Notes under the pieces: model-generated
The model's database searches: none
Seen by the model: the letters and a program-made list of their open reading frames with translations, nothing else
Told to the model about the DNA's origin: nothing
Origin: Sedimentisphaerales bacterium
GTDB lineage: Bacteria; Planctomycetota; Phycisphaerae; Sedimentisphaerales; UBA12454
Reading direction: 5' to 3'
DNA: 64,000 nt
Assembly (NCBI GenBank): GCA_050014075.1
Contig: JBEKEA010000003.1
Span: forward strand, 22,638-86,637
Program-made: the position numbers and the translations under genes
Part shown: piece by piece, positions 1-64,000 of the stretch
How the letters are laid out: each line of letters starts with the position of its first letter
Numbering within the stretch: position 1 is the first letter of the stretch

Positions 1-132
1 CAACTGATAAAACATTAAGGATTAAAACAAATGCTAAAATTTTTATTTTCATTTTACATTCCTTTTTATCATCTTATGATTGCGAAACCGTTTTCATTCA
101 ACGTTGGAAGTTCAGCGTTCAATGTTGGACGT

Positions 133-1266
133 TCAATTATTAATATGAAGTATCTTCGCTCCTTCGAACCCGTTGAATTTCGTCGATGACGCAACGCTGT
201 ATGCCCCGATATTTTCCGTATAAAGGTAATCGCCGAGTTTAAGGTTCGCCGGCAATTGTTCCGACAGCGATATCTTATCGAAACTATCGCACGTCGGTCC
301 GACAACCGCGCAAACTTCTATCGGCCCATCCCTGAACGGCTGAAAATTCGGTATCCAATGGTCGTAAACAATGCCCGAAAACGTATGATAAACTCCGTCG
401 TTTATATGATAGAATATTTTGCCGTTTCTGACCGCCTTGCCGATAATTTCCGACACCAGCACCGCCGTCGTCGCGACCATAAACCTGCCCGGCTCAGCTA
501 TAATTTCTATATCCGCCGGAAACAGCCTTTTAATTTCCGATTCAATTATCTCCGCAAGCTGCTCGAACCGCGGCACACCCGCATCATAAGACGCCGGAAA
601 TCCGCCGCCGATATCGACTATTTTCAGATTATAGCCGTTCTTTCTGGCCTCGTTAAAAATCTCAGATGTTATCTGCAGCGCGACCGCGTAATTATCGAAA
701 TTCGTGCATTGACTTCCCACATGAAAGCTCAAACCTTCAACCGCAAGTCCCGAATCGAACACCTTTTTTATCAGTCCCGCCGCATCGCCCGGCTCAGCCC
801 CGAATTTCGAACTCATCTCAACCTGCGACCCCGTATCCGGCACCTTCAATCGCAATACCAGCCCCGCCGTCTCGCAATTTTCCTTTATCTTGTCCACCTC
901 TTCGGCGTTATCATAAGTCACCAGAGGCTTGTATCTTTTTATTTTTTGTAAGGTTTGTTTATCTTTGATAGTGTTTGAAAAGATGATTTTATCCCAGATG
1001 AAAAAGTCTTTCTCGGCTTTTTTAAAGCTTTTTATCTGGTTATAAATCTGCATAAACTCGTTATAAGAAGCGACATCGAAACTCGCCCCTTCGTTGAACA
1101 GAGTTTTGATTATTTCCTGATTGGAGTTCGCCTTTACCGCGTAATAAGCCTGAACATTCGGCAAATTCTTCTTAAAAGTCTGAAAATTCTCCCGAATCTT
1201 GGCGTGGTCCAAAATAAACAGCGGCGTCCCATGCTCTTTTGCCAGTTTGATCAGTTCTTCCTTCAT
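133..1266 (-). CDS. PLP-dependent ornithine/lysine decarboxylase (Orn/DAP/Arg decarboxylase family 2, eukaryotic-type ODC-like)
   Basis: 377-aa ORF with YYAVKAN (PLP lysine), DIGGGFP, EPGRFMV and GPTCDSFD motifs typical of this family. Confidence 0.85.
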   Translation of the reverse strand: MKEELIKLAKEHGTPLFILDHAKIRENFQTFKKNLPNVQAYYAVKANSNQEIIKTLFNEGASFDVASYNEFMQIYNQIKSFKKAEKDFFIWDKIIFSNTIKDKQTLQKIKRYKPLVTYDNAEEVDKIKENCETAGLVLRLKVPDTGSQVEMSSKFGAEPGDAAGLIKKVFDSGLAVEGLSFHVGSQCTNFDNYAVALQITSEIFNEARKNGYNLKIVDIGGGFPASYDAGVPRFEQLAEIIESEIKRLFPADIEIIAEPGRFMVATTAVLVSEIIGKAVRNGKIFYHINDGVYHTFSGIVYDHWIPNFQPFRDGPIEVCAVVGPTCDSFDKISLSEQLPANLKLGDYLYTENIGAYSVASSTKFNGFEGAKILHINN

Positions 1267-1385
1267 CTATTTCATTCCCTTTTTCACTTTTCACTATTCA
1301 TTTTTCACTTTATAAGAATAATTGGGAATTGGCTTAAAATCAAGGTTTTATTTGGGAAAGCTTGAAATCCATTGGAACGTTTAAA

Positions 1386-1781
1386 CTATATTGTTTTTAA
1401 GAATTTATCCCATTTAAGGAAAACAAGGTTTTGATATTCACTAACATTTTTATACTTCACAATCTCTCGTTCATTATATTCAGATGCCGCCATCTTGAAT
1501 TCTTGCTTAATCTTTTCGAATGTAGCTTTGGTCGGTCTCACCTTTAGAATCTCATGAGCTATAAGATGCCTACTGTCAGGCGTTTTTTTATTCATAATAT
1601 TAAGAAGTTGAGCAAACGTAATAATTCCAATGGCATAATATTCATTCTTTGCACATTCTAATGCTTCTTCTACAGCGTAATACAAAAAAGGATATTTCTC
1701 TAATTTCTCTATAAGAAAAATGGAGATTTTAACAAAGAAGCAACATTTTTTGGTACCAATATTTATGTATAAATTTTGCAT
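1386..1781 (-). CDS. hypothetical protein (AT-rich cassette)
   Basis: 131-aa ORF in a visibly AT-rich block, co-directional with and 117 nt downstream of the 1899..2639 ORF. No recognisable motif. Confidence 0.5.
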   Translation of the reverse strand: MQNLYINIGTKKCCFFVKISIFLIEKLEKYPFLYYAVEEALECAKNEYYAIGIITFAQLLNIMNKKTPDSRHLIAHEILKVRPTKATFEKIKQEFKMAASEYNEREIVKYKNVSEYQNLVFLKWDKFLKTI

Positions 1782-1898
1782 ATAATCTTCATACTTGCAG
1801 TGAGCAAAGTCGAACTACCAATTTTATCCTGCCATTATACTAATATCAACACTCTGCCGAGATGCGGCCTTTCTTAGGATGTCCTAGGAAATTGTTTA

Positions 1899-2639
1899 TT
1901 AGATTTCACTGGTCATTGTAATAATTAACTTCCTGCCATTTGGAGGCTGCAACACAATACCACCTTTTCTAATAATTCTTAAATCGGCCAATTTTTCTGA
2001 GAACTCAATACAGTTCTTACTAGTCTCTTGACCTTTGAATAACGTTTTTAATGCTTTCTCTAAAATCCTATCTAGCAACTCTACCATTGTATTGAGATGT
2101 TCATTCACTGCTTCCTTAAGATCAACGGAGTTATGATTACCCCTGCCATTCATAGCATAGGTACAATTGAATTCATTTAAATCAAATCGTATTGGTACAT
2201 ATGCTTGGATCGAATTGTCTTCTTTGTTAAGGTAATTTGTGCTGTGAGAACTAAGCTTATGTCGAAGTGAACGTATCGATAGCTTATCAACTAATTCCTT
2301 TCCTTCTTTAAACGAAGGTGGAACATTTACGATCTGATATAGCTTGAGCAATGCTTCCTGTTGAATATAAGTTGCACTAAGAATACCATATAGCCGGAGA
2401 TATTTTTCGCCAACATCTTCATGTTTTGTGGGGCCATTAAGACCAAACTTTAAAAAATTATTAATCGCGGTACATGCATCTTCAACAATATCCATAGAAA
2501 CGCAAAGAAACGACCAATCTTCGTCTTTGCTAAGTCTCAATGTTTTGCGAATGCTATCTTTACTGGGCCAAATTTTAGAATTGATTAAGCCACGAAATGC
2601 ACTAATGTATTTCTCTACTAATTCGACTATATTATTCAT
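1899..2639 (-). CDS. hypothetical protein, possible HEPN-like domain
   Basis: 246-aa ORF. The segment YLRLYGILSATYIQQEALLKL ... IRSLRHKLSSH contains an R-x5-H motif, resembling HEPN (R-x4-6-H) families. Assignment is by eye only. Confidence 0.5.
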   Translation of the reverse strand: MNNIVELVEKYISAFRGLINSKIWPSKDSIRKTLRLSKDEDWSFLCVSMDIVEDACTAINNFLKFGLNGPTKHEDVGEKYLRLYGILSATYIQQEALLKLYQIVNVPPSFKEGKELVDKLSIRSLRHKLSSHSTNYLNKEDNSIQAYVPIRFDLNEFNCTYAMNGRGNHNSVDLKEAVNEHLNTMVELLDRILEKALKTLFKGQETSKNCIEFSEKLADLRIIRKGGIVLQPPNGRKLIITMTSEI

Positions 2640-2747
2640 AATCTATAATTAAATAACCTTACACAATAATCTACCACACTTTTTGCTTGAAAACATTTTA
2701 TCCGCCTGAGGCGGATAAACTTTACCGTCAACAAAACATCAACAAAA

Positions 2748-3272
2748 CTACTCTATTGTGCCTCTGCCGATAATAGTAAACAATAGACCAATTACGGGAT
2801 TAGTCAGCAGAGCCATTACTATGCCGATAACAATTTTTTCTTTAAGCTCCACTTTAAATAACTTTTCAGCCAGCCAACTGTTGAAAAGATACAGAAAAAA
2901 TCCTGCCGTTAAAAATAACATAAAAAAGCATATAAAATCTGCATGAAATAATACAATGAAAAATCCGGATGGAATAAACGTCAGTATATCGATAATAATT
3001 CCGCCCAAAAACACCATTATCAAATACGGCAGAAATCTCCAGCGTATCAATGCCCTGATTTTCTTTATTATCAGATATCCGATGCACAAGGCGGCACAAT
3101 CTGCTGCCAGGTCTATCACCAGACCGACCCCGGCATTATCATAAAACATTCCTATATGCGGCGGGCCTATTACAATCGGATTTGCATAACAATTCCCGGC
3201 TAACAATACAAACAGAACTGCTATCAAAAATATGTTTATCTTCATTTTACCCCTCATATTTATTTCCTTCAT
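2748..3272 (-). CDS. integral membrane protein with N-terminal signal/anchor
   Basis: 174-aa ORF with several long hydrophobic stretches (IFLIAVLFVLLAG, GGIIIDILTFIPSGFFIVLF, FFMLFLTAGFFLYLF). The true start may be an internal Met (MRGKMKIN). Confidence 0.6.
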   Translation of the reverse strand: MKEINMRGKMKINIFLIAVLFVLLAGNCYANPIVIGPPHIGMFYDNAGVGLVIDLAADCAALCIGYLIIKKIRALIRWRFLPYLIMVFLGGIIIDILTFIPSGFFIVLFHADFICFFMLFLTAGFFLYLFNSWLAEKLFKVELKEKIVIGIVMALLTNPVIGLLFTIIGRGTIE

Positions 3273-3390
3273 ATTTTTTTATCGTTCTGAATTCTGTGTT
3301 CTATTCTATCTCTTCTTTTTCCAAACACAACGGAAAAATATGCATATATAAATCTATATAATCTGTGTAATCTGCGATTAAAACGTAGTT

Positions 3391-3834
3391 TTAAGGCTCG
3401 CAGTGTGGGATACGTAAAAGAAGGATTACGACCAGGACTGTTTGGGCAAAACCTTCTGCTAAATCGCCGAAGGCAACCCAGAAAAAGCCGGTTCGATGGT
3501 CCGGCTGGACCGTAGAGAACAGGACAACTAATCCGGCCATAGCAACGATTAAAATTACAACGCTCATCAGCCAAATCAGGGGTCGGTATCGTTTTATATC
3601 GGAAGCGAAGACAAAACACTGCATCCCTACAAGGAAATACATCGCCATCAGCACTCGCGCCAAATAATTTATAAGAATTCCTGCCGATGTTCCCGGCTCA
3701 GCTTTATTGACAAGGTAGGCAAGCCATTCTTGGGGCATCACTGCCGCGATGAAAGTTGGTATTATTGTCATGATGCCGATAAAACGCAGCAGCCATTTTA
3801 AGCCTCTCTCTGCCGTCATAACATTATCCCACAC
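3391..3834 (-). CDS. integral membrane protein (about 4 TM)
   Basis: 147-aa ORF with hydrophobic helices (FIGIMTIIPTFIAAV, VLMAMYFLVGMQCFVF, LMSVVILIVAMAGLVVLF, FAQTVLVVILLL). Confidence 0.6.
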   Translation of the reverse strand: MWDNVMTAERGLKWLLRFIGIMTIIPTFIAAVMPQEWLAYLVNKAEPGTSAGILINYLARVLMAMYFLVGMQCFVFASDIKRYRPLIWLMSVVILIVAMAGLVVLFSTVQPDHRTGFFWVAFGDLAEGFAQTVLVVILLLRIPHCEP

Positions 3835-3970
3835 TTTTTCCTGCGCATTTTATTTTTAATTACTCTCCGCCTTCGGCGGTTCCACTAACTATCGACTAAC
3901 AACCAGCAACTATCAACCAATAATCTACTTTACCGGCAACAAAACATCAACAAAACTTACTTGCCCTGCC

Positions 3971-4035
3971 TGCCCTGTGAAGTGTCGCAACTACTTCACC
4001 GGGGTGAGATGACGCTTCATCTATCTCATCGGGGT
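3971..4035 (+). repeat. REP-like GC-rich extragenic repeat (copy 1)
   Basis: TGCCCTGTGAAGT...CTACTTCACCGGGGTGAGATG.CG...CTATCTCATCGGGGT. A second same-orientation copy lies at 22446..22532. Contains imperfect hairpin-forming halves. Confidence 0.7.
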
Positions 4036-4081
4036 CCACCGTTCGGCGGTTCCTCAAATCTTCAATCTGCAATCTTCAATC

Positions 4082-5287
4082 TCAGGACAGCTTCTTGATT
4101 AGCCCCTTGAGTTTTTCTATTTCTTTATTGTTCTCTAAATACGATTCCATAAGTTTTTTATGGAGTTCATCTGCTCTGTCATATAACCTTTTTAGTTTCT
4201 TGGGTTTAGCCGCTTGTATTGCGTAGGCTGCCATAATTGGAAATGCTACAGTTACATCTAAGTATGCGGTAACAGTTTCTTCAAGTTTAGTCGGGTCGAT
4301 TTTGCCCCAGCTTACCGCTTCGCTCGGCGATGCGCCGGAAAGTCCGCCGGTATCAGGTCTTGCGTCAGTTACATTGATATCGAAGTCCTGGCCGACTTCA
4401 GGAATCATAAGGACTTCCTGAATTTGCGGCTCGGTTTGCAGCACAAAGTTTTTCGGGCTTCCGCCTCCGATTAGGATAACGCCTGTTTTGCCTTTTTCGT
4501 ATCTTTTGGCGTTTAGAACGATTGCCGTTGAATCGTTTAAGTCCATACTCGGATTGATTTTAAGTTTGAATTTATCCAGCAGTCCAAATCCCTCAGCCAG
4601 AAGTTCCAGTCCTGCCACATTCATACCGATAGTCGAATCGCCCGGCGAAGACGTAAATACTGGTATGCCATTACGATACGCCGCTGCGAGGATGCTTACC
4701 TGGCCGGTTTTGTTTTTCTTCTCGTGTTCGTCAAGTACTTTGCCCAGATGATGATAGCATTCGCGCGTGCCCATTTCTTTTTGGAATTCAGGTCTGCAAA
4801 GAATTTCTCTAAGTTGTCTGTCTGTTTCCATTAAGACATCTTCGTAATCGAACAGAATATCGTAAATTCTCGTTACGCCTTTTGCTCGCAAATCCGCGTC
4901 ATCGACATTATGGGTGCCCCTAAACATCGGCAGGTTAAAGGCATAGTGAATATCGTGGTACATATTGGCGCCGGTTGCGACAATCCAATCGACGAATCCA
5001 TGATTCATTAGAGGAATAATCGTTGATGGTCCCAGTCCTGCGGGAGTTAATGCCCCTGCAAGGCTAAGTCCAACTGTTACATCAGGTTGAGAATATTTGT
5101 CGCGCAACAGATGACAGGCGGCTCTCAATCTTCCGCCGTTATAGGCATCCATATTATCGACAAGTTCGATAATGCTTGTGTCTTTGCTGATGGCTTTCGG
5201 CAGAACTCGTTTGCCGGACAGGTATTTAGCCTTTCCCGGACAATTTGGTTTATCGTATTTCATTTTTCCCTTTCTGTTCAAATACAT
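4082..5287 (-). CDS. deoxyhypusine synthase-like protein (bacterial DHS family, possible homospermidine-synthase-type enzyme)
   Basis: 401-aa ORF. IPVFTSSPGDSTIGM, ILIGGGSPKNF and SEAVSWGKI match the deoxyhypusine synthase signature, including the catalytic-Lys SWGKI motif. Confidence 0.85.
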   Translation of the reverse strand: MYLNRKGKMKYDKPNCPGKAKYLSGKRVLPKAISKDTSIIELVDNMDAYNGGRLRAACHLLRDKYSQPDVTVGLSLAGALTPAGLGPSTIIPLMNHGFVDWIVATGANMYHDIHYAFNLPMFRGTHNVDDADLRAKGVTRIYDILFDYEDVLMETDRQLREILCRPEFQKEMGTRECYHHLGKVLDEHEKKNKTGQVSILAAAYRNGIPVFTSSPGDSTIGMNVAGLELLAEGFGLLDKFKLKINPSMDLNDSTAIVLNAKRYEKGKTGVILIGGGSPKNFVLQTEPQIQEVLMIPEVGQDFDINVTDARPDTGGLSGASPSEAVSWGKIDPTKLEETVTAYLDVTVAFPIMAAYAIQAAKPKKLKRLYDRADELHKKLMESYLENNKEIEKLKGLIKKLS

Positions 5288-5429
5288 TGATTACTTTTGA
5301 ACGGATAATCATAATTTATAACACAGAAATTGGCAACAGTTTTTACATAAGCCTATTTTTGTCATCGTCTTGGGCAATAATTGTTTAGTTTGACATTTAA
5401 CGCTTCTTTGAGTATGGTTTCAACTTATT

Positions 5430-7016
5430 ATGCGAGAAGTGCAAACTGTAAAATCGGTCAAATCCAAAGTCGCTGCGTTTACTGTAATCGTCGCTGCTGT
5501 CGCGGCTGTATTATACATTCCTATTTTGTCGGCCGATTTCGTCTATGACGATATCTCGCAAATACTCACCGATAACTACATCCATACGCCGGCTCATTTT
5601 GCCGAAGTGCTGAGCCTGTCGGTAATGAAAAAGGATGTTCTCGATAACAACCGCCCTGCGATGGTGCTGTCGCTGATGTTCGATTCGCTATTGTGGGGGC
5701 GCAGCCCTTTCGGCTATCATTTGACTAACCTGCTGCTGCATTCGTTAAATTCGGCGTTTGTTTTTCTGCTGATTTACGGAGTTTTGAGCAGGCTGTTTGC
5801 GCAAAACAATAAAAATATCGGCCCGTTTTCGGCGGCATTTATCGGAGCGATTATATTCGCGATACATCCGGTAAACAGCGAAGCTGTTTGTGTCGTAACT
5901 TACAGAGAAGACCTGCTGGCGGCGTTTTTTGTGCTGCTTATGCTGATTTTTGCCGAATACTTCCCAACTCAACGAAAAGCAACAAATCTGCTGCTGGGCG
6001 GTTTGATTGCTATTTTGAGTTTTCTTGCAGCCGCGACCAAGGAAAACGGCGCCGTCGCGCCTGTGCTGCTGATTGTTTATTGGCTGCTGATCCGCAAAGC
6101 CGAGCAATGGCGCATCTGGGCGAAATTGATTTGTGCGAGTTTTACCGCCACTTTAGTCTTTATGATTGCACGTTTTACACTTGTTCCAGCCAAGTCAGCA
6201 ATCTTTTTTTTGAAGGCATCATATCTGGGCGGCTCATTTAGTCAGATGCTTACCATTCAGCCGCGAATATGGGCGTTTCAATTGCTTGAACTCTTGGGGC
6301 TTAATCTGCTGTGCGCTGACCAGACCGATTATTCGATACGGTTCATTACTTTATCTGCCGCATTGGTCATATTAGCCGCGATAATTGTCGCAGCCGGATT
6401 GATATCCCGTAAAAATACCGGCTTCGGCGCAGGTATTTTATTTTTCTGCCTTGCAATGCTGCCGACATCGAATCTTATTCCAATATTCAGGCCGCTAGCC
6501 GATAGATATCTATATCTTCCGATGGTCGGAGTTTGCCTGGCTTTGGGTGCGGGACTTTGCCGATTAAAGATGCCGGAAAAATTGTTACCCAAAGCATTAT
6601 GCGTAATTATTCCGGCGGCCGTATGTGTATTTTTAGGTTACTATACGGTTCAACGAGAGTTTGTGTGGCACAACAGTCTTTCTCTTTGGAATGATACAGT
6701 TAAGAAAAATCCTTTTTCTTTTATCGGCAATAATAATCTCGGTTTTGCTCTTTTCGATGTCGGCGAATATAAAAAAGCCATACCTGCTTTTACTAAAGCA
6801 TCTCAAATTGCTCCAAACGAAGCAGACGCAATCGCCGGTCTGGCGATTACTTATGATGCCCTGGGATTGACCGATTCTGCCGACCAGGCGTATCGCAAGG
6901 CAGTATCATTAGATAAGCATTATATCGGCTATGACAGTCTTATGCCGGCACTTATCTGGACGCCGCAGGATGCAAAGAAACTTCAGATAATAGCCGACAG
7001 AGTAGTTAAAAAATAA
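5430..7016 (+). CDS. GT-C/PMT-like polytopic membrane protein with C-terminal TPR repeats
   Basis: 528-aa ORF. The N-terminal FVYDD motif followed by more than 8 hydrophobic helices resembles TMTC/DUF1736-type protein mannosyltransferase-like proteins. The C-terminal ~120 aa are TPR-like (NNLGFALFDVGEYKKAIPAFTKASQIAPNEADAIAGLAITYDALG). Confidence 0.7.
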   Translation: MREVQTVKSVKSKVAAFTVIVAAVAAVLYIPILSADFVYDDISQILTDNYIHTPAHFAEVLSLSVMKKDVLDNNRPAMVLSLMFDSLLWGRSPFGYHLTNLLLHSLNSAFVFLLIYGVLSRLFAQNNKNIGPFSAAFIGAIIFAIHPVNSEAVCVVTYREDLLAAFFVLLMLIFAEYFPTQRKATNLLLGGLIAILSFLAAATKENGAVAPVLLIVYWLLIRKAEQWRIWAKLICASFTATLVFMIARFTLVPAKSAIFFLKASYLGGSFSQMLTIQPRIWAFQLLELLGLNLLCADQTDYSIRFITLSAALVILAAIIVAAGLISRKNTGFGAGILFFCLAMLPTSNLIPIFRPLADRYLYLPMVGVCLALGAGLCRLKMPEKLLPKALCVIIPAAVCVFLGYYTVQREFVWHNSLSLWNDTVKKNPFSFIGNNNLGFALFDVGEYKKAIPAFTKASQIAPNEADAIAGLAITYDALGLTDSADQAYRKAVSLDKHYIGYDSLMPALIWTPQDAKKLQIIADRVVKK

Positions 7017-7064
7017 AGCCCGCAGGATTATATCCTATTAGTCAAATCGGTAATTGAATTAAAA

Positions 7065-7368
7065 AATGAATATGAAAAATAAGGACTTATGGGCGAAAAA
7101 TTGGAAAATTAGAAAATTTTTTCGTTTATTTTTGGCGTAACCATCTTAAAATATAAGGAGTTAGGTCAAAAAACGACCTTAAATTTCGATGGGGCAAACA
7201 GGTAAAAATTAACGTAAGTCCTTTGTTTTCGAGAGGGTTTTTTATGTAAGTGTTTGCAGGGACAAGTTTTAGTAAAGATTTTGATTTTTTTTGAAAATTT
7301 TTGATTTTTTTGCCCTGATTTAGAATGATTTACCCCTGTTTTTATATGATTTTGGTGTTTTTTTGATC
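7065..7368 (-). repeat. ~305-bp intergenic repeat, copy A (inverted relative to copy B at 22620..22925)
   Basis: The reverse complement begins GATCAAAAAAACACCAAAATCATATAAAAACAGGGGTAAA... This is identical or near-identical to 22620 onward for the first ~165 nt and more diverged afterwards. The shared end is ...CCAATTTTTCG..C.TAAGTCCTTATTTTT. Confidence 0.85.
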
Positions 7369-7569
7369 GACTACAAAAATGTAGATTTTTTAGGCATCCG
7401 TCTTCGCCAAAAGGCTACCGAACGGACAAGTCAACGCGATAGGGAATCACGCCTGAGGCGGACAAGTTTTTTAAGCGGACAAGTCGCCGAAATAAGGAAA
7501 TTGCGTTTGGATTTTTTTGGGGTAGAATGGCGGAAAGATTTGAAGTCTTATAGAAAGTAGTGAAAAAAG

Positions 7570-8340
7570 ATGGCACAAAAGATTCACGATTTTTTCCTAT
7601 CCCCAAAAAACAAACTAACGGTAAAACAATTATTTCTTGTATTTACGGTAATACTTTACGCAATTTCAACATCTGCAGGAACAATTTCGACAACTGTGTT
7701 GCTAAGCGACAGCAATATACCTTTACTGTTAGTTGACCCTAATGCCCCTCATGTGTATCGAGATGTTATGGTCGGGACGAAGCTGAAGATCATTGTCAGT
7801 TCAGATACCAATAAATACTGGGGAGATGGTGATGGAAATGACGGTGGTAGTTTGGCCATTGAAGAAGCATACCAGCCTTATGGAGTCCTTTCAGCAAGAG
7901 GGCCTTTGATCGAAGGTGATGATTGGTCTGGCTCACATTTGCCTGCCGCAGGTAATGAGGCCGTTGTATGGGATTGGGAGGAATCTCTCGTTGATGGTTT
8001 TAATCTATATACAGACTCTCACAATATAGAGGCAGGAAACTGGTTTGTTATTGACTATAATGCCACAGGCATAGGAGACTGCAATGTTGGATTTTATGAT
8101 CATCGTATAAGCTGGGACGAACCTGTTTATTATCTTCATTTTTTTCATGTTCGCACACGTGACTTTAATAACGATACTATAGTCGACTTTCGTGACTTAA
8201 GAGTTCTCACTTCTCATTGGCTACAAACAAACTGTCAAGCACCAGACTGGTGTGAAGGGACGGATTTAAATAATGATGGGAAGGTTAATCTATTTGATTT
8301 AACGTTATTTTGTGAGTTTTGGCTCCAAAGAACCAGATAG
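7570..8340 (+). CDS. secreted protein with C-terminal dockerin-like (paired EF-hand-type) repeats
   Basis: 256-aa ORF with an N-terminal hydrophobic anchor/signal (LFLVFTVILYAISTSAG). Two Ca-binding-loop-like repeats, DFNNDTIVDFRDLRVLTSHW and DLNNDGKVNLFDLTLFCEFW. Confidence 0.65.
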   Translation: MAQKIHDFFLSPKNKLTVKQLFLVFTVILYAISTSAGTISTTVLLSDSNIPLLLVDPNAPHVYRDVMVGTKLKIIVSSDTNKYWGDGDGNDGGSLAIEEAYQPYGVLSARGPLIEGDDWSGSHLPAAGNEAVVWDWEESLVDGFNLYTDSHNIEAGNWFVIDYNATGIGDCNVGFYDHRISWDEPVYYLHFFHVRTRDFNNDTIVDFRDLRVLTSHWLQTNCQAPDWCEGTDLNNDGKVNLFDLTLFCEFWLQRTR

Positions 8341-8528
8341 TAATAGCTAATTTAAGTCCAAATTATATTTTTTCATTCCTTTTCCTCTCAAAATTTTTTC
8401 AAAAACACTGAAAATTATCTAATTGGAAGACGCCGTAAGAGTAAACAGCTGTATTCTGTTCCTATTTGATAAAATAGGTAAATGACAAATGATATAAATG
8501 TACTTATTTCTAAAGGGAGGAAGATTTT

Positions 8529-10325
8529 ATGAAAACTAAATATTTAACTTTGGCAGGCCTTTTCTGGTTATCGTTTAGTTGCGTTGCTTTAGCTGATAGA
8601 CAGTTGGATAGAGCAGAGGTCTTGCAAATTTTCCAACAGTTAACAAGCCAGCCGAAAATGACCTGGATACCGGCAGGAACAATAAAAGCCGAACATGAGG
8701 AATATAAAGCACCTAAAACAACCGATACAAATGAGATTAACAAACAGGTTAAAGAAGAAATTGCTGGATATCAAAAGGACTCTAACAAGCGAGAATTAAC
8801 AGAAGATTTACAAAAAATGAAGCTTGATGCAATTCCGTTTAATATCCGTCACAAACTGTCTAATGAATACACAATGAATTCATCCGTAATTGTAAAATTT
8901 GATGGAAAAAAATTCTACTGGGAAATTAATGTAGATTCACGGACTGATTCGGTGAAGGCAGATATAAATCTGCCAGAAAATTTTATGACCAAAGAGTTTG
9001 ACCTGAACTGGAATGCAAGGCGTATATTTGCATGGGACGGTGAAAAATATACAACATATTTTCTGCCGGGTAATCATGCGATTGTCGATTCTACAGGCAG
9101 CACGCCGCACGTTGTAAATGGTCCTTTAACTGCCGGGTTTGTCCCATGGGGATATGGGTATTACAGTTATAATAATCTTTCTGCTATTGAATTTTCTGCT
9201 ATCGAAAAATATATTGATGGTCAGGCACAGATAAATATAACACTTAAGAATTCAGATGGTTCAGAAATGATTTTTGAACTGGACCCGGCTAAAAATTACG
9301 CAGTGCTTTCCTGTATAATAAAAAAGCTTGGCAACCTGGTTACATCAAAGCAATATTCCGGTTACCAAACGATATCCGGCAATTGGATTCCAACCGTTAT
9401 TTTAATCGAGCAATATGAAGCTGGTTCAAACAGACTGTTAGCACGTGAGTTATGGAATATTACGAATATAGACACTACCGTTCCTCAAAGCCGTGATTTT
9501 AATGTCGATTATATAGCAGATGCTTTGATAGAACATTCTGTTTTTAATAAACAAAAGCCTGAAATATATCGTTACTCACAGACAATTGACACAACCCTGC
9601 TTTTAGCTGACAGATTAACTTATGCAGCAAACGAAGGAACACAGAAACAGAATTGCGCAACAGCAGCCTTGAAATATGTCGCTTTGCAATTAGGTAAAAA
9701 TATTGCCGACAAACCGCTTGCCCAACTGATAAATAACCCGAATGGCCGGACAAGCCTTTATACAATGAAACAATTTGCGAAAAATCAGGGTTTTTACTGC
9801 TATGCTGTCAAGACCAATATCGAAACTCTAAAAAATCTCAAAGGCTGCAAAGCTATCCTGTATATTCCCGGCAAAAAACATTTTATTGCTCTTGATGCAA
9901 TAGATGACAAGTATGTCTGGACTGTAGATTTATCGAGTAATAAGTTTTATTATCACACAGACATTAACTTCTTTGATATGGACTGGACTGACGGCATAGC
10001 TCTTTTGATTTCTAACCAATCTATCAAAGGTGAATTTACTGAAATTAATGATGACCTTCTTCAAACAATAGCTGCAGCGGGTTATTCTTGTACCAGACTT
10101 CTTCAGGATTATCATGTATTGTATTGCTCTAATATTGGCGGATTATGCGGTGATTATTACGAGGAATACCAATTATTATATGGCTGTGAGTCCGGTTCCG
10201 GCAGTTGTTCAAGCTTCAAGATGGTTAGATACCAAGAAAGTCCTTGTATTGCAGTCCCTGATTATCCAACTGAGTGTATCCCAAATGGGGAATGGACAAG
10301 TTACTATGCGAGAGCATGTCAATAA
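8529..10325 (+). CDS. secreted protein with peptidase C39-like (papain-fold) domain and Cys-rich C-terminal tail
   Basis: 598-aa ORF with signal peptide MKTKYLTLAGLFWLSFSCVALA. QNCATAALKYVALQLG is a candidate catalytic Cys and GKKHFIALDAID a candidate His, as in C39-like domains. There are 10 Cys in the last ~85 aa. Confidence 0.55.
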   Translation: MKTKYLTLAGLFWLSFSCVALADRQLDRAEVLQIFQQLTSQPKMTWIPAGTIKAEHEEYKAPKTTDTNEINKQVKEEIAGYQKDSNKRELTEDLQKMKLDAIPFNIRHKLSNEYTMNSSVIVKFDGKKFYWEINVDSRTDSVKADINLPENFMTKEFDLNWNARRIFAWDGEKYTTYFLPGNHAIVDSTGSTPHVVNGPLTAGFVPWGYGYYSYNNLSAIEFSAIEKYIDGQAQINITLKNSDGSEMIFELDPAKNYAVLSCIIKKLGNLVTSKQYSGYQTISGNWIPTVILIEQYEAGSNRLLARELWNITNIDTTVPQSRDFNVDYIADALIEHSVFNKQKPEIYRYSQTIDTTLLLADRLTYAANEGTQKQNCATAALKYVALQLGKNIADKPLAQLINNPNGRTSLYTMKQFAKNQGFYCYAVKTNIETLKNLKGCKAILYIPGKKHFIALDAIDDKYVWTVDLSSNKFYYHTDINFFDMDWTDGIALLISNQSIKGEFTEINDDLLQTIAAAGYSCTRLLQDYHVLYCSNIGGLCGDYYEEYQLLYGCESGSGSCSSFKMVRYQESPCIAVPDYPTECIPNGEWTSYYARACQ

Positions 10326-10421
10326 ATTTTATATAAGTACCCAAAAAAGCGGTTGGGAATGGAATCCTGACCGTTTTTTTTATGTAGTTTGTTGATTCAT
10401 TAAGAAAATACTATACAATAT

Positions 10422-11219
10422 GTGAATATGAAACGCGTTTCTTTTACTCTAACTGAATTGCTCGTGGTTATTTCAATAATTGCCCTGTTAATGGCTATTA
10501 TAACCCCTTTATTAAGGAGTTCCAGGCAGCGTGCAAAATCTATTCTTTGCAGTTCGAATATTAAGCAATTATCTGTCGGCCTGTTTAGCTACGAAATGCA
10601 AAACCAAACTTTTCCTTCAGGTTTTGACAAGACTCGCACCGATCGGCCTCCCGGAAATTATGCCGGATTTTCATATGACAGAGGCGGATGGTGGTGGTTC
10701 AATTTAATAGATGGGTTTTATAAAAGAACAGATGAAAAAAATACTGTTGTTAAGTGTCCCTCCAAATTGTTAACTAATCCAACACTTAATAATGATATTT
10801 TATGCGGTAATTACGGGGTAAACTATTTTATTTGCAAAGGCTCTTCCGATTCGTCAACCAAAAAAGAATTTATAGGCAAGCCGTTAAGTAGCAATAATAT
10901 ACCAAGTCCTGCAAAAACTTTACTTCTCGTCGATAGCGGTTATACCATAATAAGCTGGTGGCATGCCGCAGATTATCCCCCTGTTGTCCTTGGCAGCGGG
11001 ATTGAAGATTCCGCTTATATACCGGGTCTGAAAATTAATAATAATAGAAAACTATGGCCCGGTCAGCAACAGGATGCCATTAACGGCAGGCACCCAAACA
11101 AAACTGTCAATGTGGGTTTTGTTGATGGTCATGCAAGTTGCATAAAAGCTGATGATTTACTCGTTGAGAAAACAAACAATGGTTACAATAACAAAATCCC
11201 GCTCTGGGTTCCGAAATGA
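10422..11219 (+). CDS. prepilin-type N-terminal cleavage/methylation domain protein, DUF1559 / H-X9-DG-like pseudopilin
   Basis: 265-aa ORF. The N-terminus FTLTELLVVISIIALLMAI is a class III signal. The C-terminal RHPNKTVNVGFVDGHASCIK resembles the H-X9-DG motif, here with 10 spacer residues. Confidence 0.8.
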   Translation: MNMKRVSFTLTELLVVISIIALLMAIITPLLRSSRQRAKSILCSSNIKQLSVGLFSYEMQNQTFPSGFDKTRTDRPPGNYAGFSYDRGGWWWFNLIDGFYKRTDEKNTVVKCPSKLLTNPTLNNDILCGNYGVNYFICKGSSDSSTKKEFIGKPLSSNNIPSPAKTLLLVDSGYTIISWWHAADYPPVVLGSGIEDSAYIPGLKINNNRKLWPGQQQDAINGRHPNKTVNVGFVDGHASCIKADDLLVEKTNNGYNNKIPLWVPK

Positions 11220-11232
11220 AACATCTGCTTTC

Positions 11233-12912
11233 CTAAAAAGATGCATTCTTAATAATCTTTTGCATTTCACCTTCATCCGGATATTCAACTGTACTAATCG
11301 ATTTAAGTATATATTCATCATCGAAGCTTGATTTCCTGTACCATTCGACTTTTCGAGGGAGGTTTGTTTTTGCATCCGCAAAAACCCGCCACTTTCTAAA
11401 CACAGTATCATCGTTTACTTTCTCAGACCACTGCAGTTCATATACTTCAATTTCATCGCTTGTTTTAATATTTTTATCATCTATACGTTTCCATTCAGCA
11501 CCTTTTGGAATTTCAGATATAGCATAAAACGGCATTAATCCAAAAGAATTGCTGATTTTACCGGCCATTTCATTAATCATTTCACTAGTTAGTTTCGTTG
11601 TCTCAATCGAATTGTCCCCTGGATGCTTTACTTTTTTAGCTCCGCCTGCAAGGTCCCACAAAACAAACCCGTTTCCAGTTTTGATTAGGTTAATATTTAA
11701 CGTCCTTGATACCCACTGTTCCTGCAGCGGCTCTTTCTTATCAGGAATAAAACTTGATATATGAACATTTTTAATTTTTTCAATGGCTTTGTAAATACTC
11801 TCAAGAGTAACCGCCCCGGCGGCCGGGATATTCAAAAATAATACAGTCGCAATTAATATAACTGCGGCCGCGGCAACGCCGACTTTAAATAACGGCTTGA
11901 TATTCATTGCTGATATTTTTCTTTTTGATGCAATATCAATGGTTGGGGTTAGTTGTTCTGTCTTTACTTCTTCTTGGCGTCCGGTTATCTCTATCCTTAT
12001 CGGGAAACCTGCATAAATATCATCCGATTCGCCGGTTTCGATTTTGGCAGATTCATCTATATGGTATATTGTAACAACCTCGGATTCGGCACGCTCGGCA
12101 ATGTTATAGATGGTGCTATGTAATTGCTGCATCTTAGTCAAACAAATTGGACAAACAGAAGAATGAGAGGTAAAAAAGCTCCGGAATTTAGCATACTGGT
12201 CTCCAGCAGGGTCAATTCCATAAGGCACGACATAATCAAAATAATCGCTTGCAGAGATTTCTGTGCACAGGAACATCTTTGGTTCTTTACTGATATGCAA
12301 ATATTTATTTCGAACCATTTCTCTGTGCTGATATAACATTTTAAGACAATCAGGACAAACGCACAAATGCTTCAAGACCTCTTTATCAGCATCACCAAAA
12401 TTCATCGATACAACAGCTGTAATAGCAGTTTGGGCCTGCGAGCAGTTAATAGCTTCTTTAGCGGCTTTTTCTGCAAATAACTGACTTAATCGGCATAATT
12501 GTTTACTGTTAAGATTGAGCTCTCGAATTGTATTCAAATCTTGTCGGCATTGCTGGCAGTTATCAAGATGTACCGTTATCGGTGTGGGCACTTTAATCTT
12601 TAGTGCCGGTTCTAAGAAGCCCGGTAAAAAAGGTTTTACAGTTTCACAGGTTACACGCTTGCCAATATAGGCAAAGTGAAGTTTAAGCCAGGCAATTTCA
12701 GCAAGATTAATCTGCTTTTGCTCTAAGTCGTGATAATCTTCAGCTTGTGATAATATACCTTCATATTGTTTAATCTTCTCCCGGCAATATTGGCACTGAT
12801 TAATGTGATTGATAATATGCTCCGGGACAGGCCCATGGCCTTCACCCGGCAGAAAGTCATAATAATACTGCTCAGCCTGCTGACATAACGAATTGAATTT
12901 ATAGGCAATCAT
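11233..12912 (-). CDS. membrane-spanning anti-sigma factor with four tandem ZAS-type zinc modules
   Basis: Start placed at Met22 of the 580-aa ORF. Its ATG overlaps the sigma-factor TGA as ATGA (12909..12912). Four H-x3-C-x2-C motifs are present (HINQCQYC, HLDNCQQC, HLCVCPDC, HSSVCPIC). One TM helix (VGVAAAAVILIATVLFL) is followed by a ~200-aa extracytoplasmic domain. Confidence 0.8.
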   Translation of the reverse strand: MIAYKFNSLCQQAEQYYYDFLPGEGHGPVPEHIINHINQCQYCREKIKQYEGILSQAEDYHDLEQKQINLAEIAWLKLHFAYIGKRVTCETVKPFLPGFLEPALKIKVPTPITVHLDNCQQCRQDLNTIRELNLNSKQLCRLSQLFAEKAAKEAINCSQAQTAITAVVSMNFGDADKEVLKHLCVCPDCLKMLYQHREMVRNKYLHISKEPKMFLCTEISASDYFDYVVPYGIDPAGDQYAKFRSFFTSHSSVCPICLTKMQQLHSTIYNIAERAESEVVTIYHIDESAKIETGESDDIYAGFPIRIEITGRQEEVKTEQLTPTIDIASKRKISAMNIKPLFKVGVAAAAVILIATVLFLNIPAAGAVTLESIYKAIEKIKNVHISSFIPDKKEPLQEQWVSRTLNINLIKTGNGFVLWDLAGGAKKVKHPGDNSIETTKLTSEMINEMAGKISNSFGLMPFYAISEIPKGAEWKRIDDKNIKTSDEIEVYELQWSEKVNDDTVFRKWRVFADAKTNLPRKVEWYRKSSFDDEYILKSISTVEYPDEGEMQKIIKNASF

Positions 12913-13415
12913 TGCAACAGGTCTTCTCCTAAAAATCGCCTGATTTTTCGCACACCCGTAGAAATATATCTCCATGCTGCAATATTGTTAATATCAAGCG
13001 ATTTAGCTACCTCTTTAATCTTATAATTTTTTTTATACCGCAAAATTACAGCTTTGGCTTCATAGTGCTGTAATTGTGTTTCAATGCATCTGAACATTTT
13101 ATTCATTTCTTCCGTTTCAATCAAAACCTTTTCTGGTTCATCTTCGGCAGCAGAACAATTTATATATTCAGCATAATTGTGCATCCGGTTTTGATATCTT
13201 TCTACTCGGCGCCGACTATCTATAATATCATTGATTATTGCTCTATAAAGATAGCCCTTGATGTTCTTTACATTTTCACAAGGCGGCCTGTACACAAGAG
13301 AAATAAAAAAATTCTGAAATAAATCATCTACATTGCCCTCATCACCGGCTTTATATCGAATTACTCCGCGTATAAAATCTCCGTATTTGGAGAAAATCTC
13401 AGCCGCAAGATGCAC
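12909..13415 (-). CDS. ECF-type RNA polymerase sigma-70 family factor
   Basis: 168-aa ORF. Region-2-like DLFQNFFISL...YLYRAIINDIIDSRRR and region-4 HTH-like YKIKEVAKSLDINNIAAWRYISTGVRKIR. Translationally coupled to the downstream anti-sigma gene. Confidence 0.8.
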   Translation of the reverse strand: MHLAAEIFSKYGDFIRGVIRYKAGDEGNVDDLFQNFFISLVYRPPCENVKNIKGYLYRAIINDIIDSRRRVERYQNRMHNYAEYINCSAAEDEPEKVLIETEEMNKMFRCIETQLQHYEAKAVILRYKKNYKIKEVAKSLDINNIAAWRYISTGVRKIRRFLGEDLLQ

Positions 13416-13490
13416 ATCCTGTGCCAGATTACCGGCAGCAGCGTTCAGAACAATCCTCCAGCCTTGGAACCAAAGCAGTTATTAGTTTTA

Positions 13491-14471
13491 TCAGACAGAC
13501 AATCCCTCAGGTAATTGTTTGGCCACATTTTGAGCTATTTGTACGACTTTTTCCCGCAGACTGGCAGGTGCAAGAACCTGTACCTGGTCGCCGTAGCTTA
13601 GAATCCACCATATTATTTCTTTCAGTCCATCAACGCGGAATTCCATGATTGCCGAACCATCATCCTGAAAGTTTACTGTCTGCGTATTGTGCCATTGGAC
13701 ATCGCAAACACTTTGAGCAGCTTGCGGCAGGAATCTGAGCTTAACATTATAAAGTACCCCTTCCGGCACCATTGACCACGCACGGCCGATATGCTCGGCT
13801 AAATCGAACTTCTTATCCTCAACGAAACATTTATCCAGAATGCGGCATTCTTTGATATGATTAAGTTTTAAAAGGCAGATTTCACTGCCGGATTCTTTTT
13901 TGGCAAGTACATACCATGCATAGTTATTATACATCAGATGATATGGACATATATTAGTTTCCATATCTTCCTGCCCATCTGATAAAGAATAACAAATAGC
14001 TGCAATTCGTTTGTCCAGAATAGCATCCAATAATTGTGTAAATTTCTGGTCAAGCAAATCTAAATTTTCCTGAGGGCCGGGCTTTATGGAAATCTTTTCA
14101 AGGGCGGTATTGCAAAATCGTTTTGTCTTCTCAGGCAAACCACTTTCTATTTTAAGTGCTGCCATAATTGCTGAATTTTTGAATGGAAAATGAATATGAT
14201 TTTTTACTTTATGTGCCAGTAAGAGCAAACTTAACGCCTCATAATTATTCAGGCTCGGCGATGAAAGGAAAAATTTCGGATCTATCCTGTAACCGCGGCT
14301 CTTAGGGTCAAAACTGCACGGCACCCCTACTTTCCTCAGTTCACTTAAATCCCTGAAAACCATTCTTTTGCTAATGCTCAATATTTCAGTCAGATTCTCA
14401 ACCCCATAGCTCTGCCCTGATTGTAACGCCGTAAGGAGCTGAATCATCCTGCTAACTCTGCTGGTTTTCAT
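13491..14471 (-). CDS. HTH + WYL domain transcriptional regulator (YafY/BrxR-like architecture)
   Basis: 326-aa ORF. The N-terminal RVSRMIQLLTALQSGQSYGVENLTEILSISKRMVFRDLSELRKVGVP is a typical HTH_11/DeoR-like N-terminus of WYL regulators. The central segment YAWYVLAKKESGSEICLLKLNHI is WYL-like. Confidence 0.75.
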   Translation of the reverse strand: MKTSRVSRMIQLLTALQSGQSYGVENLTEILSISKRMVFRDLSELRKVGVPCSFDPKSRGYRIDPKFFLSSPSLNNYEALSLLLLAHKVKNHIHFPFKNSAIMAALKIESGLPEKTKRFCNTALEKISIKPGPQENLDLLDQKFTQLLDAILDKRIAAICYSLSDGQEDMETNICPYHLMYNNYAWYVLAKKESGSEICLLKLNHIKECRILDKCFVEDKKFDLAEHIGRAWSMVPEGVLYNVKLRFLPQAAQSVCDVQWHNTQTVNFQDDGSAIMEFRVDGLKEIIWWILSYGDQVQVLAPASLREKVVQIAQNVAKQLPEGLSV

Positions 14472-14672
14472 AACGCTATCCTAATATCAGATGAAACAAT
14501 TATAGCAGAATTATAAGCATTTTGCATGCTTTTTTCAAGAGATAGGGCAAAATATTGGAAAAAATGGGATTATTGTAATTCGAGGAAGATTTTGATATTA
14601 TTGCGGGGTTGAAAGGTTTAATTGCGTAACTGCATACCAGTACGAAAATAATTAGAAAAGGCATAAACAAGT

Positions 14673-16562
14673 ATGGCAGTAATTGGAATGCAGGATGTGA
14701 GCGTTGGTTTTGGCGGTCGGCCATTGCTTGAACATATAAATTTGCAGATAGAGCCGGGCGATAGGATTTGTCTGCTCGGCCGCAATGGCGTAGGCAAAAC
14801 GACGCTGATGAAACTTATTACAGGTGAAGTTTTGCCCGAAAAAGGCGATGTTTCACGTCTGCCGAAGATTACAATAACGTGTCTGACACAGGATGTGCCG
14901 GAACTGAGCGGGACGGTGTTTGAATTAGTATCCGAGGGACTGGGCCAATGCGGAAAGCTGCTGGCGCAGTATCACTCTGTCTGCCATCAACTGGCCCTTG
15001 ACCACGATAATAAATCGCTTCTGACTAAGCTTGACGAGCTGCATCACTCGCTCGACGCCGAAAACGGCTGGCAGATGGACAGGTATGTCGAGGATATTAT
15101 TCAAAATATGGAACTGGAGGCCGATGCCGAAGCGGCGGGCCTTTCGGCCGGGATGAAACGGCGGGTATTGCTCGCGCAGGCGCTTGTTCGCAATCCGGAT
15201 GTGCTGCTGCTTGATGAGCCGACTAACCATCTCGATATCGATGCGGTAACGTGGATTGAGGATTTTCTGACCAGCTATAAAGGAACGCTGATTTTTGTCA
15301 GCCACGACCGCGTATTCGTCAAAAAGCTTGCGACGCGTATCATCGAGCTTGATAGAGGCCGGGCAATAAGTTATTCCTGCAACTATGAAACATTCCTTGT
15401 TCGCAAGGATATCGCCAATGAAGCACAGGCGGTTGAGGATGCGCTGTTCGATAAAAAACTGGCAAAGGAAGAGGTGTGGATTCGCAAAGGGATAAAGGCA
15501 CGCCGGACGCGAAACGAAGGCCGCGTGCGGGCTCTCAAGAAGATGCGTGACGAGCGAAGGCAGCGCAGAGAGGAAATTGGAAATGTCAAGATGCGGCTGC
15601 AGGATGTCCAGCAATCCGGCACGTTGGTGATTGATGCAAAAGATATTTCATTTTCATATAAACCCGAAAAACCGATTATTTCAAATTTTTCCACGACCAT
15701 CACGCGTGGCGACAAAATCGGCGTCATCGGGCCTAACGGCTCGGGAAAAACGACGCTGCTGCAGGTGCTGCTCAAGGAACTCGCCGCCCAGCAGGGCTCA
15801 ATACGTCATGGCACGAATCTGGAAATCGCGTATTTCGACCAGCTGCACGCCCAGCTCGATTATGAAAAATCTGTGTATGAAAATATCGCCGGCGGCAACA
15901 AGACTGTGGTGATTAACGGAATTTCCCGGAACATCGTCGGCTATCTTCAGGACTTTTTGTTTACGCCTGACCAGTCGCTAAGCCCGCTGTCGAATCTTTC
16001 CGGCGGCGAGCGGAATCGGCTTTTGCTGGCCAGACTTTTTGCCACCCCGTCAAATGTACTTGTAATGGATGAGCCGACAAATGACCTTGATATCGAGACG
16101 CTCGAGTTGCTCGAAGAATTTTTGCTCAACTATCCCGGCACGGTGCTGATGGTAAGTCATGACCGGGAATTTTTGAATAACGTCGTTACCGGTATTATAT
16201 CGGTGCAAGGCAATGGCGTTGTAGAAGAATACGTTGGCGGATATGATGACTGGCTGCGGCAGAGAAAGGCAGTGCCTAACCCAGAGCCCCAAAACACGCC
16301 GGCGAAAGTAGTAAAAGCCGTGCCAGTAAAAGAGAAAGTGCGAAAATTGACTTTCAAGGAAAAGAAGGAACTCAAAGCGTTGCTCGTGCTGATAGAAAAA
16401 TTGGAAAGCGAGCAAAAGCAATTGCACGAGGCGATGGCCGACCCGGCACTTTATAAAAAAGGCTCAGAAGTTGTCCAGGTTACTACCCGCGCCGGTGAAT
16501 TAAAAAAACAGCTCGATAAACTTTACGCCCGGTGGCAGGAGTTGGATGGGCTACCTAAATAG
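14673..16562 (+). CDS. uup: ABC-F family ATPase (Uup-like, two ABC cassettes plus C-terminal coiled coil)
   Basis: 629-aa ORF. Two Walker A motifs (GRNGVGKTT, GPNGSGKTT), two ABC signatures (LSAGMKRR, LSGGERNR) and two Walker B motifs (LLLDEPTNHLD, LVMDEPTNDLD). No TM domain. A K/E-rich C-terminal helix is present. Confidence 0.85.
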   Translation: MAVIGMQDVSVGFGGRPLLEHINLQIEPGDRICLLGRNGVGKTTLMKLITGEVLPEKGDVSRLPKITITCLTQDVPELSGTVFELVSEGLGQCGKLLAQYHSVCHQLALDHDNKSLLTKLDELHHSLDAENGWQMDRYVEDIIQNMELEADAEAAGLSAGMKRRVLLAQALVRNPDVLLLDEPTNHLDIDAVTWIEDFLTSYKGTLIFVSHDRVFVKKLATRIIELDRGRAISYSCNYETFLVRKDIANEAQAVEDALFDKKLAKEEVWIRKGIKARRTRNEGRVRALKKMRDERRQRREEIGNVKMRLQDVQQSGTLVIDAKDISFSYKPEKPIISNFSTTITRGDKIGVIGPNGSGKTTLLQVLLKELAAQQGSIRHGTNLEIAYFDQLHAQLDYEKSVYENIAGGNKTVVINGISRNIVGYLQDFLFTPDQSLSPLSNLSGGERNRLLLARLFATPSNVLVMDEPTNDLDIETLELLEEFLLNYPGTVLMVSHDREFLNNVVTGIISVQGNGVVEEYVGGYDDWLRQRKAVPNPEPQNTPAKVVKAVPVKEKVRKLTFKEKKELKALLVLIEKLESEQKQLHEAMADPALYKKGSEVVQVTTRAGELKKQLDKLYARWQELDGLPK

Positions 16563-16569
16563 CTTACAG

Positions 16570-16971
16570 TTAAGAAGTTCTTTGTCTTCGTTTTCTCCTG
16601 TCTTTCTGCTTCTTGATTTTTTCTAACTTTTTTGCTTGGGGGCTTTCTTTTCCAAGTAATTTATTCTCCAGCAGTTCACACATTTGCTTTCTGGCATAAT
16701 AACGATTCAGACTCTGGCTGCGGCTCTTTTGAACCTTGACAGCCAACCCGCTGGGAATATGTTTCAAATAAACACAAGAGGAAGTTTTATTGACTTTCTG
16801 CCCCCCTGCTCCACCGCTTCGAACAAATGTTTCCTCAATATCATTCTCAAGCAGATTGCAGTTATGCATACGCTGCCCAAGCTCTTGTCTTTTTCGTTCT
16901 GTAATTCCAAAATTAATCATATATCCTGCACATTCTTGTCTTTTTCGTTCTGTAATTCCAAAATTAATCAT
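16570..16971 (-). CDS. GGQ-motif peptidyl-tRNA hydrolase domain protein (ArfB/YaeJ-like class I release-factor family)
   Basis: 133-aa ORF. RSGGAGGQKVNKTSSCVYLKH contains the GGQ motif, and the C-terminal tail is basic (KKQKDRRKRRQRTS). The first 17 codons are an exact duplicate, so an alternative start at 16920 is possible. Confidence 0.75.
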   Translation of the reverse strand: MINFGITERKRQECAGYMINFGITERKRQELGQRMHNCNLLENDIEETFVRSGGAGGQKVNKTSSCVYLKHIPSGLAVKVQKSRSQSLNRYYARKQMCELLENKLLGKESPQAKKLEKIKKQKDRRKRRQRTS

Positions 16972-16984
16972 ATATCCTGCACAT
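16883..16984. repeat. perfect 51-bp tandem duplication (2 copies) covering RBS, start codon and first 13 codons of the ArfB-like gene
   Basis: Copy 16883..16933 is identical to copy 16934..16984 by direct reading. This gives the peptide MINFGITERKRQE twice, 17 codons apart. Confidence 0.95.
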
Positions 16985-17267
16985 CCAGGTGCTATTACAT
17001 CACAAATTACCGCCCTTTAGTATTCAAAACCGAAAATTTGTGATAAAGTTAAAGAGTACACATAGGACGCAAAAAATAAATCTTTTTAACTAATAATTTC
17101 ATGTTATGCCCTATAATCAGCGGGAATGAACTCTAACTCACGGATTATCAACATTTAATGATTTTGACACGGTATTAGTCTTTAAAAAAAGCATAAATCT
17201 TGTTATAATATATGATAGGCCTTGGCATTTTTTAACCAAAAACACACTTTTTTTTAAGGGCGGGAAA

Positions 17268-18578
17268 TTGCGTTACATTCTTCTTATTCTTTCGCTGGCA
17301 ATATGGCTTGCGATAGGCCGATTCGGTCTGGGATTCGACTCCGTTATCGATTTGATTCATTTTGCTTCTGTCCCGCTGCTCGCTTCATACCTGGTGATTT
17401 TCCGGCCGGCAAATATCATAAAAAACATTTCGCCCTACTGCACATTTTTTGTTTTTATCACTTTGCTCGTAACTGCTTATTTAATCGCTTTTTCAAGAAC
17501 CATCTCTTATGTACGGGTAAACTGGTTCGAGCTGCCGGTCGCAGTATATTTCCTGCTGTCGACTTATATAATTCTGTTTCTGCTGGACAAATTCATCGAC
17601 AGCGCACTTTCGTCGATGTTGAGAATAAATACAAAGAAAACGATAATAAAAAGCTCAATAAAAACTCTTCTTCGCATCTCGATTTTGTTTTTTGCCGTAA
17701 TACCGTATCTCGTCGCTGTTTTTACAACGCACTGGATAAAATTCGAGGATGGCGCAAGCCCAAAACAGCTTCTGGATTTAAATTATCGGCAGGTCAGCTT
17801 TAACGCCAAAGACGGCGCGAAACTCGAAGGATGGTTTATACCTTCAACGACCCGCCTTTCAGACAGCTCTGTAATAATCGTTCCCGGCCGAAATCTGTCA
17901 AAGAATCTTTTCCTGCCTTATGCCAAAGTGCTCAGCAGCAGCGGCTATAACGTATTTTTGATCGACCTTCGCGGCAACGGCGGCAGCAGCGGACACAAAT
18001 ACAGTTTTGGCATTGAGGAAGCCAATGACGTCATCGGCGCAGTCGATTATCTTACAAACTACTGTTCCGAATCGAGCAAATATGTCTTCGGATTCGGCAT
18101 CAGCGAAGGAGCATCGGCTCTTGTCGCCGCGGCAAGCAGAGACGACCGTTTTACAGGAATAGTAATCGACAGCACCTGCGGCTACGAGTTTTCTTACCCC
18201 GTATGGCTGTCGGATTTCCTGCCCGGCTGGATGGAAAAGGCTTTATTAAAAGTTACAAAGTCTGTGTTCCTTGCCGATATCGGCCAGCCTATGTGGAATA
18301 CAAAAGATTTTTATGAAAAGATTTCTCAGATAAGCCCCTGCCCTGTTCTTGTTACCAATAGTCTGAGAAACGGCAAAGCCGACCGTGCGCAAACTGTCGA
18401 GCTTTATACACAGGCCAAAGACCCCAAAATGTTATGGCTCAATCCCCCTGACAAAAATGGCGAGATAAACATCGGCAATGAAGGTGATTATTTTAAAAAT
18501 ATTCTCGATTTATTTGACTTAGGCAGAACAAAGCAGCAAACAGACCGGTGGCGAACTATTCCTAAGAATCCTACATAA
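17268..18578 (+). CDS. membrane-anchored alpha/beta-hydrolase (serine hydrolase)
   Basis: 436-aa ORF with an apparent TTG start. About 5 N-terminal TM helices, then an alpha/beta-hydrolase fold with nucleophile elbow GFGISEGAS (G-x-S-x-G) and LIDLRGNGGSSG. Confidence 0.7.
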   Translation: MRYILLILSLAIWLAIGRFGLGFDSVIDLIHFASVPLLASYLVIFRPANIIKNISPYCTFFVFITLLVTAYLIAFSRTISYVRVNWFELPVAVYFLLSTYIILFLLDKFIDSALSSMLRINTKKTIIKSSIKTLLRISILFFAVIPYLVAVFTTHWIKFEDGASPKQLLDLNYRQVSFNAKDGAKLEGWFIPSTTRLSDSSVIIVPGRNLSKNLFLPYAKVLSSSGYNVFLIDLRGNGGSSGHKYSFGIEEANDVIGAVDYLTNYCSESSKYVFGFGISEGASALVAAASRDDRFTGIVIDSTCGYEFSYPVWLSDFLPGWMEKALLKVTKSVFLADIGQPMWNTKDFYEKISQISPCPVLVTNSLRNGKADRAQTVELYTQAKDPKMLWLNPPDKNGEINIGNEGDYFKNILDLFDLGRTKQQTDRWRTIPKNPT

Positions 18579-18626
18579 CCAGCCTGCCCTGAGCTTGTCG
18601 AATGGGCCTGTCCCGCACCTATTTAG

Positions 18627-18659
18627 CCCCCGAATTCATTCGGGGGTTCATCGTTTTTT
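18627..18659 (+). terminator. intrinsic terminator-like hairpin between convergent genes
   Basis: CCCCCGAA-TTCA-TTCGGGGG (perfect 8-bp GC-rich stem) followed by TTCATCGTTTTTT. Confidence 0.6.
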
Positions 18660-18669
18660 ACGGCAGATT

Positions 18670-18870
18670 TTAAACTCGCTTTGAAAAGGTATAGCCATAT
18701 TTCCAGCCTTTGCCGCTGGTATCTTCCTCATATCCCTGTGCCAGCATTCTGCTTTCCCATTGCTTGGCTGCCGCCTCGGAACTGAATTGCTGCATAACGT
18801 TGAAGTCGACAGGGTTGCCATGTTCCTGTTTTCGTCTTTTCGGCTCATCCGTAAGTCCGGCATACTTCAT
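18670..18870 (-). CDS. small protein with GIY-YIG-like N-terminal motif
   Basis: 66-aa ORF, 83 nt downstream of the RM gene. KYAGLTDEPKRRKQEH resembles the x-Y-x-G-x-T...R...H pattern of GIY-YIG domains. Assignment is weak. Confidence 0.4.
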   Translation of the reverse strand: MKYAGLTDEPKRRKQEHGNPVDFNVMQQFSSEAAAKQWESRMLAQGYEEDTSGKGWKYGYTFSKRV

Positions 18871-18953
18871 TAACTTTCACCCTTCATGGGTTTCTTTCCT
18901 GTCATTGTTTATTTATTGGCCAGCCGCGGTGTCCCTAATTCTCTACTGTTTAG

Positions 18954-21900
18954 CTACCAAAGGTCTAATACAGTATTGTCGATTTTATTCTGAATTACTG
19001 GAATTCCACTTCCACCTTGTAAGTACAGATCATGTGCCCGTTCTGACAAAGACGAAAGCGAAACGTGAAGTTTATCCTTCGAGTCGTACTTCGGAATTTT
19101 GACATTTTCGAGAATATCAGTACCACGTTGCAAGTTAATAGTATACCCTTCGATCAGATCAGTGATAGGTTTTGAATTCAGGATTGCACATAGATAGTAC
19201 GCTTCTTCCTTATCATCCAAAGCACAAAATAGTACCTTAGAATCAGGTATAATCTGTTTTCCTTTTAATACTCCATCATGTTTTGTAGATACGACACAAG
19301 AAATCATATTTTTACCTTGTTCTTTCCACACTACTTTATAGGGTGCAAATGTATATGTTCCGACGTTGTCAAGAAAGTAAAAAGGTCTCTCATCGGTATA
19401 AAATTTACTGTTTCTTTTTCTTGTTTCTTTCAGCACTTTTTTAAAATATGAAAGCCACTCATACGTCGCTGTATAGTTCACTCTGAGAATATCTTCAGCA
19501 ATTTCATTTTGAACGCCTTTTTTATTTTCATGCGGCATGATAATATACGTAGTGCTATTCAGCCCATACCGATCAATGTTTCGTCCGCTAATTAGCGGAA
19601 AAACAAACTCATCTTCCACAAGTCCAACATGTTCTCCGCGTTCCTCAACCGCGGGTAATCTTCCACGCTCTAAAAGATTGCATATTTGCAACCTTGTTTT
19701 GCCCATGCGCTTAGGTTCTTTCAGCAAGTAAACTCCTTTGGCTCCTAACGGCTCTACGCCTTTTCTTCCTTTGTATGGTGACGCGCCGATTGCCTTGCCG
19801 AGAATTTCTATGCGACCAACAGGCAGTATCAGCCAAGGACTTCTTAATCCTTTTTTAGTATCTGTTCCACCTATCGGTGTAGCCAATAATTTTTCTTCCG
19901 TGATTTTTCTCTTTACCTCTATTAGAGTATCCGTTTCATTAAGCCTCTTTTCCGTGTCCCATTTTATATAAGGGACTGGGTAAGAAGTTTTCAATCCTTT
20001 TTCAAGTAATAATACTGAGGGACGATTTGTAACCTCTGAGAACGGTTTCACTTTAATCATGTCAATCAATTTACTTACTTTCAGAGGTACGCTTTGATTG
20101 TCACGAGTGATCTCAAACTTTCTGAATCCTTCACCGCCTTTTTTTGATTGGAAAAACGTTTGTGAAATAACAAAACACAATTTGCCTTTTGGTTTTAAAT
20201 AATGATCTGCGCTAACATAAGTGAATGCCATGGCAAAATCATCATGCGTTGTTATTTTATCGTATGCAGATTTATCAAAAATATCATAGCTTAACCATAT
20301 TGGCAACGTCAAATCCCTATAAGATTTTGACATTGAACGCCAGCTAACCCAAGGCGGATTTCCTACCACGAAATCGAATTGCCCTTCGGAATATACGGGC
20401 GCAAAAGAATTTTTCAGAATCGGAATCCATAACCCATTTTTGTCAAGTTTGGTTAGTTCTTTTATTCTTGCAAAGAGAGCTAATACTGATTCTTTATTGA
20501 TATCCTTTTGAAGTTTATTTACTTTTCTCAGCACATCAGCATCGGTGTAATTATTCTTGATAGCTTTACCGATCAAATCTAAGATTTCTTCTATCTCTTC
20601 TCTGGTATCTAAAGCTGGAACGGAGAACTTTCCACATACCGTATCTATTGTAAATATAGAAGCGGTTTTTTTCTGTGTTGCATGTACGGTTGGCGTTAAG
20701 ATTGAATCGCATTGATATACAGGAATTTTCACTGTAAAATCAAGGTCTGATAGGTCTCCAAGCGAGAGAAGATAATTGGTTTTGGAAGCTATTACAGAAA
20801 TAGGATTCAGGTCAAAACCAACGATTGATTTCAGAATATCTTTGATAAGTTCTTTTCGATCAGAATTTATATTGGTAAGAAGTTTTTTTCTTATCGCGGT
20901 AGCGAGAAATGTTCCAGAACCACATGCGGGGTCTAAAAATGTTTCCTCCATTTTACCAGTAAAACAAGCCGTTTCAATTGTAAATTCGGCAAGCCAATCA
21001 GGTGTAAAATATTCGCCAAGTAAATGACGTAACGGTTGCGGCATTAATCCGTGATAGGTTTCTCTTACCATATCACCGATAAGCTCAGGTTTCGTAATTG
21101 AAGTAGTAACTTCTAATTGTTCTAAAAGATAAATAACTTCTCTGAGCATTTCAGAGAGATTTTCATTCCAAACATAAGTCCACCATTCAAAAAAACCTGT
21201 CTCAAAAAAATTTTCAACTCCTAACATTTTAAATTTGTCGCCCTGAATAGCATTGACAACTTGCTCCCGAAATTGTTCATCATTTTTTGCTAATGCTGTG
21301 GATCGAATCTGGAATGGATTTAATAAGGACGAAAATAAATTCGAAATGAGTAGCTTTAAAATGATATTATAATAGGTGTGAATTGAAAATATCAAATACT
21401 TTAGATCAACTTTTTTGTCCGCAAAACCGATTTGTGCATAGCGTTCATTCATCTGAGTTTTTACATCGCTGGCGGCATCGTTTATGTCGCCATAAACCTT
21501 ACCGAATACTCTATCCCACTCGTCGAAAAGAGTCGTGGTATGTGCATCTTTGCTCTTTAATTTATCAGACAACAGATTATAAATAATAGCAATATGCTTA
21601 TTAAAATGCGTACTTCTTTCACCGAACCGCGAAGAGACGTTCGCTGGTGTCAATGGGGCGCGTGGAGAAATAGATCGTAAATAAAGAAACAGAAAACGCA
21701 AACCATTCTTTATATCTCTACGCTGTGTCCGCTCAAAATATCCGTCCAGCCGTTCAGGAAACCATTGCGGAGCCTGTGCATTTTTAATTCTGCTTTTATA
21801 TTTCTTTAATTCAATTTCGCTATTCGCATTAGAAACATAACGCACAAATACGAAGGATTTTCCGTCAAAACCGATTCCTATTTTTGTAGAGAGATGTTTT

Positions 21901-22286
21901 CTAAAATCTTCAAGGCTCGCCGATTCCATCACTGCAACAGATATAAGATATTCGATTAATCCGCCTTCCTGTTTTCTCCCATCAATTGCTTCGTCAATTC
22001 CTTTTTGTGTGTCAAAATAATTTGGTTTCTTGAACTCAAAAATAATGTTATCAAATAATGAATCTATTCTGCCGCCGGTAAGCACAATTTTTTCAGAGAG
22101 AATTTTTACGTTGACTCCCATTTCCTGAGTCAAACTTTTTAGAAAAGTATGTGTCGCTAAACGAACATCCTCTTCCGTTTCTACATGTCGCAATTCATTC
22201 TTTAAGAACGTGGAATACCGTTCTGCTTTTTCCGTTCCTGCAATTGTTATTGCATCTTTAAAAGGGTCATTATTTTTTTTTGCCAT
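18954..22286 (-). CDS. Type IIG (MmeI/Eco57I-like) single-chain restriction endonuclease / N6-adenine DNA methyltransferase
   Basis: N-terminal PD-(D/E)xK-like IDSLFDNIIFEFKKP, SAM motif I FLDPACGSGTFL, catalytic motif IV VVGNPPWVSW and a long C-terminal TRD-like region. Start placed at the second Met (MAKKNND, AGGA 8 nt upstream). The ORF is open to 22304. Confidence 0.8.
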   Translation of the reverse strand: MAKKNNDPFKDAITIAGTEKAERYSTFLKNELRHVETEEDVRLATHTFLKSLTQEMGVNVKILSEKIVLTGGRIDSLFDNIIFEFKKPNYFDTQKGIDEAIDGRKQEGGLIEYLISVAVMESASLEDFRKHLSTKIGIGFDGKSFVFVRYVSNANSEIELKKYKSRIKNAQAPQWFPERLDGYFERTQRRDIKNGLRFLFLYLRSISPRAPLTPANVSSRFGERSTHFNKHIAIIYNLLSDKLKSKDAHTTTLFDEWDRVFGKVYGDINDAASDVKTQMNERYAQIGFADKKVDLKYLIFSIHTYYNIILKLLISNLFSSLLNPFQIRSTALAKNDEQFREQVVNAIQGDKFKMLGVENFFETGFFEWWTYVWNENLSEMLREVIYLLEQLEVTTSITKPELIGDMVRETYHGLMPQPLRHLLGEYFTPDWLAEFTIETACFTGKMEETFLDPACGSGTFLATAIRKKLLTNINSDRKELIKDILKSIVGFDLNPISVIASKTNYLLSLGDLSDLDFTVKIPVYQCDSILTPTVHATQKKTASIFTIDTVCGKFSVPALDTREEIEEILDLIGKAIKNNYTDADVLRKVNKLQKDINKESVLALFARIKELTKLDKNGLWIPILKNSFAPVYSEGQFDFVVGNPPWVSWRSMSKSYRDLTLPIWLSYDIFDKSAYDKITTHDDFAMAFTYVSADHYLKPKGKLCFVISQTFFQSKKGGEGFRKFEITRDNQSVPLKVSKLIDMIKVKPFSEVTNRPSVLLLEKGLKTSYPVPYIKWDTEKRLNETDTLIEVKRKITEEKLLATPIGGTDTKKGLRSPWLILPVGRIEILGKAIGASPYKGRKGVEPLGAKGVYLLKEPKRMGKTRLQICNLLERGRLPAVEERGEHVGLVEDEFVFPLISGRNIDRYGLNSTTYIIMPHENKKGVQNEIAEDILRVNYTATYEWLSYFKKVLKETRKRNSKFYTDERPFYFLDNVGTYTFAPYKVVWKEQGKNMISCVVSTKHDGVLKGKQIIPDSKVLFCALDDKEEAYYLCAILNSKPITDLIEGYTINLQRGTDILENVKIPKYDSKDKLHVSLSSLSERAHDLYLQGGSGIPVIQNKIDNTVLDLW

Positions 22287-22445
22287 TTTTATTCCTGATT
22301 TCATTATCTGAAGTGCTAAACAAATGACGGACCAAAATTATATCTCTGCTTCTTTTAAAACTCAACCTAATTTATCCAAATACCAACGACCAAATACCAT
22401 ATACCAAAAACTACTTCGTGTCTTAGTGCCGGCGCCTGCCCTGCT

Positions 22446-22532
22446 TGCCCTGTGAAGTTGCGTTAATTAGCTTCATTGAAGATTCTTCAGCTACTTCACC
22501 GGGGTGAGATGCCGTAGCTATCTCATCGGGGT
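22446..22532 (+). repeat. REP-like GC-rich extragenic repeat (copy 2)
   Basis: Same ends as 3971..4035 (TGCCCTGTGAAGT ... CTACTTCACCGGGGTGAGATG.CG..CTATCTCATCGGGGT) with a longer central spacer. Confidence 0.7.
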
Positions 22533-22619
22533 AACTGATAACCGATGTCCGAATAGCACCATTCGCACAAGCCTATCCTTACTAAGGCGACCTGTCCTCC
22601 GAAGCCTTGGCGAAGGAGG

Positions 22620-22925
22620 ATCAAAAAAACACCAAAATCATATAAAAACAGGGGTAAAATCTTTCCAAATCAGGGCAAAAAAATTAAAAATTTTCAAAAA
22701 TAATCAAAATCTTTACTAAAACTTGTCCCTGCATACACTTACATAAAAAAACCTCTCGAAAACAAAGGACTTACGCCATTTTTCACGTCGCCTGCCCTGA
22801 GCGCAGTCGAAGGGTTTTTCGTCCTAACTCTTTTATTTGTAAAGGACTTACGCCAAAAAAACTTGAAAAAATTTTCCAAAATTCCAATTTTTCGTTCCTA
22901 AGTCCTTATTTTTGAAATTTGGATT
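22620..22925 (+). repeat. ~305-bp intergenic repeat, copy B (inverted relative to copy A at 7065..7368)
   Basis: See copy A. Copy B additionally contains the 25-nt GCCTGCCCTGAGCGCAGTCGAAGGG motif in its central, more diverged part. Confidence 0.85.
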
Positions 22926-22973
22926 TGTTTAGATATGAGGTGCTAAACGAATGACATGTAGAATCTGAAGATT

Positions 22974-23011
22974 AAACAAAAAGGACGACAACCTCTCTCT
23001 GATTATCGTCC
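22974..23011 (-). terminator. intrinsic terminator-like hairpin downstream of the pilin gene
   Basis: The minus strand reads GGACGA-(17-nt loop)-TCGTCC followed by TTTTTGTTT. Confidence 0.5.
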
Positions 23012-23047
23012 CCTTTTTAAGACTTTCTAACAACTAATGTTTAATCA

Positions 23048-23482
23048 TTAAGTGCCCATCGGGTTAATATCGTCTGATATATCGCTATCTTCGCTATCGA
23101 AACCTGTTTGGGTAAATGTTACCGAGTAATGGCCGTAACCTGCCGTTGCATCTGAACGTGTTAGTGTCAAAGTCCAGGAATCTTCAAGGTCGCCTGATAC
23201 CCCGGCAGTAAACGTCTCTGGAGCAGTGAAATATTTCGGTGCGGCCATTTGAATATCAAGGTCTGCAATATTAGCAGCGTAGGCGCTCTGTTTTGCGTGA
23301 TAACGCTCCTGAGCCGCCTGGATGGAAGCCAGGTAGTTGAAAGCTTCAGCAGCTTTTGACCGTTCGACCGAGGCTTTAAATCTTGGCACAGCAAAAGCAG
23401 CCAGCATACCGATGATTAAGATAACCACCGCAAGTTCGACCAGTGTGAAGCCGGCTGTCGCAATTGCTTTGTTCGCTTTCAT
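23048..23482 (-). CDS. type IV pilin / type II secretion pseudopilin-like protein
   Basis: Start placed at Met29 of the ORF (AAGGAA RBS upstream). MKANKAIATAG|FTLVELAVVILIIGMLAAFAVPRF is a canonical prepilin cleavage/methylation signal. Confidence 0.85.
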   Translation of the reverse strand: MKANKAIATAGFTLVELAVVILIIGMLAAFAVPRFKASVERSKAAEAFNYLASIQAAQERYHAKQSAYAANIADLDIQMAAPKYFTAPETFTAGVSGDLEDSWTLTLTRSDATAGYGHYSVTFTQTGFDSEDSDISDDINPMGT

Positions 23483-23737
23483 TTTTCGTTCCTTTAAACA
23501 AGAGACTCCGGAAGTCTGCAATTCGGTTATTTCATCGACATTAGCCAACAGATGCTTAACTAACAAAAGTCTTAGGACAGCCCGTTCGACTTCGCTCAGG
23601 GCAGGCCCCTGGAGACATTATCGGTCCTTTGGCGAATCAGGGGGAGAAGTGGAAAAAATCTGTGGAAATTATTATAGGAACTTCCACTTGCAAAACGGGC
23701 GTATAAACTGTAAAGTGTATTCTGATATAGAATTACT

Positions 23738-23828
23738 GGAGAGGTGGCCGAGCGGCTGAAGGCAACGGTTTGCTAAACCGTCCAGTGGGTATAAACCCGC
23801 TGCGCGGGTTCGAATCCCGCCCTCTCCG
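23738..23828 (+). tRNA. tRNA-Ser (anticodon GCU)
   Basis: Acceptor stem GGAGAGG/CCTCTCC, D-arm GCCGAGCGGCTGAAGGC, anticodon stem-loop ACGGT-TTGCTAA-ACCGT, long variable arm, T-arm GCGGGTTCGAATCCCGC. CCA is not encoded. Confidence 0.9.
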
Positions 23829-24176
23829 TTATTTTATTTTCAGACGAAATAACGTCTATAAGTTCTTGCAATTCAGGCGATTGCGGATTGTTGCTTATTT
23901 TAGACTCCCCCGTTGCCCTTAAGTTGCCCTTATTTTGGTCAAATTCCGATTCGTCATGCGACCTTGCAAGTTCCATCATGGCGTTTTGGCTACCGTCGTC
24001 GTGCAAGTGGTAATACAAAGTCTAATATCTCGGAATTACTATGCCAAAGCCACACCAGTACCTTGCGTAATCCAAAACAAAGCTTTGACTTTTTTACATT
24101 AACTCTTTAAATTTGCCACTACTTATGACAATTTCCAAGGTACGAAAAGAATAAATTCTCAAAGAACCCGAGCTTT

Positions 24177-25688
24177 ATGAAAAATAATAGATTAATCAAA
24201 AGGCAGGACCTAATCCATATAGCAATCTTAGTAAGTATTGCTCTGGGGATTGGCGTGTACCTGATTGCCACAATAGTTTTGATTGCAAAAGACGGTACAT
24301 TATACATCGAATGTGCAAGACAAATTGCAGATAATCCTATTGAAGCTGTGCGCAATATGTCACCATGTCCGGGATATCCGTTTCTTATTTATCTCATGCA
24401 TAAGGTTGTAGAATTGTTTTATGGTGCAACGTCGCTTCAAGGATGGATTATTTCAGCTCAGACTGTTTCGCTTTTGAGTAAAATAATTGCCTCTGCGGCG
24501 TTATATCTTGTGGGAAGTTATTTTGTCGGTCCCAGACTAAGTTTTTACGGCGTCCTGATTTTGAGTATTTTACCGGATTCCGCCGAATACGGCAGTGACG
24601 CACTTACCGAATGGTCATTCCTGATGTTTTTAACAACCGGCTTTTTATTGTTGTTATTAGGTGTACAATACCACAAGAACTGGATATTCGGCTTAGCAGG
24701 GATAGCAGCAGGATTAGGATACTTAACCCGGTCTGAGTGTTGTCAACTTGTAATATATGGCAGTGGATGGCTGCTATTTAACCTTATCCGGCCACAAGGC
24801 AAAATGAAGAGAATAAAGGCAACAGGGGCTTTAATTTTACTTTTAGCAGGCTTTGCTGTTATCGCTATTCCCTATATGCGACTTAAAGGATACGTTTTCC
24901 CCGACCAGAGTATATGGAAACTCCCAGCGTTTTTGAGTATAAGTAACGACAACATTAATTCTGTCTTTAACATGAATATGTGCCTGGCCGGTTTATCGAC
25001 AAACAAGACAATGGGAAATAAAACCCTGATAATCAATATATGCGAGACATTGATGTATTATTTTATCCCAGGTTTGCTAATAGGCTGCTATTATTATTTC
25101 CGAAAGCAATCAAAGACGTCGGAGCAAACGTTTTTTTCTGCAGCATTTATCGTCCTTAATATTGTAATGTTGTTGTGGCAATTGTATTGTCGGCTTGCTC
25201 TCAGCAGGAGATACTCATTAGCTCTGGTTGCATTTACCATCTTTTATATACCAGTCGGTTTGTATATAATCGCAGGCTGGCTAAGCAGGAGAACCCTCAA
25301 GAGTGATTCGGCTATAGAAGAAAATATACGACGCTGGTTTTTTATTTTACTAATAGTCGGAATGGCAATTTGCCTGCCCAAGTTATTTAAGATTATTGGC
25401 ACGCAGAGATATGATTACAGAGAAGCTGCAATGTGGCTTAATAAAAATACCGCCTCTACGGATATTATAGCGGTTCCAGATGTGCGCATAACTTTTTATG
25501 CGGAGCGGAAAGGTTTAGAGTGCATGGAGAACAGTGAGCAGATTCCTGGACAGGCCAATTATATCGTAAGAATTGTTAAAAGTGAGGATGAAAAGATGAT
25601 ATTTGATAAAGAAACAAAAGAAGAATATTCAACGCGGACAAATAACAAAAAGGGTGGGAAACTGGTGATTTACAGAGTAACTCGGTGA
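24177..25688 (+). CDS. GT-C fold (ArnT/PMT_2, GT39/83-like) polytopic membrane glycosyltransferase
   Basis: 503-aa ORF with ~11 hydrophobic helices, an N-terminal loop resembling dolichyl/undecaprenyl-phosphate-sugar-dependent transferases, and a soluble C-terminal ~90 aa. Confidence 0.6.
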   Translation: MKNNRLIKRQDLIHIAILVSIALGIGVYLIATIVLIAKDGTLYIECARQIADNPIEAVRNMSPCPGYPFLIYLMHKVVELFYGATSLQGWIISAQTVSLLSKIIASAALYLVGSYFVGPRLSFYGVLILSILPDSAEYGSDALTEWSFLMFLTTGFLLLLLGVQYHKNWIFGLAGIAAGLGYLTRSECCQLVIYGSGWLLFNLIRPQGKMKRIKATGALILLLAGFAVIAIPYMRLKGYVFPDQSIWKLPAFLSISNDNINSVFNMNMCLAGLSTNKTMGNKTLIINICETLMYYFIPGLLIGCYYYFRKQSKTSEQTFFSAAFIVLNIVMLLWQLYCRLALSRRYSLALVAFTIFYIPVGLYIIAGWLSRRTLKSDSAIEENIRRWFFILLIVGMAICLPKLFKIIGTQRYDYREAAMWLNKNTASTDIIAVPDVRITFYAERKGLECMENSEQIPGQANYIVRIVKSEDEKMIFDKETKEEYSTRTNNKKGGKLVIYRVTR

Positions 25689-25707
25689 TATACAACTGCA
25701 GAGACGA

Positions 25708-26979
25708 TTACTGACCTTTTTTCAATAATACGACGGGAATAGTTTTTGCGAGGATATAAAGATTCAAAATTAAAGAACGCCGCTGAATATAGAGGTAATC
25801 GTACTTTAACTTATGATTAGGATGTAAATTATAAGCGCTTCTTACCTGTGCCAGACCCGTAAGTCCCGGCTTGACAGCCAATCTTATCTCCATCAGCGCC
25901 TTATGGCGTTTGACGAAATATGGTCTTTCTGGTCTTGGGCCAACTAAACTCATCTGGCCAAGTATAACATTTACTAACTGTGGAATTTCATCAAAGCGTG
26001 TATCCCTTAGGAATCGCCCGACTTTTGTTACGCGAGGATCATTCTCCGCCGCCCAAACAGGCCCAAGCTGCTTTTCGGCATCATGAACCATTGTCCTGAA
26101 TTTATACAGGGTAAAAATCATACCATCTTTGCCCACCCTTTGCTGTTTATATAAGACAGGCCCTTTGGATGTTAGCTTGATTAATATACCAATAAGAATG
26201 GTTAATGGCAGAGAAACAACCAAAATAACCAGACTACTCAAAACATCAAAACTTCTTATCAGAAACTCTTCGGCGTCTCGCTTTCTGCCGACAAAAGTGG
26301 CCAAAGGATGCTCTGAACCATCGCCATTAATCCTTCCCGGCAGCAGCTTAGCGTAACAAACAGGGCCAAAGACAACTTCTATTTTCAGCTTTTGCGCAAG
26401 ATAGGTTATAAAGCTCATATCTTTTTCATTGGGGATTGGGTCGCAGATAATAATTTCATCAATGTCTGCACAATTGATTAGTTCTTCGACTTTATTAATT
26501 TCTATTTTTTCTATGTTGGCTTTTCCCACCATAAAGTCGTCTATATTAACTTGCCCCAAGACTGCGACTTTCTTTTTGATTCTCCTGCAAATCCTTAATG
26601 CAACCCGATTAAACCTGAAAATCAGAAAAATATTAATAAAAAAGGAAATAAGGAAAACGGATGTCGGAAAGGAACCCCACTTTATTCTAAACACATAAAC
26701 AAAAGCAATGCTCATCAGCGTACCAAGAAAAAGCCCTAAAAAAACTTTTTCAAACAATACCCATGAGGATTTGAATCTGCTTTTATAAGTTCCAAATAAA
26801 GCTAATGACAATACATATATCAAAGTTAAAAAAATAAAATTGCTTTTGTAAGGATTAAAATTAATATCAGGGAAAGTAAAACCATATCTAAGCAAAAATG
26901 AACCAATAAAACCTCCATTGATTAAGACCGCATCTGCCAAAACCAAGATAATCTGAATGGGAAAATTACGATTGCGCAA
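25708..26979 (-). CDS. polyprenyl-phosphate hexose-1-phosphate transferase (WbaP/WcaJ/EpsB-type priming sugar transferase)
   Basis: 423-aa ORF. N-terminal TM helices plus a C-terminal bacterial sugar transferase domain ([54 protein letters not shown]). Confidence 0.85.
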
Positions 26980-26996
26980 ATTATCACCTCTACTAA

Positions 26997-28121
26997 TTAT
27001 AATTTTTCACGTAGAATTTTAATTATTCTTTCCGCAGCTTTACCATCACCATAAGGGTTCACTGCTTTGGTCATTTTGTTATATGCAGAATCATCCATCA
27101 ATAGATTCCTGCATTCATTAAATATATTTTCTTGTTTATTCCCTATAAGCTTTGCGGCGCCGACTTCGATTCCTTCCGGGCGCTCTGTGGTATCCCGCAT
27201 TACTAAAATTGGTTTATTAAAAGTAATTGCCTCCTCCTGTACCCCGCCGGAATCTGTCAAAATGAAGTAAGACCTCTTCATCAAACATATAAATGAGAGG
27301 TAATCCAGAGGTTCACACAAATAAATATTAGGCAACTTACCTTGATTTAAAATTTCACCAACAGGTTTCTGCACATTAGGATTCAAATGGACTGGATACA
27401 CAAAATCATATTCAGGCGTATCCTCTGCCAGTTTTCTTATCGCAGTACAAATATCCTTAAACCCTTCACCAAAACTTTCTCTTCTGTGTCCAGTAATTAA
27501 AACAAACTTCCTATCTGTAAGAAGAAATCCGAACTTCTTCTGAAGTTTCTCGTTTATATCGGTATTTTTCATTATATCCAGAACATCATAGATGGCATCA
27601 ACAATGGTATTGCCGGTAACAAATATTTTTGCTTCGGAAATACCTTCTTTAAGCAGATTGGTTTTAGATATATTCGTAGGTGCAAAATTTAAATCTGCTA
27701 TTTGAGTCGTTATACGTCTGTTGATTTCTTCCGGAAAAGGTGCATATTTATTATTGGTTCTAAGGCCAGCTTCTATGTGTCCTACCGGCACTTTCAGATA
27801 ATATGAGGCCAGAGAAGCCGCAAGCGTTGTGGTAGTATCTCCCTGAACAAGAACAATATCAGGTTTACTTTCACTGATAATTTTTTTAAGACCACTCAGT
27901 ATGCTACTCGTTACGACAAAAAGGTCCTGATTAGCCCGCATTATATCCAAATCATAATCGGGCTTAATCTTAAAAATATCCAAAACCTGATCCAGCATTT
28001 GTCTATGCTGAGCAGTTATACAAACTTCAGTTTCGAAATCAGAACAAGACACCAGACGCCTGATTACTGGAGCCATTTTTATGGCTTCTGGACGTGTTCC
28101 AAATACTGCAAGAACTTTCAT
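26997..28121 (-). CDS. wecB: UDP-N-acetylglucosamine 2-epimerase (non-hydrolysing)
   Basis: MKVLAVFGTRPEAIKMAPV N-terminus, HIEAGLRT, DSGGVQEE and TERPEG motifs. Start placed at the Met whose ATG overlaps the upstream TAA (TAATG). The ORF is open to 28145. Confidence 0.9.
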   Translation of the reverse strand: MKVLAVFGTRPEAIKMAPVIRRLVSCSDFETEVCITAQHRQMLDQVLDIFKIKPDYDLDIMRANQDLFVVTSSILSGLKKIISESKPDIVLVQGDTTTTLAASLASYYLKVPVGHIEAGLRTNNKYAPFPEEINRRITTQIADLNFAPTNISKTNLLKEGISEAKIFVTGNTIVDAIYDVLDIMKNTDINEKLQKKFGFLLTDRKFVLITGHRRESFGEGFKDICTAIRKLAEDTPEYDFVYPVHLNPNVQKPVGEILNQGKLPNIYLCEPLDYLSFICLMKRSYFILTDSGGVQEEAITFNKPILVMRDTTERPEGIEVGAAKLIGNKQENIFNECRNLLMDDSAYNKMTKAVNPYGDGKAAERIIKILREKL

Positions 28122-28897
28122 TACTCCGGTCTCTGACAAAACCACCCGATACTACCTGCAAAAAGATTAAAAGGCCAGCACCTCCTGCATGGGTAATCAA
28201 TCAAGTTGATAAGCAATTGCAGTGCACAAGGAAATCTTACATGATTAAAAGTAAGTCCACGCATATTGACATATTTAAAACCTGCGACTTTCAGCCCTTT
28301 GGTCAGGCTTGGGGGAAATATTGGCCTTTCTCCTTCAACTTTTCCAGTAACATTACCCATAAATTTTGTGGCAAGAGTAGTGATCCAGCTAAATGGAAAC
28401 ATGGAACTCGGCTCTAATATCGCCAATGTGCCCCCCTTCCGCAACAATCTAAAAAATTCCCTTATATAAGGTTCAAACCCAACATCGAGTACATGATGTA
28501 AAAACAGAGGGCAAACAATAATATCAAAAGATTGATCTTCATACCCAGATTGCAGGATATCCCCTTCTTTCCTAATGATAATGTTTGGACATTTGGAAAG
28601 AGCGATATCAGAAATATCTATGCCATGAACTACGTCATATATGCCTTGCAAGTATTTAAAATCGTCACCTTCACCTACAGGTGCTATCAAAACCGCAGCA
28701 GTATTTCTATATGGCTTCCTACTTATGTACCTGTATAAATATCCGAAGAATCTTATTTTTTGTATTTCATTTTGCAACCAATGTCTTTCTCTCGATGCCA
28801 ACAATGGATGTGATGTCCAATGACCTGAATCTATATAAAACTTCGATTCATGCCATTTTTTTTCAGCCGCTATATCCTGACTATGCTTGTCTCTCAT
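28121..28897 (-). CDS. class I SAM-dependent methyltransferase
   Basis: 258-aa ORF. VLIAPVGEGDD (motif I-like), FDIIVCPLFLHH and LRKGGTLAILEP (motif III-like). Confidence 0.65.
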   Translation of the reverse strand: MRDKHSQDIAAEKKWHESKFYIDSGHWTSHPLLASRERHWLQNEIQKIRFFGYLYRYISRKPYRNTAAVLIAPVGEGDDFKYLQGIYDVVHGIDISDIALSKCPNIIIRKEGDILQSGYEDQSFDIIVCPLFLHHVLDVGFEPYIREFFRLLRKGGTLAILEPSSMFPFSWITTLATKFMGNVTGKVEGERPIFPPSLTKGLKVAGFKYVNMRGLTFNHVRFPCALQLLINLIDYPCRRCWPFNLFAGSIGWFCQRPE

Positions 28898-28907
28898 AAG
28901 ATACTGT

Positions 28908-29945
28908 TTATATGTCCTTATCCCTTACTGCCGAGGACATTCCCGGAGAAAATGAAGCTGATTTTTCAATTAGCTCCCAATTTTTTTTGAACCATTCTAC
29001 CGTCACAGCTAATCCTTTTTCAAACGCGACTTTAGGTTGATATCCTATAAGTTTATTAGCCCTTTCTACTGACGCCAAAAGTCTGCTCTTTGTGTCCCAT
29101 TTCCTCCTGGACACAAATTTTATACCAGCTTTATTGCCGGTAGCTTCGTTAATCATATTGGCAAGATTTATTATCGAAGTTTCCTTTCCTGAAGCCAAAT
29201 TAAATTCCGCTCCCACAGCTTTTTCGCAGAATCCTGCTCTCAAAAGCCCATCGACCAAATCGCCAACATAGGTAAAATCTCTTGTTTCATTACCAGTTCC
29301 GGTAATCGAAAGAACTTCGCCTTTCATAGCCCAATAAATAAAATTAGGTATTACGTTTCTGTACTGGCCCGGCACTTCTCCCGGCCCATAAGAGTTAAAA
29401 AATCTCGCCTTTACAACAGGCAAATCATAATGGTTAAAAAAGAAATTACAGTAAAGCTCACCCAGCATTTTTGTAATTTGATAAGGTGTACTTAAATTCA
29501 TAGACATAAATTCTTCCTTTAATGGCAGCGGTGCATTACTACCATAAATGGAACAACCGGAAGAAGCATAAATGAATCTTTTGACTCCCGTCAGCATAAG
29601 ATACTGCAGCAGTTTTAAGGTGCCGATGCCATTTGTTATTATATCTTTCTCGGGATAATCAACGGAATTTTGGTTTGCAAAAAAGGCAGCCAAATGAAAA
29701 ACAATCTCAGGTTTTTCAGACAAAACACGTTTCAACATTATATCATGAGTTACATCACCCTCAACAAACATGACATTAGGCAATGCTGGTATATTCCACT
29801 TAAAAGAAGAAGTGAGATTGTCGAGAACTATTACACATTTAGCTTTGCATTCGGCCAACGCTTTAGTTAGATTACATCCTATAGCACCAGCCCCACCTGT
29901 AACGAGTATCACTTTACCATTATAATAGTCATGATATTCTGCCAT
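28908..29945 (-). CDS. NAD-dependent nucleotide-sugar epimerase/dehydratase (extended SDR)
   Basis: 345-aa ORF. VLVTGGAGAIGCNL Rossmann motif, SSGCSIYG and YQITK (Y-x3-K). Confidence 0.8.
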   Translation of the reverse strand: MAEYHDYYNGKVILVTGGAGAIGCNLTKALAECKAKCVIVLDNLTSSFKWNIPALPNVMFVEGDVTHDIMLKRVLSEKPEIVFHLAAFFANQNSVDYPEKDIITNGIGTLKLLQYLMLTGVKRFIYASSGCSIYGSNAPLPLKEEFMSMNLSTPYQITKMLGELYCNFFFNHYDLPVVKARFFNSYGPGEVPGQYRNVIPNFIYWAMKGEVLSITGTGNETRDFTYVGDLVDGLLRAGFCEKAVGAEFNLASGKETSIINLANMINEATGNKAGIKFVSRRKWDTKSRLLASVERANKLIGYQPKVAFEKGLAVTVEWFKKNWELIEKSASFSPGMSSAVRDKDI

Positions 29946-29958
29946 ACTATAGTTCTCC

Positions 29959-31179
29959 TTAATTTAGAATCTGCTTAAATAGTTGTATGTACTTGTCAGC
30001 ACAAACATTAAGCGAAAAATTTTCCACACAATAACAACGCCCATTTTTGCCGTACTGCTCACGAAGTTCGGGAGCAGTGTACAGTTTAAGTATGGCCATC
30101 GCAAGCTCTTTATGGTCGCCAGCAGGAAATACAAAACCACATTGAGCTTGTTCTACTATTTTTGACGCATCACCTTTCAAATTCATACAAGCTATCAACG
30201 GTTTCCCAGCAGCCATGATACTTAACATCTTCGACGGCACTACCGGCGTTAAAACTTCTTTTTTCAATGCTGAAAGACAAATATCTGAGCAATGCAAAAC
30301 CTGGGAATATACATCACGAGACTGCATAGGTATAAACAAAATATTTTTAAGATTCATTTCATTTGCTTTTTTCTCAAGACGACTTTTCTCCACTCCATCC
30401 CCCACAATTAAAATTAATATGTCCTTTTTCTCTCTGATCAGATTTGCAGCATCAAGTATCACATCAATATCCTGAGAATAACCAATAACGCCAGCAAAAG
30501 AAACAACAAATTTGTCCTGCAAATTGTATTTTTGGCTGAAGACATTATATTTTTTGCCAGGCTGAAGATAATCTGTGTCAATCCAGTTAGGTACAACAGT
30601 CGTTTTCTTGCCATCAATTCCAATTGTTACAATATAATCTTTATTGCCTGTGGAATGAACCGTAATGTGTTTGGCATAATCACATATCTTTTTCTCAAGA
30701 TACTTAAAAAAATGTATCAAAAATCTATTTTTAAGAATTTTTAAATCTATCGCGCTTTGCGGGAAGAGATCTTGAACATTAAAAATAAAAGGCGTTCCAT
30801 TTTTTGTTAACGATATGCCCACAAAACCAAGGGGCAACGGAGGTGAGTATACCAATGCGATATCATGCCTTTCAATTCTCCTGGCAGTGATTGAAAAGTA
30901 ATATGCCATTGCAAAATGCCATAAAGCCCGCATCGCCGGAATATATCTGGGAAATTGTGGAACTTTTACACGAATAACAGACATATTCTCTATCTGTTCT
31001 TTTAGAATCTTTCGTGACTTATAGCCTTTGGTATCTCCTACTACATGATAGGACGGGAAAGAGGTAAGTACAGTAACCTCTATCCCTTTTTGTACAAGTT
31101 TTTTCCCCAGATCATAAAAAAGATTAGCAGCCGAACCCGTATCAGGAGGAAAATATGCACTAATAAGCAATACTTTCAT
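29959..31179 (-). CDS. glycosyltransferase family 4 (WbuB-like GT-B)
   Basis: 406-aa ORF. MKVLLISAYFPPDTGSAANLFYDL N-terminus and a C-terminal GT1/GT4 E-x7-E-like region. The ATG overlaps the upstream TGA (ATGA). Confidence 0.75.
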   Translation of the reverse strand: MKVLLISAYFPPDTGSAANLFYDLGKKLVQKGIEVTVLTSFPSYHVVGDTKGYKSRKILKEQIENMSVIRVKVPQFPRYIPAMRALWHFAMAYYFSITARRIERHDIALVYSPPLPLGFVGISLTKNGTPFIFNVQDLFPQSAIDLKILKNRFLIHFFKYLEKKICDYAKHITVHSTGNKDYIVTIGIDGKKTTVVPNWIDTDYLQPGKKYNVFSQKYNLQDKFVVSFAGVIGYSQDIDVILDAANLIREKKDILILIVGDGVEKSRLEKKANEMNLKNILFIPMQSRDVYSQVLHCSDICLSALKKEVLTPVVPSKMLSIMAAGKPLIACMNLKGDASKIVEQAQCGFVFPAGDHKELAMAILKLYTAPELREQYGKNGRCYCVENFSLNVCADKYIQLFKQILN

Positions 31180-33341
31180 CCGATATCCTCAATTAAAATT
31201 GGCTTGCCGGTTTTCAAAGACTCAACAATACTGAAAACTGTCATCGCATTAACATAATATTCTCGAGTTTCCTCTGCAGAAACTTCTTGTGTAATAAAAT
31301 GTTTAATTTCATTCTCATATCCCATGTCCTGAGAAAAATGCGTCATTTTCTTTCGCTTATTGCTTTTAACCCTTACAGCCCGTTTGAAATCCTCAAGATA
31401 ATATACTGATTCATCCCGAAACACTTCAATTATTTCACGCGGGTATGCCTTGCTGCCCTGAGACGTATAGGTAATAGTCCCAACCGACCCATCTTCGCAG
31501 TTCATGATGACAATAATGTTATCATTGCTTTTATACTTTTCTGTCGACCTTATACTTTCCGTGTAAACTCTCACCGGTTTAGAGCCTGTGATAAACTGCA
31601 CATAATCTACAAAGTGGCATAGCTCACCGATGATCCTTCCGCCACCAACCTCGCTATCTTGCGTCCAGTGGTTGTCATCAATGTATCCCGCATTTATCCT
31701 GTAGTTTATCATGAAAGGACCAGCCTGTCCGAGAAACTCTTTCATGTCTTCCGCATACGGACTATATCTTCTGTTAAACCCCACCATTAATATTGAGTGA
31801 CTTGCATTATAAACATCAACGATTTCTTTTAGTTCCGCTTTATTCAGACATAACGGTTTTTCCACAAAAACATGTTTATTTGCTTTTAACGCCTCAATTA
31901 CAATCCTGGCATGCATATCATGTCTTGTCATTATAAAAACGCTTCCAATATCAGGGTCTTCCAGCAGTTTCCGATAATCGGATGTTGCATAATTAAAACC
32001 GAATTTTGAGGCTATGTGTTCCGAGGTAATACCTCTGGTAGTTGCAATGCCTATAAGATTAATGTTTTTTATTTTTACCAAAGTCGGCAAAAACAGATTT
32101 TTAGTGAACATACCGCCACCGACAAAACCTACGTTGTCCCGCTTATCATTAATAGGCCTTGTGCAAGAATCCTTTTTAACAACAATGCTAAGTTTCTTAA
32201 GCTGATCCCCATCGGGCAATCCTCTAGAATACTCAAGCACAACTCCAATATAAAATTCACTACATTCAAGCAGCATTTTATAAGCTGGAACCGCTTCATT
32301 AATTTCAAACCTGTGCGTAATCAATTCTTTTACTTTAACTTTATTTTCCGACACCAACTTTAGAAAATACTCTATATTCTTCTTCTCAGGCCACCGAACA
32401 TACCCAATGGGGTAATCTATTCCCAAAACTTCATAGTTGGCATCTGAAATACCTGGTCCCGCTGCTTTAGAAACCCGAAACTCAAGTTCCTTATCCCAAA
32501 AGTCTTTTCTGTCCAATTGTATGTTGCATACTCCCACCAACACAACTTTACCTCTTTGACGAGTAATTTTTTGAGCCATCTGAATCGGACGGTCATCTTC
32601 AGTCGCCGCCGTAATCAACACGGCATCCATTCTGTCCTGACAATCAACAACCAAAGCTTCAATTTCTGAATAAACTTTTTCGCATCCCAATTTTCCTGCT
32701 AACTGGCACTTCCTGTCATCGATGTCGATACCTACAACTTCACATCCTACAGCCCTTAGAATCTGAACTGTAATAAGACCAAGCAATCCCAGGCCAACAA
32801 CTGCAACCTTTTCTCCAAAAGTCAATTTGGCTTCTCTAATACCATGTAAGGCAATCCCTCCCAGCATGCAAAATGCTGCTTCTTCAAAATCCAGAGATTC
32901 ACCCGTATTTCTTAAGGGTATTTTTACACATAGATTCTCAGGAATAAAATTATACTCTGAGTGATTAGCGTAGCCGGAGCCTGCTATCGCCACTTTATCT
33001 CCCACTTTAAAATCACTCACACCATTTCCAACCTCCACTATTATTCCTGCAGCGCTGTATCCTAAAGGAAATGGTTCGTCCAACCTGCTCATGGATTCCT
33101 TGAATACCTTAAACAGGCCTTCTTTTAGGGCTTTGTCTAATGCCCTTTTAAACAAATCAGGCCTTGCTTTAGCCTTATAAAGGATATTCTTGCGGGCAAA
33201 GTCGATAATGGATTTCTCTGTCCCTGCGCTAATAAGCGAATCTATGGTTTTTACTATTACTCCTTTTGATTTACACAAAGGATAAGGAACCTCTCTTAAT
33301 GCTAACTCGCCCGTTTTAAGATTTTGAATAAGTTGTTTCAT
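31176..33341 (-). CDS. bi-domain oxidoreductase: zinc/MDR alcohol-dehydrogenase-like N-half fused to Gfo/Idh/MocA C-half
   Basis: ~721 aa. The N-half has GYSAAGIIVEVG...VAVVGLGLLGLITVQIL (MDR Rossmann). The C-half has VGFVGGGMFT...HVFVEKP (Gfo/Idh/MocA EKP motif). Start placed at the ATG at 33341. The ORF is open to a TTG at 33347. Confidence 0.75.
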   Translation of the reverse strand: MKQLIQNLKTGELALREVPYPLCKSKGVIVKTIDSLISAGTEKSIIDFARKNILYKAKARPDLFKRALDKALKEGLFKVFKESMSRLDEPFPLGYSAAGIIVEVGNGVSDFKVGDKVAIAGSGYANHSEYNFIPENLCVKIPLRNTGESLDFEEAAFCMLGGIALHGIREAKLTFGEKVAVVGLGLLGLITVQILRAVGCEVVGIDIDDRKCQLAGKLGCEKVYSEIEALVVDCQDRMDAVLITAATEDDRPIQMAQKITRQRGKVVLVGVCNIQLDRKDFWDKELEFRVSKAAGPGISDANYEVLGIDYPIGYVRWPEKKNIEYFLKLVSENKVKVKELITHRFEINEAVPAYKMLLECSEFYIGVVLEYSRGLPDGDQLKKLSIVVKKDSCTRPINDKRDNVGFVGGGMFTKNLFLPTLVKIKNINLIGIATTRGITSEHIASKFGFNYATSDYRKLLEDPDIGSVFIMTRHDMHARIVIEALKANKHVFVEKPLCLNKAELKEIVDVYNASHSILMVGFNRRYSPYAEDMKEFLGQAGPFMINYRINAGYIDDNHWTQDSEVGGGRIIGELCHFVDYVQFITGSKPVRVYTESIRSTEKYKSNDNIIVIMNCEDGSVGTITYTSQGSKAYPREIIEVFRDESVYYLEDFKRAVRVKSNKRKKMTHFSQDMGYENEIKHFITQEVSAEETREYYVNAMTVFSIVESLKTGKPILIEDIG

Positions 33342-33343
33342 GT

Positions 33344-34321
33344 TCAAAAGTTTAATTTTATTTTGTTCTTTTTACCAGTTAAAAAATAGTAAATTTTATG
33401 GATCAAAATACCAAATTTCGAATAATAAAGCAGATAAGTCAAAAACCCGCTGTAGAAGACTTTGTGAACGAATTTGTCCTTTAGTGTTCGTTTAAGATTG
33501 TATTGGTGTGTACAAAATGGTTCTATAGGGTTATTCGTGTGTATGGATTTAGCAGATGGGAGCTTGCCAAGTTTTTTGGCGTACGATAAGTAATCCACGT
33601 CTTCTACATCGATACCCAAGATTTTACTACCCACTCTTTCAAAAGCAAAAATATCGTCTGATGCGATAAGGGTATTGAATGGGACAACCGTGCCATTCAT
33701 AGGTCCTTTGTCAGTAAGGAGATAGAAAGGGTCAGAAATCAGAATTTTAGGAGCTATTAGCTCATTGATTTTCAAAGCTGCCTCTTTAAAAATATGATGA
33801 TAACGCATGCGAAAAGGATCCAGAATGCAACCCCATTGGTTCTTTAGGCCAAAAGTAAATTTGTTCATGCTGTGCACTTTCAGAACTGGTACAGAAATAA
33901 AAACATCTATATTCTCTAATAAGAATTTGGGCAGAGGTATATTGTATATCTTAGAACCAACTTCCACCTGAACATGTTTGATTTCTGAATCATAAAGATT
34001 CATTATATTCACATTATATTTCTTTTGGATTTCATACAGATTGTGATTTAAAAATGCCTCCTCTGCTTTCCAAGCGTAATATCCCCCATCTGTTTCTCCT
34101 ATCGTTATGTTGCCGCAGCGAGTCTTCAATACCTTTACTAAACCTTCTAAAAACTGTGGCGATGTAGTAACACCCTGTTTATAAGTAGGAAAGGTAAAAT
34201 TAGGTTTGATAACAACTCTGGAATTTTCTTGTATAATCTTTTCCCAGCCAATCCACTTTAGTGCTTCGTGGATTTTTTTCTCGATGTCATCGTTGATTTT
34301 GGAAACAAATACTTTACACAT
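33344..34321 (-). CDS. DUF362-like protein
   Basis: 325-aa ORF. VVIKPNFTFP...TTSPQFLEGLVKVLK...ITIGE matches the general DUF362 pattern. Recalled by eye. Confidence 0.5.
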   Translation of the reverse strand: MCKVFVSKINDDIEKKIHEALKWIGWEKIIQENSRVVIKPNFTFPTYKQGVTTSPQFLEGLVKVLKTRCGNITIGETDGGYYAWKAEEAFLNHNLYEIQKKYNVNIMNLYDSEIKHVQVEVGSKIYNIPLPKFLLENIDVFISVPVLKVHSMNKFTFGLKNQWGCILDPFRMRYHHIFKEAALKINELIAPKILISDPFYLLTDKGPMNGTVVPFNTLIASDDIFAFERVGSKILGIDVEDVDYLSYAKKLGKLPSAKSIHTNNPIEPFCTHQYNLKRTLKDKFVHKVFYSGFLTYLLYYSKFGILIHKIYYFLTGKKNKIKLNF

Positions 34322-34325
34322 ACAA

Positions 34326-35819
34326 CTACTTTTCCTTGCCCCACCACCATCTTAGGGCTTTTTTAATGTCGCTTAACATTAGCTTAGGCTCTTTGTAGTA
34401 AGTTAATCTTCTTGCCCAGCCCCGCCTAATAATGTTACTAAGTTTGGTGTTGTGTTTGTGAAATTCAGTCATTAAAAAAGTAACTAACCTATCAAATTCA
34501 CGCTTATCAATACCAGCCACTCTTTTGCTTGGATCAACGAAAAAATAATCCTTGGCGTTGGTATTAAAGAAATGGTCTAAGTTTACTTCCGGCTGCAGCA
34601 GTCCCATTCTTACACCCTGTTCAAAAAGCTCCGTTTTAGGAAAAGGGTTATAAACTCCCAACCCTGCATAATGTGGATTTAACTCTTCCATAAACTCACA
34701 AGTTTTTCTTATATCCTCTTCGGTTTCTGTAGGAATCCCCACCATAAAATATCCGCTCCAAAAAAGGTTATGTTTGTTCAATAATTTTGCTGCCTCCCGC
34801 ATTTGTTCAAATGTCACTCCCTTTTTAGTATCTTTCAGGATTTTCTCGCTACCCGTTTCAATTCCTAATTTGATTATATTACAACCTGCTTTCTTCATCT
34901 TCTTTATTAATTCTTCATCTATGAGATTTGCCCTTGTGGTGCAGCCCCAGTTGACTTTGAGTTTTTCTGAAATTAATTCTTCACAGAGTTGAATTATTCT
35001 TTTCCTGTTTAGAGTAAAGGTATCGTCTTTAAATTCAAATTGTCTTGTGCCATATTGTTGTTTTACTTCTTTGATCTCTTTGATTACGTTGTCAATAGAA
35101 CGATTTCTTACCTTTTTCTGCCACATATGACAACAATAACTGCAATGGAACGGACACCCCCGAGAGGTCATAATGACACCTACATCCTCTGAGGTATAAC
35201 TTTTCTGATTCATTAGAAGGCCACGGGCAGGAAAGGGAATCTGGTCCAAATTTTCAATAAATTCCCTTGACTGATTGTGGATAATGCTCCCGTCTCGCTT
35301 AAACGATATTCCTTGTACTGCCTTAAGATCACTGTTGTTTTCTATCGATTTGATAAGTTCCAAAAAGGTTCTCTCTCCCTCACCCCTAACTATCATATCT
35401 ATATCTTTGCTTTTCAAGGTCTGTTCAGGCAGGAAAGTGGGGTGGGAACCGCCTACAACTACTTTACAGCGGGGGTTGTGTTTCTTGACTACTTCGGCAG
35501 TTTTCAAGACTGAACCAAACTTGGTAGTCATGGCAGTTATACCCACTAAATCCGGCTTGTAGTCCTCTAACACATGCTTAATGTCTTGCCAGACCCTATG
35601 TTTATCATTATTTAACCCCTCCCGATACAACTCTAAGCTTTTATACTCCTCGGTAAAATCGAGGCTGGTTCCTTTTTGAATGGCATCCACATCAAAAATA
35701 GTAGTTTCATACCCTGCATCTCTTAGCACGGCAGCTAAATAGGTTAATCCAATAGGGAAATAAAAATTTACAAACCCGGTGAATATTTTAAATGGAGGGT
35801 CTATCAGCAATATTCTCAT
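34326..35819 (-). CDS. B12-binding-domain radical SAM enzyme
   Basis: 497-aa ORF. N-terminal Rossmann-like B12-binding domain (DLVGITAMTT...VVVGGSHPT) and radical SAM cluster SRGCPFHCSYC. Confidence 0.85.
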   Translation of the reverse strand: MRILLIDPPFKIFTGFVNFYFPIGLTYLAAVLRDAGYETTIFDVDAIQKGTSLDFTEEYKSLELYREGLNNDKHRVWQDIKHVLEDYKPDLVGITAMTTKFGSVLKTAEVVKKHNPRCKVVVGGSHPTFLPEQTLKSKDIDMIVRGEGERTFLELIKSIENNSDLKAVQGISFKRDGSIIHNQSREFIENLDQIPFPARGLLMNQKSYTSEDVGVIMTSRGCPFHCSYCCHMWQKKVRNRSIDNVIKEIKEVKQQYGTRQFEFKDDTFTLNRKRIIQLCEELISEKLKVNWGCTTRANLIDEELIKKMKKAGCNIIKLGIETGSEKILKDTKKGVTFEQMREAAKLLNKHNLFWSGYFMVGIPTETEEDIRKTCEFMEELNPHYAGLGVYNPFPKTELFEQGVRMGLLQPEVNLDHFFNTNAKDYFFVDPSKRVAGIDKREFDRLVTFLMTEFHKHNTKLSNIIRRGWARRLTYYKEPKLMLSDIKKALRWWWGKEK

Positions 35820-35949
35820 ATACTCACAAGTCTTTTTATAAATTGTTCAACAATATCTTCGGATTATATTCTCTAATCTGGAAAAATCCTAACAACAGAA
35901 AGAATGAATTTCTTATAGAGGCATATTCGTAAATGCAGCTATCTAAAGG

Positions 35950-36633
35950 TTATATTTTCCCATTTGCCTCTTCTATCTGAGAAATTTGCTCTAAAGCAAA
36001 CCAGTCTTCCTCAATAAGATACGTTCCCAGGCTTCTTTTCTGGTCAATCATCTTTTTTATAACATCCGGCATTGTAACAAAACTGTCTTTAGGAACATCT
36101 TTTAAAACAGTGGCTTTGACAATATAGATACCCGCAATAATGTCATATTCCTCTATTGGTTTTTCCTTCACATCATATACTATTCCTTGTTTTATAGACA
36201 AAACTCCAAACGGAAGTTGCTGTTTGTATTTTCGAACGCCTACAGTAATTTCATTTTTTTTGTTGTAATGATGTTCAACCATTTTAGAGAAATTTAATTT
36301 AGTAATTATATCACCATTCATTATGAGAAAGGATTCATCCTTAGAAAATTTATCCTCTATCATAGATAAAACCCCGGCAGTTCCAAGCGGTTTTTTTTCT
36401 TTAATGTAGGTTATTTTGATTTTAAAATCAGAACCATCACCAAAGTATATCTCTATCAAATGCGAATTGTAACCGGTCGCAAAAATGAAATCCTCAAATC
36501 CATATGACTTAAGACGTTCCACGATTATTTGCAATATTGGTTTTTCTTTAATAGGAATTAAAGGCTTTGGAATAACATACGTAAGCGGTCTTAATCTTGT
36601 ACCCAATCCCCCTGCCAATATTACTGCTTTCAT
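35950..36633 (-). CDS. sugar-1-phosphate nucleotidyltransferase
   Basis: 227-aa ORF. MKAVILAGGLGTRLRPLTYVIPKPLIPI is the canonical NTP_transferase signature. Confidence 0.85.
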   Translation of the reverse strand: MKAVILAGGLGTRLRPLTYVIPKPLIPIKEKPILQIIVERLKSYGFEDFIFATGYNSHLIEIYFGDGSDFKIKITYIKEKKPLGTAGVLSMIEDKFSKDESFLIMNGDIITKLNFSKMVEHHYNKKNEITVGVRKYKQQLPFGVLSIKQGIVYDVKEKPIEEYDIIAGIYIVKATVLKDVPKDSFVTMPDVIKKMIDQKRSLGTYLIEEDWFALEQISQIEEANGKI

Positions 36634-36646
36634 GTTTTCCTTTCAC

Positions 36647-37636
36647 TTAAACTGCATATTTATCCGAGTCATAGAGTTGATGAAACTCGGAAATCCAAGA
36701 TATCGTTTTTTTTAGTCCTTCATCAAGACCTATTTTGGGTTCCCAGCCAAGCAAGGCTTTTGCCTTAGAATTATCTGCACAAAGCCTTTGAACCTCACTT
36801 GAAGCCGAGCGGATTCGCTCTTCTGTGCAAATTACTTTGATTTTTTTGCCCATAAGTGCAACTATTTTATTTGCCAAATCACCTATACTGATTTCAATAT
36901 CCGTGCCAATATTTATTACATTACCAATAGATTTATCTGATTCCGCTATCTTAATAAAACCATCCACTATGTCAGATACATATGTAAAGGACCGTGTAGG
37001 AGAAAGACTGCCCAATTGTATATCATTTTTTTTCAAGGCTTGAGTAATAATGGTGGGGATTATAGCCCTCATAGACTGCCTAGGACCAAAAGTATTAAAA
37101 GGGCGAATAATTGCGAAAGGACAACCAAAGGCTTTAACAAAACTCATGGCAAGAGCATCAGCTCCAACCTTGCTGGCAGAATATGGGGATTGCGACTGTA
37201 TAGGATGATTTTCATCTATGGGAACATACTGAGCTGTTCCATATACCTCACTAGTTGAAGTGTGAACGACTTTTTCGATGTTCATTTCTCTTGCGGCTGT
37301 AAAAATATTCAACGAGCCCATCAGATTGGTTTCTACTACTTCTCTTGGGTGAATATAGGAATAGGGAATACCTATGGAAGCCGCCAAATGAAATACTATC
37401 TCCATACCTTTTACCGCTTGTTCTACAGAAACAAGCTCTGTTATGTCTCCTGATATGATCTCTATAGATTTTTTGATTTCAGAAGAAAGGCAGCCGATAC
37501 ATCCCATATTGCTTCTGGAGTTGTATCGGATAAAAGCTCTAACATTAGCCCCTTCAGCGCATAGTCGCTCAATTAAGTGACTGCCGATAAATCCGCCACC
37601 GCCTGTAACAAGAACCTTTTTATTTTTCCAGTTCAT
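36647..37636 (-). CDS. NDP-hexose 4,6-dehydratase-like extended SDR
   Basis: 329-aa ORF. VLVTGGGGFIGSHL, TSTSEVYG and PYSASKVGAD (Y-x3-K), resembling RmlB-type dehydratases. Confidence 0.75.
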   Translation of the reverse strand: MNWKNKKVLVTGGGGFIGSHLIERLCAEGANVRAFIRYNSRSNMGCIGCLSSEIKKSIEIISGDITELVSVEQAVKGMEIVFHLAASIGIPYSYIHPREVVETNLMGSLNIFTAAREMNIEKVVHTSTSEVYGTAQYVPIDENHPIQSQSPYSASKVGADALAMSFVKAFGCPFAIIRPFNTFGPRQSMRAIIPTIITQALKKNDIQLGSLSPTRSFTYVSDIVDGFIKIAESDKSIGNVINIGTDIEISIGDLANKIVALMGKKIKVICTEERIRSASSEVQRLCADNSKAKALLGWEPKIGLDEGLKKTISWISEFHQLYDSDKYAV

Positions 37637-37658
37637 TATCTTTTCGCTTTCAAATATA

Positions 37659-38837
37659 TTAGAAATTAATGCCTTGATTATTATTACCGACTTCCTGGTA
37701 TATACTCAACAGATTTCTGGCTGCTTTTTCCCAGGAAAATATTTTTGCTCTCTCGAGGCCTTTTTTAATCATTTCACTTCTTAATTGCTTATCACTTATT
37801 ACTCTATAGCAGGCCGATACCGCCTCTTCTACACTCGCACTATTAACCACCAGCCCTGCCTCACCAGCTATCTCAGGGAGGGCTTCGCTATTTGAAGTTA
37901 CTACTGGCACACCAGAAGCCATAGCCTCTATTAAAGGAATCCCAAAAGCTTCGGCAAAGGAAAGGAACAATAATAAATCCGCCGAAGAATACAGAATATA
38001 TAAAATTTCTTTGGGCACATTTCCCAAAATGAGAACATTATCCTCTTCGTTTAACTCTTTTATGATATTTTTGACTTCTGCGAAATACTCATAGTCGATG
38101 ATTGGACCAGTTAATACAAACTGATGCGGTACATTATATTTTTCTCTCAAAACGTGGAAGACTTTAATCATTGTCTCGATATTTTTAAGTCGCCTAAAGG
38201 CTGAAGCAGATAATATGTAAGGTTTTTTAATTCCTAATTGCGCGATTTTGCTCGGGGTTTCCGCTGTAGAGGAAGACACTTTAAATTGTTCGTCCACTCC
38301 ACAATAAACCACCTTAATCTTATCTGAAGGAGAATTTGTATATTTTCCAATTTGTTTTTTCTCATATTCAGATATACATATAACCTTTTTTGCTTTTTGG
38401 ACGGATTTTGTCATTGCGTAATTAAAATAAACTCTCCTGCAGTAGGGGGTAAATAACTGAGGCTGAGTAAAATTTACCATACATAAAATGGACACAACTA
38501 ACGGACAGGGCGAGTAAAACGGGGACAGGTTCCCCATAGAGTGCACCAAGTGAAGTTTGTTTTTTCGGGCAATCCATGGTATGATTACCTGCTGTCCAAT
38601 AATTCTATAAGCAGTTCTACTATTGAATTTATTCATCTCAACCAGAAAAAAGTTCTTGCCAAGTGATTTTACAAACTCAGAATAACTGGGATGACAAAAA
38701 ACATAATATTCATTTTTCCGGTCAATCTGCGACAAATTCTTCAACAAATTATCTACGCAACGTTCCCCACCACCAGATTCATTTCTAACAACAGGTAAAG
38801 TATCAATTCCAATTCTTAATATTTTTTCATAAGTCAT
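37659..38837 (-). CDS. glycosyltransferase family 4 (GT-B)
   Basis: 392-aa ORF. The C-terminal SFAEAFGIPLIEAMASGVPVVTS is typical of GT1/GT4 retaining transferases. Confidence 0.8.
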   Translation of the reverse strand: MTYEKILRIGIDTLPVVRNESGGGERCVDNLLKNLSQIDRKNEYYVFCHPSYSEFVKSLGKNFFLVEMNKFNSRTAYRIIGQQVIIPWIARKNKLHLVHSMGNLSPFYSPCPLVVSILCMVNFTQPQLFTPYCRRVYFNYAMTKSVQKAKKVICISEYEKKQIGKYTNSPSDKIKVVYCGVDEQFKVSSSTAETPSKIAQLGIKKPYILSASAFRRLKNIETMIKVFHVLREKYNVPHQFVLTGPIIDYEYFAEVKNIIKELNEEDNVLILGNVPKEILYILYSSADLLLFLSFAEAFGIPLIEAMASGVPVVTSNSEALPEIAGEAGLVVNSASVEEAVSACYRVISDKQLRSEMIKKGLERAKIFSWEKAARNLLSIYQEVGNNNQGINF

Positions 38838-39047
38838 TCTTAGATTTGTCTTTACAATTCTTTATGAATGTCGACTTATCAAAAACCACTTTTAAGCTCT
38901 TTCATAGCTTCATCGTTATCCACAATAGTAATGTTTACCATACCTTATGCCATTTATTCACTATTTAAATTAACATTTACAGATTTCTTTCAAACCGCAC
39001 TTTACAAAAAAAATAACGGTTAGTCCAGATATTATAGCAGAACTCCT

Positions 39048-40049
39048 TCATAAAAAACGAGAAAGTTTGCTTACCATAAAAGGGAAAAAGCCCTTGCCTA
39101 CCATTTCAAACTCTCCGGCTAACGTATATTCCCTGCCGCCCAGACCTTTTTTGAAATGAGCAACACCTGGAGTCATCTTGTCATCTATACCCCCCAAATC
39201 GAACCATCTATAGCCCTGATTTTTGCAATTTATCACAGCCTGCCACAACAAAAAATAGTTGGCCTGCAAATCTCTTCCTTCCTTGCTATTCCAGCCTACC
39301 AGATAGGTGCAGCTATTACCGTGACCAATAATAAGAATCCCCGCAATTCTCCGCATATTTTTTCGAGCAAAAGATATCTGAATTTGTTTATTATAGTTAA
39401 ACTGCTGACTCAACTCGATCAGAATCTTTTCTGAAATTCCCGAAAATCCCTTCTCTTTTTGAAAAATACGATATTTTTCTATAAGAAAATTCATTGTTTC
39501 TTCAGAAGAGACCTCTTCCAATTCTAATCCCATTTTTTGGGATTTACGAAGCAGATTACGCCACTTGCCATGGAGGTTTTCAAACAATAAATCCTCCTCC
39601 AACAATAAATCTATAACCACAGAAGACCAAAAAGGCGAATTCAAAGGATGGAACCTGGCGATGTCTGACATGGTATCAAAATTATGTTTATTTTCAATTT
39701 CAGGAGCAATTCTAAGATAACACTTTTTATCATCAACAATATTTTTAAATATTGTTTGCATAGTTTCCCCCATTATCTTTTCTGAGCATTCACTATTATA
39801 AACTCTATCAAAAAATAAAGGGCCACGATTAATACGCACTACTCTGCCAATTAATGGCAGAGTTTTAGTTAGAACTTGTACTATTCCCAGCATTTGATCA
39901 TTATCTAATATAACATATCTGCAAGGATCCCAATGTTCTACAATTCGCTTAGCCTCGCCATACTCCCAGGTCTGGAGAAGGTTTGCCTTGTTGCATTTTT
40001 TCAGCAAATCAGACCATTGTGTATATTTTACTTCTTCTAAGGTATACAT
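39048..40049 (-). CDS. FemAB-family / GNAT-fold acyl(aminoacyl)transferase-like protein
   Basis: 333-aa ORF. LLQTWEYGEAK...GIVQVL...RINRGPLF and the C-terminal YLVGWNS...ANYFLLWQAV...GYRWFDLGG resemble FemAB-related EPS-locus proteins. Confidence 0.55.
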   Translation of the reverse strand: MYTLEEVKYTQWSDLLKKCNKANLLQTWEYGEAKRIVEHWDPCRYVILDNDQMLGIVQVLTKTLPLIGRVVRINRGPLFFDRVYNSECSEKIMGETMQTIFKNIVDDKKCYLRIAPEIENKHNFDTMSDIARFHPLNSPFWSSVVIDLLLEEDLLFENLHGKWRNLLRKSQKMGLELEEVSSEETMNFLIEKYRIFQKEKGFSGISEKILIELSQQFNYNKQIQISFARKNMRRIAGILIIGHGNSCTYLVGWNSKEGRDLQANYFLLWQAVINCKNQGYRWFDLGGIDDKMTPGVAHFKKGLGGREYTLAGEFEMVGKGFFPFMVSKLSRFL

Positions 40050-40090
40050 AAATAATCCATCAGATTATATTCAGCACAATACATAGATTT

Positions 40091-40960
40091 TCAATCATTA
40101 TCTCTCTGCGCTATCTTAATAAAGTCATTAAGCACTTTTGTTTTTTTACGATAAAGCCACGACAATCCGTTCTCAACCTGAAATCTAAGATAAGCCACTG
40201 GATCATCGAGATCAACAGGATCCCTGAGAATACCCATGGGGTGCGTCAAAGAAGTATTTAAACCCCGTACTCCGGAAAAACAATATTTATACCGCTTTTG
40301 AATTTGCGTAATTACCTTTGGACAAATACTTTCAATGTCACCGAAAGGATATGCAAAGTCATAAATATTTGTACCCAGTTTTTCCCTCAGAATACTCCCA
40401 CTCTTAACAATTTCCGACACAGAAAAATTTTCTGTTAGTCGAGAATGGTTGAGTGAATGAGAACCAATAGAATGGCCGTTGTCCTGTAACCATAAAAGAT
40501 CCTGCCAACTCATTGGAGCATATTCCGGCCCTAATTGCTGGACTTGTTTTTTACCATTAAACATTCTATTTGAAGCAAAAAGCTTCCATTGCTGCTCATC
40601 AGACAATCCAATAAAATTTACTGTTACAAAAAACAAAGCCTTTATCCCTAACGGTCCAAGTGCCTTCTCTGCAGCAATTCTGCTGGATAAAAAACCATCG
40701 TCAAAACTCAAAAGCAGATTTAATCCGCTTAATTGCATATTTCCTGCCATAAACGTATGGAATTGTTCCGGAGTTATAAAAGTATAGTTATTATGTAAAC
40801 ACTTTATATGCTCACAGAATCTGCTTAATTTAACTCCAGGAATATCATGATAAACAAGAACCTTAACGAATCCTTTATTGCCGCCACCAAAACATCCCAA
40901 CACCTTTCTCCGGAATCTGAGTATATTATGTACTTTTCCAAAACTATAGCGAAGTTTCAT
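40091..40960 (-). CDS. polysaccharide deacetylase (NodB homology domain, CE4)
   Basis: 289-aa ORF. LLSFDDGF (the D-D metal/catalytic motif) and GSHSLNH (the H-x4-H motif). Confidence 0.8.
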   Translation of the reverse strand: MKLRYSFGKVHNILRFRRKVLGCFGGGNKGFVKVLVYHDIPGVKLSRFCEHIKCLHNNYTFITPEQFHTFMAGNMQLSGLNLLLSFDDGFLSSRIAAEKALGPLGIKALFFVTVNFIGLSDEQQWKLFASNRMFNGKKQVQQLGPEYAPMSWQDLLWLQDNGHSIGSHSLNHSRLTENFSVSEIVKSGSILREKLGTNIYDFAYPFGDIESICPKVITQIQKRYKYCFSGVRGLNTSLTHPMGILRDPVDLDDPVAYLRFQVENGLSWLYRKKTKVLNDFIKIAQRDND

Positions 40961-40989
40961 TTATCTATTCCCGGGCATCAAATACAATT

Positions 40990-42117
40990 TTACAACAAGT
41001 TGATAACTTCTCGTGCCATATTTTCTGACTGAGATTCCGTTATGTCCTGGTGCACCGGCAAGGTCAAAATCTCTTTTCGCAGGGTATTAGCTACTGGAAA
41101 GTCAGAAGCATTAAGCACTTCCGGACTTAAATCAGGCCATGGATAAGCTGGTATTCCCCGGCGATTCAACAAGGTCATTATTTCCGCAGTACGACCGTTC
41201 CGAATTCGCAAGGGATATAAATATGGCCCGAACTTTTCCGGAAGAATCGGAAAAAGGTGCTCTGCGATAAAATTCCCCTCAGGAAAAAAACTGTTTAAAC
41301 AGCGGAAATTTCGTTCTCTAATAACTCTGCATTGTTCTAACTTGCTTTCAAGTTGTGTTATAATCGCGATAAACGGCGAAGAGCATAAAGAACCGCCCAA
41401 AAATGGTGATAAGCCGTCTTTTACAAAAATTTTCTTGTCTATTTTTCTTAAACCGTGCAGAGACAGCTTCATTCGTCCTGCTAACGTGTATGTTACTCTC
41501 TTTGCCAACCATTTCCAAAAGTCAATTGAATAACCTTTTTTATGGCTGGAATCCCCAAGAACACCTTTTAATTTTTGCGGCAGTACAAGTAACGCACCTT
41601 CAAGGAGATTAAAAAACTTCCACGGTGTATAGATAACAGGACAGCTATGACCTCCAATCCCCGGCACTGGAGTTATTGTATGTGCGGCATCTTCAACCAA
41701 CAGCACTCTATGCTCATCGCACCAACTTAATGCAGGCTTCAGGTTTAAAGGTATTCCGAAATAATGAACGAACAGTAAAATATCAGGTTTGGCCTGTGTC
41801 TTAATAATAGTATTTAAATGATCGATGTCAGGTTCTAATTGGGAATTAATCTTATAAAAACACAATTTAATACCAGATTTTCGCAATGGCGTTAAAGAAA
41901 TATTACAGAAATATTCAGGTATTAAAACTATTCTATTTGTTACAGTTTTGGATTTAATAAACTCCAGAACCAGCTCATTGAGGGCCCATCTTCCTTTTGA
42001 AAACCATAAAATTTGATCGTCAGGCAAATCTTGCCATATCCGACCTGCATATGAAACATGCCTAAAAGCCGAGATTGCCTGAGACATATCTAAAAATGGT
42101 GATGTAGGAATATACAT
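40990..42117 (-). CDS. DegT/DnrJ/EryC1-like PLP-dependent enzyme (divergent)
   Basis: 375-aa ORF. LLVEDAAHT and YTPWKFFNLLEGALLV (candidate PLP Lys) follow the fold-type I sugar aminotransferase layout. Divergent. Confidence 0.5.
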   Translation of the reverse strand: MYIPTSPFLDMSQAISAFRHVSYAGRIWQDLPDDQILWFSKGRWALNELVLEFIKSKTVTNRIVLIPEYFCNISLTPLRKSGIKLCFYKINSQLEPDIDHLNTIIKTQAKPDILLFVHYFGIPLNLKPALSWCDEHRVLLVEDAAHTITPVPGIGGHSCPVIYTPWKFFNLLEGALLVLPQKLKGVLGDSSHKKGYSIDFWKWLAKRVTYTLAGRMKLSLHGLRKIDKKIFVKDGLSPFLGGSLCSSPFIAIITQLESKLEQCRVIRERNFRCLNSFFPEGNFIAEHLFPILPEKFGPYLYPLRIRNGRTAEIMTLLNRRGIPAYPWPDLSPEVLNASDFPVANTLRKEILTLPVHQDITESQSENMAREVINLL

Positions 42118-42147
42118 AATGTTTTTAAAAGGCTTTAAATCTCAGCA

Positions 42148-43596
42148 CTATTCTTTGCTCTTATGCAGCATACCATCGGTCAGGAACTTTTTGGAAAAAG
42201 ATAACACGCCATTTGCAAACTTGATTAAATCAAACGGCGACTTTATATCTTTAATCTTTGAACAGATTATCTTCGGTCTCAAGTAAAATTTTCTGTGAGC
42301 CAGCTTTCTATAAGCAATCAACTCTTCTTGCGTAAAACCTTCAGGTATAAAAGCACCGACACAATAGCCCCCCATACTATCCCAACTTTCCTTGAACTGG
42401 CCATATTTTTCTGCAATCCCATAAAATGGCGAGCCGGGGTAGGGTGTAAAAAATGTAAGTCCGAAATCCTGTATATCCAACTTTAACATAAAATTTATAG
42501 TCTGCATAATGGTTTCTTTTGTTTCCGTCGGGTGACCCAATATAAAAAACCCCTTAACCTTTATTCCCACCTCTTTAGCCAGAGTTACTGCTTTTTCAAC
42601 CTGCTCTAAGGTAATCCCTTTCTTTATAAAGTCCAATATCTCCTGAGAACCGGATTCTATACCAAAGGCAATCTGCCAAAATCCGGCCCTTTTTAGCTTA
42701 ACCATTAATTCTCTGTCAATGTTATTTACCCTCGCATCACAAGAAAACGTCAAATCCCATTTTCGCTTAATCAACTCATCACAAATTATATGAGTTCTTT
42801 TCTTAAGGCTTAGAAATGAATCATCGTTTATCTGGATATCTCGTATTCCATATTTATTATACAAAATACCAATCATCTCCAGCACATATTCCGTATCAAA
42901 TGCCCGAACACGCTCGCCTGTTACACTCTTATCGCAAAAAATACATTTACCATAACACCCACGGCTCGTTATTATATGATTAGAGGGCAATCTGCCGGTG
43001 CTCATATAATTCGGCCTATAATGCTTAGAGATGTCCGGTAACAAATGCCACGCAGGAAAAGGCAAGGTGTTAAGGTCGGCAATATATTCCCGCGGCTCTG
43101 TAAATACGATTCTTTCGCCATTCCTATATATTATTCCTTTGACATTATTCAAGTCCCGGCTTTTATCCAGTGCTTCGAGCAGTTCCAGAATAGTTACCTC
43201 GCCTTCTTTAACCACACCAATATCAAAAGACTTAAATACTTCCATTGTTTTAACAGGCGCACCGCTTACATGTGCTCCTCCGATAATAATAGGTGGATCA
43301 TACTCAGCTTTTAACCGGTTTGCCACTTTGGCAGCAAAATTAATTGTCGGTGTTGTAGCTGTAATACCTACGTAACGAGGTTTATACTTTATTGTTTCAT
43401 TGCAACATTGTTCTACATCCATCCCCAAAGCTTTAGAATCAATATATTTAACGCTGTAGCCTTGTTTTGCAATTACAGCCGCTATACTAAGCAAGCCTAA
43501 ATGGGGCAACAAGGCGGTTTTACATAAACCGGCCGTGTTTTTCTGCTTATATAATACATCCGGCGGGTCTATAAGTACGATATCAGTTCCACTCAT
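42148..43596 (-). CDS. B12-binding-domain radical SAM enzyme
   Basis: 482-aa ORF. N-terminal B12-binding-like domain (YVGITATTP...IIIGGAHVS) and radical SAM cluster SRGCYGKCIFC. Confidence 0.85.
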   Translation of the reverse strand: MSGTDIVLIDPPDVLYKQKNTAGLCKTALLPHLGLLSIAAVIAKQGYSVKYIDSKALGMDVEQCCNETIKYKPRYVGITATTPTINFAAKVANRLKAEYDPPIIIGGAHVSGAPVKTMEVFKSFDIGVVKEGEVTILELLEALDKSRDLNNVKGIIYRNGERIVFTEPREYIADLNTLPFPAWHLLPDISKHYRPNYMSTGRLPSNHIITSRGCYGKCIFCDKSVTGERVRAFDTEYVLEMIGILYNKYGIRDIQINDDSFLSLKKRTHIICDELIKRKWDLTFSCDARVNNIDRELMVKLKRAGFWQIAFGIESGSQEILDFIKKGITLEQVEKAVTLAKEVGIKVKGFFILGHPTETKETIMQTINFMLKLDIQDFGLTFFTPYPGSPFYGIAEKYGQFKESWDSMGGYCVGAFIPEGFTQEELIAYRKLAHRKFYLRPKIICSKIKDIKSPFDLIKFANGVLSFSKKFLTDGMLHKSKE

Positions 43597-43707
43597 AGTA
43601 TTACCGCTGCACCTTATATAAAAAAACGCTTAATCTGCCGCCAACGTATTTGGAAAGAATACAATTATATTTTTCTGTAGCGTTCATATAATCTATCACA
43701 ATATGTC

Positions 43708-44634
43708 CTATGCCTTTTGTGCCTTTGGGACCAACAGTCGCCCTTGCGGTATATAAAATATATGAGCATTATGATTACACTCATTCGGTATCCCTGGCAG
43801 TTCCATATCCCCTTTGTTCTCCAGATTTTTGAGGTTTCTATAATAATGATTCCAGCTATTCAATCGATCGCCATTTATTTTATCCGCCATTCCGAGTTGC
43901 GCATAAAGAAAAGCGGCATTCATATCACTTGGTAAATATGATGAACCTACATTTTGCCAACTATATTTATCGACCTCACCTCGGAAGAACTCAGAACGAT
44001 CCGTGCCTTTTTCCCTTATTACTTCAGCCGCCCTAATAAATTTCTCATCATTTAGCAATATTGCCCCGCCTTCTCCGCATTGATAATTTTTTGATTCATG
44101 AAAGCTGTAACATCCTATGTCTCCTATAGTTCCCAACATTTTTTTCTTATAGGTAGCCTTAAGACTTTGTGCAGCATCTTCCACAACAAAAAGATTATAT
44201 TTTTTCTTTATGGCCATTATGACATCCATTTCACATCCAACCCCTGCATAATGAACCGGAATTATGGCTTTTGTTTTTGGAGTAATAGCCTGCTCGATAA
44301 GATTCTCATTTATATTCATGGTGTCCGGGCGTATATCTATAAACACTATCTTGGCGCCTCTTAATGCAAAAGCATTTGCAGTCGACGAAAAAGTATATGA
44401 AGGCATAATCACTTCATCCCCTTGACGGATATCTATCAAAAGCGCTGCCATCTCAAGAGCATGGGTGCATGATGTTGTCAAAAAGGCTTTTTTGGTCTTG
44501 GTATGTCCTTCCAGCCATAAGTTGCATCTTTTAGTAAAATTATGATCACCGGACAATTCGCCGCTTGATATAACTTCTTTTATATACCTTGCTGCATTAA
44601 CCGGAATTACAGGTTTATTAAAAGGTATTGCCAT
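43708..44634 (-). CDS. WecE/DegT-type sugar aminotransferase, apparently C-terminally truncated
   Basis: Start placed at Met16 (AAGGA RBS). MAIPFNKP...TSCTHALEMAALL...MPSYTFSSTANAF...VEDAAQS...SFHESKNYQCGEGG...NAHIFYI closely follows WecE-like enzymes. The frame then ends about 60-70 aa earlier than typical family members. Confidence 0.65.
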   Translation of the reverse strand: MAIPFNKPVIPVNAARYIKEVISSGELSGDHNFTKRCNLWLEGHTKTKKAFLTTSCTHALEMAALLIDIRQGDEVIMPSYTFSSTANAFALRGAKIVFIDIRPDTMNINENLIEQAITPKTKAIIPVHYAGVGCEMDVIMAIKKKYNLFVVEDAAQSLKATYKKKMLGTIGDIGCYSFHESKNYQCGEGGAILLNDEKFIRAAEVIREKGTDRSEFFRGEVDKYSWQNVGSSYLPSDMNAAFLYAQLGMADKINGDRLNSWNHYYRNLKNLENKGDMELPGIPNECNHNAHIFYIPQGRLLVPKAQKA

Positions 44635-44665
44635 CTTATTTTCCTTTGCCTGTACACGATAGCTG

Positions 44666-45385
44666 TCAAGAGATCTCAATAGCCACCTCTTTGTAAAATT
44701 TCGTCATCGCTAATACTTTATACTTCTTTGCAAAAGAAGATGTATAATCAAGAAAGGCACTGAATTCGTGGTTTACAGAGAAAAATTCATCAAAAATGAT
44801 TATGGTTTGAGGTTCGATCAAATCGTTCAGAGACGTTAAAACAAACAATGTTGCTGTATAAAGATCAGCATCAAGATGTATTATCAAACGATCTGCCTTT
44901 TTCTTAAATGTAGCCAAAAACTCCGGCAAAGACTCTTGAAAATACCCTTTTATAAAACAAACCCTTTTGTCATCAATATCCGGAGTTTTTCCGTTCGTTG
45001 AAAACGAACCTACCGGCAATGATTTTAAAAATGTATATTTGTATGTTTCAGGAAGACCTTCAAACGAGTCAAACCCAAAGAACCTCGAGTCGTTATTAGT
45101 ATTAATCCCCGCTCATTGCTTTATTGAATCACCCTTATAAACACCAAATTCCAAATAATCAATACAACCCTTATTTATCACTTCATTATTCAAATATTTA
45201 TACAATTCATATCTGTCTTTAAATAATTTAACCGGTTTATCCTTTTTTAGAAACTGCCCAAATTTGATGAGACCATTAATTTCATCCAAGAAATAAGAGT
45301 GAGTTAATCCTAATCGTGAAACTATTCCAACAAGTATTGTAAAAAGTTTTCTTAAAATTATATTATTCTTAAATTCAGTTTTCAC
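44666..45385 (-). pseudogene. TylF/MycF-like class I SAM methyltransferase interrupted by one in-frame TGA
   Basis: ORFs 45113..45385 and 44666..45019 are in the same frame. Translating through the TGA at 45113..45115 gives ...[49 protein letters not shown]...IHLDADLYTATLFVL...IIIFDEF, one continuous methyltransferase. Confidence 0.75.
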
Positions 45386-45430
45386 AGAAAATTCCGCTTT
45401 AAATGTGTGGACATTATCTTAAATTACATC

Positions 45431-46942
45431 TTATGCAAGATTTTTTATATTCAATATACGCCGAACGAGCGATTTTTCTTCCTCATCCAAAAAAAACAGG
45501 AAATATAATAAACATACCGCGATATAAGTAGCTCCCATAATAAAAATAGTTAAGAAAATATTACTAACATCAAAAATGTTGACAACAGCCACGGCAAGCA
45601 AAAGAACAATAAAATAATATAACAGATTTGGAGCTATAGATTTCCTCCAGTAGTCTGAAAAGGACAATTGTAACCTCTTCAATATCGACCTTATTAAAAA
45701 GCAGGTTGTAATTATCATTGGAACAGTAGTACCGATTGCTACACCCACTATTCCAAGATATCTAATCAGAACTATGCTCAAAATAAGGTTTGAAACCGCA
45801 TTTATTATATTTGGATACAAAAACACATCTGTTTGGCCCTTGCCCATAATAACCATCTGCAACATAAGGAGCGTCCCGTTAAAAAACCACCATAAAAGCA
45901 ATACTTCCAAAGTCGGCACTGCTAATAAAAAATCCGTTCCAAGCCAGTTCACTATAAATTGCTTCGAGTAAACAAATGTAATTAATACCATTGGAATAAA
46001 TAAAGCTGTTTCCAGCTTGGTGTATTTAAATAAATAGCTCTTTTGTTTTTCATATTCTTCTTTGCCCTGCAATTCTGAAAAGGCCGCTATAAATGGTGCG
46101 CCTAATAGCCCATTAACCGAACAAATAGCCTCTTGAATTCTGGAAGCAGCATAATAAACCGTTACGCCGCCGGCAGAGATATATATTCCAATCAAAAAAT
46201 TATCTGTTTGGAAAATAAATATGCCACACAACAGCCCGATAAATATATAGGAACTAAATTTCATAATAAATCGGAATGTTTCCTTGTCAAAGTAGAATAT
46301 GCTTATTTTTATATGACTAAATTCTTTCCTCAGAATAAAAATATATGGTATCTGATACAAAATCAGAAAAACCTGAGATATTAGTACATAGATAACAAAA
46401 GAACTTGTAAACCTAAATACTAAATATACTAAAATCAGACGAGTGATATTGGATAAAATATCAACCTTATTGACTATATCAAAACGGTTCAGTCCGCAAA
46501 TTGCATTATAAAAAGGTATAAAGGGCCATCTGAAAAACGCAGTCAATGCACTGATATAAATCAGTTGTTTACCTTGTATAATATAGTCAGGATTAACATT
46601 GAATATTTTGTGATAAACAAATGATAGAATTAACAGCAAAAATGCGATAACCACTCCTATTGCCGTATAAAAAGACAGAGAGGTATTAAATACCTTTTCA
46701 AGTTTGTCATATTTTTTACCGGCACTAAATTCGGAAACATATTTCATTACTGCCGAACCTACCCCTATGTCCAGAATACCCAGCCATCCGGAAAACGTAA
46801 GCACAATCACGCTAATCCCATACAGCTCCTTCTCTACCTTAGACATAAGATAAGGGAAGATGGCAAGATTAGCAGAGACTGCAATTATTTTGCCTAACGT
46901 ATTATAGGCTATTGATCTGCTGGTTTTAAGTGTGAGTGACAT
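45431..46942 (-). CDS. wzx: Wzx-type oligosaccharide flippase (MOP/polysaccharide biosynthesis protein family)
   Basis: 503-aa ORF with ~12-14 TM helices and the N-terminus typical of Wzx flippases (NTLGKIIAVSANLAIFPYLM). Confidence 0.8.
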   Translation of the reverse strand: MSLTLKTSRSIAYNTLGKIIAVSANLAIFPYLMSKVEKELYGISVIVLTFSGWLGILDIGVGSAVMKYVSEFSAGKKYDKLEKVFNTSLSFYTAIGVVIAFLLLILSFVYHKIFNVNPDYIIQGKQLIYISALTAFFRWPFIPFYNAICGLNRFDIVNKVDILSNITRLILVYLVFRFTSSFVIYVLISQVFLILYQIPYIFILRKEFSHIKISIFYFDKETFRFIMKFSSYIFIGLLCGIFIFQTDNFLIGIYISAGGVTVYYAASRIQEAICSVNGLLGAPFIAAFSELQGKEEYEKQKSYLFKYTKLETALFIPMVLITFVYSKQFIVNWLGTDFLLAVPTLEVLLLWWFFNGTLLMLQMVIMGKGQTDVFLYPNIINAVSNLILSIVLIRYLGIVGVAIGTTVPMIITTCFLIRSILKRLQLSFSDYWRKSIAPNLLYYFIVLLLAVAVVNIFDVSNIFLTIFIMGATYIAVCLLYFLFFLDEEEKSLVRRILNIKNLA

Positions 46943-47002
46943 TATAACAATTCCAAACTGGAAATAAATGGAATCAGTTTTACAAAATGCAGGCGGTCTT
47001 TT

Positions 47003-48121
47003 TCAATTCGGCTTTATAGAGCGAATTGTATCAATTATATAATGAAGCTCATCTTTAGTTAAATCAATCCATAACGGCAGACTTAACACCTCATTTGCTA
47101 TTCTTTCAGTTATAGGAAAAGCTCCTTTTGTTAGTTTCATATCTTCATAAGCTTTTTGGAGATGCGGAGGGATAGGGTAATGAATAAGCGTCGATATGCC
47201 GGCATTACTTAACTCAAGTTGAATTCTATCTCTGTTTAGACTTCGGATGACAAAAAGATGCCACACGGGTTCTGCAAAATCAGGAACTAACGGAAGTACC
47301 AGTCCTGTATCTTTAAGCTCTTCAGTATAAATCGAAGCGATCTTCTGCCGCTCCAGATTCCATTTGTCCAAATAATCAAGTTTTACTTTTAAAATAGCCG
47401 CCTGTATCTCATCCAGTCTTGTATTAAAACCTTTATATATATTATAGTATTTTTGGGTAGAACCGTAGTTTCTCAGGCTCCTTATACGTTCCACCAATTC
47501 GGGGTCATTAGTGGTAACACAGCCGCCATCTCCAAGAGCTCCAAGGTTTTTTGATGGATAAAAACTGAAACCTGCAGCATCACCCAAACTTCCTACTTTC
47601 CTGTTTTTATATACCGCTCCATGCGCCTGTGCAGCATCTTCTATAACCTTTAGATTATATCTCGAAGCAATAGATATAATCGGGTCCATATCTACAGGCT
47701 GGCCATATAGGTGAACACAAAGTATAGCTTTAGTTTTAGAAGTAATCGCCTTTTCTATTAATGCCGGATTTATATTGTATGTCCGCTCGTCAGGCTCAAC
47801 AAATACCGGTGTTGCGCCGGCATAATTTACAGCTAAAACTGTTGCAATGTATGTATTGGCGGGAACAATTACTTCATCACCATTGCCGATATTATAACCT
47901 CGCAAAATCAAATGAAGGGCATCCAGGCAATTGCCCACCCCTACACAATGTCTGACATTGCAATATTTCGCAAATTGGTTTTCGAATAATTTAACCTCTT
48001 CGCCAAGAATATACCATTCAGAATCTATCACTTTGTTGATAGCCTTTTGAATCTGATGGCGCACTTGATCGTGTTGTCTTTTTAGATTAAGAAATGGTAT
48101 ATTTTTTACAGAGGTTGTCAT
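47003..48121 (-). CDS. DegT/DnrJ/EryC1/StrS family NDP-sugar aminotransferase
   Basis: 372-aa [42 protein letters not shown] (PLP Lys) and the [12 protein letters not shown] motif. Confidence 0.9.
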
Positions 48122-48138
48122 AATATGATTACCGTTTT

Positions 48139-49212
48139 TTAATGTTTTATTATCTTCAGTTCAGTGGCAGCTTCCAAACATGCTGTTACTGTTATCCCGC
48201 TATTTATGACACAATCATTTCCAATCTTAATTTTTGGAACAAAGCAACAATTCGTACCTATTATCGTTCTGTCTCCGATAACAACAGAACCTGATGTGGA
48301 AACAGATGGTCCCAATAAACACGAATCGCCAATGACATTATGGTGTTCGACAATACACCCTGCAGCAATCCAACAATTATTTCCTATGAGAGCAAAGTGC
48401 CCAACGTAGGTATTTGCAGCAATGAAATTACCCCTGCCCATTTTAACATTTCCCTCAATAACAGCTTTGGGGTGAATTATATTAATAAAATTAAAATTAC
48501 TGCTGTATCTCTGATAAAATGAATGACGAAAACCCATATCAGAAGAAATTGAAACCGCTATATTGAAAAAAGGATTCTTGCTGTAAACGGTTTCAAGATC
48601 ACTGATAGCCCCTAACACCTTATAACCGCAAACAGAATCTACTTTTCCATAAAGAACTGAATCAAGAAAACCAAGAACGTTATATTTATAATGATCTTTA
48701 AGAATTTGTGAAATAAACTCACCTCCTCTACCGGCTCCAACAATTACAAGATTATTATCTTCCGCGGGGGTAATAGATATTTTTCTCGAACTTTCTATAT
48801 GCTTTATAACATCTTTTTCTTTTATTATCTTACCTGCCCAGATATCTGCTATATTCAAGCCTGCTTCATCAATAAGTTTTTGGGCCTTTTTTGTAGCTCG
48901 CGTAATGCCACGTTGAGATTCTTCACTGTTTATAATTTTGCCATTGGACGAAAATTTCGGCACAAACTCTTTAGATTCTGCAACCATGGCAACAACTGCC
49001 TGGCACTTAACCTTATCTCCTTTCTTAACATTTTTATTAGTAAATATGTATCCGTTTTGCTCAGATTCAATTTCATAGGTAGATTTAGATGTTTCCAGAA
49101 CACATACTACATCGCCCTTCTTAATATACTGGCCATCTTCAACACACCATTCTATAAATGCAGCAAATTCGGAATTCACATCTAAACGAGGCACAATTAT
49201 TTTGTTTAACAT
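48139..49212 (-). CDS. E2-like fusion: lipoyl-attachment domain + peripheral-subunit-binding-like segment + NeuD/PglD-type hexapeptide sugar acyltransferase
   Basis: 357-aa [21 protein letters not shown] is a lipoyl-Lys hairpin (compare ETDKA). [22 protein letters not shown]...KEKDVIKHI is PSBD-like. [17 protein letters not shown] is followed by left-handed beta-helix repeats ([44 protein letters not shown]). The start overlaps the E1beta stop (ATGTTAA). Confidence 0.7.
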
Positions 49213-50228
49213 CTATATATCCTCTTAATTTTGTTTTTTACGTCTTCTTTGCTCGGCAAAACTAAATTCTCCAGATATTTCGCGCTCGGTATCGGCAAAT
49301 CTTTCGATGCTATTCTAAGTACGGGAGATTTCAAACAGCCAAAATATTTTTCCTGAACCACTGATGCAACTTCCGCCCCCCACCCGCCAGTTATCGTTCC
49401 TTCCTCCACTATTATTAATCGACCCGTCTTTAACAAAGATTCCTCTAATACATCTGCATCAAAAGGCTTAATAAGAGAAGGAACTACTATTTCAACAAAT
49501 ATTTCTTCTTCAATCAGCACTTCAAGAGCCGCTTGCTCTGCCAAGGTTACCATACCTCCGTAAGTCAGCACAGTAACATCTGGATCCTTAAAATTATTTG
49601 TCGAAAGAAGAATAGTTGGGTATAAATCCTTGTCGGTATATCGTCTTATCGAAAACTCATCAACAAAACCATTTTTTCCCTCCCTTAATTCTTCAGAATA
49701 AAGGCTTTTGTTTTCAATAAAGAGTACAGGCCCCTTATCTTTGGCTGCTGCAGATTCAAGAAGTTCTCCGACATTATGGTAATAGCTTAATGCTACTATC
49801 TTCAGAAACGGAACTCCTAAAAATAATTTCTCCAGGGACTGACTATGTGTTGGTCCATATCCTCGCCCTCCTCCCATAGGCGTTCTAATAACCAAAGAAA
49901 ATTCCACCTGGTTGTTATACATCCATTTATATTTACTTATGTGATTAACAATCTGATCCATCGAAAGAGTTATGAAATCCCCAAACATAATTTCAACTAT
50001 AGGAATCATTCCCCTCATTGCCAAACCTGAGGCAATACCAACAATAGCTGCCTCACTAATTGGTGTACAATGAACCTGCGAAGGGTATTTCGTGGAAAGC
50101 CCTTTGGTAACTTTAAAGGCCCCGCCATAAGGATCTGAAATGTCCTCGCCTAAAATATGTACGCACTTGTTTGAGCTTAATAAGCGATCCAGTGCAAAAT
50201 TTAATTCGTTGGCAATGGTTTTTTTCAT
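49206..50228 (-). CDS. 2-oxoacid dehydrogenase E1 component beta subunit (transketolase-like Pyr + C-terminal domains)
   Basis: 340-aa ORF. ILGEDISDPYGGAFKVTKGL, TPISEAAIVGIASGLAMRG, DQIVNH, GPTHSQS and PVLFIENKSLY follow the E1beta consensus. Confidence 0.85.
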   Translation of the reverse strand: MKKTIANELNFALDRLLSSNKCVHILGEDISDPYGGAFKVTKGLSTKYPSQVHCTPISEAAIVGIASGLAMRGMIPIVEIMFGDFITLSMDQIVNHISKYKWMYNNQVEFSLVIRTPMGGGRGYGPTHSQSLEKLFLGVPFLKIVALSYYHNVGELLESAAAKDKGPVLFIENKSLYSEELREGKNGFVDEFSIRRYTDKDLYPTILLSTNNFKDPDVTVLTYGGMVTLAEQAALEVLIEEEIFVEIVVPSLIKPFDADVLEESLLKTGRLIIVEEGTITGGWGAEVASVVQEKYFGCLKSPVLRIASKDLPIPSAKYLENLVLPSKEDVKNKIKRIYRC

Positions 50229-50229
50229 T

Positions 50230-51171
50230 CTAAATCATTATACTAAGGTCTTGTTTCGTGGCATATTCAACAGCTTTAGATATACGATTGCTTACATCAG
50301 TATCTAAAGCTGTTCTCTCGGCAGCATCAAGCAGTTTACCGCACAACTTTAAAGGGTCGAGTTCCTTCCTTTTTTCTATTTCTTCTACAGACCTGTAATC
50401 ATCGCTTTTACTATGTGGGCAAAAACGATAAGTGTCTATCTGCAGGAAGAAAGGATGGATATTTTTTCTGACATAATTTACTGCATACTCTGCTATTTCA
50501 TAAACTTGAAAGACATCCGTCGTTGCAATTTGAGTCGCCTCTATTCCAAAGGCTTGAGCTCTCGCCAACATACTGCCTGCAACCGCATCTTTGTAGTATG
50601 TACTTTGTGCGTATTCGTTGTTTTCCAATACAAACAGGATAGGCACCTGCCATAAAGATGCGATATTCATAGATTCGTATAAAACTCCCTGACCAAGAGT
50701 TCCGTCTCCAATATAAACAATGATTATACTGCCTGAATTCTTAATCTTTTCCGCATAGGCCATTCCTGTGGCACATGGAACAATACCTCCTTGTACGCCA
50801 TTAGAATAAAAATTACCTCTACAAAGGTGCTGGCTCCCTCCCCTACCGCCGCATACACCATTTTTCCTTCCCATAAGCTCACATAACAGCCCTTCAACAT
50901 CATCAGTATAAGTAAGGTAGTGGCCATGACATCTATGACTGCTGAATACGACATCATTCTTTGATATGTTTGCAAGAACGCCTAAGGCGTCCGCTTCTTG
51001 CCCGATATAAGCATGGGTGGTGCCATAGATTAAATCTTTGGAGAAAAGCGATAATACCTCTTCTTCAAATCGTCTGATTAAAAGCATCCTGTAGAAAAAA
51101 TACTCTGCTTTCTGAATGCGGCTCAGTTTCTTAAATTCTGCGGTATCTATTATTTCCACTAACTTTTCCAA
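50230..51171 (-). CDS. 2-oxoacid dehydrogenase E1 component alpha subunit (TPP-binding)
   Basis: 313-aa ORF. GTTHAYIGQEA, HRCHGH, GGSQH and the TPP motif IGDGTLGQGVLYESMNIASLWQVPILFVLENNEYA. Confidence 0.85.
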   Translation of the reverse strand: MEKLVEIIDTAEFKKLSRIQKAEYFFYRMLLIRRFEEEVLSLFSKDLIYGTTHAYIGQEADALGVLANISKNDVVFSSHRCHGHYLTYTDDVEGLLCELMGRKNGVCGGRGGSQHLCRGNFYSNGVQGGIVPCATGMAYAEKIKNSGSIIIVYIGDGTLGQGVLYESMNIASLWQVPILFVLENNEYAQSTYYKDAVAGSMLARAQAFGIEATQIATTDVFQVYEIAEYAVNYVRKNIHPFFLQIDTYRFCPHSKSDDYRSVEEIEKRKELDPLKLCGKLLDAAERTALDTDVSNRISKAVEYATKQDLSIMI

Positions 51172-52148
51172 TAAAACTGTTTATATTTACGATAATATTT
51201 AATCGTTCTTGCAAGTCCTTCTTCTGTAGAGATGCCGGGCTCCCAATTTGTAAACACTTTAATCTTGGAAATATCAGAATAGAAATCTCCCGGTTCTTGA
51301 GCCTTCCTCTCTGCAGAAAAGGGAGCAAATTCCCAGTTTCCGGAACCTGCAACTTCAATTATTTTTTCTGCTAACTGTTTGAAACTTATAGGTTTATCAA
51401 TTCCAACATTAAAAATCTCACCATATGCTCTTTCGCAGACAGCACATCGCAAGATTGCATCTACGCAATCATCCACATAAAGAACATCTCGCAGCAGAGA
51501 GCCGTCACCAAAAACTTTTATAGCTTGAGCATCAATTGCTAATCTGATAAACCAATTTACAACACCGTAATGATGATGAAGCATTTGTGCTCTTGGACCA
51601 TAAATATTGGTCAATCTCAGCATAACCGACCTCACACCATGGATATCATTATAGACTTTTAATATCTTTTCTGCCGTCAAATTCGCAATTTCATGAATAC
51701 CCTTCGGATTTGTTGGTGTGTCTTCGCTCACAGGCAATTTGACACAGGCTCCATATACACCTCTGGTGCCGGCATATATTATCACTGCATCTTTGTTAAA
51801 CTTGCGACACGCTTCAGCCAAAATAGCTGTCCCCTTGATATTTATATCTATATCAGGAAAAGGGTCTGAAAGACTTAACACATGAGAAACCTGTCCGGCA
51901 AGATGAAAAACATAATCTTTCCCTCTTATGATATGATTCATTACACTTTCACTGTTTATATCACCAAAATTTATGTGAATCCTATCCTTAATGGATTCAA
52001 CATTAAAAATATTGCCTCCATGATTTGCCAGCATATTATCAATCACTGTAACGTTCGCCCCTTCATCAACCAACTTGATAGCTAAATTACTGCCAATAAA
52101 CCCCAGACCGCCTGTGATTAAAACATTCTTATTCTTAAACCTGTTCAA
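51159..52148 (-). CDS. extended-SDR nucleotide-sugar epimerase/dehydratase-like protein with non-canonical active-site segment
   Basis: 329-aa ORF. VLITGGLGFIGSNL Rossmann motif and GTRGVYG. Where Y-x3-K is expected, the sequence reads NPKGIHEIANLTAEK. Confidence 0.7.
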   Translation of the reverse strand: MNRFKNKNVLITGGLGFIGSNLAIKLVDEGANVTVIDNMLANHGGNIFNVESIKDRIHINFGDINSESVMNHIIRGKDYVFHLAGQVSHVLSLSDPFPDIDINIKGTAILAEACRKFNKDAVIIYAGTRGVYGACVKLPVSEDTPTNPKGIHEIANLTAEKILKVYNDIHGVRSVMLRLTNIYGPRAQMLHHHYGVVNWFIRLAIDAQAIKVFGDGSLLRDVLYVDDCVDAILRCAVCERAYGEIFNVGIDKPISFKQLAEKIIEVAGSGNWEFAPFSAERKAQEPGDFYSDISKIKVFTNWEPGISTEEGLARTIKYYRKYKQFYWKS

Positions 52149-52180
52149 TTCTTATTTCTCCCTTAAAAACATTAAGACCG

Positions 52181-53212
52181 TTATAAAATATTGGAATGTT
52201 TCATATTATTAAGACGATTAAACGCTTCATTTATTAATTCCGTCTTGCAGTATTTTGGGCATTTCTTTAAGTTTAACTTGGATAACTTCTTTTCCATCCT
52301 GTCAAACCTAAAAATGTCCTCAAGATTTTCATTTGTAAAATTTCCCAAAATATAATCTTTATCACCCAAAAACTCACAACATGTGTATACATTGCCATCA
52401 GCACCAAAAACCGCTATAAAATGGGGCGAAATACATCTATCGTAATTTTTACCATATCCTGAACACAACCTAAATCTCTCTCGCCTCACAAGAACCTTAA
52501 ATTTCTCATTGGAAAGCTTTTCTATCTCATCAATAGATTTATCAATTTCTACAACCTCATTGATTTTATTGTTTATGTTGATAGCAGGACGTATTTCTAC
52601 AAAATCCACACTCAAGGTTTTCAGCCTTTTCACCATAGAGATAGTCTCTTTTCTGTTCTCGGCAACCTGCAGTAATTGTACGCCGATAAGACACTCACTC
52701 TTAACTTTCGTTTTACCTAAAGACTCAATTTTGGAAAGCACTCTCTCAAACTCTTTTATATCTACACCATGTAATTTAGAATATATCTCCGCGACACCAG
52801 CATCCAAACTGATTCTGATATATTTAGAAATTGGCTTTAAGCGGTTTATGCTGTCCTCATCCAACAAAGCGCCATTGGTGATTAATCCAACATCTATCCC
52901 AAGCCTGTGAGCTTTTTCCATTGCTTCAACAGTAAATTTATTCGTAAGAGGTTCTCCTCCCCCGGTAAAATTTATCCCCCTCACACCTATAGCCTTTAAA
53001 TCAGTTGGCAATCTCAACAAAATATCCTTGTCCAAAATTTCCTTATGTTCCTCCAAAAAACCAGAGTAAACACACCATATGCATTTATGGTTGCAAAAAT
53101 TACTGGGCGAAAGATCCACCGAAACCGGATAGGGAGATTTCCCTGATTGATATCTGGCGATCTTGTCTGCGTGACAAAATATTTTCATAGAACTGAACTG
53201 ATTATCATTCAT
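52181..53212 (-). CDS. radical SAM enzyme (no B12 domain) with C-terminal Cys-rich auxiliary-cluster-like region
   Basis: 343-aa ORF. SPSNFCNHKCIWC (C-x3-C-x2-C), FTGGGEPL and C-terminal cysteines (CSGYGKNYDRC...YTCCEF...KKCPKYC). Confidence 0.8.
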   Translation of the reverse strand: MNDNQFSSMKIFCHADKIARYQSGKSPYPVSVDLSPSNFCNHKCIWCVYSGFLEEHKEILDKDILLRLPTDLKAIGVRGINFTGGGEPLTNKFTVEAMEKAHRLGIDVGLITNGALLDEDSINRLKPISKYIRISLDAGVAEIYSKLHGVDIKEFERVLSKIESLGKTKVKSECLIGVQLLQVAENRKETISMVKRLKTLSVDFVEIRPAININNKINEVVEIDKSIDEIEKLSNEKFKVLVRRERFRLCSGYGKNYDRCISPHFIAVFGADGNVYTCCEFLGDKDYILGNFTNENLEDIFRFDRMEKKLSKLNLKKCPKYCKTELINEAFNRLNNMKHSNIL

Positions 53213-53234
53213 TTCCTAAGGCCGAACCTTTCTC

Positions 53235-54551
53235 TCATGAACTAATCGCTAATAAATTTCTTTTTGCGATTGTATGTTTTTTGACAATCCTAATCCATGC
53301 TATCGCCATGCCGCAAATAACCCAAAAATCATATCTAAGATATGATGCCATACCTTGAATAAAACTGATACACATAATAGAAGTCAGACAAAATAATATA
53401 TTTCGTTCCCAATTGCACCCTATTTTATTCCTGATTCTCAGGGACATCGTTAATAATGTGATTATTATAGATACTACAAATATAAAATACATCACAAATG
53501 TAATTATCCCATTTTCTGCAAACATGTTCAAAAATTGATTATGCGTCCCTTCATCAACAAACATATTCAGATTATATCCTCCGACACCCCAAAAAAAATG
53601 CTGCATTCCTACTTCAAAAGATTTACTCAAAATATGAAACCGCTCGCCAAACAAGGCAATTGAAAGGTCGCCGCCTCTACCGCTCAGTTTCAGCAGCAAG
53701 TTATTTAATGTCGTAAATCTCTCGAGATGAGAGTGAAAGTATTTATCTGTAATAAAATAAGTAATCAAGCCAATACTCAATATGTATACCAGAAATTTGG
53801 AAAATCTAAACTTCAGCATAGTATATACAACAACCCCAATAACAAGACCCGCAAAACCACTTCTTGAAAAAGTCATAAGAACACAGTAAATATCCAGCAT
53901 GCCGGCGCCAATTAAAAAAACATTCCATTTGCTGTTTTTCTGCAGGAGGGAAATGTTAATTATAAACATAACAGCAAAAATATATCCCAAGGTATTAGCA
54001 TTTATACCAAAAACAGTCAGCCTGTAGGTGACCGGTTTGCCTGCCTGCCAAGTTTTCAGATAAGCCGCTATCTCAGAAATATTCGAGAACGACAAGATGA
54101 GCACTGCGAAAACAGTCCCCACCAGGGAAAACACTACCAACAATGATAACACATCCTCTTTGGTCTTCAATCGCCAAAACACTAATACGCACAGAAAATA
54201 AAAAAACAGATAGTTCCTTAAATATAAAAACCCTAACATAACATCATAAGCATTAAGCGCTGACATCAATATCGGCACCAACATTAATAATAGGACAACA
54301 ATGTTCCGATTACACAATTCACTAAATTGTCGGAGTTTTACTCCCCTTATTATATAAAGATACACCAGAACAGCGATAATTGCATTCGTACTTATTATGT
54401 GATAGAATGAAATACCAGCGTTCTTCATATACTCAGCCCCAGTATTAGGAAGCTCCAAAAAAATACTGGCAAAAATGATGTATAATATATAATTAATGAT
54501 ATTATGTTTTTTAATTATTAGGATGCTTTTCAAAACTTTCTTAACCCACAA
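53235..54551 (-). CDS. O-antigen polymerase/ligase family (Wzy-like) membrane protein
   Basis: 438-aa polytopic ORF (~10-12 TM) with a Wzy_C-like segment (TFSRSGFAGLVIGVVVY) and a larger loop before the last helices. Confidence 0.65.
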   Translation of the reverse strand: MWVKKVLKSILIIKKHNIINYILYIIFASIFLELPNTGAEYMKNAGISFYHIISTNAIIAVLVYLYIIRGVKLRQFSELCNRNIVVLLLMLVPILMSALNAYDVMLGFLYLRNYLFFYFLCVLVFWRLKTKEDVLSLLVVFSLVGTVFAVLILSFSNISEIAAYLKTWQAGKPVTYRLTVFGINANTLGYIFAVMFIINISLLQKNSKWNVFLIGAGMLDIYCVLMTFSRSGFAGLVIGVVVYTMLKFRFSKFLVYILSIGLITYFITDKYFHSHLERFTTLNNLLLKLSGRGGDLSIALFGERFHILSKSFEVGMQHFFWGVGGYNLNMFVDEGTHNQFLNMFAENGIITFVMYFIFVVSIIITLLTMSLRIRNKIGCNWERNILFCLTSIMCISFIQGMASYLRYDFWVICGMAIAWIRIVKKHTIAKRNLLAISS

Positions 54552-55482
54552 ATCTTTTTTTAATTATTCTTTTAAAGTTACAATAGCTCCTCCCTGGAAG
54601 AACAAAAATAAATGCCGTGTATGCCTGTAATAACAACAGATGATAATAACAGGTCGTAATGCCGTTTTTAATGGTATTTTTCCAATCCCTTTTAACTATA
54701 TAAGCTTTGGTAAATCTCAAATACAGATTGGAATATGCCCGCAGAACAGTAGTTTTTTTAATAAGTTTGGGATGAGAGGCTAAAAAAATTTCTAGGACAC
54801 TTAAATTTTCAAAAATTGTTTTTTCTACGCTTAAAGTACTGCTGTTGTGCTTATGAGTTCTATACAAAGCTAAGACTTTACTTATATACCCAACCTTTAT
54901 ATATGGAGACACCCTTAGTGAAAATTCATAATCACAGGCTATGGCATATTTCTCATCCCAATAACCATACTTTTCAAACAAGTCCTTTTTATACATTGGT
55001 ACTATGCCGGATATAAAGTTTGCAACCAAAAGACTATCGGTAATTTGTCCCCAGTAAGGCTTAACAAACCTGTTAAATCTATACAAGATTTTCCCATCTT
55101 CATTCATAACGTTTATGTCAGCATAAACCAGAGAAAATTCAGGGTCCTCATTGAATTTTTCAATCTGCTCCTGCAATTTATTTGGCAGCCAGATATCGTC
55201 TGAGCCAACCGGTGCAATGTATTTGCCTTTGCACATCTTAAATGCCGTATTTATGGCTCTTGCAAATCCTCTGTTTTGCTGACGAACAAACCGTATCTTC
55301 TCCGGATATTGTTTTGCAACATCCTCTATAATATCCGCCGTCGAATCAGTAGAGCCATCGTCAATAACAATTAATTCAAAGTCTTTAAAGGTCTGATTAA
55401 GTATGCTTTCGAGCAATGTTCGAATATACTTTTCGTGATTGTAGGCTGCAACAACGACAGAAACTTCGGGGGCTTGCAACAC
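54541..55482 (-). CDS. glycosyltransferase family 2
   Basis: 313-aa ORF. VSVVVAAYNHEKYIRTLLESILNQTFKDFELIVIDDGSTD plus a downstream GSDD (DxD-like) motif. Confidence 0.85.
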   Translation of the reverse strand: MLQAPEVSVVVAAYNHEKYIRTLLESILNQTFKDFELIVIDDGSTDSTADIIEDVAKQYPEKIRFVRQQNRGFARAINTAFKMCKGKYIAPVGSDDIWLPNKLQEQIEKFNEDPEFSLVYADINVMNEDGKILYRFNRFVKPYWGQITDSLLVANFISGIVPMYKKDLFEKYGYWDEKYAIACDYEFSLRVSPYIKVGYISKVLALYRTHKHNSSTLSVEKTIFENLSVLEIFLASHPKLIKKTTVLRAYSNLYLRFTKAYIVKRDWKNTIKNGITTCYYHLLLLQAYTAFIFVLPGRSYCNFKRIIKKRFVG

Positions 55483-55483
55483 T

Positions 55484-57358
55484 TTAACCCGCCTTTTCTT
55501 TTATAAGGGTAAATATAGTGCGGAAAATCTCTTTAACAGCCTCCGGTCCTTCACAGCTTATCATCTCATTGATTTTGTCATGATTGTAATTTTTACTGCC
55601 ATTATATAAGAAAGCTTTAACGCTTGGCAGAATACCTTTTCTATCATAGACAGGGCAAGCCCCATATTGCGGATAATTTACAAGATCTTCCGAACCATCA
55701 AAATTCACATATATAACCGGCTTATTCTTTATCATTGCGTCAACCGCAATGCTTGAGTCGCCTACTATAAGTATGTCGCAAAGTTCAAGATAATCTTGAG
55801 CATCACCATACTTCGTGATAAGTATATTACTATGACCTGCTCTGACATTATCATAATCTGAAAGCCTTTCAGCCGGATGCAATTTAACAACCAGCATTAT
55901 ATTCTCTAATTCAACTAACTCATCAACTATAGCTTGAATTATCGGTATATTCCCCTTGAGTCGGGTCAATGAATCAATACATATAACCGGCTGGGTCGCA
56001 ACCAGTATTATTTTTTTCTCGTAAGGAAGATTAAGCTTTCGTCTTAAATTATCAATATCGATTCCCGTGTTTTTTTTCCGAGTTGAAGTAATACGGCCGG
56101 TGATAAAAATTCTGTTTGACTCAACACCATGCCTAAGATACCAGTCCTTTGTCATCTTTCCCCAAACAAGAACGGCATCGGCCACAACTGGAAGATACGA
56201 TGGAGCCCACTTTGTAACTCCATGTTGGATTTCTGCTGTCGATATCCCCATCGCTGAAGCCTGTTTCAGAATTGACCTTGCCTCAGGCGCTACTGATGAC
56301 GGGCTAATAACACATTTTATATCCTTCTCTTTTGAAATTTTGTAACGGAAAATCTCCATTTCCTCAACAAGCCTGGGGTAAATATATTTTAACTCATAAT
56401 ATAAACGTCTGTATATGACAGGCCAAATATCAACGTTGTTAAATAAAAATGGTTTTAGCTTCTTCAGACTTATATTTTGGCTGATGTTGGATTTTAAATT
56501 TTTAACCTTATTTCTTATTCTTCGTCTATATTGCCCGTCCATCCTGACTTCCGTAAAAGTTTGTGTCGGAATGCCATATCCCATAAAGATTTTCTTCGCC
56601 TCAAAATCCTCCCGAACCAGAGCTTCCACAGAATATCCCTTTTCTATCAGAACGCTCATCAGCTTTACAGAGCCAATAAGCAAATTTGCCGGTCCCGTAA
56701 ATATAATTCCGCTTTTCCCGTTTTTTTTTATTCCTCCAGAAAACCTTTTTAAAACATATTTCAGATAAGTCCAAAACGTATCCACAGATACGCCGCCTTG
56801 AAACAACATCAGAAGGTGCCATTTTTCAAACCGGTATTTCAGCTTTTCTTTAAGAAAAAATATGGTTTTATGGTCTTTTTTAAGAGCTGTTGTTTCAATA
56901 TTATCTTTTTGTGTAAACGCTTTTATAACATATGCCCACAAATTCTCCGGAGGCCCCATATTAAACGGCTCAATATTAGACGAATAAATGATCTTTGATG
57001 GATGATACCGGGCGTATATCTTTTCAAGAATAATTATTCTCTTGAAGACCTCTATAAAATATCCTGTCAGGAAAAGCTCGGAGAACTCACCCATATTGAT
57101 GCCATCACACGTACAGATATCAACAATGTCTTTTTGTTTATACCAATTCCTTGCGGTCTCTACCGCTGCATCATTGACAATTCTGAAATCCTCCGGGTTT
57201 ATATACTCAGAAAAATCTGTGAATGGAATCCCAACGGCCTGCAAATTCAAGACAACGGCATTTGATAAAGTAATAATCCGATTGTTTTCAATCTGGGATA
57301 GTTTACTAATCTTTTTTAATAGCTTAAAATCTAAAAATTGAACTAAAACTATATTCAT
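55484..57358 (-). CDS. large GT-B-like capsule/teichoic-type glycosyl- or glycerophosphotransferase (uncertain)
   Basis: 624-aa ORF. The C-terminal half (VATQPV...VVKLHPAE...DILIVGDSSIAVDAMIKNKPVIYVNF) resembles Capsule_synth/TagF-like transferases. Contains an A9 tract at 56721..56729. Confidence 0.4.
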   Translation of the reverse strand: MNIVLVQFLDFKLLKKISKLSQIENNRIITLSNAVVLNLQAVGIPFTDFSEYINPEDFRIVNDAAVETARNWYKQKDIVDICTCDGINMGEFSELFLTGYFIEVFKRIIILEKIYARYHPSKIIYSSNIEPFNMGPPENLWAYVIKAFTQKDNIETTALKKDHKTIFFLKEKLKYRFEKWHLLMLFQGGVSVDTFWTYLKYVLKRFSGGIKKNGKSGIIFTGPANLLIGSVKLMSVLIEKGYSVEALVREDFEAKKIFMGYGIPTQTFTEVRMDGQYRRRIRNKVKNLKSNISQNISLKKLKPFLFNNVDIWPVIYRRLYYELKYIYPRLVEEMEIFRYKISKEKDIKCVISPSSVAPEARSILKQASAMGISTAEIQHGVTKWAPSYLPVVADAVLVWGKMTKDWYLRHGVESNRIFITGRITSTRKKNTGIDIDNLRRKLNLPYEKKIILVATQPVICIDSLTRLKGNIPIIQAIVDELVELENIMLVVKLHPAERLSDYDNVRAGHSNILITKYGDAQDYLELCDILIVGDSSIAVDAMIKNKPVIYVNFDGSEDLVNYPQYGACPVYDRKGILPSVKAFLYNGSKNYNHDKINEMISCEGPEAVKEIFRTIFTLIKEKAG

Positions 57359-57365
57359 AACCAGG

Positions 57366-58739
57366 TTAACATGACTGCTTTTTCAATTTCGCAAAAAGTC
57401 TATTTATCATAAACCATATCTGCAAACGTCTGCTCCACGCATATTTTGCCTTCTTGATGGGATTTCGAAAACAAAATAAAAAATATCCAATAATTTGAAT
57501 TATCTCTAAAGATATATGGGATACTTTTTTAAACTCTAACGCATGCCCATATTGTTTACTGTAAAAACTCCAATCATTGTGAGTTAGTGTATACCCACCT
57601 TCACCTTTTAACGCCATTTCTCTAACCAATGTCCCCGGAAAAGGAATCATTATGCCGAAAGAGACATTATCCGCCCCTATATAAAAAGCCAGTAGAATAG
57701 TTCTTATAGCGCTGAAAAAAGTTTCATTCGGATGTCCAAGAATAAAATAACTCCCCGTAGTTATGCCTAAATCTTTGCATGTTTGTATGATATTTTTTGC
57801 TTCCTTATTGTCGAAATCCTTACTTTGGCTTTTCCTTATTTTTCGATTGGCCGATTCAATGCCGAAACCTATACTAGTTAAACCGGAATCTCTCATTATT
57901 TTAAGTAACTCCGGATTTCTACTGATAACATCAATTCTTGATTCTGCCCCCCATACGCCTCCCCACTTTTTCATTATGTTACATATGTCCAATGTCCGTT
58001 TATAATCTAATGCAAAAGTTTCATCATTGAATTCGATGCTTTTTGTTTTATCGGGAAGGGTCCCCATGAATTCCTCAAATTTTTTGGGAGACATATTTCT
58101 GACTTTATTCCCATAAGGACGACTGCAAAAATGACAGGGGTAGGGACATCCTCTTGTTGTTTGAATACGATAATTGGATGCCGGTTTTAACAAGTGGTAA
58201 GCCGGTAAAGGCAGATTATCCAGATTTGTTTCTACGGGTCTTGCCGGATTGACAACAATGTTTCCGTTTAATCTCCAGGCAAGTCCTTTAACCTTATCTA
58301 AATTATTATTTCCGTTTTCACGGATTTCCTTAATTAACTCCGCAAGGGTATCTTCCCCTTCTCCAAAAACAAGCAAATCAAAAACATCAAACTCTTCGAG
58401 TGTTTGTTTTGGTAAAAACGTAGTGTGCACCCCTCCGATAACAGAAAATTCTATATTAAAATTTGCTTTAATCTCCTTCATAATATGCGACGCCAACATA
58501 ATCTCCTGAGTAAACGCGGTTATCCCAACCACGTCCACCTCAGAACCAAAGTGTTTTTTTATTTCAGTTATAACTTGAGCAAGCTTAAGACCGTCATACT
58601 TCATGTCCAAAAGAAGGATGTCAGTCATAGATTCGATTGCTCCCGCTAACTGGCATATCGTAAGATTGGGAGTATCAGTCCTGTCATAGGCTTCTTCGTG
58701 TGAATAATCCGGAGATGGATTAATCAATACAACTTTCAT
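57366..58739 (-). CDS. B12-binding-domain radical SAM enzyme
   Basis: 457-aa ORF. N-terminal B12-binding-like domain (VVGITAFTQ...VIGGVHTT) and radical SAM cluster TRGCPYPCHFC. Confidence 0.85.
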   Translation of the reverse strand: MKVVLINPSPDYSHEEAYDRTDTPNLTICQLAGAIESMTDILLLDMKYDGLKLAQVITEIKKHFGSEVDVVGITAFTQEIMLASHIMKEIKANFNIEFSVIGGVHTTFLPKQTLEEFDVFDLLVFGEGEDTLAELIKEIRENGNNNLDKVKGLAWRLNGNIVVNPARPVETNLDNLPLPAYHLLKPASNYRIQTTRGCPYPCHFCSRPYGNKVRNMSPKKFEEFMGTLPDKTKSIEFNDETFALDYKRTLDICNIMKKWGGVWGAESRIDVISRNPELLKIMRDSGLTSIGFGIESANRKIRKSQSKDFDNKEAKNIIQTCKDLGITTGSYFILGHPNETFFSAIRTILLAFYIGADNVSFGIMIPFPGTLVREMALKGEGGYTLTHNDWSFYSKQYGHALEFKKVSHISLEIIQIIGYFLFCFRNPIKKAKYAWSRRLQIWFMINRLFAKLKKQSC

Positions 58740-58788
58740 CTGATTTTGACTTTCACAATCTCACTTTTATGCATTTGGAAATGGCTAC

Positions 58789-59658
58789 TTATTTCACTCT
58801 TCTGAGTTTGGCAATAATGGACTTTTCGGAGTCGTATAGTACTTTTTTGCCGTCTCCATATATGACTGGCCAAAGACGAATATCTCTTACCAGTCGCTGC
58901 AGGCCTTGAGGTTCCATGCTCGCTGCCTGGTCACTGCCCCACATAGCTCGGTCAAGTGTGATATGCCTCTCCACAGAACAAGCACCGGTACAAATCGCCA
59001 TCACGGAAGGTATCACTCCTACTTCATGACCACTATATCCAACAGGAACTTTGTAGCGAGTTTTAAGGGCTTCTATCACTTTCAAATTAAGCTCTTCATT
59101 CTTGGACGGATATGTCGAGGTACAATGATATATTATCAGATCTTTTTGACCAAGAACCTCCACGGCATGGTCAATCTCATCCAGAGTACTCATCCCCGTG
59201 GACAGCAATATAGGCTTACCTTTCTTTCTCGTGTATCTCAATAAATTATCGTCGGTTAAACACGCTGATGCTATTTTATAACATGGCGGATTAAACTGCT
59301 CTATAAAATCAACCGATTTCTCATCCCAACAAGAGACGAACCACATTATTTTTTTCTTCTTACAATAGCTATCAATAACTTCATATTCCGACTGTCTAAA
59401 CTCGAGCCCTCGTTTAAGGTCGCCGTTGGTTTTACCAAAGGGACTTTCTCTGGGCGCCGCAAGTTCCTGAACCGTATAAACAATATCCACTGTCCGTTTT
59501 TGGAATTTCACCGCGTCGCAACCACATTCATGGGCAATATCTATAAGCTTTTTGGCAATTGATAAATCACCATTATGATTTATGCCAATTTCCGCCACAA
59601 TAAAAAAGGGTTCGCCATCACCAACAATATGCTTTCCTATTTTGACTTTAGTAGTCAC
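58789..59658 (-). CDS. NeuB-family nonulosonic/sialic-acid synthase-like aldolase lacking the C-terminal SAF domain
   Basis: 289-aa ORF. PFFIVAEIGINHNGDLSIAKKLIDIAHECGCDAVKFQKR and YSGHEVG match NeuB/SpsE-type synthases. About 50-60 aa shorter than NeuB/PseI/LegI. Confidence 0.75.
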   Translation of the reverse strand: MTTKVKIGKHIVGDGEPFFIVAEIGINHNGDLSIAKKLIDIAHECGCDAVKFQKRTVDIVYTVQELAAPRESPFGKTNGDLKRGLEFRQSEYEVIDSYCKKKKIMWFVSCWDEKSVDFIEQFNPPCYKIASACLTDDNLLRYTRKKGKPILLSTGMSTLDEIDHAVEVLGQKDLIIYHCTSTYPSKNEELNLKVIEALKTRYKVPVGYSGHEVGVIPSVMAICTGACSVERHITLDRAMWGSDQAASMEPQGLQRLVRDIRLWPVIYGDGKKVLYDSEKSIIAKLRRVK

Positions 59659-59706
59659 AGCTATTCTCCAAAAAAATGTTTATTGCGTTTTCTTGTATAT
59701 CCAATT

Positions 59707-60744
59707 TCAAATATCTTCTACAACGGTCATTGTTTCCATAGAACGTTTAGCCGCAAGAGCTATTCGTAAACTTTTTATCCCTTCATGAATATCCACAATT
59801 GTCTGCTTATGCATTTTTATACAATCCATAAAATAACTCATCTCATCAAGGAATAATTTGTTGCGTTCAAAGGGATTGAAATCAAAAGTTTCCCAATTCT
59901 GCTTCCTGCCAACTTGAAGCTCAACTTTATTGGAATAATAATCCCAGGATATTTTCCCCTTTTCACCAATAATACGAAAATTTCTCGAAGCCGGGTCTTG
60001 AAGAAAATCAAGATGTACATGAATAGGAAGTTTTCTGCCATCTACTACATTCTCCATAAGAATACTGCTGGTATCTTCAACATCCATCTCCAGCGTACTT
60101 AACTTGCCGCCCAAAGTTAACAGTCTCCTGGGCATTCCAAACAGCCATTGCAAATAATCGAACTCATGGCTCAATGAAAACAATACACCCCCACCCAAAT
60201 CTTTCCTGGCGGCATATCCTTTACGGTAGTCTTCATACGGATGAGCATTTGGAAGATATTCGCCAAATTCAGCAAATACCGAAATTAGAGCTCCTATCTT
60301 TTTTTGCCTTAACAACTCATTAATCAATTGTAAACATGGATGAAATCGTAATTGATAACCCACCATAACAATCAATTGCTTCTCTTTTACAATTGATTCC
60401 AATTTGTCTATTTCTGTTAGACTTGTAGAAATCGGTTTTTCTATAAATAAGTGACAGCCTAAATTTGCAGCCTCCAAAGCTGCAGACATATGTAATTTCG
60501 TAGGATTTGCGATAATCGCCGCATCCGGTTTTTGCTCTAAAATTTCACGATAATCAGAATAAATTTTAACTCGGTAAGCACTTTCCAAATCGACATCGTT
60601 TTCTATGGTCATATTTTCAGAAATTTTGATATTCTTTCCAATAGAACGATACGCCAAAATTTCCAATTCATCACCAAACAACTGCCGCAGATTGCGCAGA
60701 TGCCGTTGACCTATCGAACCAAGTCCAACAATAAGCACTTTCAT
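59707..60744 (-). CDS. Gfo/Idh/MocA family NAD(P)-dependent oxidoreductase
   Basis: 345-aa ORF. MKVLIVGLGSIGQRH Rossmann motif and HLFIEKP (EKP motif). Confidence 0.8.
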   Translation of the reverse strand: MKVLIVGLGSIGQRHLRNLRQLFGDELEILAYRSIGKNIKISENMTIENDVDLESAYRVKIYSDYREILEQKPDAAIIANPTKLHMSAALEAANLGCHLFIEKPISTSLTEIDKLESIVKEKQLIVMVGYQLRFHPCLQLINELLRQKKIGALISVFAEFGEYLPNAHPYEDYRKGYAARKDLGGGVLFSLSHEFDYLQWLFGMPRRLLTLGGKLSTLEMDVEDTSSILMENVVDGRKLPIHVHLDFLQDPASRNFRIIGEKGKISWDYYSNKVELQVGRKQNWETFDFNPFERNKLFLDEMSYFMDCIKMHKQTIVDIHEGIKSLRIALAAKRSMETMTVVEDI

Positions 60745-61487
60745 ACCGAGTATCTTTTTGTATTTTTAGAAGTTTTAATATTGCCTTTTTGCAGTTCCAT
60801 TAAAAGCTTTTCAGCTTTTTTAATGTCTTCCTCATGGTCGATGTCAACCCCGTCATCTTCGACAATAAAAGGAAGAATTTTGTCACCGCTCATTTTCCCT
60901 TTTTCTGTTATAATTTTGGACCTGACCATATCTACATACCCAAATTGCCAGTAAACCCTCGGCAATATCTGCCGAGGCATATTAAATGACTCATTAAATT
61001 CCGCCAGCGACAGCAATGGTTCCATATATTTATCAACGATTTTCCACATCTTATAAGGTGTTTGCGCAGCTAAACGCAATGACCTCAGCGAATCAGCCTC
61101 GGGATTATTTATAAAATACTCAATAGCCTCATCGATAATTTTAACACTTCTAATTGGATACACAGTTCTATGATTTAATACAATATCCGGCGTATAATCT
61201 TCGTTTTCCTTAAGCCATTTCAAAGCATGGCGAAAAACATCAATATCAGGAGACAAGTCTTGCGCAAATTCCTCTGGACGCCGGAAAGGCACTTCCGCTC
61301 CATATTTTAAAGAAACTTCCACAATTTCTTCATCTTCAGTTGAAACGATAACCCTGTTGATTAATCGAGAGGCGAGTGCCTGTTCTATCGCATAAGCAAT
61401 TAATGGCTTGCCGCCTATTTCTACCAGATTCTTTCTTGGTATCCCCTTTGAGCCGCCCCTGGCCGGAATTAATGCCAATATTTCCAT
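60741..61487 (-). CDS. acylneuraminate (nonulosonate) cytidylyltransferase family protein
   Basis: 248-aa ORF. ALIPARGGSKGIPRKNL is the canonical CMP-NeuAc/CMP-KDO synthetase-family N-terminus. Confidence 0.85.
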   Translation of the reverse strand: MEILALIPARGGSKGIPRKNLVEIGGKPLIAYAIEQALASRLINRVIVSTEDEEIVEVSLKYGAEVPFRRPEEFAQDLSPDIDVFRHALKWLKENEDYTPDIVLNHRTVYPIRSVKIIDEAIEYFINNPEADSLRSLRLAAQTPYKMWKIVDKYMEPLLSLAEFNESFNMPRQILPRVYWQFGYVDMVRSKIITEKGKMSGDKILPFIVEDDGVDIDHEEDIKKAEKLLMELQKGNIKTSKNTKRYSV

Positions 61488-61513
61488 AGCTGCTTTCTTC
61501 GTAAATAATAGTT

Positions 61514-62329
61514 TTAAAGGAGAGTTTTAACAAACTCCAAATTCTTTTTAGCTGCCTCTATAGGATTATCGCACATTGTTGTTTCCAATATATAACTGCC
61601 CTTGTATCTTGCTTTTTTAAGGGACTTAAAGCATTCCGGAAAATCAACAAGCCCCGTTCCCAACATAACATTATGGCCTTCTTTATCTCTATCCTTAATA
61701 TGCACACCGCCAATCCATTTTGAAAGCCTGCGGATTTCCTCCGCTGGATCATGTCCTAAATACGCACTATTGCCAACATCATAATAAACCTTTATGTTCG
61801 GATGACCGATTTCTTCCAAAAACTCCTGTGTTTCCTGCCATTGTAATGTGGCTTCAAAACAAAGATTTATCTCTTGTCTTCTCAATAATTCACCGACCAA
61901 ACTTATGACATCAATTATATCGTCCTTATCTTTTCTGCTGCTGACGCTGGATTCTTCCAAAAGTGGGATTAATATAGTATTACATTGGATAACTCTGCTT
62001 GCATCGATTAACTTTTCAAGTATAAAAATATTGTCCTCTTTTGCCTGCGGGCTTCTTTGAAAAAAACCATACCTCTTGAAAAAATCCGCACAAACCGATG
62101 ACACACTAATTTTTGAAGACTCCGATAGTTCGACAATTCTCTCCTGTCCGCTTTGGCACATTAACGGATTATTATAATAAGCATCTATATCAAAAAGAAG
62201 TTCGATCGCAGAAAATCCGCTCTTTTTGCAAACCTCAAATTCTTCTTCCCATGTTTCAGAAGGGAAAACCTGATATTTTTTTATATCTTTCGGCAATAAC
62301 CGGCCCTGTATAATACCAATTTTATTCAT
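61514..62329 (-). CDS. xylose-isomerase-like TIM-barrel sugar-phosphate isomerase/epimerase
   Basis: 271-aa ORF with the layout typical of AP_endonuc_2/xylose isomerase-like TIM barrels (FSAIELLFD..., NLCFEA..., HIKDRD...). Confidence 0.6.
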   Translation of the reverse strand: MNKIGIIQGRLLPKDIKKYQVFPSETWEEEFEVCKKSGFSAIELLFDIDAYYNNPLMCQSGQERIVELSESSKISVSSVCADFFKRYGFFQRSPQAKEDNIFILEKLIDASRVIQCNTILIPLLEESSVSSRKDKDDIIDVISLVGELLRRQEINLCFEATLQWQETQEFLEEIGHPNIKVYYDVGNSAYLGHDPAEEIRRLSKWIGGVHIKDRDKEGHNVMLGTGLVDFPECFKSLKKARYKGSYILETTMCDNPIEAAKKNLEFVKTLL

Positions 62330-62338
62330 ATCTCTGCC

Positions 62339-63055
62339 TCAGGACCTTTTTGGTTTCTCGGCCGCTGCAAGCAGCATCATCTCTTTGGAAAAACGGATTA
62401 ATTTATTCACCTTAGACTGCTCATAGTCCTTCCATTTTAAAGCATCCGGCAGCAGAGAAATTATCTTAGGTATAAAAACAAGACTGGGATATCGCCAGAT
62501 AAAAGGCAACTGCATAAATAAAGACACATTGACATTTACATATCCATTGATTTTCAACGCATTTTGCAGACTTTTCTTCGTAAAGGCTTTGACATGTGTA
62601 TAATCGTCCCAGAAAAATTTATATTGCGACTCCCATGCGGGTGTCATTAAAACGGCTCGTCCGCCAGGTTTCAATACCCGAAGTATTTCAGAAATCATAT
62701 TATCGGTATTAGATACATGTTCCAGAACAGATTTGGAAAACACCCAGTCAAAAGAATTGTCATCATAAGGGAATTCCTCTTTTTCAATATCACATTCTTT
62801 TATCGTAAAATCCCTTAATGCCTCAATACATTCCCTGCGTTTATCCAGTCCCGCAACCTGATAATTACATCTCTTGAAAGCAACCAGATGATTGCCCTTC
62901 CCGCTGCCGACATCCAGAAGCCTGCCGGAGTATATTTTTCGGCCGTTCTCGATTTTATAAAAATAATTCTCGCCAACATATTTACAAAGTTTATGAGGAT
63001 AACTGTTTTCTGAGTATTCGTCTGTAAAATATATTGTTTCTAAATAACTTCCCAT
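62339..63055 (-). CDS. class I SAM-dependent methyltransferase (Methyltransf_11-like)
   Basis: 238-aa ORF. RLLDVGSGKGNH (motif I), FDWVFSKSVLEHV and LKPGGRAVLMTP. Confidence 0.8.
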   Translation of the reverse strand: MGSYLETIYFTDEYSENSYPHKLCKYVGENYFYKIENGRKIYSGRLLDVGSGKGNHLVAFKRCNYQVAGLDKRRECIEALRDFTIKECDIEKEEFPYDDNSFDWVFSKSVLEHVSNTDNMISEILRVLKPGGRAVLMTPAWESQYKFFWDDYTHVKAFTKKSLQNALKINGYVNVNVSLFMQLPFIWRYPSLVFIPKIISLLPDALKWKDYEQSKVNKLIRFSKEMMLLAAAEKPKRS

Positions 63056-63079
63056 TTTGAGGTTGCCTTTCTTAAATAT

Positions 63080-64000
63080 TTATTTTTTACCCTGATTAAG
63101 TACCATGTTATGGCATACCTTCATTCTGGCCGTATGAAAAATATTCGATGGCAAAAAGAAATTATAAATAAACTTTATTAAAACTTTTAGTTTGATAGCT
63201 TTTCGTCCCACCATGTCCTTGTCTTCCCTATGAGTAATAACCTTCCAGGCAACATTATCAATATGGTGGTGGAATTTGCTATTTGGAAGCTTAATCAACA
63301 GACAAATAAGCGGTTTTAAAAAAGTGAAATAAGTTCCAAATGTAAATAAATTAAGAAGGTTATTAATTTTCTCAACCTCATGATTATTATTAAACTTCAG
63401 TATACTTATCCAATGGAAGTTGTCCGGAATATTATCTTCAAACTCCCCCCTCTTAAGATACCCCATCTCAATGGCTTTTTCAGTAAGCTCCATACCCGGA
63501 TAAGGTTGAAACTTACTGGCTGTAGCAACTTCAGGTTTAGACTTTATATTCAACTCAAATGTTTCCATCGCGGTCTTGAAAGTTTCACCTGGCAAAAGAA
63601 GTATGTTTTGTATCCTCATGCCGAGCCCATAATCATGAACGATTCTGGCCCCTTTCAGCATCTGGATATTTGTCACCGGCCGTCTTAATAATTCTCTCCG
63701 CCTTTGTTCATTTCCAGTCTCTATAGCTGTTTCAATAATACGACATCCTGCATCTGCCATCAGAGAAATCCTTTTCTCTGCCATCATGGTTGGATGCAGG
63801 TGTGCGTCCCATGGTAATCCGACCTCTTTTTTGTACATATCACAAAAAGATCGCAACCAGCTAAGGTTGACACCAAAGGTATCATCCTGAAATAATATAT
63901 GCTCTACCTCATTTTCAGTTAAGGAAAGCCGAAACTTAATCATTTCTATACAATATGCCGGGGAAGGAGCACGAACAACCTTTCCAAGCCCCTTGTATAT
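63080..64000 (-). CDS. radical SAM family enzyme, 5'-partial (continues beyond window edge)
   Basis: The reading frame is open from 63943 to the window end. The visible part (FQDDTFGVN...RIIETAIETGNEQRRRELLRRP...ILLLPGET) matches the core downstream of the Fe-S motif in B12-binding-type radical SAM enzymes. The cluster motif itself is outside the window. Confidence 0.65.
   Translation of the reverse strand: MYKGLGKVVRAPSPAYCIEMIKFRLSLTENEVEHILFQDDTFGVNLSWLRSFCDMYKKEVGLPWDAHLHPTMMAEKRISLMADAGCRIIETAIETGNEQRRRELLRRPVTNIQMLKGARIVHDYGLGMRIQNILLLPGETFKTAMETFELNIKSKPEVATASKFQPYPGMELTEKAIEMGYLKRGEFEDNIPDNFHWISILKFNNNHEVEKINNLLNLFTFGTYFTFLKPLICLLIKLPNSKFHHHIDNVAWKVITHREDKDMVGRKAIKLKVLIKFIYNFFLPSNIFHTARMKVCHNMVLNQGKK

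Follow-up and report, generated by a model that had tools for sequence, protein, structure and literature searches.

A surface-glycan locus of a planctomycete rich in radical SAM genes, putative sugar-tailoring enzymes

Why would a surface-polysaccharide locus carry a series of radical SAM genes, and on what would their products act? The question is raised by positions 25708-64000 of a 64,000-nucleotide stretch of DNA (the window) whose source is an uncultured, anaerobic member of the class Phycisphaerae (Planctomycetota), perhaps within the order Sedimentisphaerales.

Results and discussion

Extent and gene content of the locus

When the ORF listing was combined with Pfam scans, 33 consecutive Pfam-supported genes were observed in the interval, all on the minus strand as the initial annotation had described, with a coding fraction of 97.7 %. 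Plus-strand ORFs are short and nested inside minus-strand genes. The overlaps quoted earlier can also be read on the minus strand (ATGA at 31176-31179 and 60741-60744, TAATG at ~28121 and ATGTTAA at 49206-49212). The co-directional array is thus real, but its true extent is ~44.5 kb (~40 genes) rather than the claimed ~38 kb, as an identical 110-kb metagenome contig (L001) continues the cluster ~6.2 kb past 64000. This extension carries genes for a methyltransferase, a fifth B12-domain radical SAM protein, an SDR, a KdsC-like phosphatase and a weak Wzz-like protein, in addition to a GDP-mannose dehydratase fragment. As to the taxon, Uup shows 79-86 % identity to proteins of MAGs assigned to Planctomycetota, Phycisphaerae and Sedimentisphaerales, and a DUF1559 protein is encoded in the locus flank.

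The genes other than those for radical SAM proteins and two broken genes (see below) are as follows.

62339..63055, minus: class I SAM methyltransferase (Methyltransf_23/11, E 5e-18)
61514..62329, minus: xylose-isomerase-like TIM-barrel protein, sugar/sugar-phosphate epimerase/isomerase type (PF01261, E 1e-29; weak NCBIfam L-ribulose-5-P 3-epimerase matches, all under cutoff)
60741..61487, minus: cytidylyltransferase, CMP-ulosonic-acid synthetase type (PF02348, E 1e-22; PseF 136 bits, cutoff 205.7; ATGA start overlap with the next gene)
59707..60744, minus: Gfo/Idh/MocA oxidoreductase (PF01408, PF02894)
58789..59658, minus: NeuB-family PEP-condensing ulosonic acid synthase, short form without C-terminal SAF domain (PF03102, E 1e-77; NeuB_NnaB 246 bits against 399.7, profile positions 2-276 of 329)
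55484..57358, minus: candidate glycosyltransferase, 624 aa, possible ulosonic-acid transferase (weak PF04464, 26.6 bits; weak TIGR04396 and BFO_1060 glycosyltransferase matches under cutoff; no PDB relative found by sequence)
54541..55482, minus: GT2 glycosyltransferase (PF00535, E 4e-36)
53235..54551, minus: Wzy_C-family membrane protein, polymerase or ligase (PF04932, 45.6 bits against 31.7)
51159..52148, minus: SDR NDP-sugar epimerase/dehydratase (PF01370, E 2e-44)
50230-51171, minus: thiamine-diphosphate 2-oxoacid dehydrogenase E1 alpha (PF00676; PDH E1 alpha 264 bits, under cutoff)
49206-50228, minus: thiamine-diphosphate 2-oxoacid dehydrogenase E1 beta (PF02779, PF02780)
48139..49212, minus: lipoyl-carrier domain fused to NeuD/PglD-type sugar N-acyltransferase, a widespread fusion architecture (PF00364, PF17836, Hexapep; NeuD_NnaD 142 bits; ETSKS motif)
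47003..48121, minus: DegT-family sugar aminotransferase (PF01041, E 7e-122)
45431..46942, minus: Wzx-type flippase (MatE, Polysacc_synt and MurJ matches)
40990..42117, minus: divergent DegT-like protein (PF01041 on residues 75-148 only, E 4e-9)
40091..40960, minus: polysaccharide deacetylase (PF01522)
39048..40049, minus: FemAB/Acetyltransf_6-type (aminoacyl) transferase (PF02388, PF13480; weak pepcterm_femAB match)
37659..38837, minus: GT4 glycosyltransferase (PF00534, PF13439)
36647..37636, minus: LegB-like NDP-sugar 4,6-dehydratase (TIGR04180, 442.9 bits, cutoff 475)
35950..36633, minus: sugar-1-phosphate nucleotidyltransferase (PF00483, E 7e-40)
33344..34321, minus: DUF362 protein, recurring beside the 34326-family radical SAM gene (PF04015)
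31176..33347, minus: bi-domain oxidoreductase, zinc-ADH-like and Gfo/Idh/MocA (PF00107, PF01408)
29959..31179, minus: GT4 glycosyltransferase, WcaI-like (PF00534, PF13439; WcaI family 170 bits, under cutoff)
28908..29945, minus: SDR NDP-sugar epimerase/dehydratase (PF01370, E 2e-49)
28121..28897, minus: class I SAM methyltransferase (Methyltransf_11, E 1e-10)
26997..28121, minus: non-hydrolysing UDP-GlcNAc 2-epimerase WecB (TIGR00236, 507 bits, cutoff 210; TAATG start overlap)
25708..26979, minus: polyprenyl-phosphate glycosylphosphotransferase, the priming enzyme (PF02397, E 5e-64; TIGR03025, 308 bits against 295.6)

Judged by its gene content, this is a Wzx/Wzy-type surface-glycan locus (O-antigen-like or exopolysaccharide-like) that lies on one strand, and the interval covers most of it. 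The Wzx/Wzy-pathway parts named in the initial annotation were all found (priming transferase, flippase, Wzy_C protein, GT2 and two GT4s), and the priming enzyme (TIGR03025) and WecB (TIGR00236) exceed curated NCBIfam cutoffs. The cluster includes a sialic-acid-like module (NeuB-family synthase, CMP-transferase and, past the window, the KdsC-like phosphatase) as well as modules for NDP-6-deoxy-amino sugars that carry N-acyl or aminoacyl groups.

Intergenic gaps do not exceed 60 nt, with three exceptions (111 nt at 43596-43708, 210 nt at 38837-39048 and 130 nt at 35819-35950), and a consensus scan of the intergenic regions detected no terminator-like sites. On this spacing and consensus scan, a single operon is plausible. 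The case for one operon is weakened by the three larger gaps, the pair of broken genes and a recombination breakpoint at ~43673.

Broken genes and mosaic structure

44666..45385, minus: TylF-like methyltransferase with an in-frame TGA (stop at 45113-45115; translation and codon read directly)
43708..44679, minus: WecE-type dTDP-4-amino-sugar aminotransferase without its 3' end (Pfam profile positions 8-279 of 360; WecE 506 bits, profile positions 2-295 of 376; C-terminal fifth missing)

Three SAM methyltransferases had been claimed for the interval. Two (62339..63055 and 28121..28897) are intact, but the third is the TylF-like gene. When W was substituted at its stop, the PF05711 match spanned the TGA site, and the gene is probably a pseudogene. 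With two genes broken, the pathway may be partly non-functional.

Homology to the relative L094 breaks at ~43673. The two loci run collinearly between 43673 and 31456, apart from 1.5 kb inserted in the relative, which carry an extra radical SAM gene; the gene order around the divergent DegT-like gene (40990..42117) is kept. Upstream of the collinear stretch (past ~43673) the relative differs. As these comparisons indicate, the locus is a mosaic, and close relatives carry differing numbers of radical SAM genes.

The radical SAM proteins

63080..64000, minus: 3' part of a B12-domain radical SAM gene (frame open to 64000; Pfam Radical_SAM on the C-terminal half)
57366..58739, minus: B12-domain radical SAM enzyme, CPYPCHFC (PF02310 47.2 bits, PF04055 66.2 bits)
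52181..53212, minus: radical SAM/SPASM enzyme without B12 domain (PF04055; PF13186, 28.1 bits against 21.5)
42148..43596, minus: B12-domain radical SAM enzyme, CYGKCIFC (PF02310 59.4 bits, PF04055 86.9 bits)
34326..35819, minus: B12-domain radical SAM enzyme, CPFHCSYC (PF02310 88.8 bits, PF04055 101.6 bits)

With the extension included, six radical SAM genes (five B12-domain and one SPASM) are present in the ~44.5-kb cluster. All five that the initial annotation had counted in the window are real, but the sixth lies past 64000. The three genes reported as complete with B12 domains (TRGCPYPCHFC, SRGCYGKCIFC and SRGCPFHCSYC) each match PF02310 and PF04055 and contain these motifs. The edge gene, thought to be a 5'-partial gene of like type, is complete on L001 (8465-9976) and encodes a 503-aa B12-domain radical SAM protein (PF02310 47.5 bits, PF04055, motif CPYNCTYC). 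The gene at 52181..53212 combines Radical_SAM and SPASM domains, and its product has a CNHKCIWC motif and six further C-terminal cysteines, in agreement with the enzyme proposed to lack a B12 domain.

PF02310 scored above the Pfam B12-binding cutoff (32.1 bits) in 5/5 B12-type proteins, and CxxxCxxC was found in all radical SAM proteins. The five B12-domain proteins are mutually distant. Six radical SAM genes among ~40 would be far above a genome-wide share of a few percent; multi-copy radical SAM loci of comparable kind also exist elsewhere. The tails of all five B12-type proteins are aromatic-rich and basic (a net charge of +8 to +10 across the final 60 residues), which may hint at membrane proximity. 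In the 64 kb plus 9 kb covered, no cobalamin riboswitch and no gene for cobalamin synthesis or uptake was detected.

Genomic context of the homologues

The loci L003, L005 and L006 carry 35-41 % identical homologues of gene 57366 in the midst of GT2, GT4, Wzy and priming-transferase genes, and L006 also contains a distant homologue (27 % identity) of the SPASM gene. Gene 42148 has a 93 % identical counterpart in L094. Members of the gene 34326 family are 48-95 % identical across phyla and occur in glycan loci in five of six distant contexts, three of them with a GT4 gene directly downstream; one member of the family stands alone. Both close relatives keep the gene 34326 arrangement in a glycan locus. 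DUF362 adjoins the radical SAM gene of this family in L087, L092 and L094 and is one gene away in L093, and the bi-domain oxidoreductase architecture recurs in L087, L091, L092 and L093. Different radical SAM subfamilies co-occur again in other loci. Thus, of the comparison proposed earlier, the linkage to glycan genes recurs, but radical SAM gene number is not constant.

A broader set points elsewhere. Distant homologues (25-37 % identical, 80 genomes) mostly have other radical SAM genes as direct neighbours (24/128), and only about one tenth of the neighbours are glycosyltransferases or sugar epimerases; in Bathyarchaeota, radical SAM arrays reach 10 copies. Together with the pseudogenes of a mosaic locus and weak NCBIfam matches to lipid (TIGR04072), RiPP (ApyD) and cofactor (BchE, BzaD) families, this could mean that the radical SAM genes are passengers or act in lipid, peptide or cofactor modification, and that recombination joined unrelated units into an apparent super-operon. 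We consider this very improbable. The radical SAM genes lie 4-49 nt from sugar-pathway genes, except on the upstream side of 42148 (111 nt) and 34326 (130 nt), and Pfam scans of the locus found no precursor peptide or lipid-synthesis gene. Synteny of the gene 34326 family with GT4, DUF362, bi-domain oxidoreductase and UDP-sugar dehydrogenase genes is kept across phyla. Two doubts attached to the initial annotation find no support, because the N-terminal domains score as B12-binding in profile searches, no assignment to a lipid or cofactor family results (every NCBIfam match is far under cutoff) and homologues of two of the proteins lie in glycan loci of other phyla.

Family and structure comparisons

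No radical SAM protein reached a curated NCBIfam cutoff (best scores 105-239 bits against 480-580), and no reaction type was therefore assigned. The nearest structural and sequence neighbours of the B12-type proteins are MgmA, AprD4, HpnJ and BchE, with similar scores. In the case of gene 34326, the AF2 model (pLDDT 90.6) gave MgmA, TsrM, AprD4, CysS, OxsB and TokK as top Foldseek matches (TM 0.59-0.68), and it fits the B12-dependent C-methylase MgmA about as well as the B12-independent sugar dehydratase AprD4.

AprD3 is the partner of AprD4, and the first radical SAM gene past the window has an SDR gene immediately before it, paralleling that pair. For genes 42148 (E 9e-21) and 57366 (E 5e-15; MgmA also among its best), AprD4 (6FD2) ranks first among PDB sequences, and it equals the methylases for the gene 34326 model (TM 0.68). 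According to a review, it is a diol dehydratase of an aminoglycoside amino sugar that binds no cobalamin despite a Rossmann-like domain. Some or all of the B12-domain proteins might thus be AprD4-like cobalamin-independent dehydratases which, with a partner reductase, would yield a glycan rich in deoxy sugars instead of C-methyl groups. This seems unlikely, as the NCBIfam AprD4 model gave only 40-107 bits (cutoff 500), below the HpnJ, BchE and methylase models for every protein, the N-terminal domains all clear Pfam's cutoff for B12 binding, with scores up to 88.8 bits, and conventional 4,6-dehydratases for deoxygenation are already in the locus.

HpnJ is the top NCBIfam match of gene 42148 (200 bits), L001 6104-7465 (151 bits) and L001 8465-9976 (105 bits). 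A polysaccharide deacetylase gene lies two genes, and a GT4 gene four genes, downstream of 42148; in L003 a YdjC-type deacetylase gene is followed by a B12-domain radical SAM gene and then a GT4 gene. This set of enzyme types parallels HpnK, HpnJ and HpnI of hopanoid cyclitol-ether synthesis. At least gene 42148 could then be HpnJ/OxsB-like: a transferred N-acetyl-hexosamine would be deacetylated and its ring contracted or rearranged to a carbocyclic (cyclitol-like) residue of a lipid-linked glycan. We regard this as quite doubtful, even more so than the dehydratase proposal, since the scores are one third of the HpnJ cutoff (577.6), no hopanoid genes are nearby, the deacetylase here is of the PF01522 and not the YdjC type, and HpnJ chemistry itself is inferred from genetics only.

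Proposed function

Sugar tailoring by the radical SAM enzymes is well supported at the sequence level, because the gene 34326 family sits in glycan loci across phyla and in both close relatives. Known sugar-acting members of the B12-domain architecture are GenK/GenD1 (C-methylation), AprD4, OxsB and HpnJ. The five B12-domain proteins and the SPASM protein would be cytoplasmic enzymes tailoring sugar moieties, either as nucleotide-activated sugars or once they are part of the undecaprenyl-linked repeat unit at the membrane; each enzyme would take a hydrogen from the sugar via a 5'-deoxyadenosyl radical. For the cobalamin-domain enzymes, methyl transfer from methylcobalamin to an unactivated carbon is the leading candidate among several chemistries, tentatively held; ring contraction, dehydration/deoxygenation or epimerisation may also result. 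Class B methylase is a candidate assignment rather than an established one, and the heavily C-modified repeat unit predicted in the initial annotation is therefore one reading among several, as MgmA (a methylase), AprD4, HpnJ and BchE score alike.

Taken as a whole, a glycan locus with sugar tailoring by radical SAM enzymes and mosaic variation is the reading we favour, with some confidence. The locus is of an ordinary kind, but it holds an unusual set of candidate sugar-tailoring enzymes, with six radical SAM proteins of uncharacterised families. In such a recombining mosaic, the set of radical modifications would differ between close relatives, like serotype-determining genes.

Extent and gene content of the cluster

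All 33 supported genes between positions 25708 and 64000 lie on the minus strand (ORF listing and four Pfam scans), as the initial annotation had described. The coding fraction is 97.7 %, the GC skew is strongly negative throughout, and gaps do not exceed 60 nt except for three of 111, 130 and 210 nt. The reported overlaps of stops and starts were found at their positions (ATGA at 31176 and 60741, TAATG at 28121 and ATGTTAA at 49206). A consensus scan of the cluster revealed no terminator-like sites between genes and no promoter enrichment; with the mostly short gaps, this makes a single operon plausible.

The gene at the window edge had been called partial, and its frame is open up to position 64000. 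The full gene, encoding a 503-aa B12-domain radical SAM protein, is found on L001, an ENA metagenome contig of 110,669 bp (ERZ27250059, contig k141_94548) retrieved by a protein-identity look-up; a comparison of 11.7 kb showed 100 % identity with the window. Because L001 carries further genes of the cluster past position 64000, the complete locus measures about 44.5 kb and contains five B12-type and one SPASM radical SAM gene. Thus, the array of radical SAM genes first described was confirmed, but its extent of ~38 kb and its number of five were too low. The description of a radical SAM-rich locus was correct, and the prediction of a chemically unusual, C-modified glycan made from it is plausible.

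Main features of the cluster (window positions unless L001 is named)
25708-26979, minus strand, priming transferase
34326-35819, minus strand, B12-domain radical SAM protein
42148-43596, minus strand, B12-domain radical SAM protein
43708-44679, minus strand, WecE-type aminotransferase, truncated
44666-45385, minus strand, TylF-like methyltransferase, split
45431-46942, minus strand, Wzx-type flippase
48139-51171, minus strand, E1 alpha/beta pair beside a lipoyl-domain/NeuD-acyltransferase fusion
52181-53212, minus strand, SPASM radical SAM protein
53235-54551, minus strand, Wzy_C protein
57366-58739, minus strand, B12-domain radical SAM protein
L001 8465-9976, window-edge gene, B12-domain radical SAM protein
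Upstream of the edge gene on L001: methyltransferase, fifth B12-domain radical SAM gene (6104-7465) and SDR
Further upstream on L001: KdsC/Kdn-9-P-type phosphatase, GDP-mannose dehydratase fragment (147 aa) and weakly Wzz-like membrane protein
Beyond the cluster end on L001: rubrerythrin gene in opposite orientation and ECF sigma-factor gene
Further modules: LegB-like dehydratase and nucleotidyltransferase; DegT aminotransferases; deacetylase and FemAB-like transferase

Polysaccharide machinery and sugar pathways

The kinds of Wzx/Wzy-type parts named in the initial annotation all passed Pfam thresholds: a priming transferase, a flippase, a GT2, two GT4s and, for the polymerase-like protein, Wzy_C. 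The priming enzyme matched PF02397 with an E-value of 5 × 10−64 and, like WecB, exceeded its curated threshold (TIGR03025, 308 bits; cutoff 295.6), and the flippase scored above the Pfam thresholds of MatE, Polysacc_synt and MurJ. The Wzy_C match (45.6 bits) is to PF04932, a family that takes in ligases as well as polymerases.

These parts, the NDP-sugar genes, the single-strand arrangement, the GC content (~0.37 against ~0.41 in the flank), the tRNA gene close by and the mosaic structure among close relatives are shared with Wzx/Wzy-dependent O-antigen, capsule and exopolysaccharide clusters. Unlike in those clusters, six radical SAM genes lie among the sugar genes, no Wza/Wzc export genes were seen, and the candidate chain-length regulator has only weak similarity to Wzz (L001 2812-4047; 15 bits, cutoff 25.5, with the match confined to the N-terminal 32 residues). 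The locus belongs to a known type of system, and its tailoring set is unusual, uncharacterised and recurrent across phyla.

In the 5' module, a NeuB-family synthase that lacks a SAF domain is accompanied by a PseF-like cytidylyltransferase, a KdsC-like phosphatase, a Gfo/Idh/MocA oxidoreductase and a TIM-barrel protein resembling epimerases/isomerases. This combination is what would be expected for a CMP-activated 3-deoxy-2-ulosonic sugar, similar to sialic acid. Besides the NeuB-family synthase, the CMP-transferase and the phosphatase (KdsC/Kdn-9-P-type), the locus has in common with legionaminic, pseudaminic and Kdn-type pathways a LegB-like dehydratase, a DegT aminotransferase and a NeuD-type acyltransferase. 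However, scores stayed below the equivalog cutoffs for NeuB (246 against 399.7 bits), PseI (209 against 340), PseF (136 against 205.7), LegB (443 against 475) and LegC (198 against 420), and the 2-epimerase is WecB (507 bits) and not NeuC/LegG (NeuC 99.7 against 235.9). Three radical SAM and two methyltransferase genes are also interleaved here, and the synthase lacks the SAF domain. A canonical legionaminic/pseudaminic pathway was therefore rejected, and as all Leg/Pse/Neu equivalog cutoffs were missed, the 5' module was assigned to no named pathway.

In the region 48139-51171, genes for 2-oxoacid dehydrogenase E1 alpha and E1 beta adjoin a fusion gene (48139-49212) in which a lipoyl-carrier domain (motif ETSKS) is joined to a NeuD/PglD-type sugar N-acyltransferase in place of the E2 catalytic domain. 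This arrangement suggests that an acyl group may be moved straight from acyl-dihydrolipoate onto an amino sugar. The fusion is widespread: a cutoff of E ≤ 1e-30 gave 210 representatives, and among the best 150, about 130 aligned over the full length. A literature search for E1/lipoyl genes in O-antigen clusters gave nothing relevant, and a PDB sequence search with the DUF362 protein and the 624-aa protein (55484-57358) found no relatives.

Architecture of the radical SAM proteins

The three complete proteins first credited with N-terminal B12-binding-like domains (57366-58739, 42148-43596 and 34326-35819) all pass the Pfam thresholds of PF02310 and PF04055. When the two proteins completed on L001 are included, the N-terminal B12-binding domain scores 47.2, 47.3, 47.5, 59.4 and 88.8 bits against a PF02310 threshold of 32.1, and the CxxxCxxC motif and PF04055 are present in all five. 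They share just 23-33 % identity with each other, which indicates old paralogues and excludes a recent duplication as their origin. The sixth radical SAM protein (52181-53212) has no B12 domain, as was originally noted, and the extra C-terminal cysteines reported for it number six (250, 260, 278, 279, 318 and 322) and accompany a SPASM domain (PF13186, 28.1 bits against 21.5); they could bind one or two auxiliary clusters.

Profile searches had been proposed to subclassify these enzymes. They established the B12-binding domain in the five proteins but placed none in a curated subfamily, the best NCBIfam scores being 105-239 bits against cutoffs of 481-578. The top partial NCBIfam matches were HpnJ, BchE, ApyD, P-methylases and MgmA, and the NCBIfam and PDB sequence searches together gave sub-threshold, mutually similar matches only. 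In the PDB, the best sequence match of gene 34326 is MgmA (9CCB), and that of genes 42148 and 57366 is AprD4. When the structure model of gene 34326 (pLDDT 90.6) was searched with Foldseek, it matched MgmA, TsrM, AprD4, CysS, OxsB and TokK with TM scores of 0.59-0.68. E-values for MgmA, TsrM, CysS, OxsB and TokK ranged from 1e-16 to 4e-21, and AprD4 matched equally well; the search confirmed the architecture and did not separate the methylases from AprD4. In architecture, the model corresponds to the first structural class described for B12-dependent radical SAM enzymes. Since AprD4 has this architecture without binding cobalamin, it does not fix the reaction type. The sequence examined (the 64 kb of the window and a further 9 kb) contains no cobalamin gene, and an Rfam scan for a cobalamin riboswitch found only a tRNA.

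The C-terminal tails of the five B12-type proteins are aromatic-rich (e.g. RRGWARR...RWWWGKEK). Their final 60 residues have a net charge of +8 to +10, and most or all of the net charge of each protein resides in the tail. A role in anchoring at the membrane surface is possible from their composition. In an alignment of 37 sequences of the 34326 family, three cysteines outside the CxxxCxxC motif are conserved, C293 without exception and C279 and C313 almost so; these residues could form a second metal site or provide a catalytic thiol.

Candidate chemistry

C-methylation is the commonest chemistry of the B12-dependent radical SAM class, and GenK and GenD1 C-methylate amino sugars. The five proteins share the N-terminal B12-binding Rossmann domain and CxxxCxxC barrel of the class B C-methyltransferases (GenK, GenD1, Fom3, TokK, CysS and MgmA/QCMT), and MgmA, a B12-dependent Gln C-methylase, is the best match of gene 34326 in both sequence and structure. 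However, gene 34326 is just 15-22 % identical in the structural alignments, the curated thresholds were not reached, and the substrates here would be polysaccharide precursors. Judged by its commonness in the class and by the sugar precedents GenK and GenD1, C-methylation may be the reaction of the B12-type enzymes, an assignment that we make tentatively and place somewhat short of probable.

The same two-domain architecture is seen in AprD4, the radical SAM 1,2-diol dehydratase of apramycin biosynthesis, which acts on an amino sugar and tops the PDB sequence matches for two of the five proteins. An AprD4-like dehydration instead of C-methylation is nevertheless unlikely: the proteins score 40-107 bits with NF033070 against a cutoff of 500. 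According to a review, AprD4 and ArsL carry similar domains without binding cobalamin.

Ring contraction as by HpnJ was also weighed. In hopanoid side-chain synthesis, the glycosyltransferase HpnI, the deacetylase HpnK and the B12-domain-type radical SAM enzyme HpnJ act successively on a lipid-linked hexosamine. Three of the five proteins have HpnJ as their best NCBIfam match, and a deacetylase, a radical SAM gene and a glycosyltransferase are grouped around gene 42148 and in L003, a locus with homologues of gene 57366. Scores with TIGR03471 do not exceed 225 bits against 577.6, though, the window and L001 contain no hopanoid genes, and the acceptor would be an undecaprenyl-linked glycan. We regard this reaction as quite improbable.

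The enzymes would be cytoplasmic, and their substrates would be activated sugars or the undecaprenyl-linked repeat unit. Binding at the membrane surface would suit the basic, aromatic-rich tails and the neighbouring GT4 enzymes. A literature search for B12/radical SAM enzymes in O-antigen, capsule and nonulosonic-acid loci found no characterised case. The sole mention found was an unstudied radical SAM gene in the C. jejuni HS:19 capsule region, and two reviews of the B12-dependent radical SAM class make no mention of glycans.

Related loci in other genomes

Homologues of gene 57366 (35-41 % identical) lie among glycan genes in the three loci examined. L003 has three homologues amid GT2, Wzy, GT4 and priming transferase genes; Candidatus Magnetomorum has two with GT2, GT4, NeuB and cytidylyltransferase genes; and an Omnitrophica MAG has, alongside GT2 and GT-C genes, two B12-domain copies and two more radical SAM genes, one of which is of the SPASM type. 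Radical SAM genes of other loci match different paralogues of the window, and the subfamilies therefore travel together.

The 34326 family is much tighter (more than 120 clusters, 48-95 % identity), with clusters named from Firmicutes, Saganbacteria, Nitrospirota, Riflebacteria and Deltaproteobacteria. Five of the six distant contexts are glycan loci, and in three of the distant contexts a GT4 gene is immediately downstream. Recurrent neighbours are DUF362, a bi-domain oxidoreductase, a heparinase II/III-like protein and a UDP-sugar dehydrogenase. For the broad family (25-37 % identical, GTDB genomes), 128 immediate neighbour ORFs from 80 loci were scanned with Pfam, as BLAST-based counting was too insensitive for glycosyltransferases. 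Radical SAM proteins account for 24 of the 128, SPASM is carried by six, and glycosyltransferases or sugar epimerases make up only about one in ten. The comparison with other genomes thus upheld a glycan association for the 34326 family and, in part, for the broad family.

In L010 (a Bathyarchaeota MAG), L020 and L074, distant homologues form arrays in which 7-10 B12-domain radical SAM genes fit within ~20 kb, often together with a SPASM radical SAM gene.

It is conceivable, though we would not yet call it the likelier case, that the five B12 subfamilies and the SPASM enzyme form a recurring, phylum-spanning toolkit that remodels the surface glycans of anaerobes, in which the 34326 family would make up, along with DUF362 and the bi-domain oxidoreductase, a conserved cassette for one specific reaction. 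The chemistry of the toolkit could be C-methylation, carbocycle-forming ring contraction or deoxygenation, possibly on lipid-linked intermediates beside GT4.

Gene remnants, close relatives and flanking genes

Three SAM methyltransferases had been counted, of which two are intact. The third, TylF-like, has an in-frame TGA at 45113-45115 that splits the gene; when Trp was put at this codon, the Pfam match spanned the stop. The TGA differs from TGG by one base. The WecE-type aminotransferase (43708-44679) scores above its equivalog cutoff, yet about the last fifth of the gene (3') is missing. A third remnant (L001 4160-4603) is a 147-aa N-terminal fragment of GDP-mannose 4,6-dehydratase.

Copies of gene 34326 with 95 % and 85 % identity were found on two contigs from another sample. 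The contig of the 95 % copy (L094) is collinear with window positions 43673-31456 and has a different gene upstream of 43673. It carries an extra 489-aa B12-domain radical SAM gene (L094 8473-10001) at window position ~35782-35819, the site of the 130-nt gap. The 85 % relative differs in its 5' region, and its extra radical SAM gene is not the one found in L094. These relatives, the GC content of ~0.37 against 0.41 in the flank, the tRNA-Ser and the remnants together are what is usually seen in variable surface-antigen loci, and the radical SAM genes belong to its variable gene set.

Features of the flank
133-1266, diaminopimelate/ornithine-type decarboxylase
4082-5287, homospermidine-synthase equivalog (463 bits against 450)
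8529-10325, protein with peptidase C39 domain
13491-14471, WYL/WCX regulator
18954-22304, past the 3' cluster end, 1116-aa Eco57I/MmeI-type restriction-modification fusion
23048-23566, past the 3' cluster end, pilin-like protein with N-terminal methylation motif
23737-23829, past the 3' cluster end, tRNA-Ser(GCT)
24177-25688, past the 3' cluster end, convergent PMT_2 (GT-C) glycosyltransferase

Uup, an ABC-F protein encoded in the flank, shares 79-86 % identity with proteins named from MAGs of Planctomycetota, Phycisphaerae and Sedimentisphaerales, and the flank also encodes a DUF1559 protein, which we take to be of a type typical of planctomycetes. In a GTDB scan (one genome per species), the closest match to gene 57366 was only 37 % identical, and the species of the window is therefore not represented in that collection.

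Implications

Even if its chemistry is ordinary, the locus is a well-annotated example of an O-antigen-like mosaic in Phycisphaerae. The 34326 family is a defined target because it is 48-95 % conserved across phyla and has a high-confidence model and fixed neighbours (GT4, DUF362 and bi-domain oxidoreductase), and it is the most tractable entry to assigning a B12-type radical SAM enzyme a first function in the synthesis of polysaccharides. The toolkit, if real, would be a polysaccharide tailoring class without a characterised example. Should the radical SAM enzymes act on the glycan, the surface polysaccharides of uncultured anaerobes would have sugar chemistry, such as C-methyl, carbocyclic or unusually deoxygenated residues, that lies outside the reach of conventional sugar-nucleotide enzymology, and such residues would influence recognition by phages and predators as well as the degradability of glycans in sediments.

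Follow-up and report, generated by a model that had tools for sequence, protein, structure and literature searches.

The locus analysed here raises the question of why the genes for the E1 subunits of a 2-oxoacid dehydrogenase, together with a gene for a lipoyl protein that ends in a sugar acyltransferase, should lie amid the glycan genes of a Sedimentisphaerales bacterium, an uncultured planctomycete. The window, that is, the whole stretch of DNA analysed, comprises 64,000 nucleotides, and the relevant features are collected in Table 1. The answer that we favour is that the block consisting of the SDR, E1alpha, E1beta, fusion and DegT genes is likely to constitute a self-contained, 2-oxoacid-dehydrogenase-like machine for the N-acylation of a nucleotide-linked amino sugar.

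Table 1. Features of the locus, with positions in the window and the basis of each assignment
Feature	Position	Strand	Basis
MOP/Wzx-type flippase	45431..46942	-	Pfam Polysacc_synt, MatE, MurJ
DegT/PseC-family sugar aminotransferase	47003..48121	-	PF01041, 7e-122
Lipoyl/PglD-type fusion, 357 aa	48139..49212	-	Pfam, NCBIfam, AF2, Foldseek
PglD/PerB-type sugar N-acyltransferase half of fusion, aa 154-350	48163..48753	-	TIGR03570, 1.4e-41
Codon of catalytic His H290 of fusion	48343-48345		alignment to PerB
PSBD-like segment of fusion, aa 105-142, [35 protein letters not shown]	48787..48900	-	hhalign, AF2, conservation
Lipoyl domain of fusion, aa 1-80	48973..49212	-	PF00364, 4.7e-11
Codon of predicted lipoyl-lysine K43 of fusion	49084-49086		within hairpin VLETSKST
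E1beta, 340 aa	49206..50228	-	Transket_pyr + Transketolase_C
E1alpha, 313 aa with TTG start, TPP-dependent	50230..51171	-	PF00676, 6e-58
Extended SDR, epimerase/dehydratase fold	51159..52148	-	Pfam Epimerase, 1.8e-44
Radical SAM/SPASM protein	52181..53212	-	Pfam
Wzy_C	53235-54551		domain match

The fusion ORF was confirmed in length, position and strand, and the peptides that the initial annotation had quoted from it were found at residues 36, 105 and 131. From the N-terminus, a lipoyl domain is joined by a flexible linker to a PSBD-like module of two helices, and a second flexible linker leads to PglD_N (Rossmann-like) and the left-handed beta-helix acyltransferase; the AF2 model (pLDDT 92.8) has the four modules and two disordered linkers, at residues 98-101 and 145-150 (pLDDT < 50). 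The N-terminal lipoyl-attachment hairpin with a modifiable Lys, which had been read from the sequence, is borne out by a Biotin_lipoyl match over residues 14-75 and by K43, and the domain resembles PDH E2 lipoyl domains with TMt values of 0.72-0.85 and an rmsd of ~1.7 A (Foldseek). Among 62 diverse fusion members, which share ~30% identity, only E40, K43, G54, A110 and H290 are invariant, and the lipoyl Lys is kept jointly with the transferase His in all of the full-length members (145/145) among the top 150 matches. The Pfam family covers biotinyl as well as lipoyl carriers, and there are weak NCBIfam matches to biotin carrier models; nevertheless, we see practically no chance that the domain carries biotin, as its hairpin follows the pattern E-T/S-S/T-K and has no MKM motif, genes for a carboxylase or carboxyltransferase are absent, and its partners are E1, E3, LplA and LipA.

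The PSBD-like helix pair that had been proposed to follow the lipoyl domain stands in part. Pfam E3_binding gave no match to the fusion itself; of 15 relatives, 2 had marginal matches, the better at E 0.037. The assignment is made because the alignment of the fusion with a true E2 spans the PSBD of that E2 (hhalign probability 97.6%, a figure for all 144 columns), because two helices are predicted at residues 108-117 and 132-143 (AF2, pLDDT 80-91), and because T107, K108, K109 and D134 vary little or not at all and A110 is invariant. E1 and/or E3 are predicted to dock on this segment.

The remainder of the protein is of a different kind. PglD_N (residues 154-223, 4e-7), a Hexapep match (3.9e-15) and a match to the NeuD model TIGR03570 (residues 154-344, with a score below its cutoff) were found, and the CAT-like E2 core, the 2-oxoacid_dh catalytic domain, had no match in the Pfam and NCBIfam searches of the fusion. 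Apart from E3_binding, this is the set of profile results that had been predicted for the protein. The model is similar to PerB, PglB-ATD and PglD (TMt 0.80-0.85; for PerB, rmsd 1.7-2.0 A over ~200 aa), and profile matches, AF2 model and Foldseek agree that a NeuD/PglD segment and a left-handed beta-helix replace the E2 core, as initially read. H290, which is also invariant in a set of 166 sequences, aligns with the PerB residue that is mutated in H141N and H141A (4eaa, 4eab).

A transferase of this fold might also serve as an E2 surrogate, in which the beta-helix moves the dihydrolipoyl-bound acyl group to CoA and thus acts as a dedicated acyl-CoA generator whose local pool is used by the same site or by other transferases. 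We consider this unlikely. The fold is indeed that of enzymes crystallised with CoA (PerB, PglD), and its conserved His could just as well take a proton from a thiol, but the sugar-nucleotide-binding PglD_N is kept in 15/15 members scanned, the linkage to DegT is tight, and many fusion loci have no other acyltransferase able to use the CoA ester. Two loci (L013, L015) are not obviously glycan loci, which counts for the surrogate and against the N-acylation machine. The C-terminal GxPAK of the CoA-dependent PerB and PglD is absent from 162/166 fusions, which speaks against transfer to CoA; this loss is undecisive on CoA independence, because some lipoyl-less relatives also lack the motif and because the transferase of a split system (L063) keeps its C-terminus as GVPGK, typical of CoA users.

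The E1alpha and E1beta calls and their coordinates agree with the profile matches. The nearest solved structure to E1alpha is human PDH E1alpha (1.3e-45), and E1beta matches PDB E1beta entries at 1e-40 to 1e-49. The scores of both subunits fall below the PDH equivalog cutoffs (E1alpha, 264.5 bits against 393.85 for TIGR03182; E1beta, 213.7 bits against 321 for NF006667), and the pair is therefore not a housekeeping PDH. We also consider it extremely improbable that E1 and the lipoyl protein serve energy metabolism as a pyruvate or acetoin dehydrogenase and merely happen to be encoded in a glycan locus, a view suggested by the likeness to PDH E1alpha and by the top NCBIfam match for the fusion N-terminus, the acetoin-dehydrogenase E2 model NF011457. 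The scores speak against it, as do the lack of a CAT-like or other CoA-acetyltransferase core, the translational coupling to glycan genes, and the recurrence of E1 and fusion as a pair across many different glycan loci, in a variety of gene orders. It should be noted that, since the E1 is nearest to the pyruvate type, an acetyl group is expected, and acetyl-CoA is already on hand, so that the machine would bring no obvious selective benefit, which counts against the preferred reading, the N-acylation machine.

Translation of the fusion is coupled to that of E1beta and E1alpha. The fusion start overlaps the E1beta stop in ATGTTAA, as had been noticed, and is preceded by an AAGAGGA ribosome-binding site. 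Similarly, the SDR stop overlaps the E1alpha start by 13 nt, given the TTG start. The TPP motif of E1alpha is GDG-x26-NN, one residue longer than the x25 spacing first given. This motif and both active-site His motifs, the catalytic-loop His of E1alpha (...PHSKSDD) and THSQS of E1beta, are intact in 8/8 fusion-linked E1s, whose mutual identity is 31-66%. The E1alpha His is the one associated with lipoyl acylation in PDH E1. Its conservation, the invariance of the lipoyl Lys despite the low family identity, the retention of the PSBD-like module, and the presence in eight loci of E3, LplA or LipA, none of which is required for C-branching, all argue against an alternative in which hydroxyethyl-TPP would add a C2 branch to a 4-keto sugar, the transferase would depend on acetyl-CoA, and the lipoyl domain would be vestigial or regulatory. 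We regard this alternative as very unlikely, even though keto-sugar-forming enzymes are encoded in the same locus, a variant (L043/L044) has shortened E1 subunits adjoining a NeuD-like protein without a lipoyl domain, and the PDH-E1-like pairs AviB1/AviB2 and Pau11/Pau12 build C2-branched sugars from pyruvate, in the deoxysugar tailoring of antibiotic pathways, without a lipoyl partner (PMC4425429). The Avi and Pau systems share with the present locus E1alpha/beta-like genes embedded in a sugar-modification cluster; they differ in that the new C-C bond forms a branch on a 4-keto sugar, and in that a lipoyl protein, E3 and lipoate ligase are all missing.

Turning to the other genes of the locus, DegT lies 17 nt downstream of the fusion and is followed by Wzx, in agreement with the initial annotation, and is the predicted source of the amine acceptor. 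The flippase indicates that the block belongs to a Wzx/Wzy-dependent glycan locus, which also encodes a nonulosonic-acid pathway. The SDR upstream is atypical, as had been described: in an alignment to the GalE-like 4zrm its catalytic YxxxK is replaced by HxxxN (Y to H, K to N), and it is not conserved across other fusion loci. The coupling to E1alpha of an SDR without the canonical catalytic dyad was counted against the N-acylation machine. The radical SAM gene upstream, likewise confirmed by Pfam, is an operon neighbour and not a conserved partner of the module; the radical SAM genes near other fusions have generic similarity only to its product. Its identification as LipA was rejected by NCBIfam search. 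A custom HMM scan of the whole window found one E1alpha, one E1beta and one fusion, and no E3, LplA, LipA or canonical E2, which agrees with the earlier remark that E3 and canonical E2 are absent; none of the four was found in the 10 kb past the right edge of the window either. The proposed cycle would thus depend on genes elsewhere in the genome, which counts against it.

The impression that this architecture is rare was mistaken: the fusions form a large, diverse and unnamed family of at least 145 clusters at 50% identity, common in metagenomes. The initial annotation had asked whether the fusion always sits with E1ab and DegT. For E1 this is nearly so, as dedicated E1 genes are present in 29/32 fusion loci, directly upstream of the fusion in 25. 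They occur in 8/9 loci from the look-up and in 21/23 informative metagenome loci, the remaining two, on short contigs, having E3 directly upstream; one orphan relative (P0014, L003) has no E1 within 10 kb. By comparison, E1 next to a plain NeuD-like gene alone was found in 0/14 loci. E3 scores above the TIGR01350 cutoff in L004, L034 and L038, LplA above the TIGR00545 cutoff in L004 and L014, and LipA above the TIGR00510 cutoff in L028. DegT recurs beside the module: it is no more than two genes away from E1 and the fusion in 6 of the first 9 loci, and it is present in 8/28 full-length loci of the metagenome scan. It directly follows the fusion in the window, L004, L007 and L033, and lies just upstream of E1 in L006, L008, L014, L028, L037, L038 and L040; in L040, the fusion takes the WbpD position in a WbpA/WbpB/WbpE-like set. 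There are also split versions, in which a stand-alone lipoyl-PSBD carrier lies beside a separate PglD-like transferase. The gene order in L063 is PglD-like transferase, E1a, E1b, stand-alone lipoyl-PSBD protein and NeuB, and in L061/L062 a stand-alone carrier is followed by KAS III and an ACP-like ORF.

In the cycle that we propose, E1alpha-beta would use TPP to decarboxylate a small 2-oxoacid or related donor and reductively acylate K43; we infer lipoylation of K43, docking of E1, trimerisation, the direction of acyl flow and the identity of the acceptor. The PSBD-like helix pair would tether E1, plus E3 where present, to the fusion. Trimerisation through the beta-helix is expected, as in PglD and PerB, and the fusion would therefore replace the trimer-based E2 core. 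Owing to the flexible linkers, the acyl-dihydrolipoyl arm would be free to reach the active site of the PglD-type domain, where H290 would deprotonate the amine of the NDP-amino sugar that the neighbouring DegT supplies, and the acyl group would move over. The probable acceptor is a 4-amino-4,6-dideoxyhexose or the 4-amino intermediate of the nonulosonic-acid pathway. Dihydrolipoyl dehydrogenase, encoded in cis in some relatives and presumably elsewhere in this genome, would re-oxidise the arm, and the net reaction would be 2-oxoacid + NDP-aminosugar + NAD+ -> CO2 + NDP-N-acyl-aminosugar + NADH.

The fusion has in common with the E2 of PDH, OGDH and BCKDH an N-terminal lipoyl domain with a modifiable Lys at a beta-hairpin tip, a short helical binding module behind a flexible linker, a gene that adjoins and is translationally coupled to E1alpha/beta, E3, LplA and LipA nearby (in several fusion relatives), and a catalytic domain expected to be trimeric. 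It differs in having a PglD/PerB-type left-handed beta-helix and a nucleotide-sugar-binding N-domain instead of a CAT-like 2-oxoacid_dh domain, in its predicted acceptor, an amino sugar and not CoA, in its location in glycan loci, and in its hairpin, ET(S/T)K, where the usual E2 motif is ETDK. With PglD, PerB, VioB, PglB-ATD and NeuD it shares the PglD_N and LbH fold, the catalytic His and the pairing with a DegT aminotransferase; unlike them, it is longer at the N-terminus by ~150 residues (lipoyl plus PSBD-like), almost all of its loci contain E1 genes, its TIGR03570 score is under the cutoff, it usually lacks GxPAK, and its predicted donor is acyl-dihydrolipoyl and not acetyl-CoA. In the AcoC-type acetoin dehydrogenase E2, the type that NF011457 describes, the catalytic domain attached to the lipoyl domain is not of the CAT type, and this E2 is therefore a precedent for replacement of the core. 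The AcoC replacement domain is a catabolic acetyltransferase of the alpha/beta-hydrolase type, acting on CoA, and not a sugar N-acyltransferase. The QncN/QncL/QncM (quinocarcin) and SclQ1-4 (scleric acid) systems, in which an E1-like enzyme and a lipoyl-acyltransferase produce glycolyl-ACP, are a precedent for lipoyl transfer to a non-CoA acceptor: as is proposed for the fusion, an E1-like TPP enzyme charges a lipoyl arm with an acyl unit for tailoring chemistry outside central metabolism (PMC6335953). QncL and SclQ4 retain a classical E2 acyltransferase domain, with an ACP thiol as acceptor, whereas the fusion has an LbH transferase, a predicted sugar amine acceptor and a glycan locus in place of an NRPS cluster; L061/L062 resemble Qnc/Scl even more closely.

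The central proposal of the initial annotation, that E1ab would load the lipoyl arm and the fused transferase would acylate the DegT product, is supported by every comparative test run. Four findings had been named that would speak against it, namely an N-terminal segment that is not a lipoyl domain or lacks the Lys, a C-terminal half that is a divergent E2 core, an already characterised family with a different role, and E1 genes that serve an unrelated catabolic pathway, and none of these emerged. The architecture is described by no paper or curated model, and it points to an undescribed route by which an acyl group would pass from a 2-oxoacid straight onto an amino sugar.

All the genes that the initial annotation had named around the fusion, which joins a lipoyl domain to a PglD-type transferase, were found at the positions assigned to them, on the minus strand (see table). 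Its reading of their junctions was also borne out: the E1beta stop and the fusion start overlap in ATGTTAA, with a ribosome-binding site (AAGAGGA) upstream, the DegT sugar aminotransferase gene follows the fusion after 17 nt, and the SDR and E1alpha genes overlap by 13 nt. The TPP motif described for E1alpha is present, although its spacing is GDG-x26-NN and not x25. A window-wide scan with purpose-built HMMs gave a single gene each for E1alpha, E1beta and the fusion, and none for E3, lipoate ligase (LplA), lipoyl synthase (LipA) or canonical E2, in keeping with the absence of E3 and canonical E2 noted before; none of the four was found either in the 10 kb past the right edge of the window.

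Features of the window, of the modelled fusion protein and of related loci (L, loci carrying fusion relatives or variants)
Feature	Source	Position	Strand	Match or model confidence
Ornithine/DAP decarboxylase-family gene	window	133-1266	-	
Deoxyhypusine-synthase-like gene	window	4082-5287	-	
WYL/WCX-domain regulator	window	13491-14471	-	
Eco57I/MmeI-like type IIG restriction-modification fusion, 1116 aa	window	18954-22304	-	
B12-binding radical SAM	window	34326-35819	-	
B12-binding radical SAM	window	42148-43596	-	
TylF-like methyltransferase, apparently split	window	43708-45385	-	
MOP/Wzx flippase	window	45431-46942	-	Pfam/NCBIfam
DegT aminotransferase	window	47003-48121	-	7e-122
Fusion, 357 aa	window	48139-49212	-	Biotin_lipoyl, PglD_N, Hexapep, TIGR03570
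E1beta	window	49206-50228	-	Transket_pyr + Transketolase_C
E1alpha	window	50230-51171	-	PF00676, 6e-58
Extended SDR	window	51159-52148	-	Pfam/NCBIfam
Radical SAM/SPASM protein	window	52181-53212	-	Pfam/NCBIfam
B12-binding radical SAM	window	57366-58739	-	
Xylose-isomerase-like TIM-barrel (AP_endonuc_2)	window	61514-62329	-	
B12-binding radical SAM	window	63080-63943	-	
Lipoyl beta-barrel	fusion protein	residues 1-80		AlphaFold2 pLDDT 92-98
Disordered linker	fusion protein	residues 98-101		AlphaFold2 pLDDT <50
Two helices (PSBD-like)	fusion protein	residues 108-117, 132-143		AlphaFold2 pLDDT 80-91
Second disordered linker	fusion protein	residues 145-150		AlphaFold2
Rossmann-like domain, then regular left-handed beta-helix	fusion protein			AlphaFold2 pLDDT 96-99
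TIM-barrel (AP_endonuc_2)	L031	9136-9993		
TIM-barrel (AP_endonuc_2)	L039	4422-5261		
Locus with two fusion paralogs	L040	592-8275		
First fusion paralog	L040	4993-6135		
Second fusion paralog	L040	7211-8275		
Mini variant	L043	5878-7940		
Mini variant	L044	164-2223		
KAS III/ACP-type polysaccharide locus	L061	4102-11752		

Several other features of the window may be recorded here. In the SDR, whose gene is translationally coupled to that of E1alpha, the YxxxK catalytic motif has become HxxxN (GIHEIANLT, aligned to the GalE-like 4zrm); judging from this motif, the protein may perform a non-redox or different chemistry, and other fusion loci lack a counterpart. The glycan locus carries four genes for B12-binding radical SAM proteins, with two more just past the window (L016), as well as several SAM methyltransferases, which points to sugars that are heavily C-methylated or otherwise tailored by radical chemistry. 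Beside the split TylF-like gene (ORFs of 90 and 117 aa) lies a DegT-like ORF (323 aa) covering only positions 8-279 of a 360-position profile, and gene decay or frameshifts may account for both. The restriction-modification fusion and the WYL/WCX-domain regulator are upstream of the glycan locus, and the decarboxylase gene with the nearby deoxyhypusine-synthase-like gene points to homospermidine-type polyamine metabolism, unrelated to the fusion system.

The domain composition of the fusion is that expected from the initial annotation in all but one respect. Residues 14-75 match Biotin_lipoyl (PF00364, 4.7e-11), residues 154-223 match PglD_N (PF17836, 4e-7), a Hexapep match follows from PF00132 (3.9e-15), and residues 154-344 match the NeuD/PglB/VioB model TIGR03570 (1.4e-41) with 142.4 bits, below its cutoff of 160.8; the CAT-like core of classical E2s (PF00198, 2-oxoacid_dh) has no match in the protein, and true E2 sequences align with its N-terminus only. 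The E3_binding match (PF02817) that had been anticipated is missing in Pfam, and among relatives it was obtained, marginally, in 2 of 15 (E 0.037). Aligned profile to profile with a genuine E2 (hhalign), on the other hand, the protein matches it from the lipoyl domain without a break through the PSBD of that E2. The AlphaFold2 model, built from a 62-sequence alignment (mean pLDDT 92.8), consists of four modules and two flexible linkers. By Foldseek, its N-terminus resembles the lipoyl domains of PDH E2s (TMt 0.72-0.85, rmsd ~1.7 A) and its C-terminal half resembles PerB (TMt 0.85, rmsd 1.7-2.0 A over ~200 residues), the acetyltransferase domain of PglB (TMt 0.82-0.85) and PglD (0.79-0.85). The predicted catalytic residue H290 aligns with the catalytic His mutated in the PerB entries 4eaa (H141N) and 4eab (H141A), whose counterpart in PglD is presumably His125.

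The impression that this architecture is rare did not hold, as it is widespread in metagenomes, with at least 145 fusion-family clusters at 50% identity. A family of about 15 members, as obtained by a word-indexed search, was shown by the exhaustive profile search to be the result of under-sampling: it gave 5822 hits with E <= 1e-30, the best 150 cluster representatives listed are nearly all full-length (~345-400 aa), and rank 150 still has an E value of 1e-82. Two of these 150 are tandem NeuD repeats. Proteins P0079 (865 aa) and P0160 (638 aa), which came from the same search, have the unusual architecture of four and three concatenated NeuD/PglD-like units, respectively, without a lipoyl domain. 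Clustering of 166 sequences at 45% identity gave 106 clusters. The hairpin Lys is kept in all 145 full-length members among the best 150, and only E40, K43 (the predicted lipoyl-lysine), G54, A110 and H290 are invariant across 62 diverse members. That the lipoyl Lys and the transferase His are jointly invariant at an overall identity of ~30% argues, at the level of sequence, that both halves are functional and act together. The window itself is from a Sedimentisphaerales (Planctomycetota) MAG, and the MAG names among cluster members are those of Sedimentisphaerales and Spirochaetales only; a single-protein scan of genome contigs gave only partial, NeuD-like matches, and the plasmid and phage collections contained no fusion. 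Existing labels for the family ('NeuD family', 'EpsM', 'hypothetical protein', 'biotin/lipoyl-containing protein', the last being the NCBI name of the window protein) are not specific.

The survey of gene neighbourhoods that the initial annotation had proposed links the fusion to E1. Nine loci were retrieved by exact look-up, and 43 further loci came from a metagenome scan and were annotated with purpose-built HMMs; E1 genes are present in 29 of 32 fusion loci, versus none of 14 control loci having only a plain NeuD-like gene. They lie directly upstream of the fusion in eight of the nine looked-up loci, either as split alpha and beta genes or as one fused alpha-beta gene (~650 aa). Upstream sequence was usable for 23 full-length metagenome fusion loci, and E1 genes occur in 21 of these, in 17 cases directly upstream; E1 and the fusion are ~600 nt apart in L026 and L027, in L028 the LplA and LipA genes intervene, and in L042 E1 is downstream. 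On the remaining two, both of them short contigs, E3 immediately precedes the fusion. The fusion-linked E1s share 31-66% mutual identity and the motifs HRCHGH, GGSQH and PYGGAFKVTK, with the TPP motif and the two active-site histidines intact. The DegT gene directly follows the fusion in the window, L004, L007 and L033, and stands just before E1 in L006, L008, L014, L028, L037, L038 and L040. The order in L040 (UDP-GlcNAc 6-dehydrogenase, DegT, E1ab, fusion, GFO dehydrogenase) is a WbpA/WbpB/WbpE-like set with the fusion in place of the WbpD-type acetyltransferase. This locus, where two fusion paralogs flank the GFO oxidoreductase and the TviB/WbpA-like dehydrogenase, DegT and fused E1ab are upstream, resembles a 2,3-diamino-uronic-acid pathway in which acylation would depend on the lipoyl arm. 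Radical SAM genes near the fusion (window, L008, L014, L043) were rejected as a conserved partner, since they share generic core similarity only by pairwise BLASTP; the one in L028 is an exception in that it encodes LipA.

Genes of the lipoyl toolkit (E3, LplA, LipA) are co-located in eight loci. E3 is present in L004 and L034 (LplA, E3, E1b, E1a, fusion), L014 (E1ab, fusion, LplA, E3), L038 (DegT, E1b, E1a, LplA, E3, fusion), and L041 and L046 (E3, fusion), while L028 has the order DegT, E1a, E1b, LplA, LipA, fusion. The scores exceed the NCBIfam equivalog cutoffs for E3 (414, 418 and 497 vs 408.8), LplA (314 and 288 vs 280) and LipA (347 vs 310). Together with the hairpin motif, such partner genes speak against the N-terminal domain being a biotin carrier, which is unlikely. 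They also bear on the possibility that the E1 pair carries out C2-branching as the E1-like pair AviB1/AviB2 does (PMC4425429), a function that would leave the invariant lipoyl Lys and the E3, LplA and LipA genes unexplained; AviB1/AviB2, as described, act without a lipoyl protein or E3, whereas the E1 pairs considered here always have a lipoyl protein beside them and often E3, LplA or LipA as well. A catabolic PDH or acetoin dehydrogenase is similarly unlikely, as the CoA-transferase core is missing and the E1-fusion pair moves among differing glycan loci. The window E1 is below the PDH equivalog cutoffs (TIGR03182, 264.5 vs 393.85 bits; NF006667, 213.7 vs 321 bits), and by these scores it is E1-like and not an orthologous housekeeping PDH.

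The same components also occur unfused. A search with an N-terminal profile gave 38 stand-alone carriers (median 143 aa) with the lipoyl hairpin and the TKKA...EKDV helices. The gene order in L063 is PglD-like transferase, E1a, E1b, carrier, NeuB, flippase, dehydratase and NTP-transferase, which we read as the same system with its halves unfused, providing Rosetta-stone support for a functional link. In the polysaccharide locus L061, and likewise in L062, E1b, E1a, LplA, E3 and a carrier (142 aa, with about 35 others like it of roughly 143 aa) are found with a FabH-like KAS III, an ACP-like 71-aa ORF, an aldo-keto reductase and two Acyl_transf_3 O-acyltransferases, and the output of this E1/lipoyl module seems to go to a KAS III/ACP branch. 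The fused, L063 and L061/L062 gene orders thus indicate an E1/lipoyl-carrier unit that would feed differing downstream transferases. A mini variant on two independent contigs (L043, L044) comprises a 250-aa E1alpha, a 190-aa E1beta that lacks Transketolase_C and a 230-aa NeuD-like protein that lacks both lipoyl domain and PSBD; the joint loss of the PSBD and the E1beta C-domain fits a mutual interaction between them in the full system.

The best-supported reading is that of a mini 2-oxoacid dehydrogenase complex with a sugar N-acyltransferase as its E2 core, and comparative genomics supports the route from E1ab via the lipoyl arm to an amino sugar that the initial annotation had outlined. E1 would decarboxylate the donor and reductively acylate K43, with the PSBD-like module tethering E1 (and E3) to a predicted beta-helix trimer; the arm would then swing into the PglD-type site, where H290 would activate the amine of the DegT product for acyl transfer, and be re-oxidised by E3. 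Alternatively, the beta-helix may act as a surrogate for E2 and first hand the acyl group over to CoA. The GxPAK C-terminal motif of PerB/PglD is missing in 162 of 166 fusions, which speaks against such a step; the motif is also absent from some lipoyl-less relatives, and the L063 transferase keeps a GVPGK C-terminus. Thus, despite its strong statistical association, we consider the loss of GxPAK ambiguous and not proof of CoA independence.

For transfer by the mini-complex, the acceptor in the window locus is probably an NDP-4-amino-4,6-dideoxyhexose or a 4-amino intermediate of a nonulosonic acid, because PerB and VioB, the best transferase folds, act on 4-amino-4,6-dideoxy sugars, because the locus encodes an NTP-transferase, a 4,6-dehydratase, NeuB, a PseF-like cytidylyltransferase and a GFO oxidoreductase, and because L063 too links the system to NeuB. 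As to the acyl group, the window E1 is nearest to pyruvate-type E1s, and pyruvate-type chemistry would give acetyl; as it is below the family cutoffs, we do not read the acyl group from this similarity. A dedicated acetyl machine seems redundant given acetyl-CoA, which makes 2-oxobutyrate, hydroxypyruvate and ketose phosphates attractive candidate donors, the last with a precedent in QncN/L (PMC6335953). A xylose-isomerase-like TIM-barrel protein, with weak matches to L-ribulose-5-P 3-epimerase and hydroxypyruvate isomerase, is encoded in the window and in L031 (32% identity between the two, E 2e-51) and L039. It might, on weak grounds, be a source of a keto-acid or ketose donor; we did not retain it as the acyl-donor supplier, as it lies 10 kb away in the window and recurs in only one other lineage.

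The system overlaps in parts with several known ones and fails a defining feature of each. The lipoyl domain with its invariant modifiable Lys in a beta-hairpin, the beads-on-a-string layout and the gene partnership with E1 and E3 are common to classical E2s, in which PF00198 stands where the fusion has PglD_N and the left-handed beta-helix. The latter two, with the catalytic His, are those of NeuD/PglD/PerB N-acetyltransferases, despite the score below the TIGR03570 cutoff, and the window E1 pair has the E1_dh (with TPP motif), Transket_pyr and Transketolase_C domains of heterotetrameric PDH E1, again below equivalog cutoffs. In the QncN/L/M glycolyl-ACP system, the lipoyl domain is on a classical E2 acyltransferase domain and there is a dedicated ACP, whereas neither PF00198 nor an ACP is found among the Pfam-scanned genes of 45431-53212, and a KAS III and ACP-like pair is seen, among the relatives, in L061 and L062 alone. 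The architecture of lipoyl domain, PSBD-like module and PglD-type transferase is named by no Pfam or NCBIfam model, and a full-text literature search gave no description of it; the 'lipoylation' in the 'Flashy flagella' paper is fatty acylation and irrelevant here. We classify it among the multienzyme systems of the 2-oxoacid-dehydrogenase type, as one in which core and acceptor are of a new class.

The most far-reaching interpretation has three parts: (i) N-acylation would be CoA-independent, the E1-made acyl group passing directly from S-acyl-dihydrolipoyl-lysine to the nucleotide-sugar amine in a trimeric beta-helix core that recruits E1/E3 via the PSBD-like module; (ii) the fusion would be the first representative of a wider class, so far unrecognised, of modules in which a lipoyl carrier donates the acyl group for glycan tailoring (fused, split and KAS III/ACP-coupled); and (iii) non-acetyl groups, e.g. 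glycolyl, propionyl or hydroxyacyl, would be installed. It is put forward tentatively, since we find it somewhat doubtful that all three parts hold together. The origin of N-glyceroyl and N-glycolyl groups was called a major challenge in a 2017 paper on Tannerella forsythia (PMC5378307); as E1, transketolase and lipoyl genes go unmentioned in that paper, we dropped a direct link to these nonulosonic acids and regard them as a motivating analogy only.

If the system is verified, the E2 family would gain a sugar N-acyltransferase as its third kind of catalytic core, which would surprise specialists in 2-oxoacid dehydrogenases and in glycan biosynthesis alike. The system can be tested in vitro, and could serve in biocatalysis to turn cheap 2-oxoacids into N-acylated nucleotide sugars with no need for acyl-CoA. 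The family comes almost wholly from uncultured bacteria, and an annotation rule for it could be written at once. The system is a testable candidate for how bacteria put unusual N-acyl groups onto their amino sugars and nonulosonic acids. It would also mean that the tailoring of cell-surface glycans has repeatedly co-opted the TPP/lipoyl/FAD machinery of central metabolism in the form of a portable cassette.
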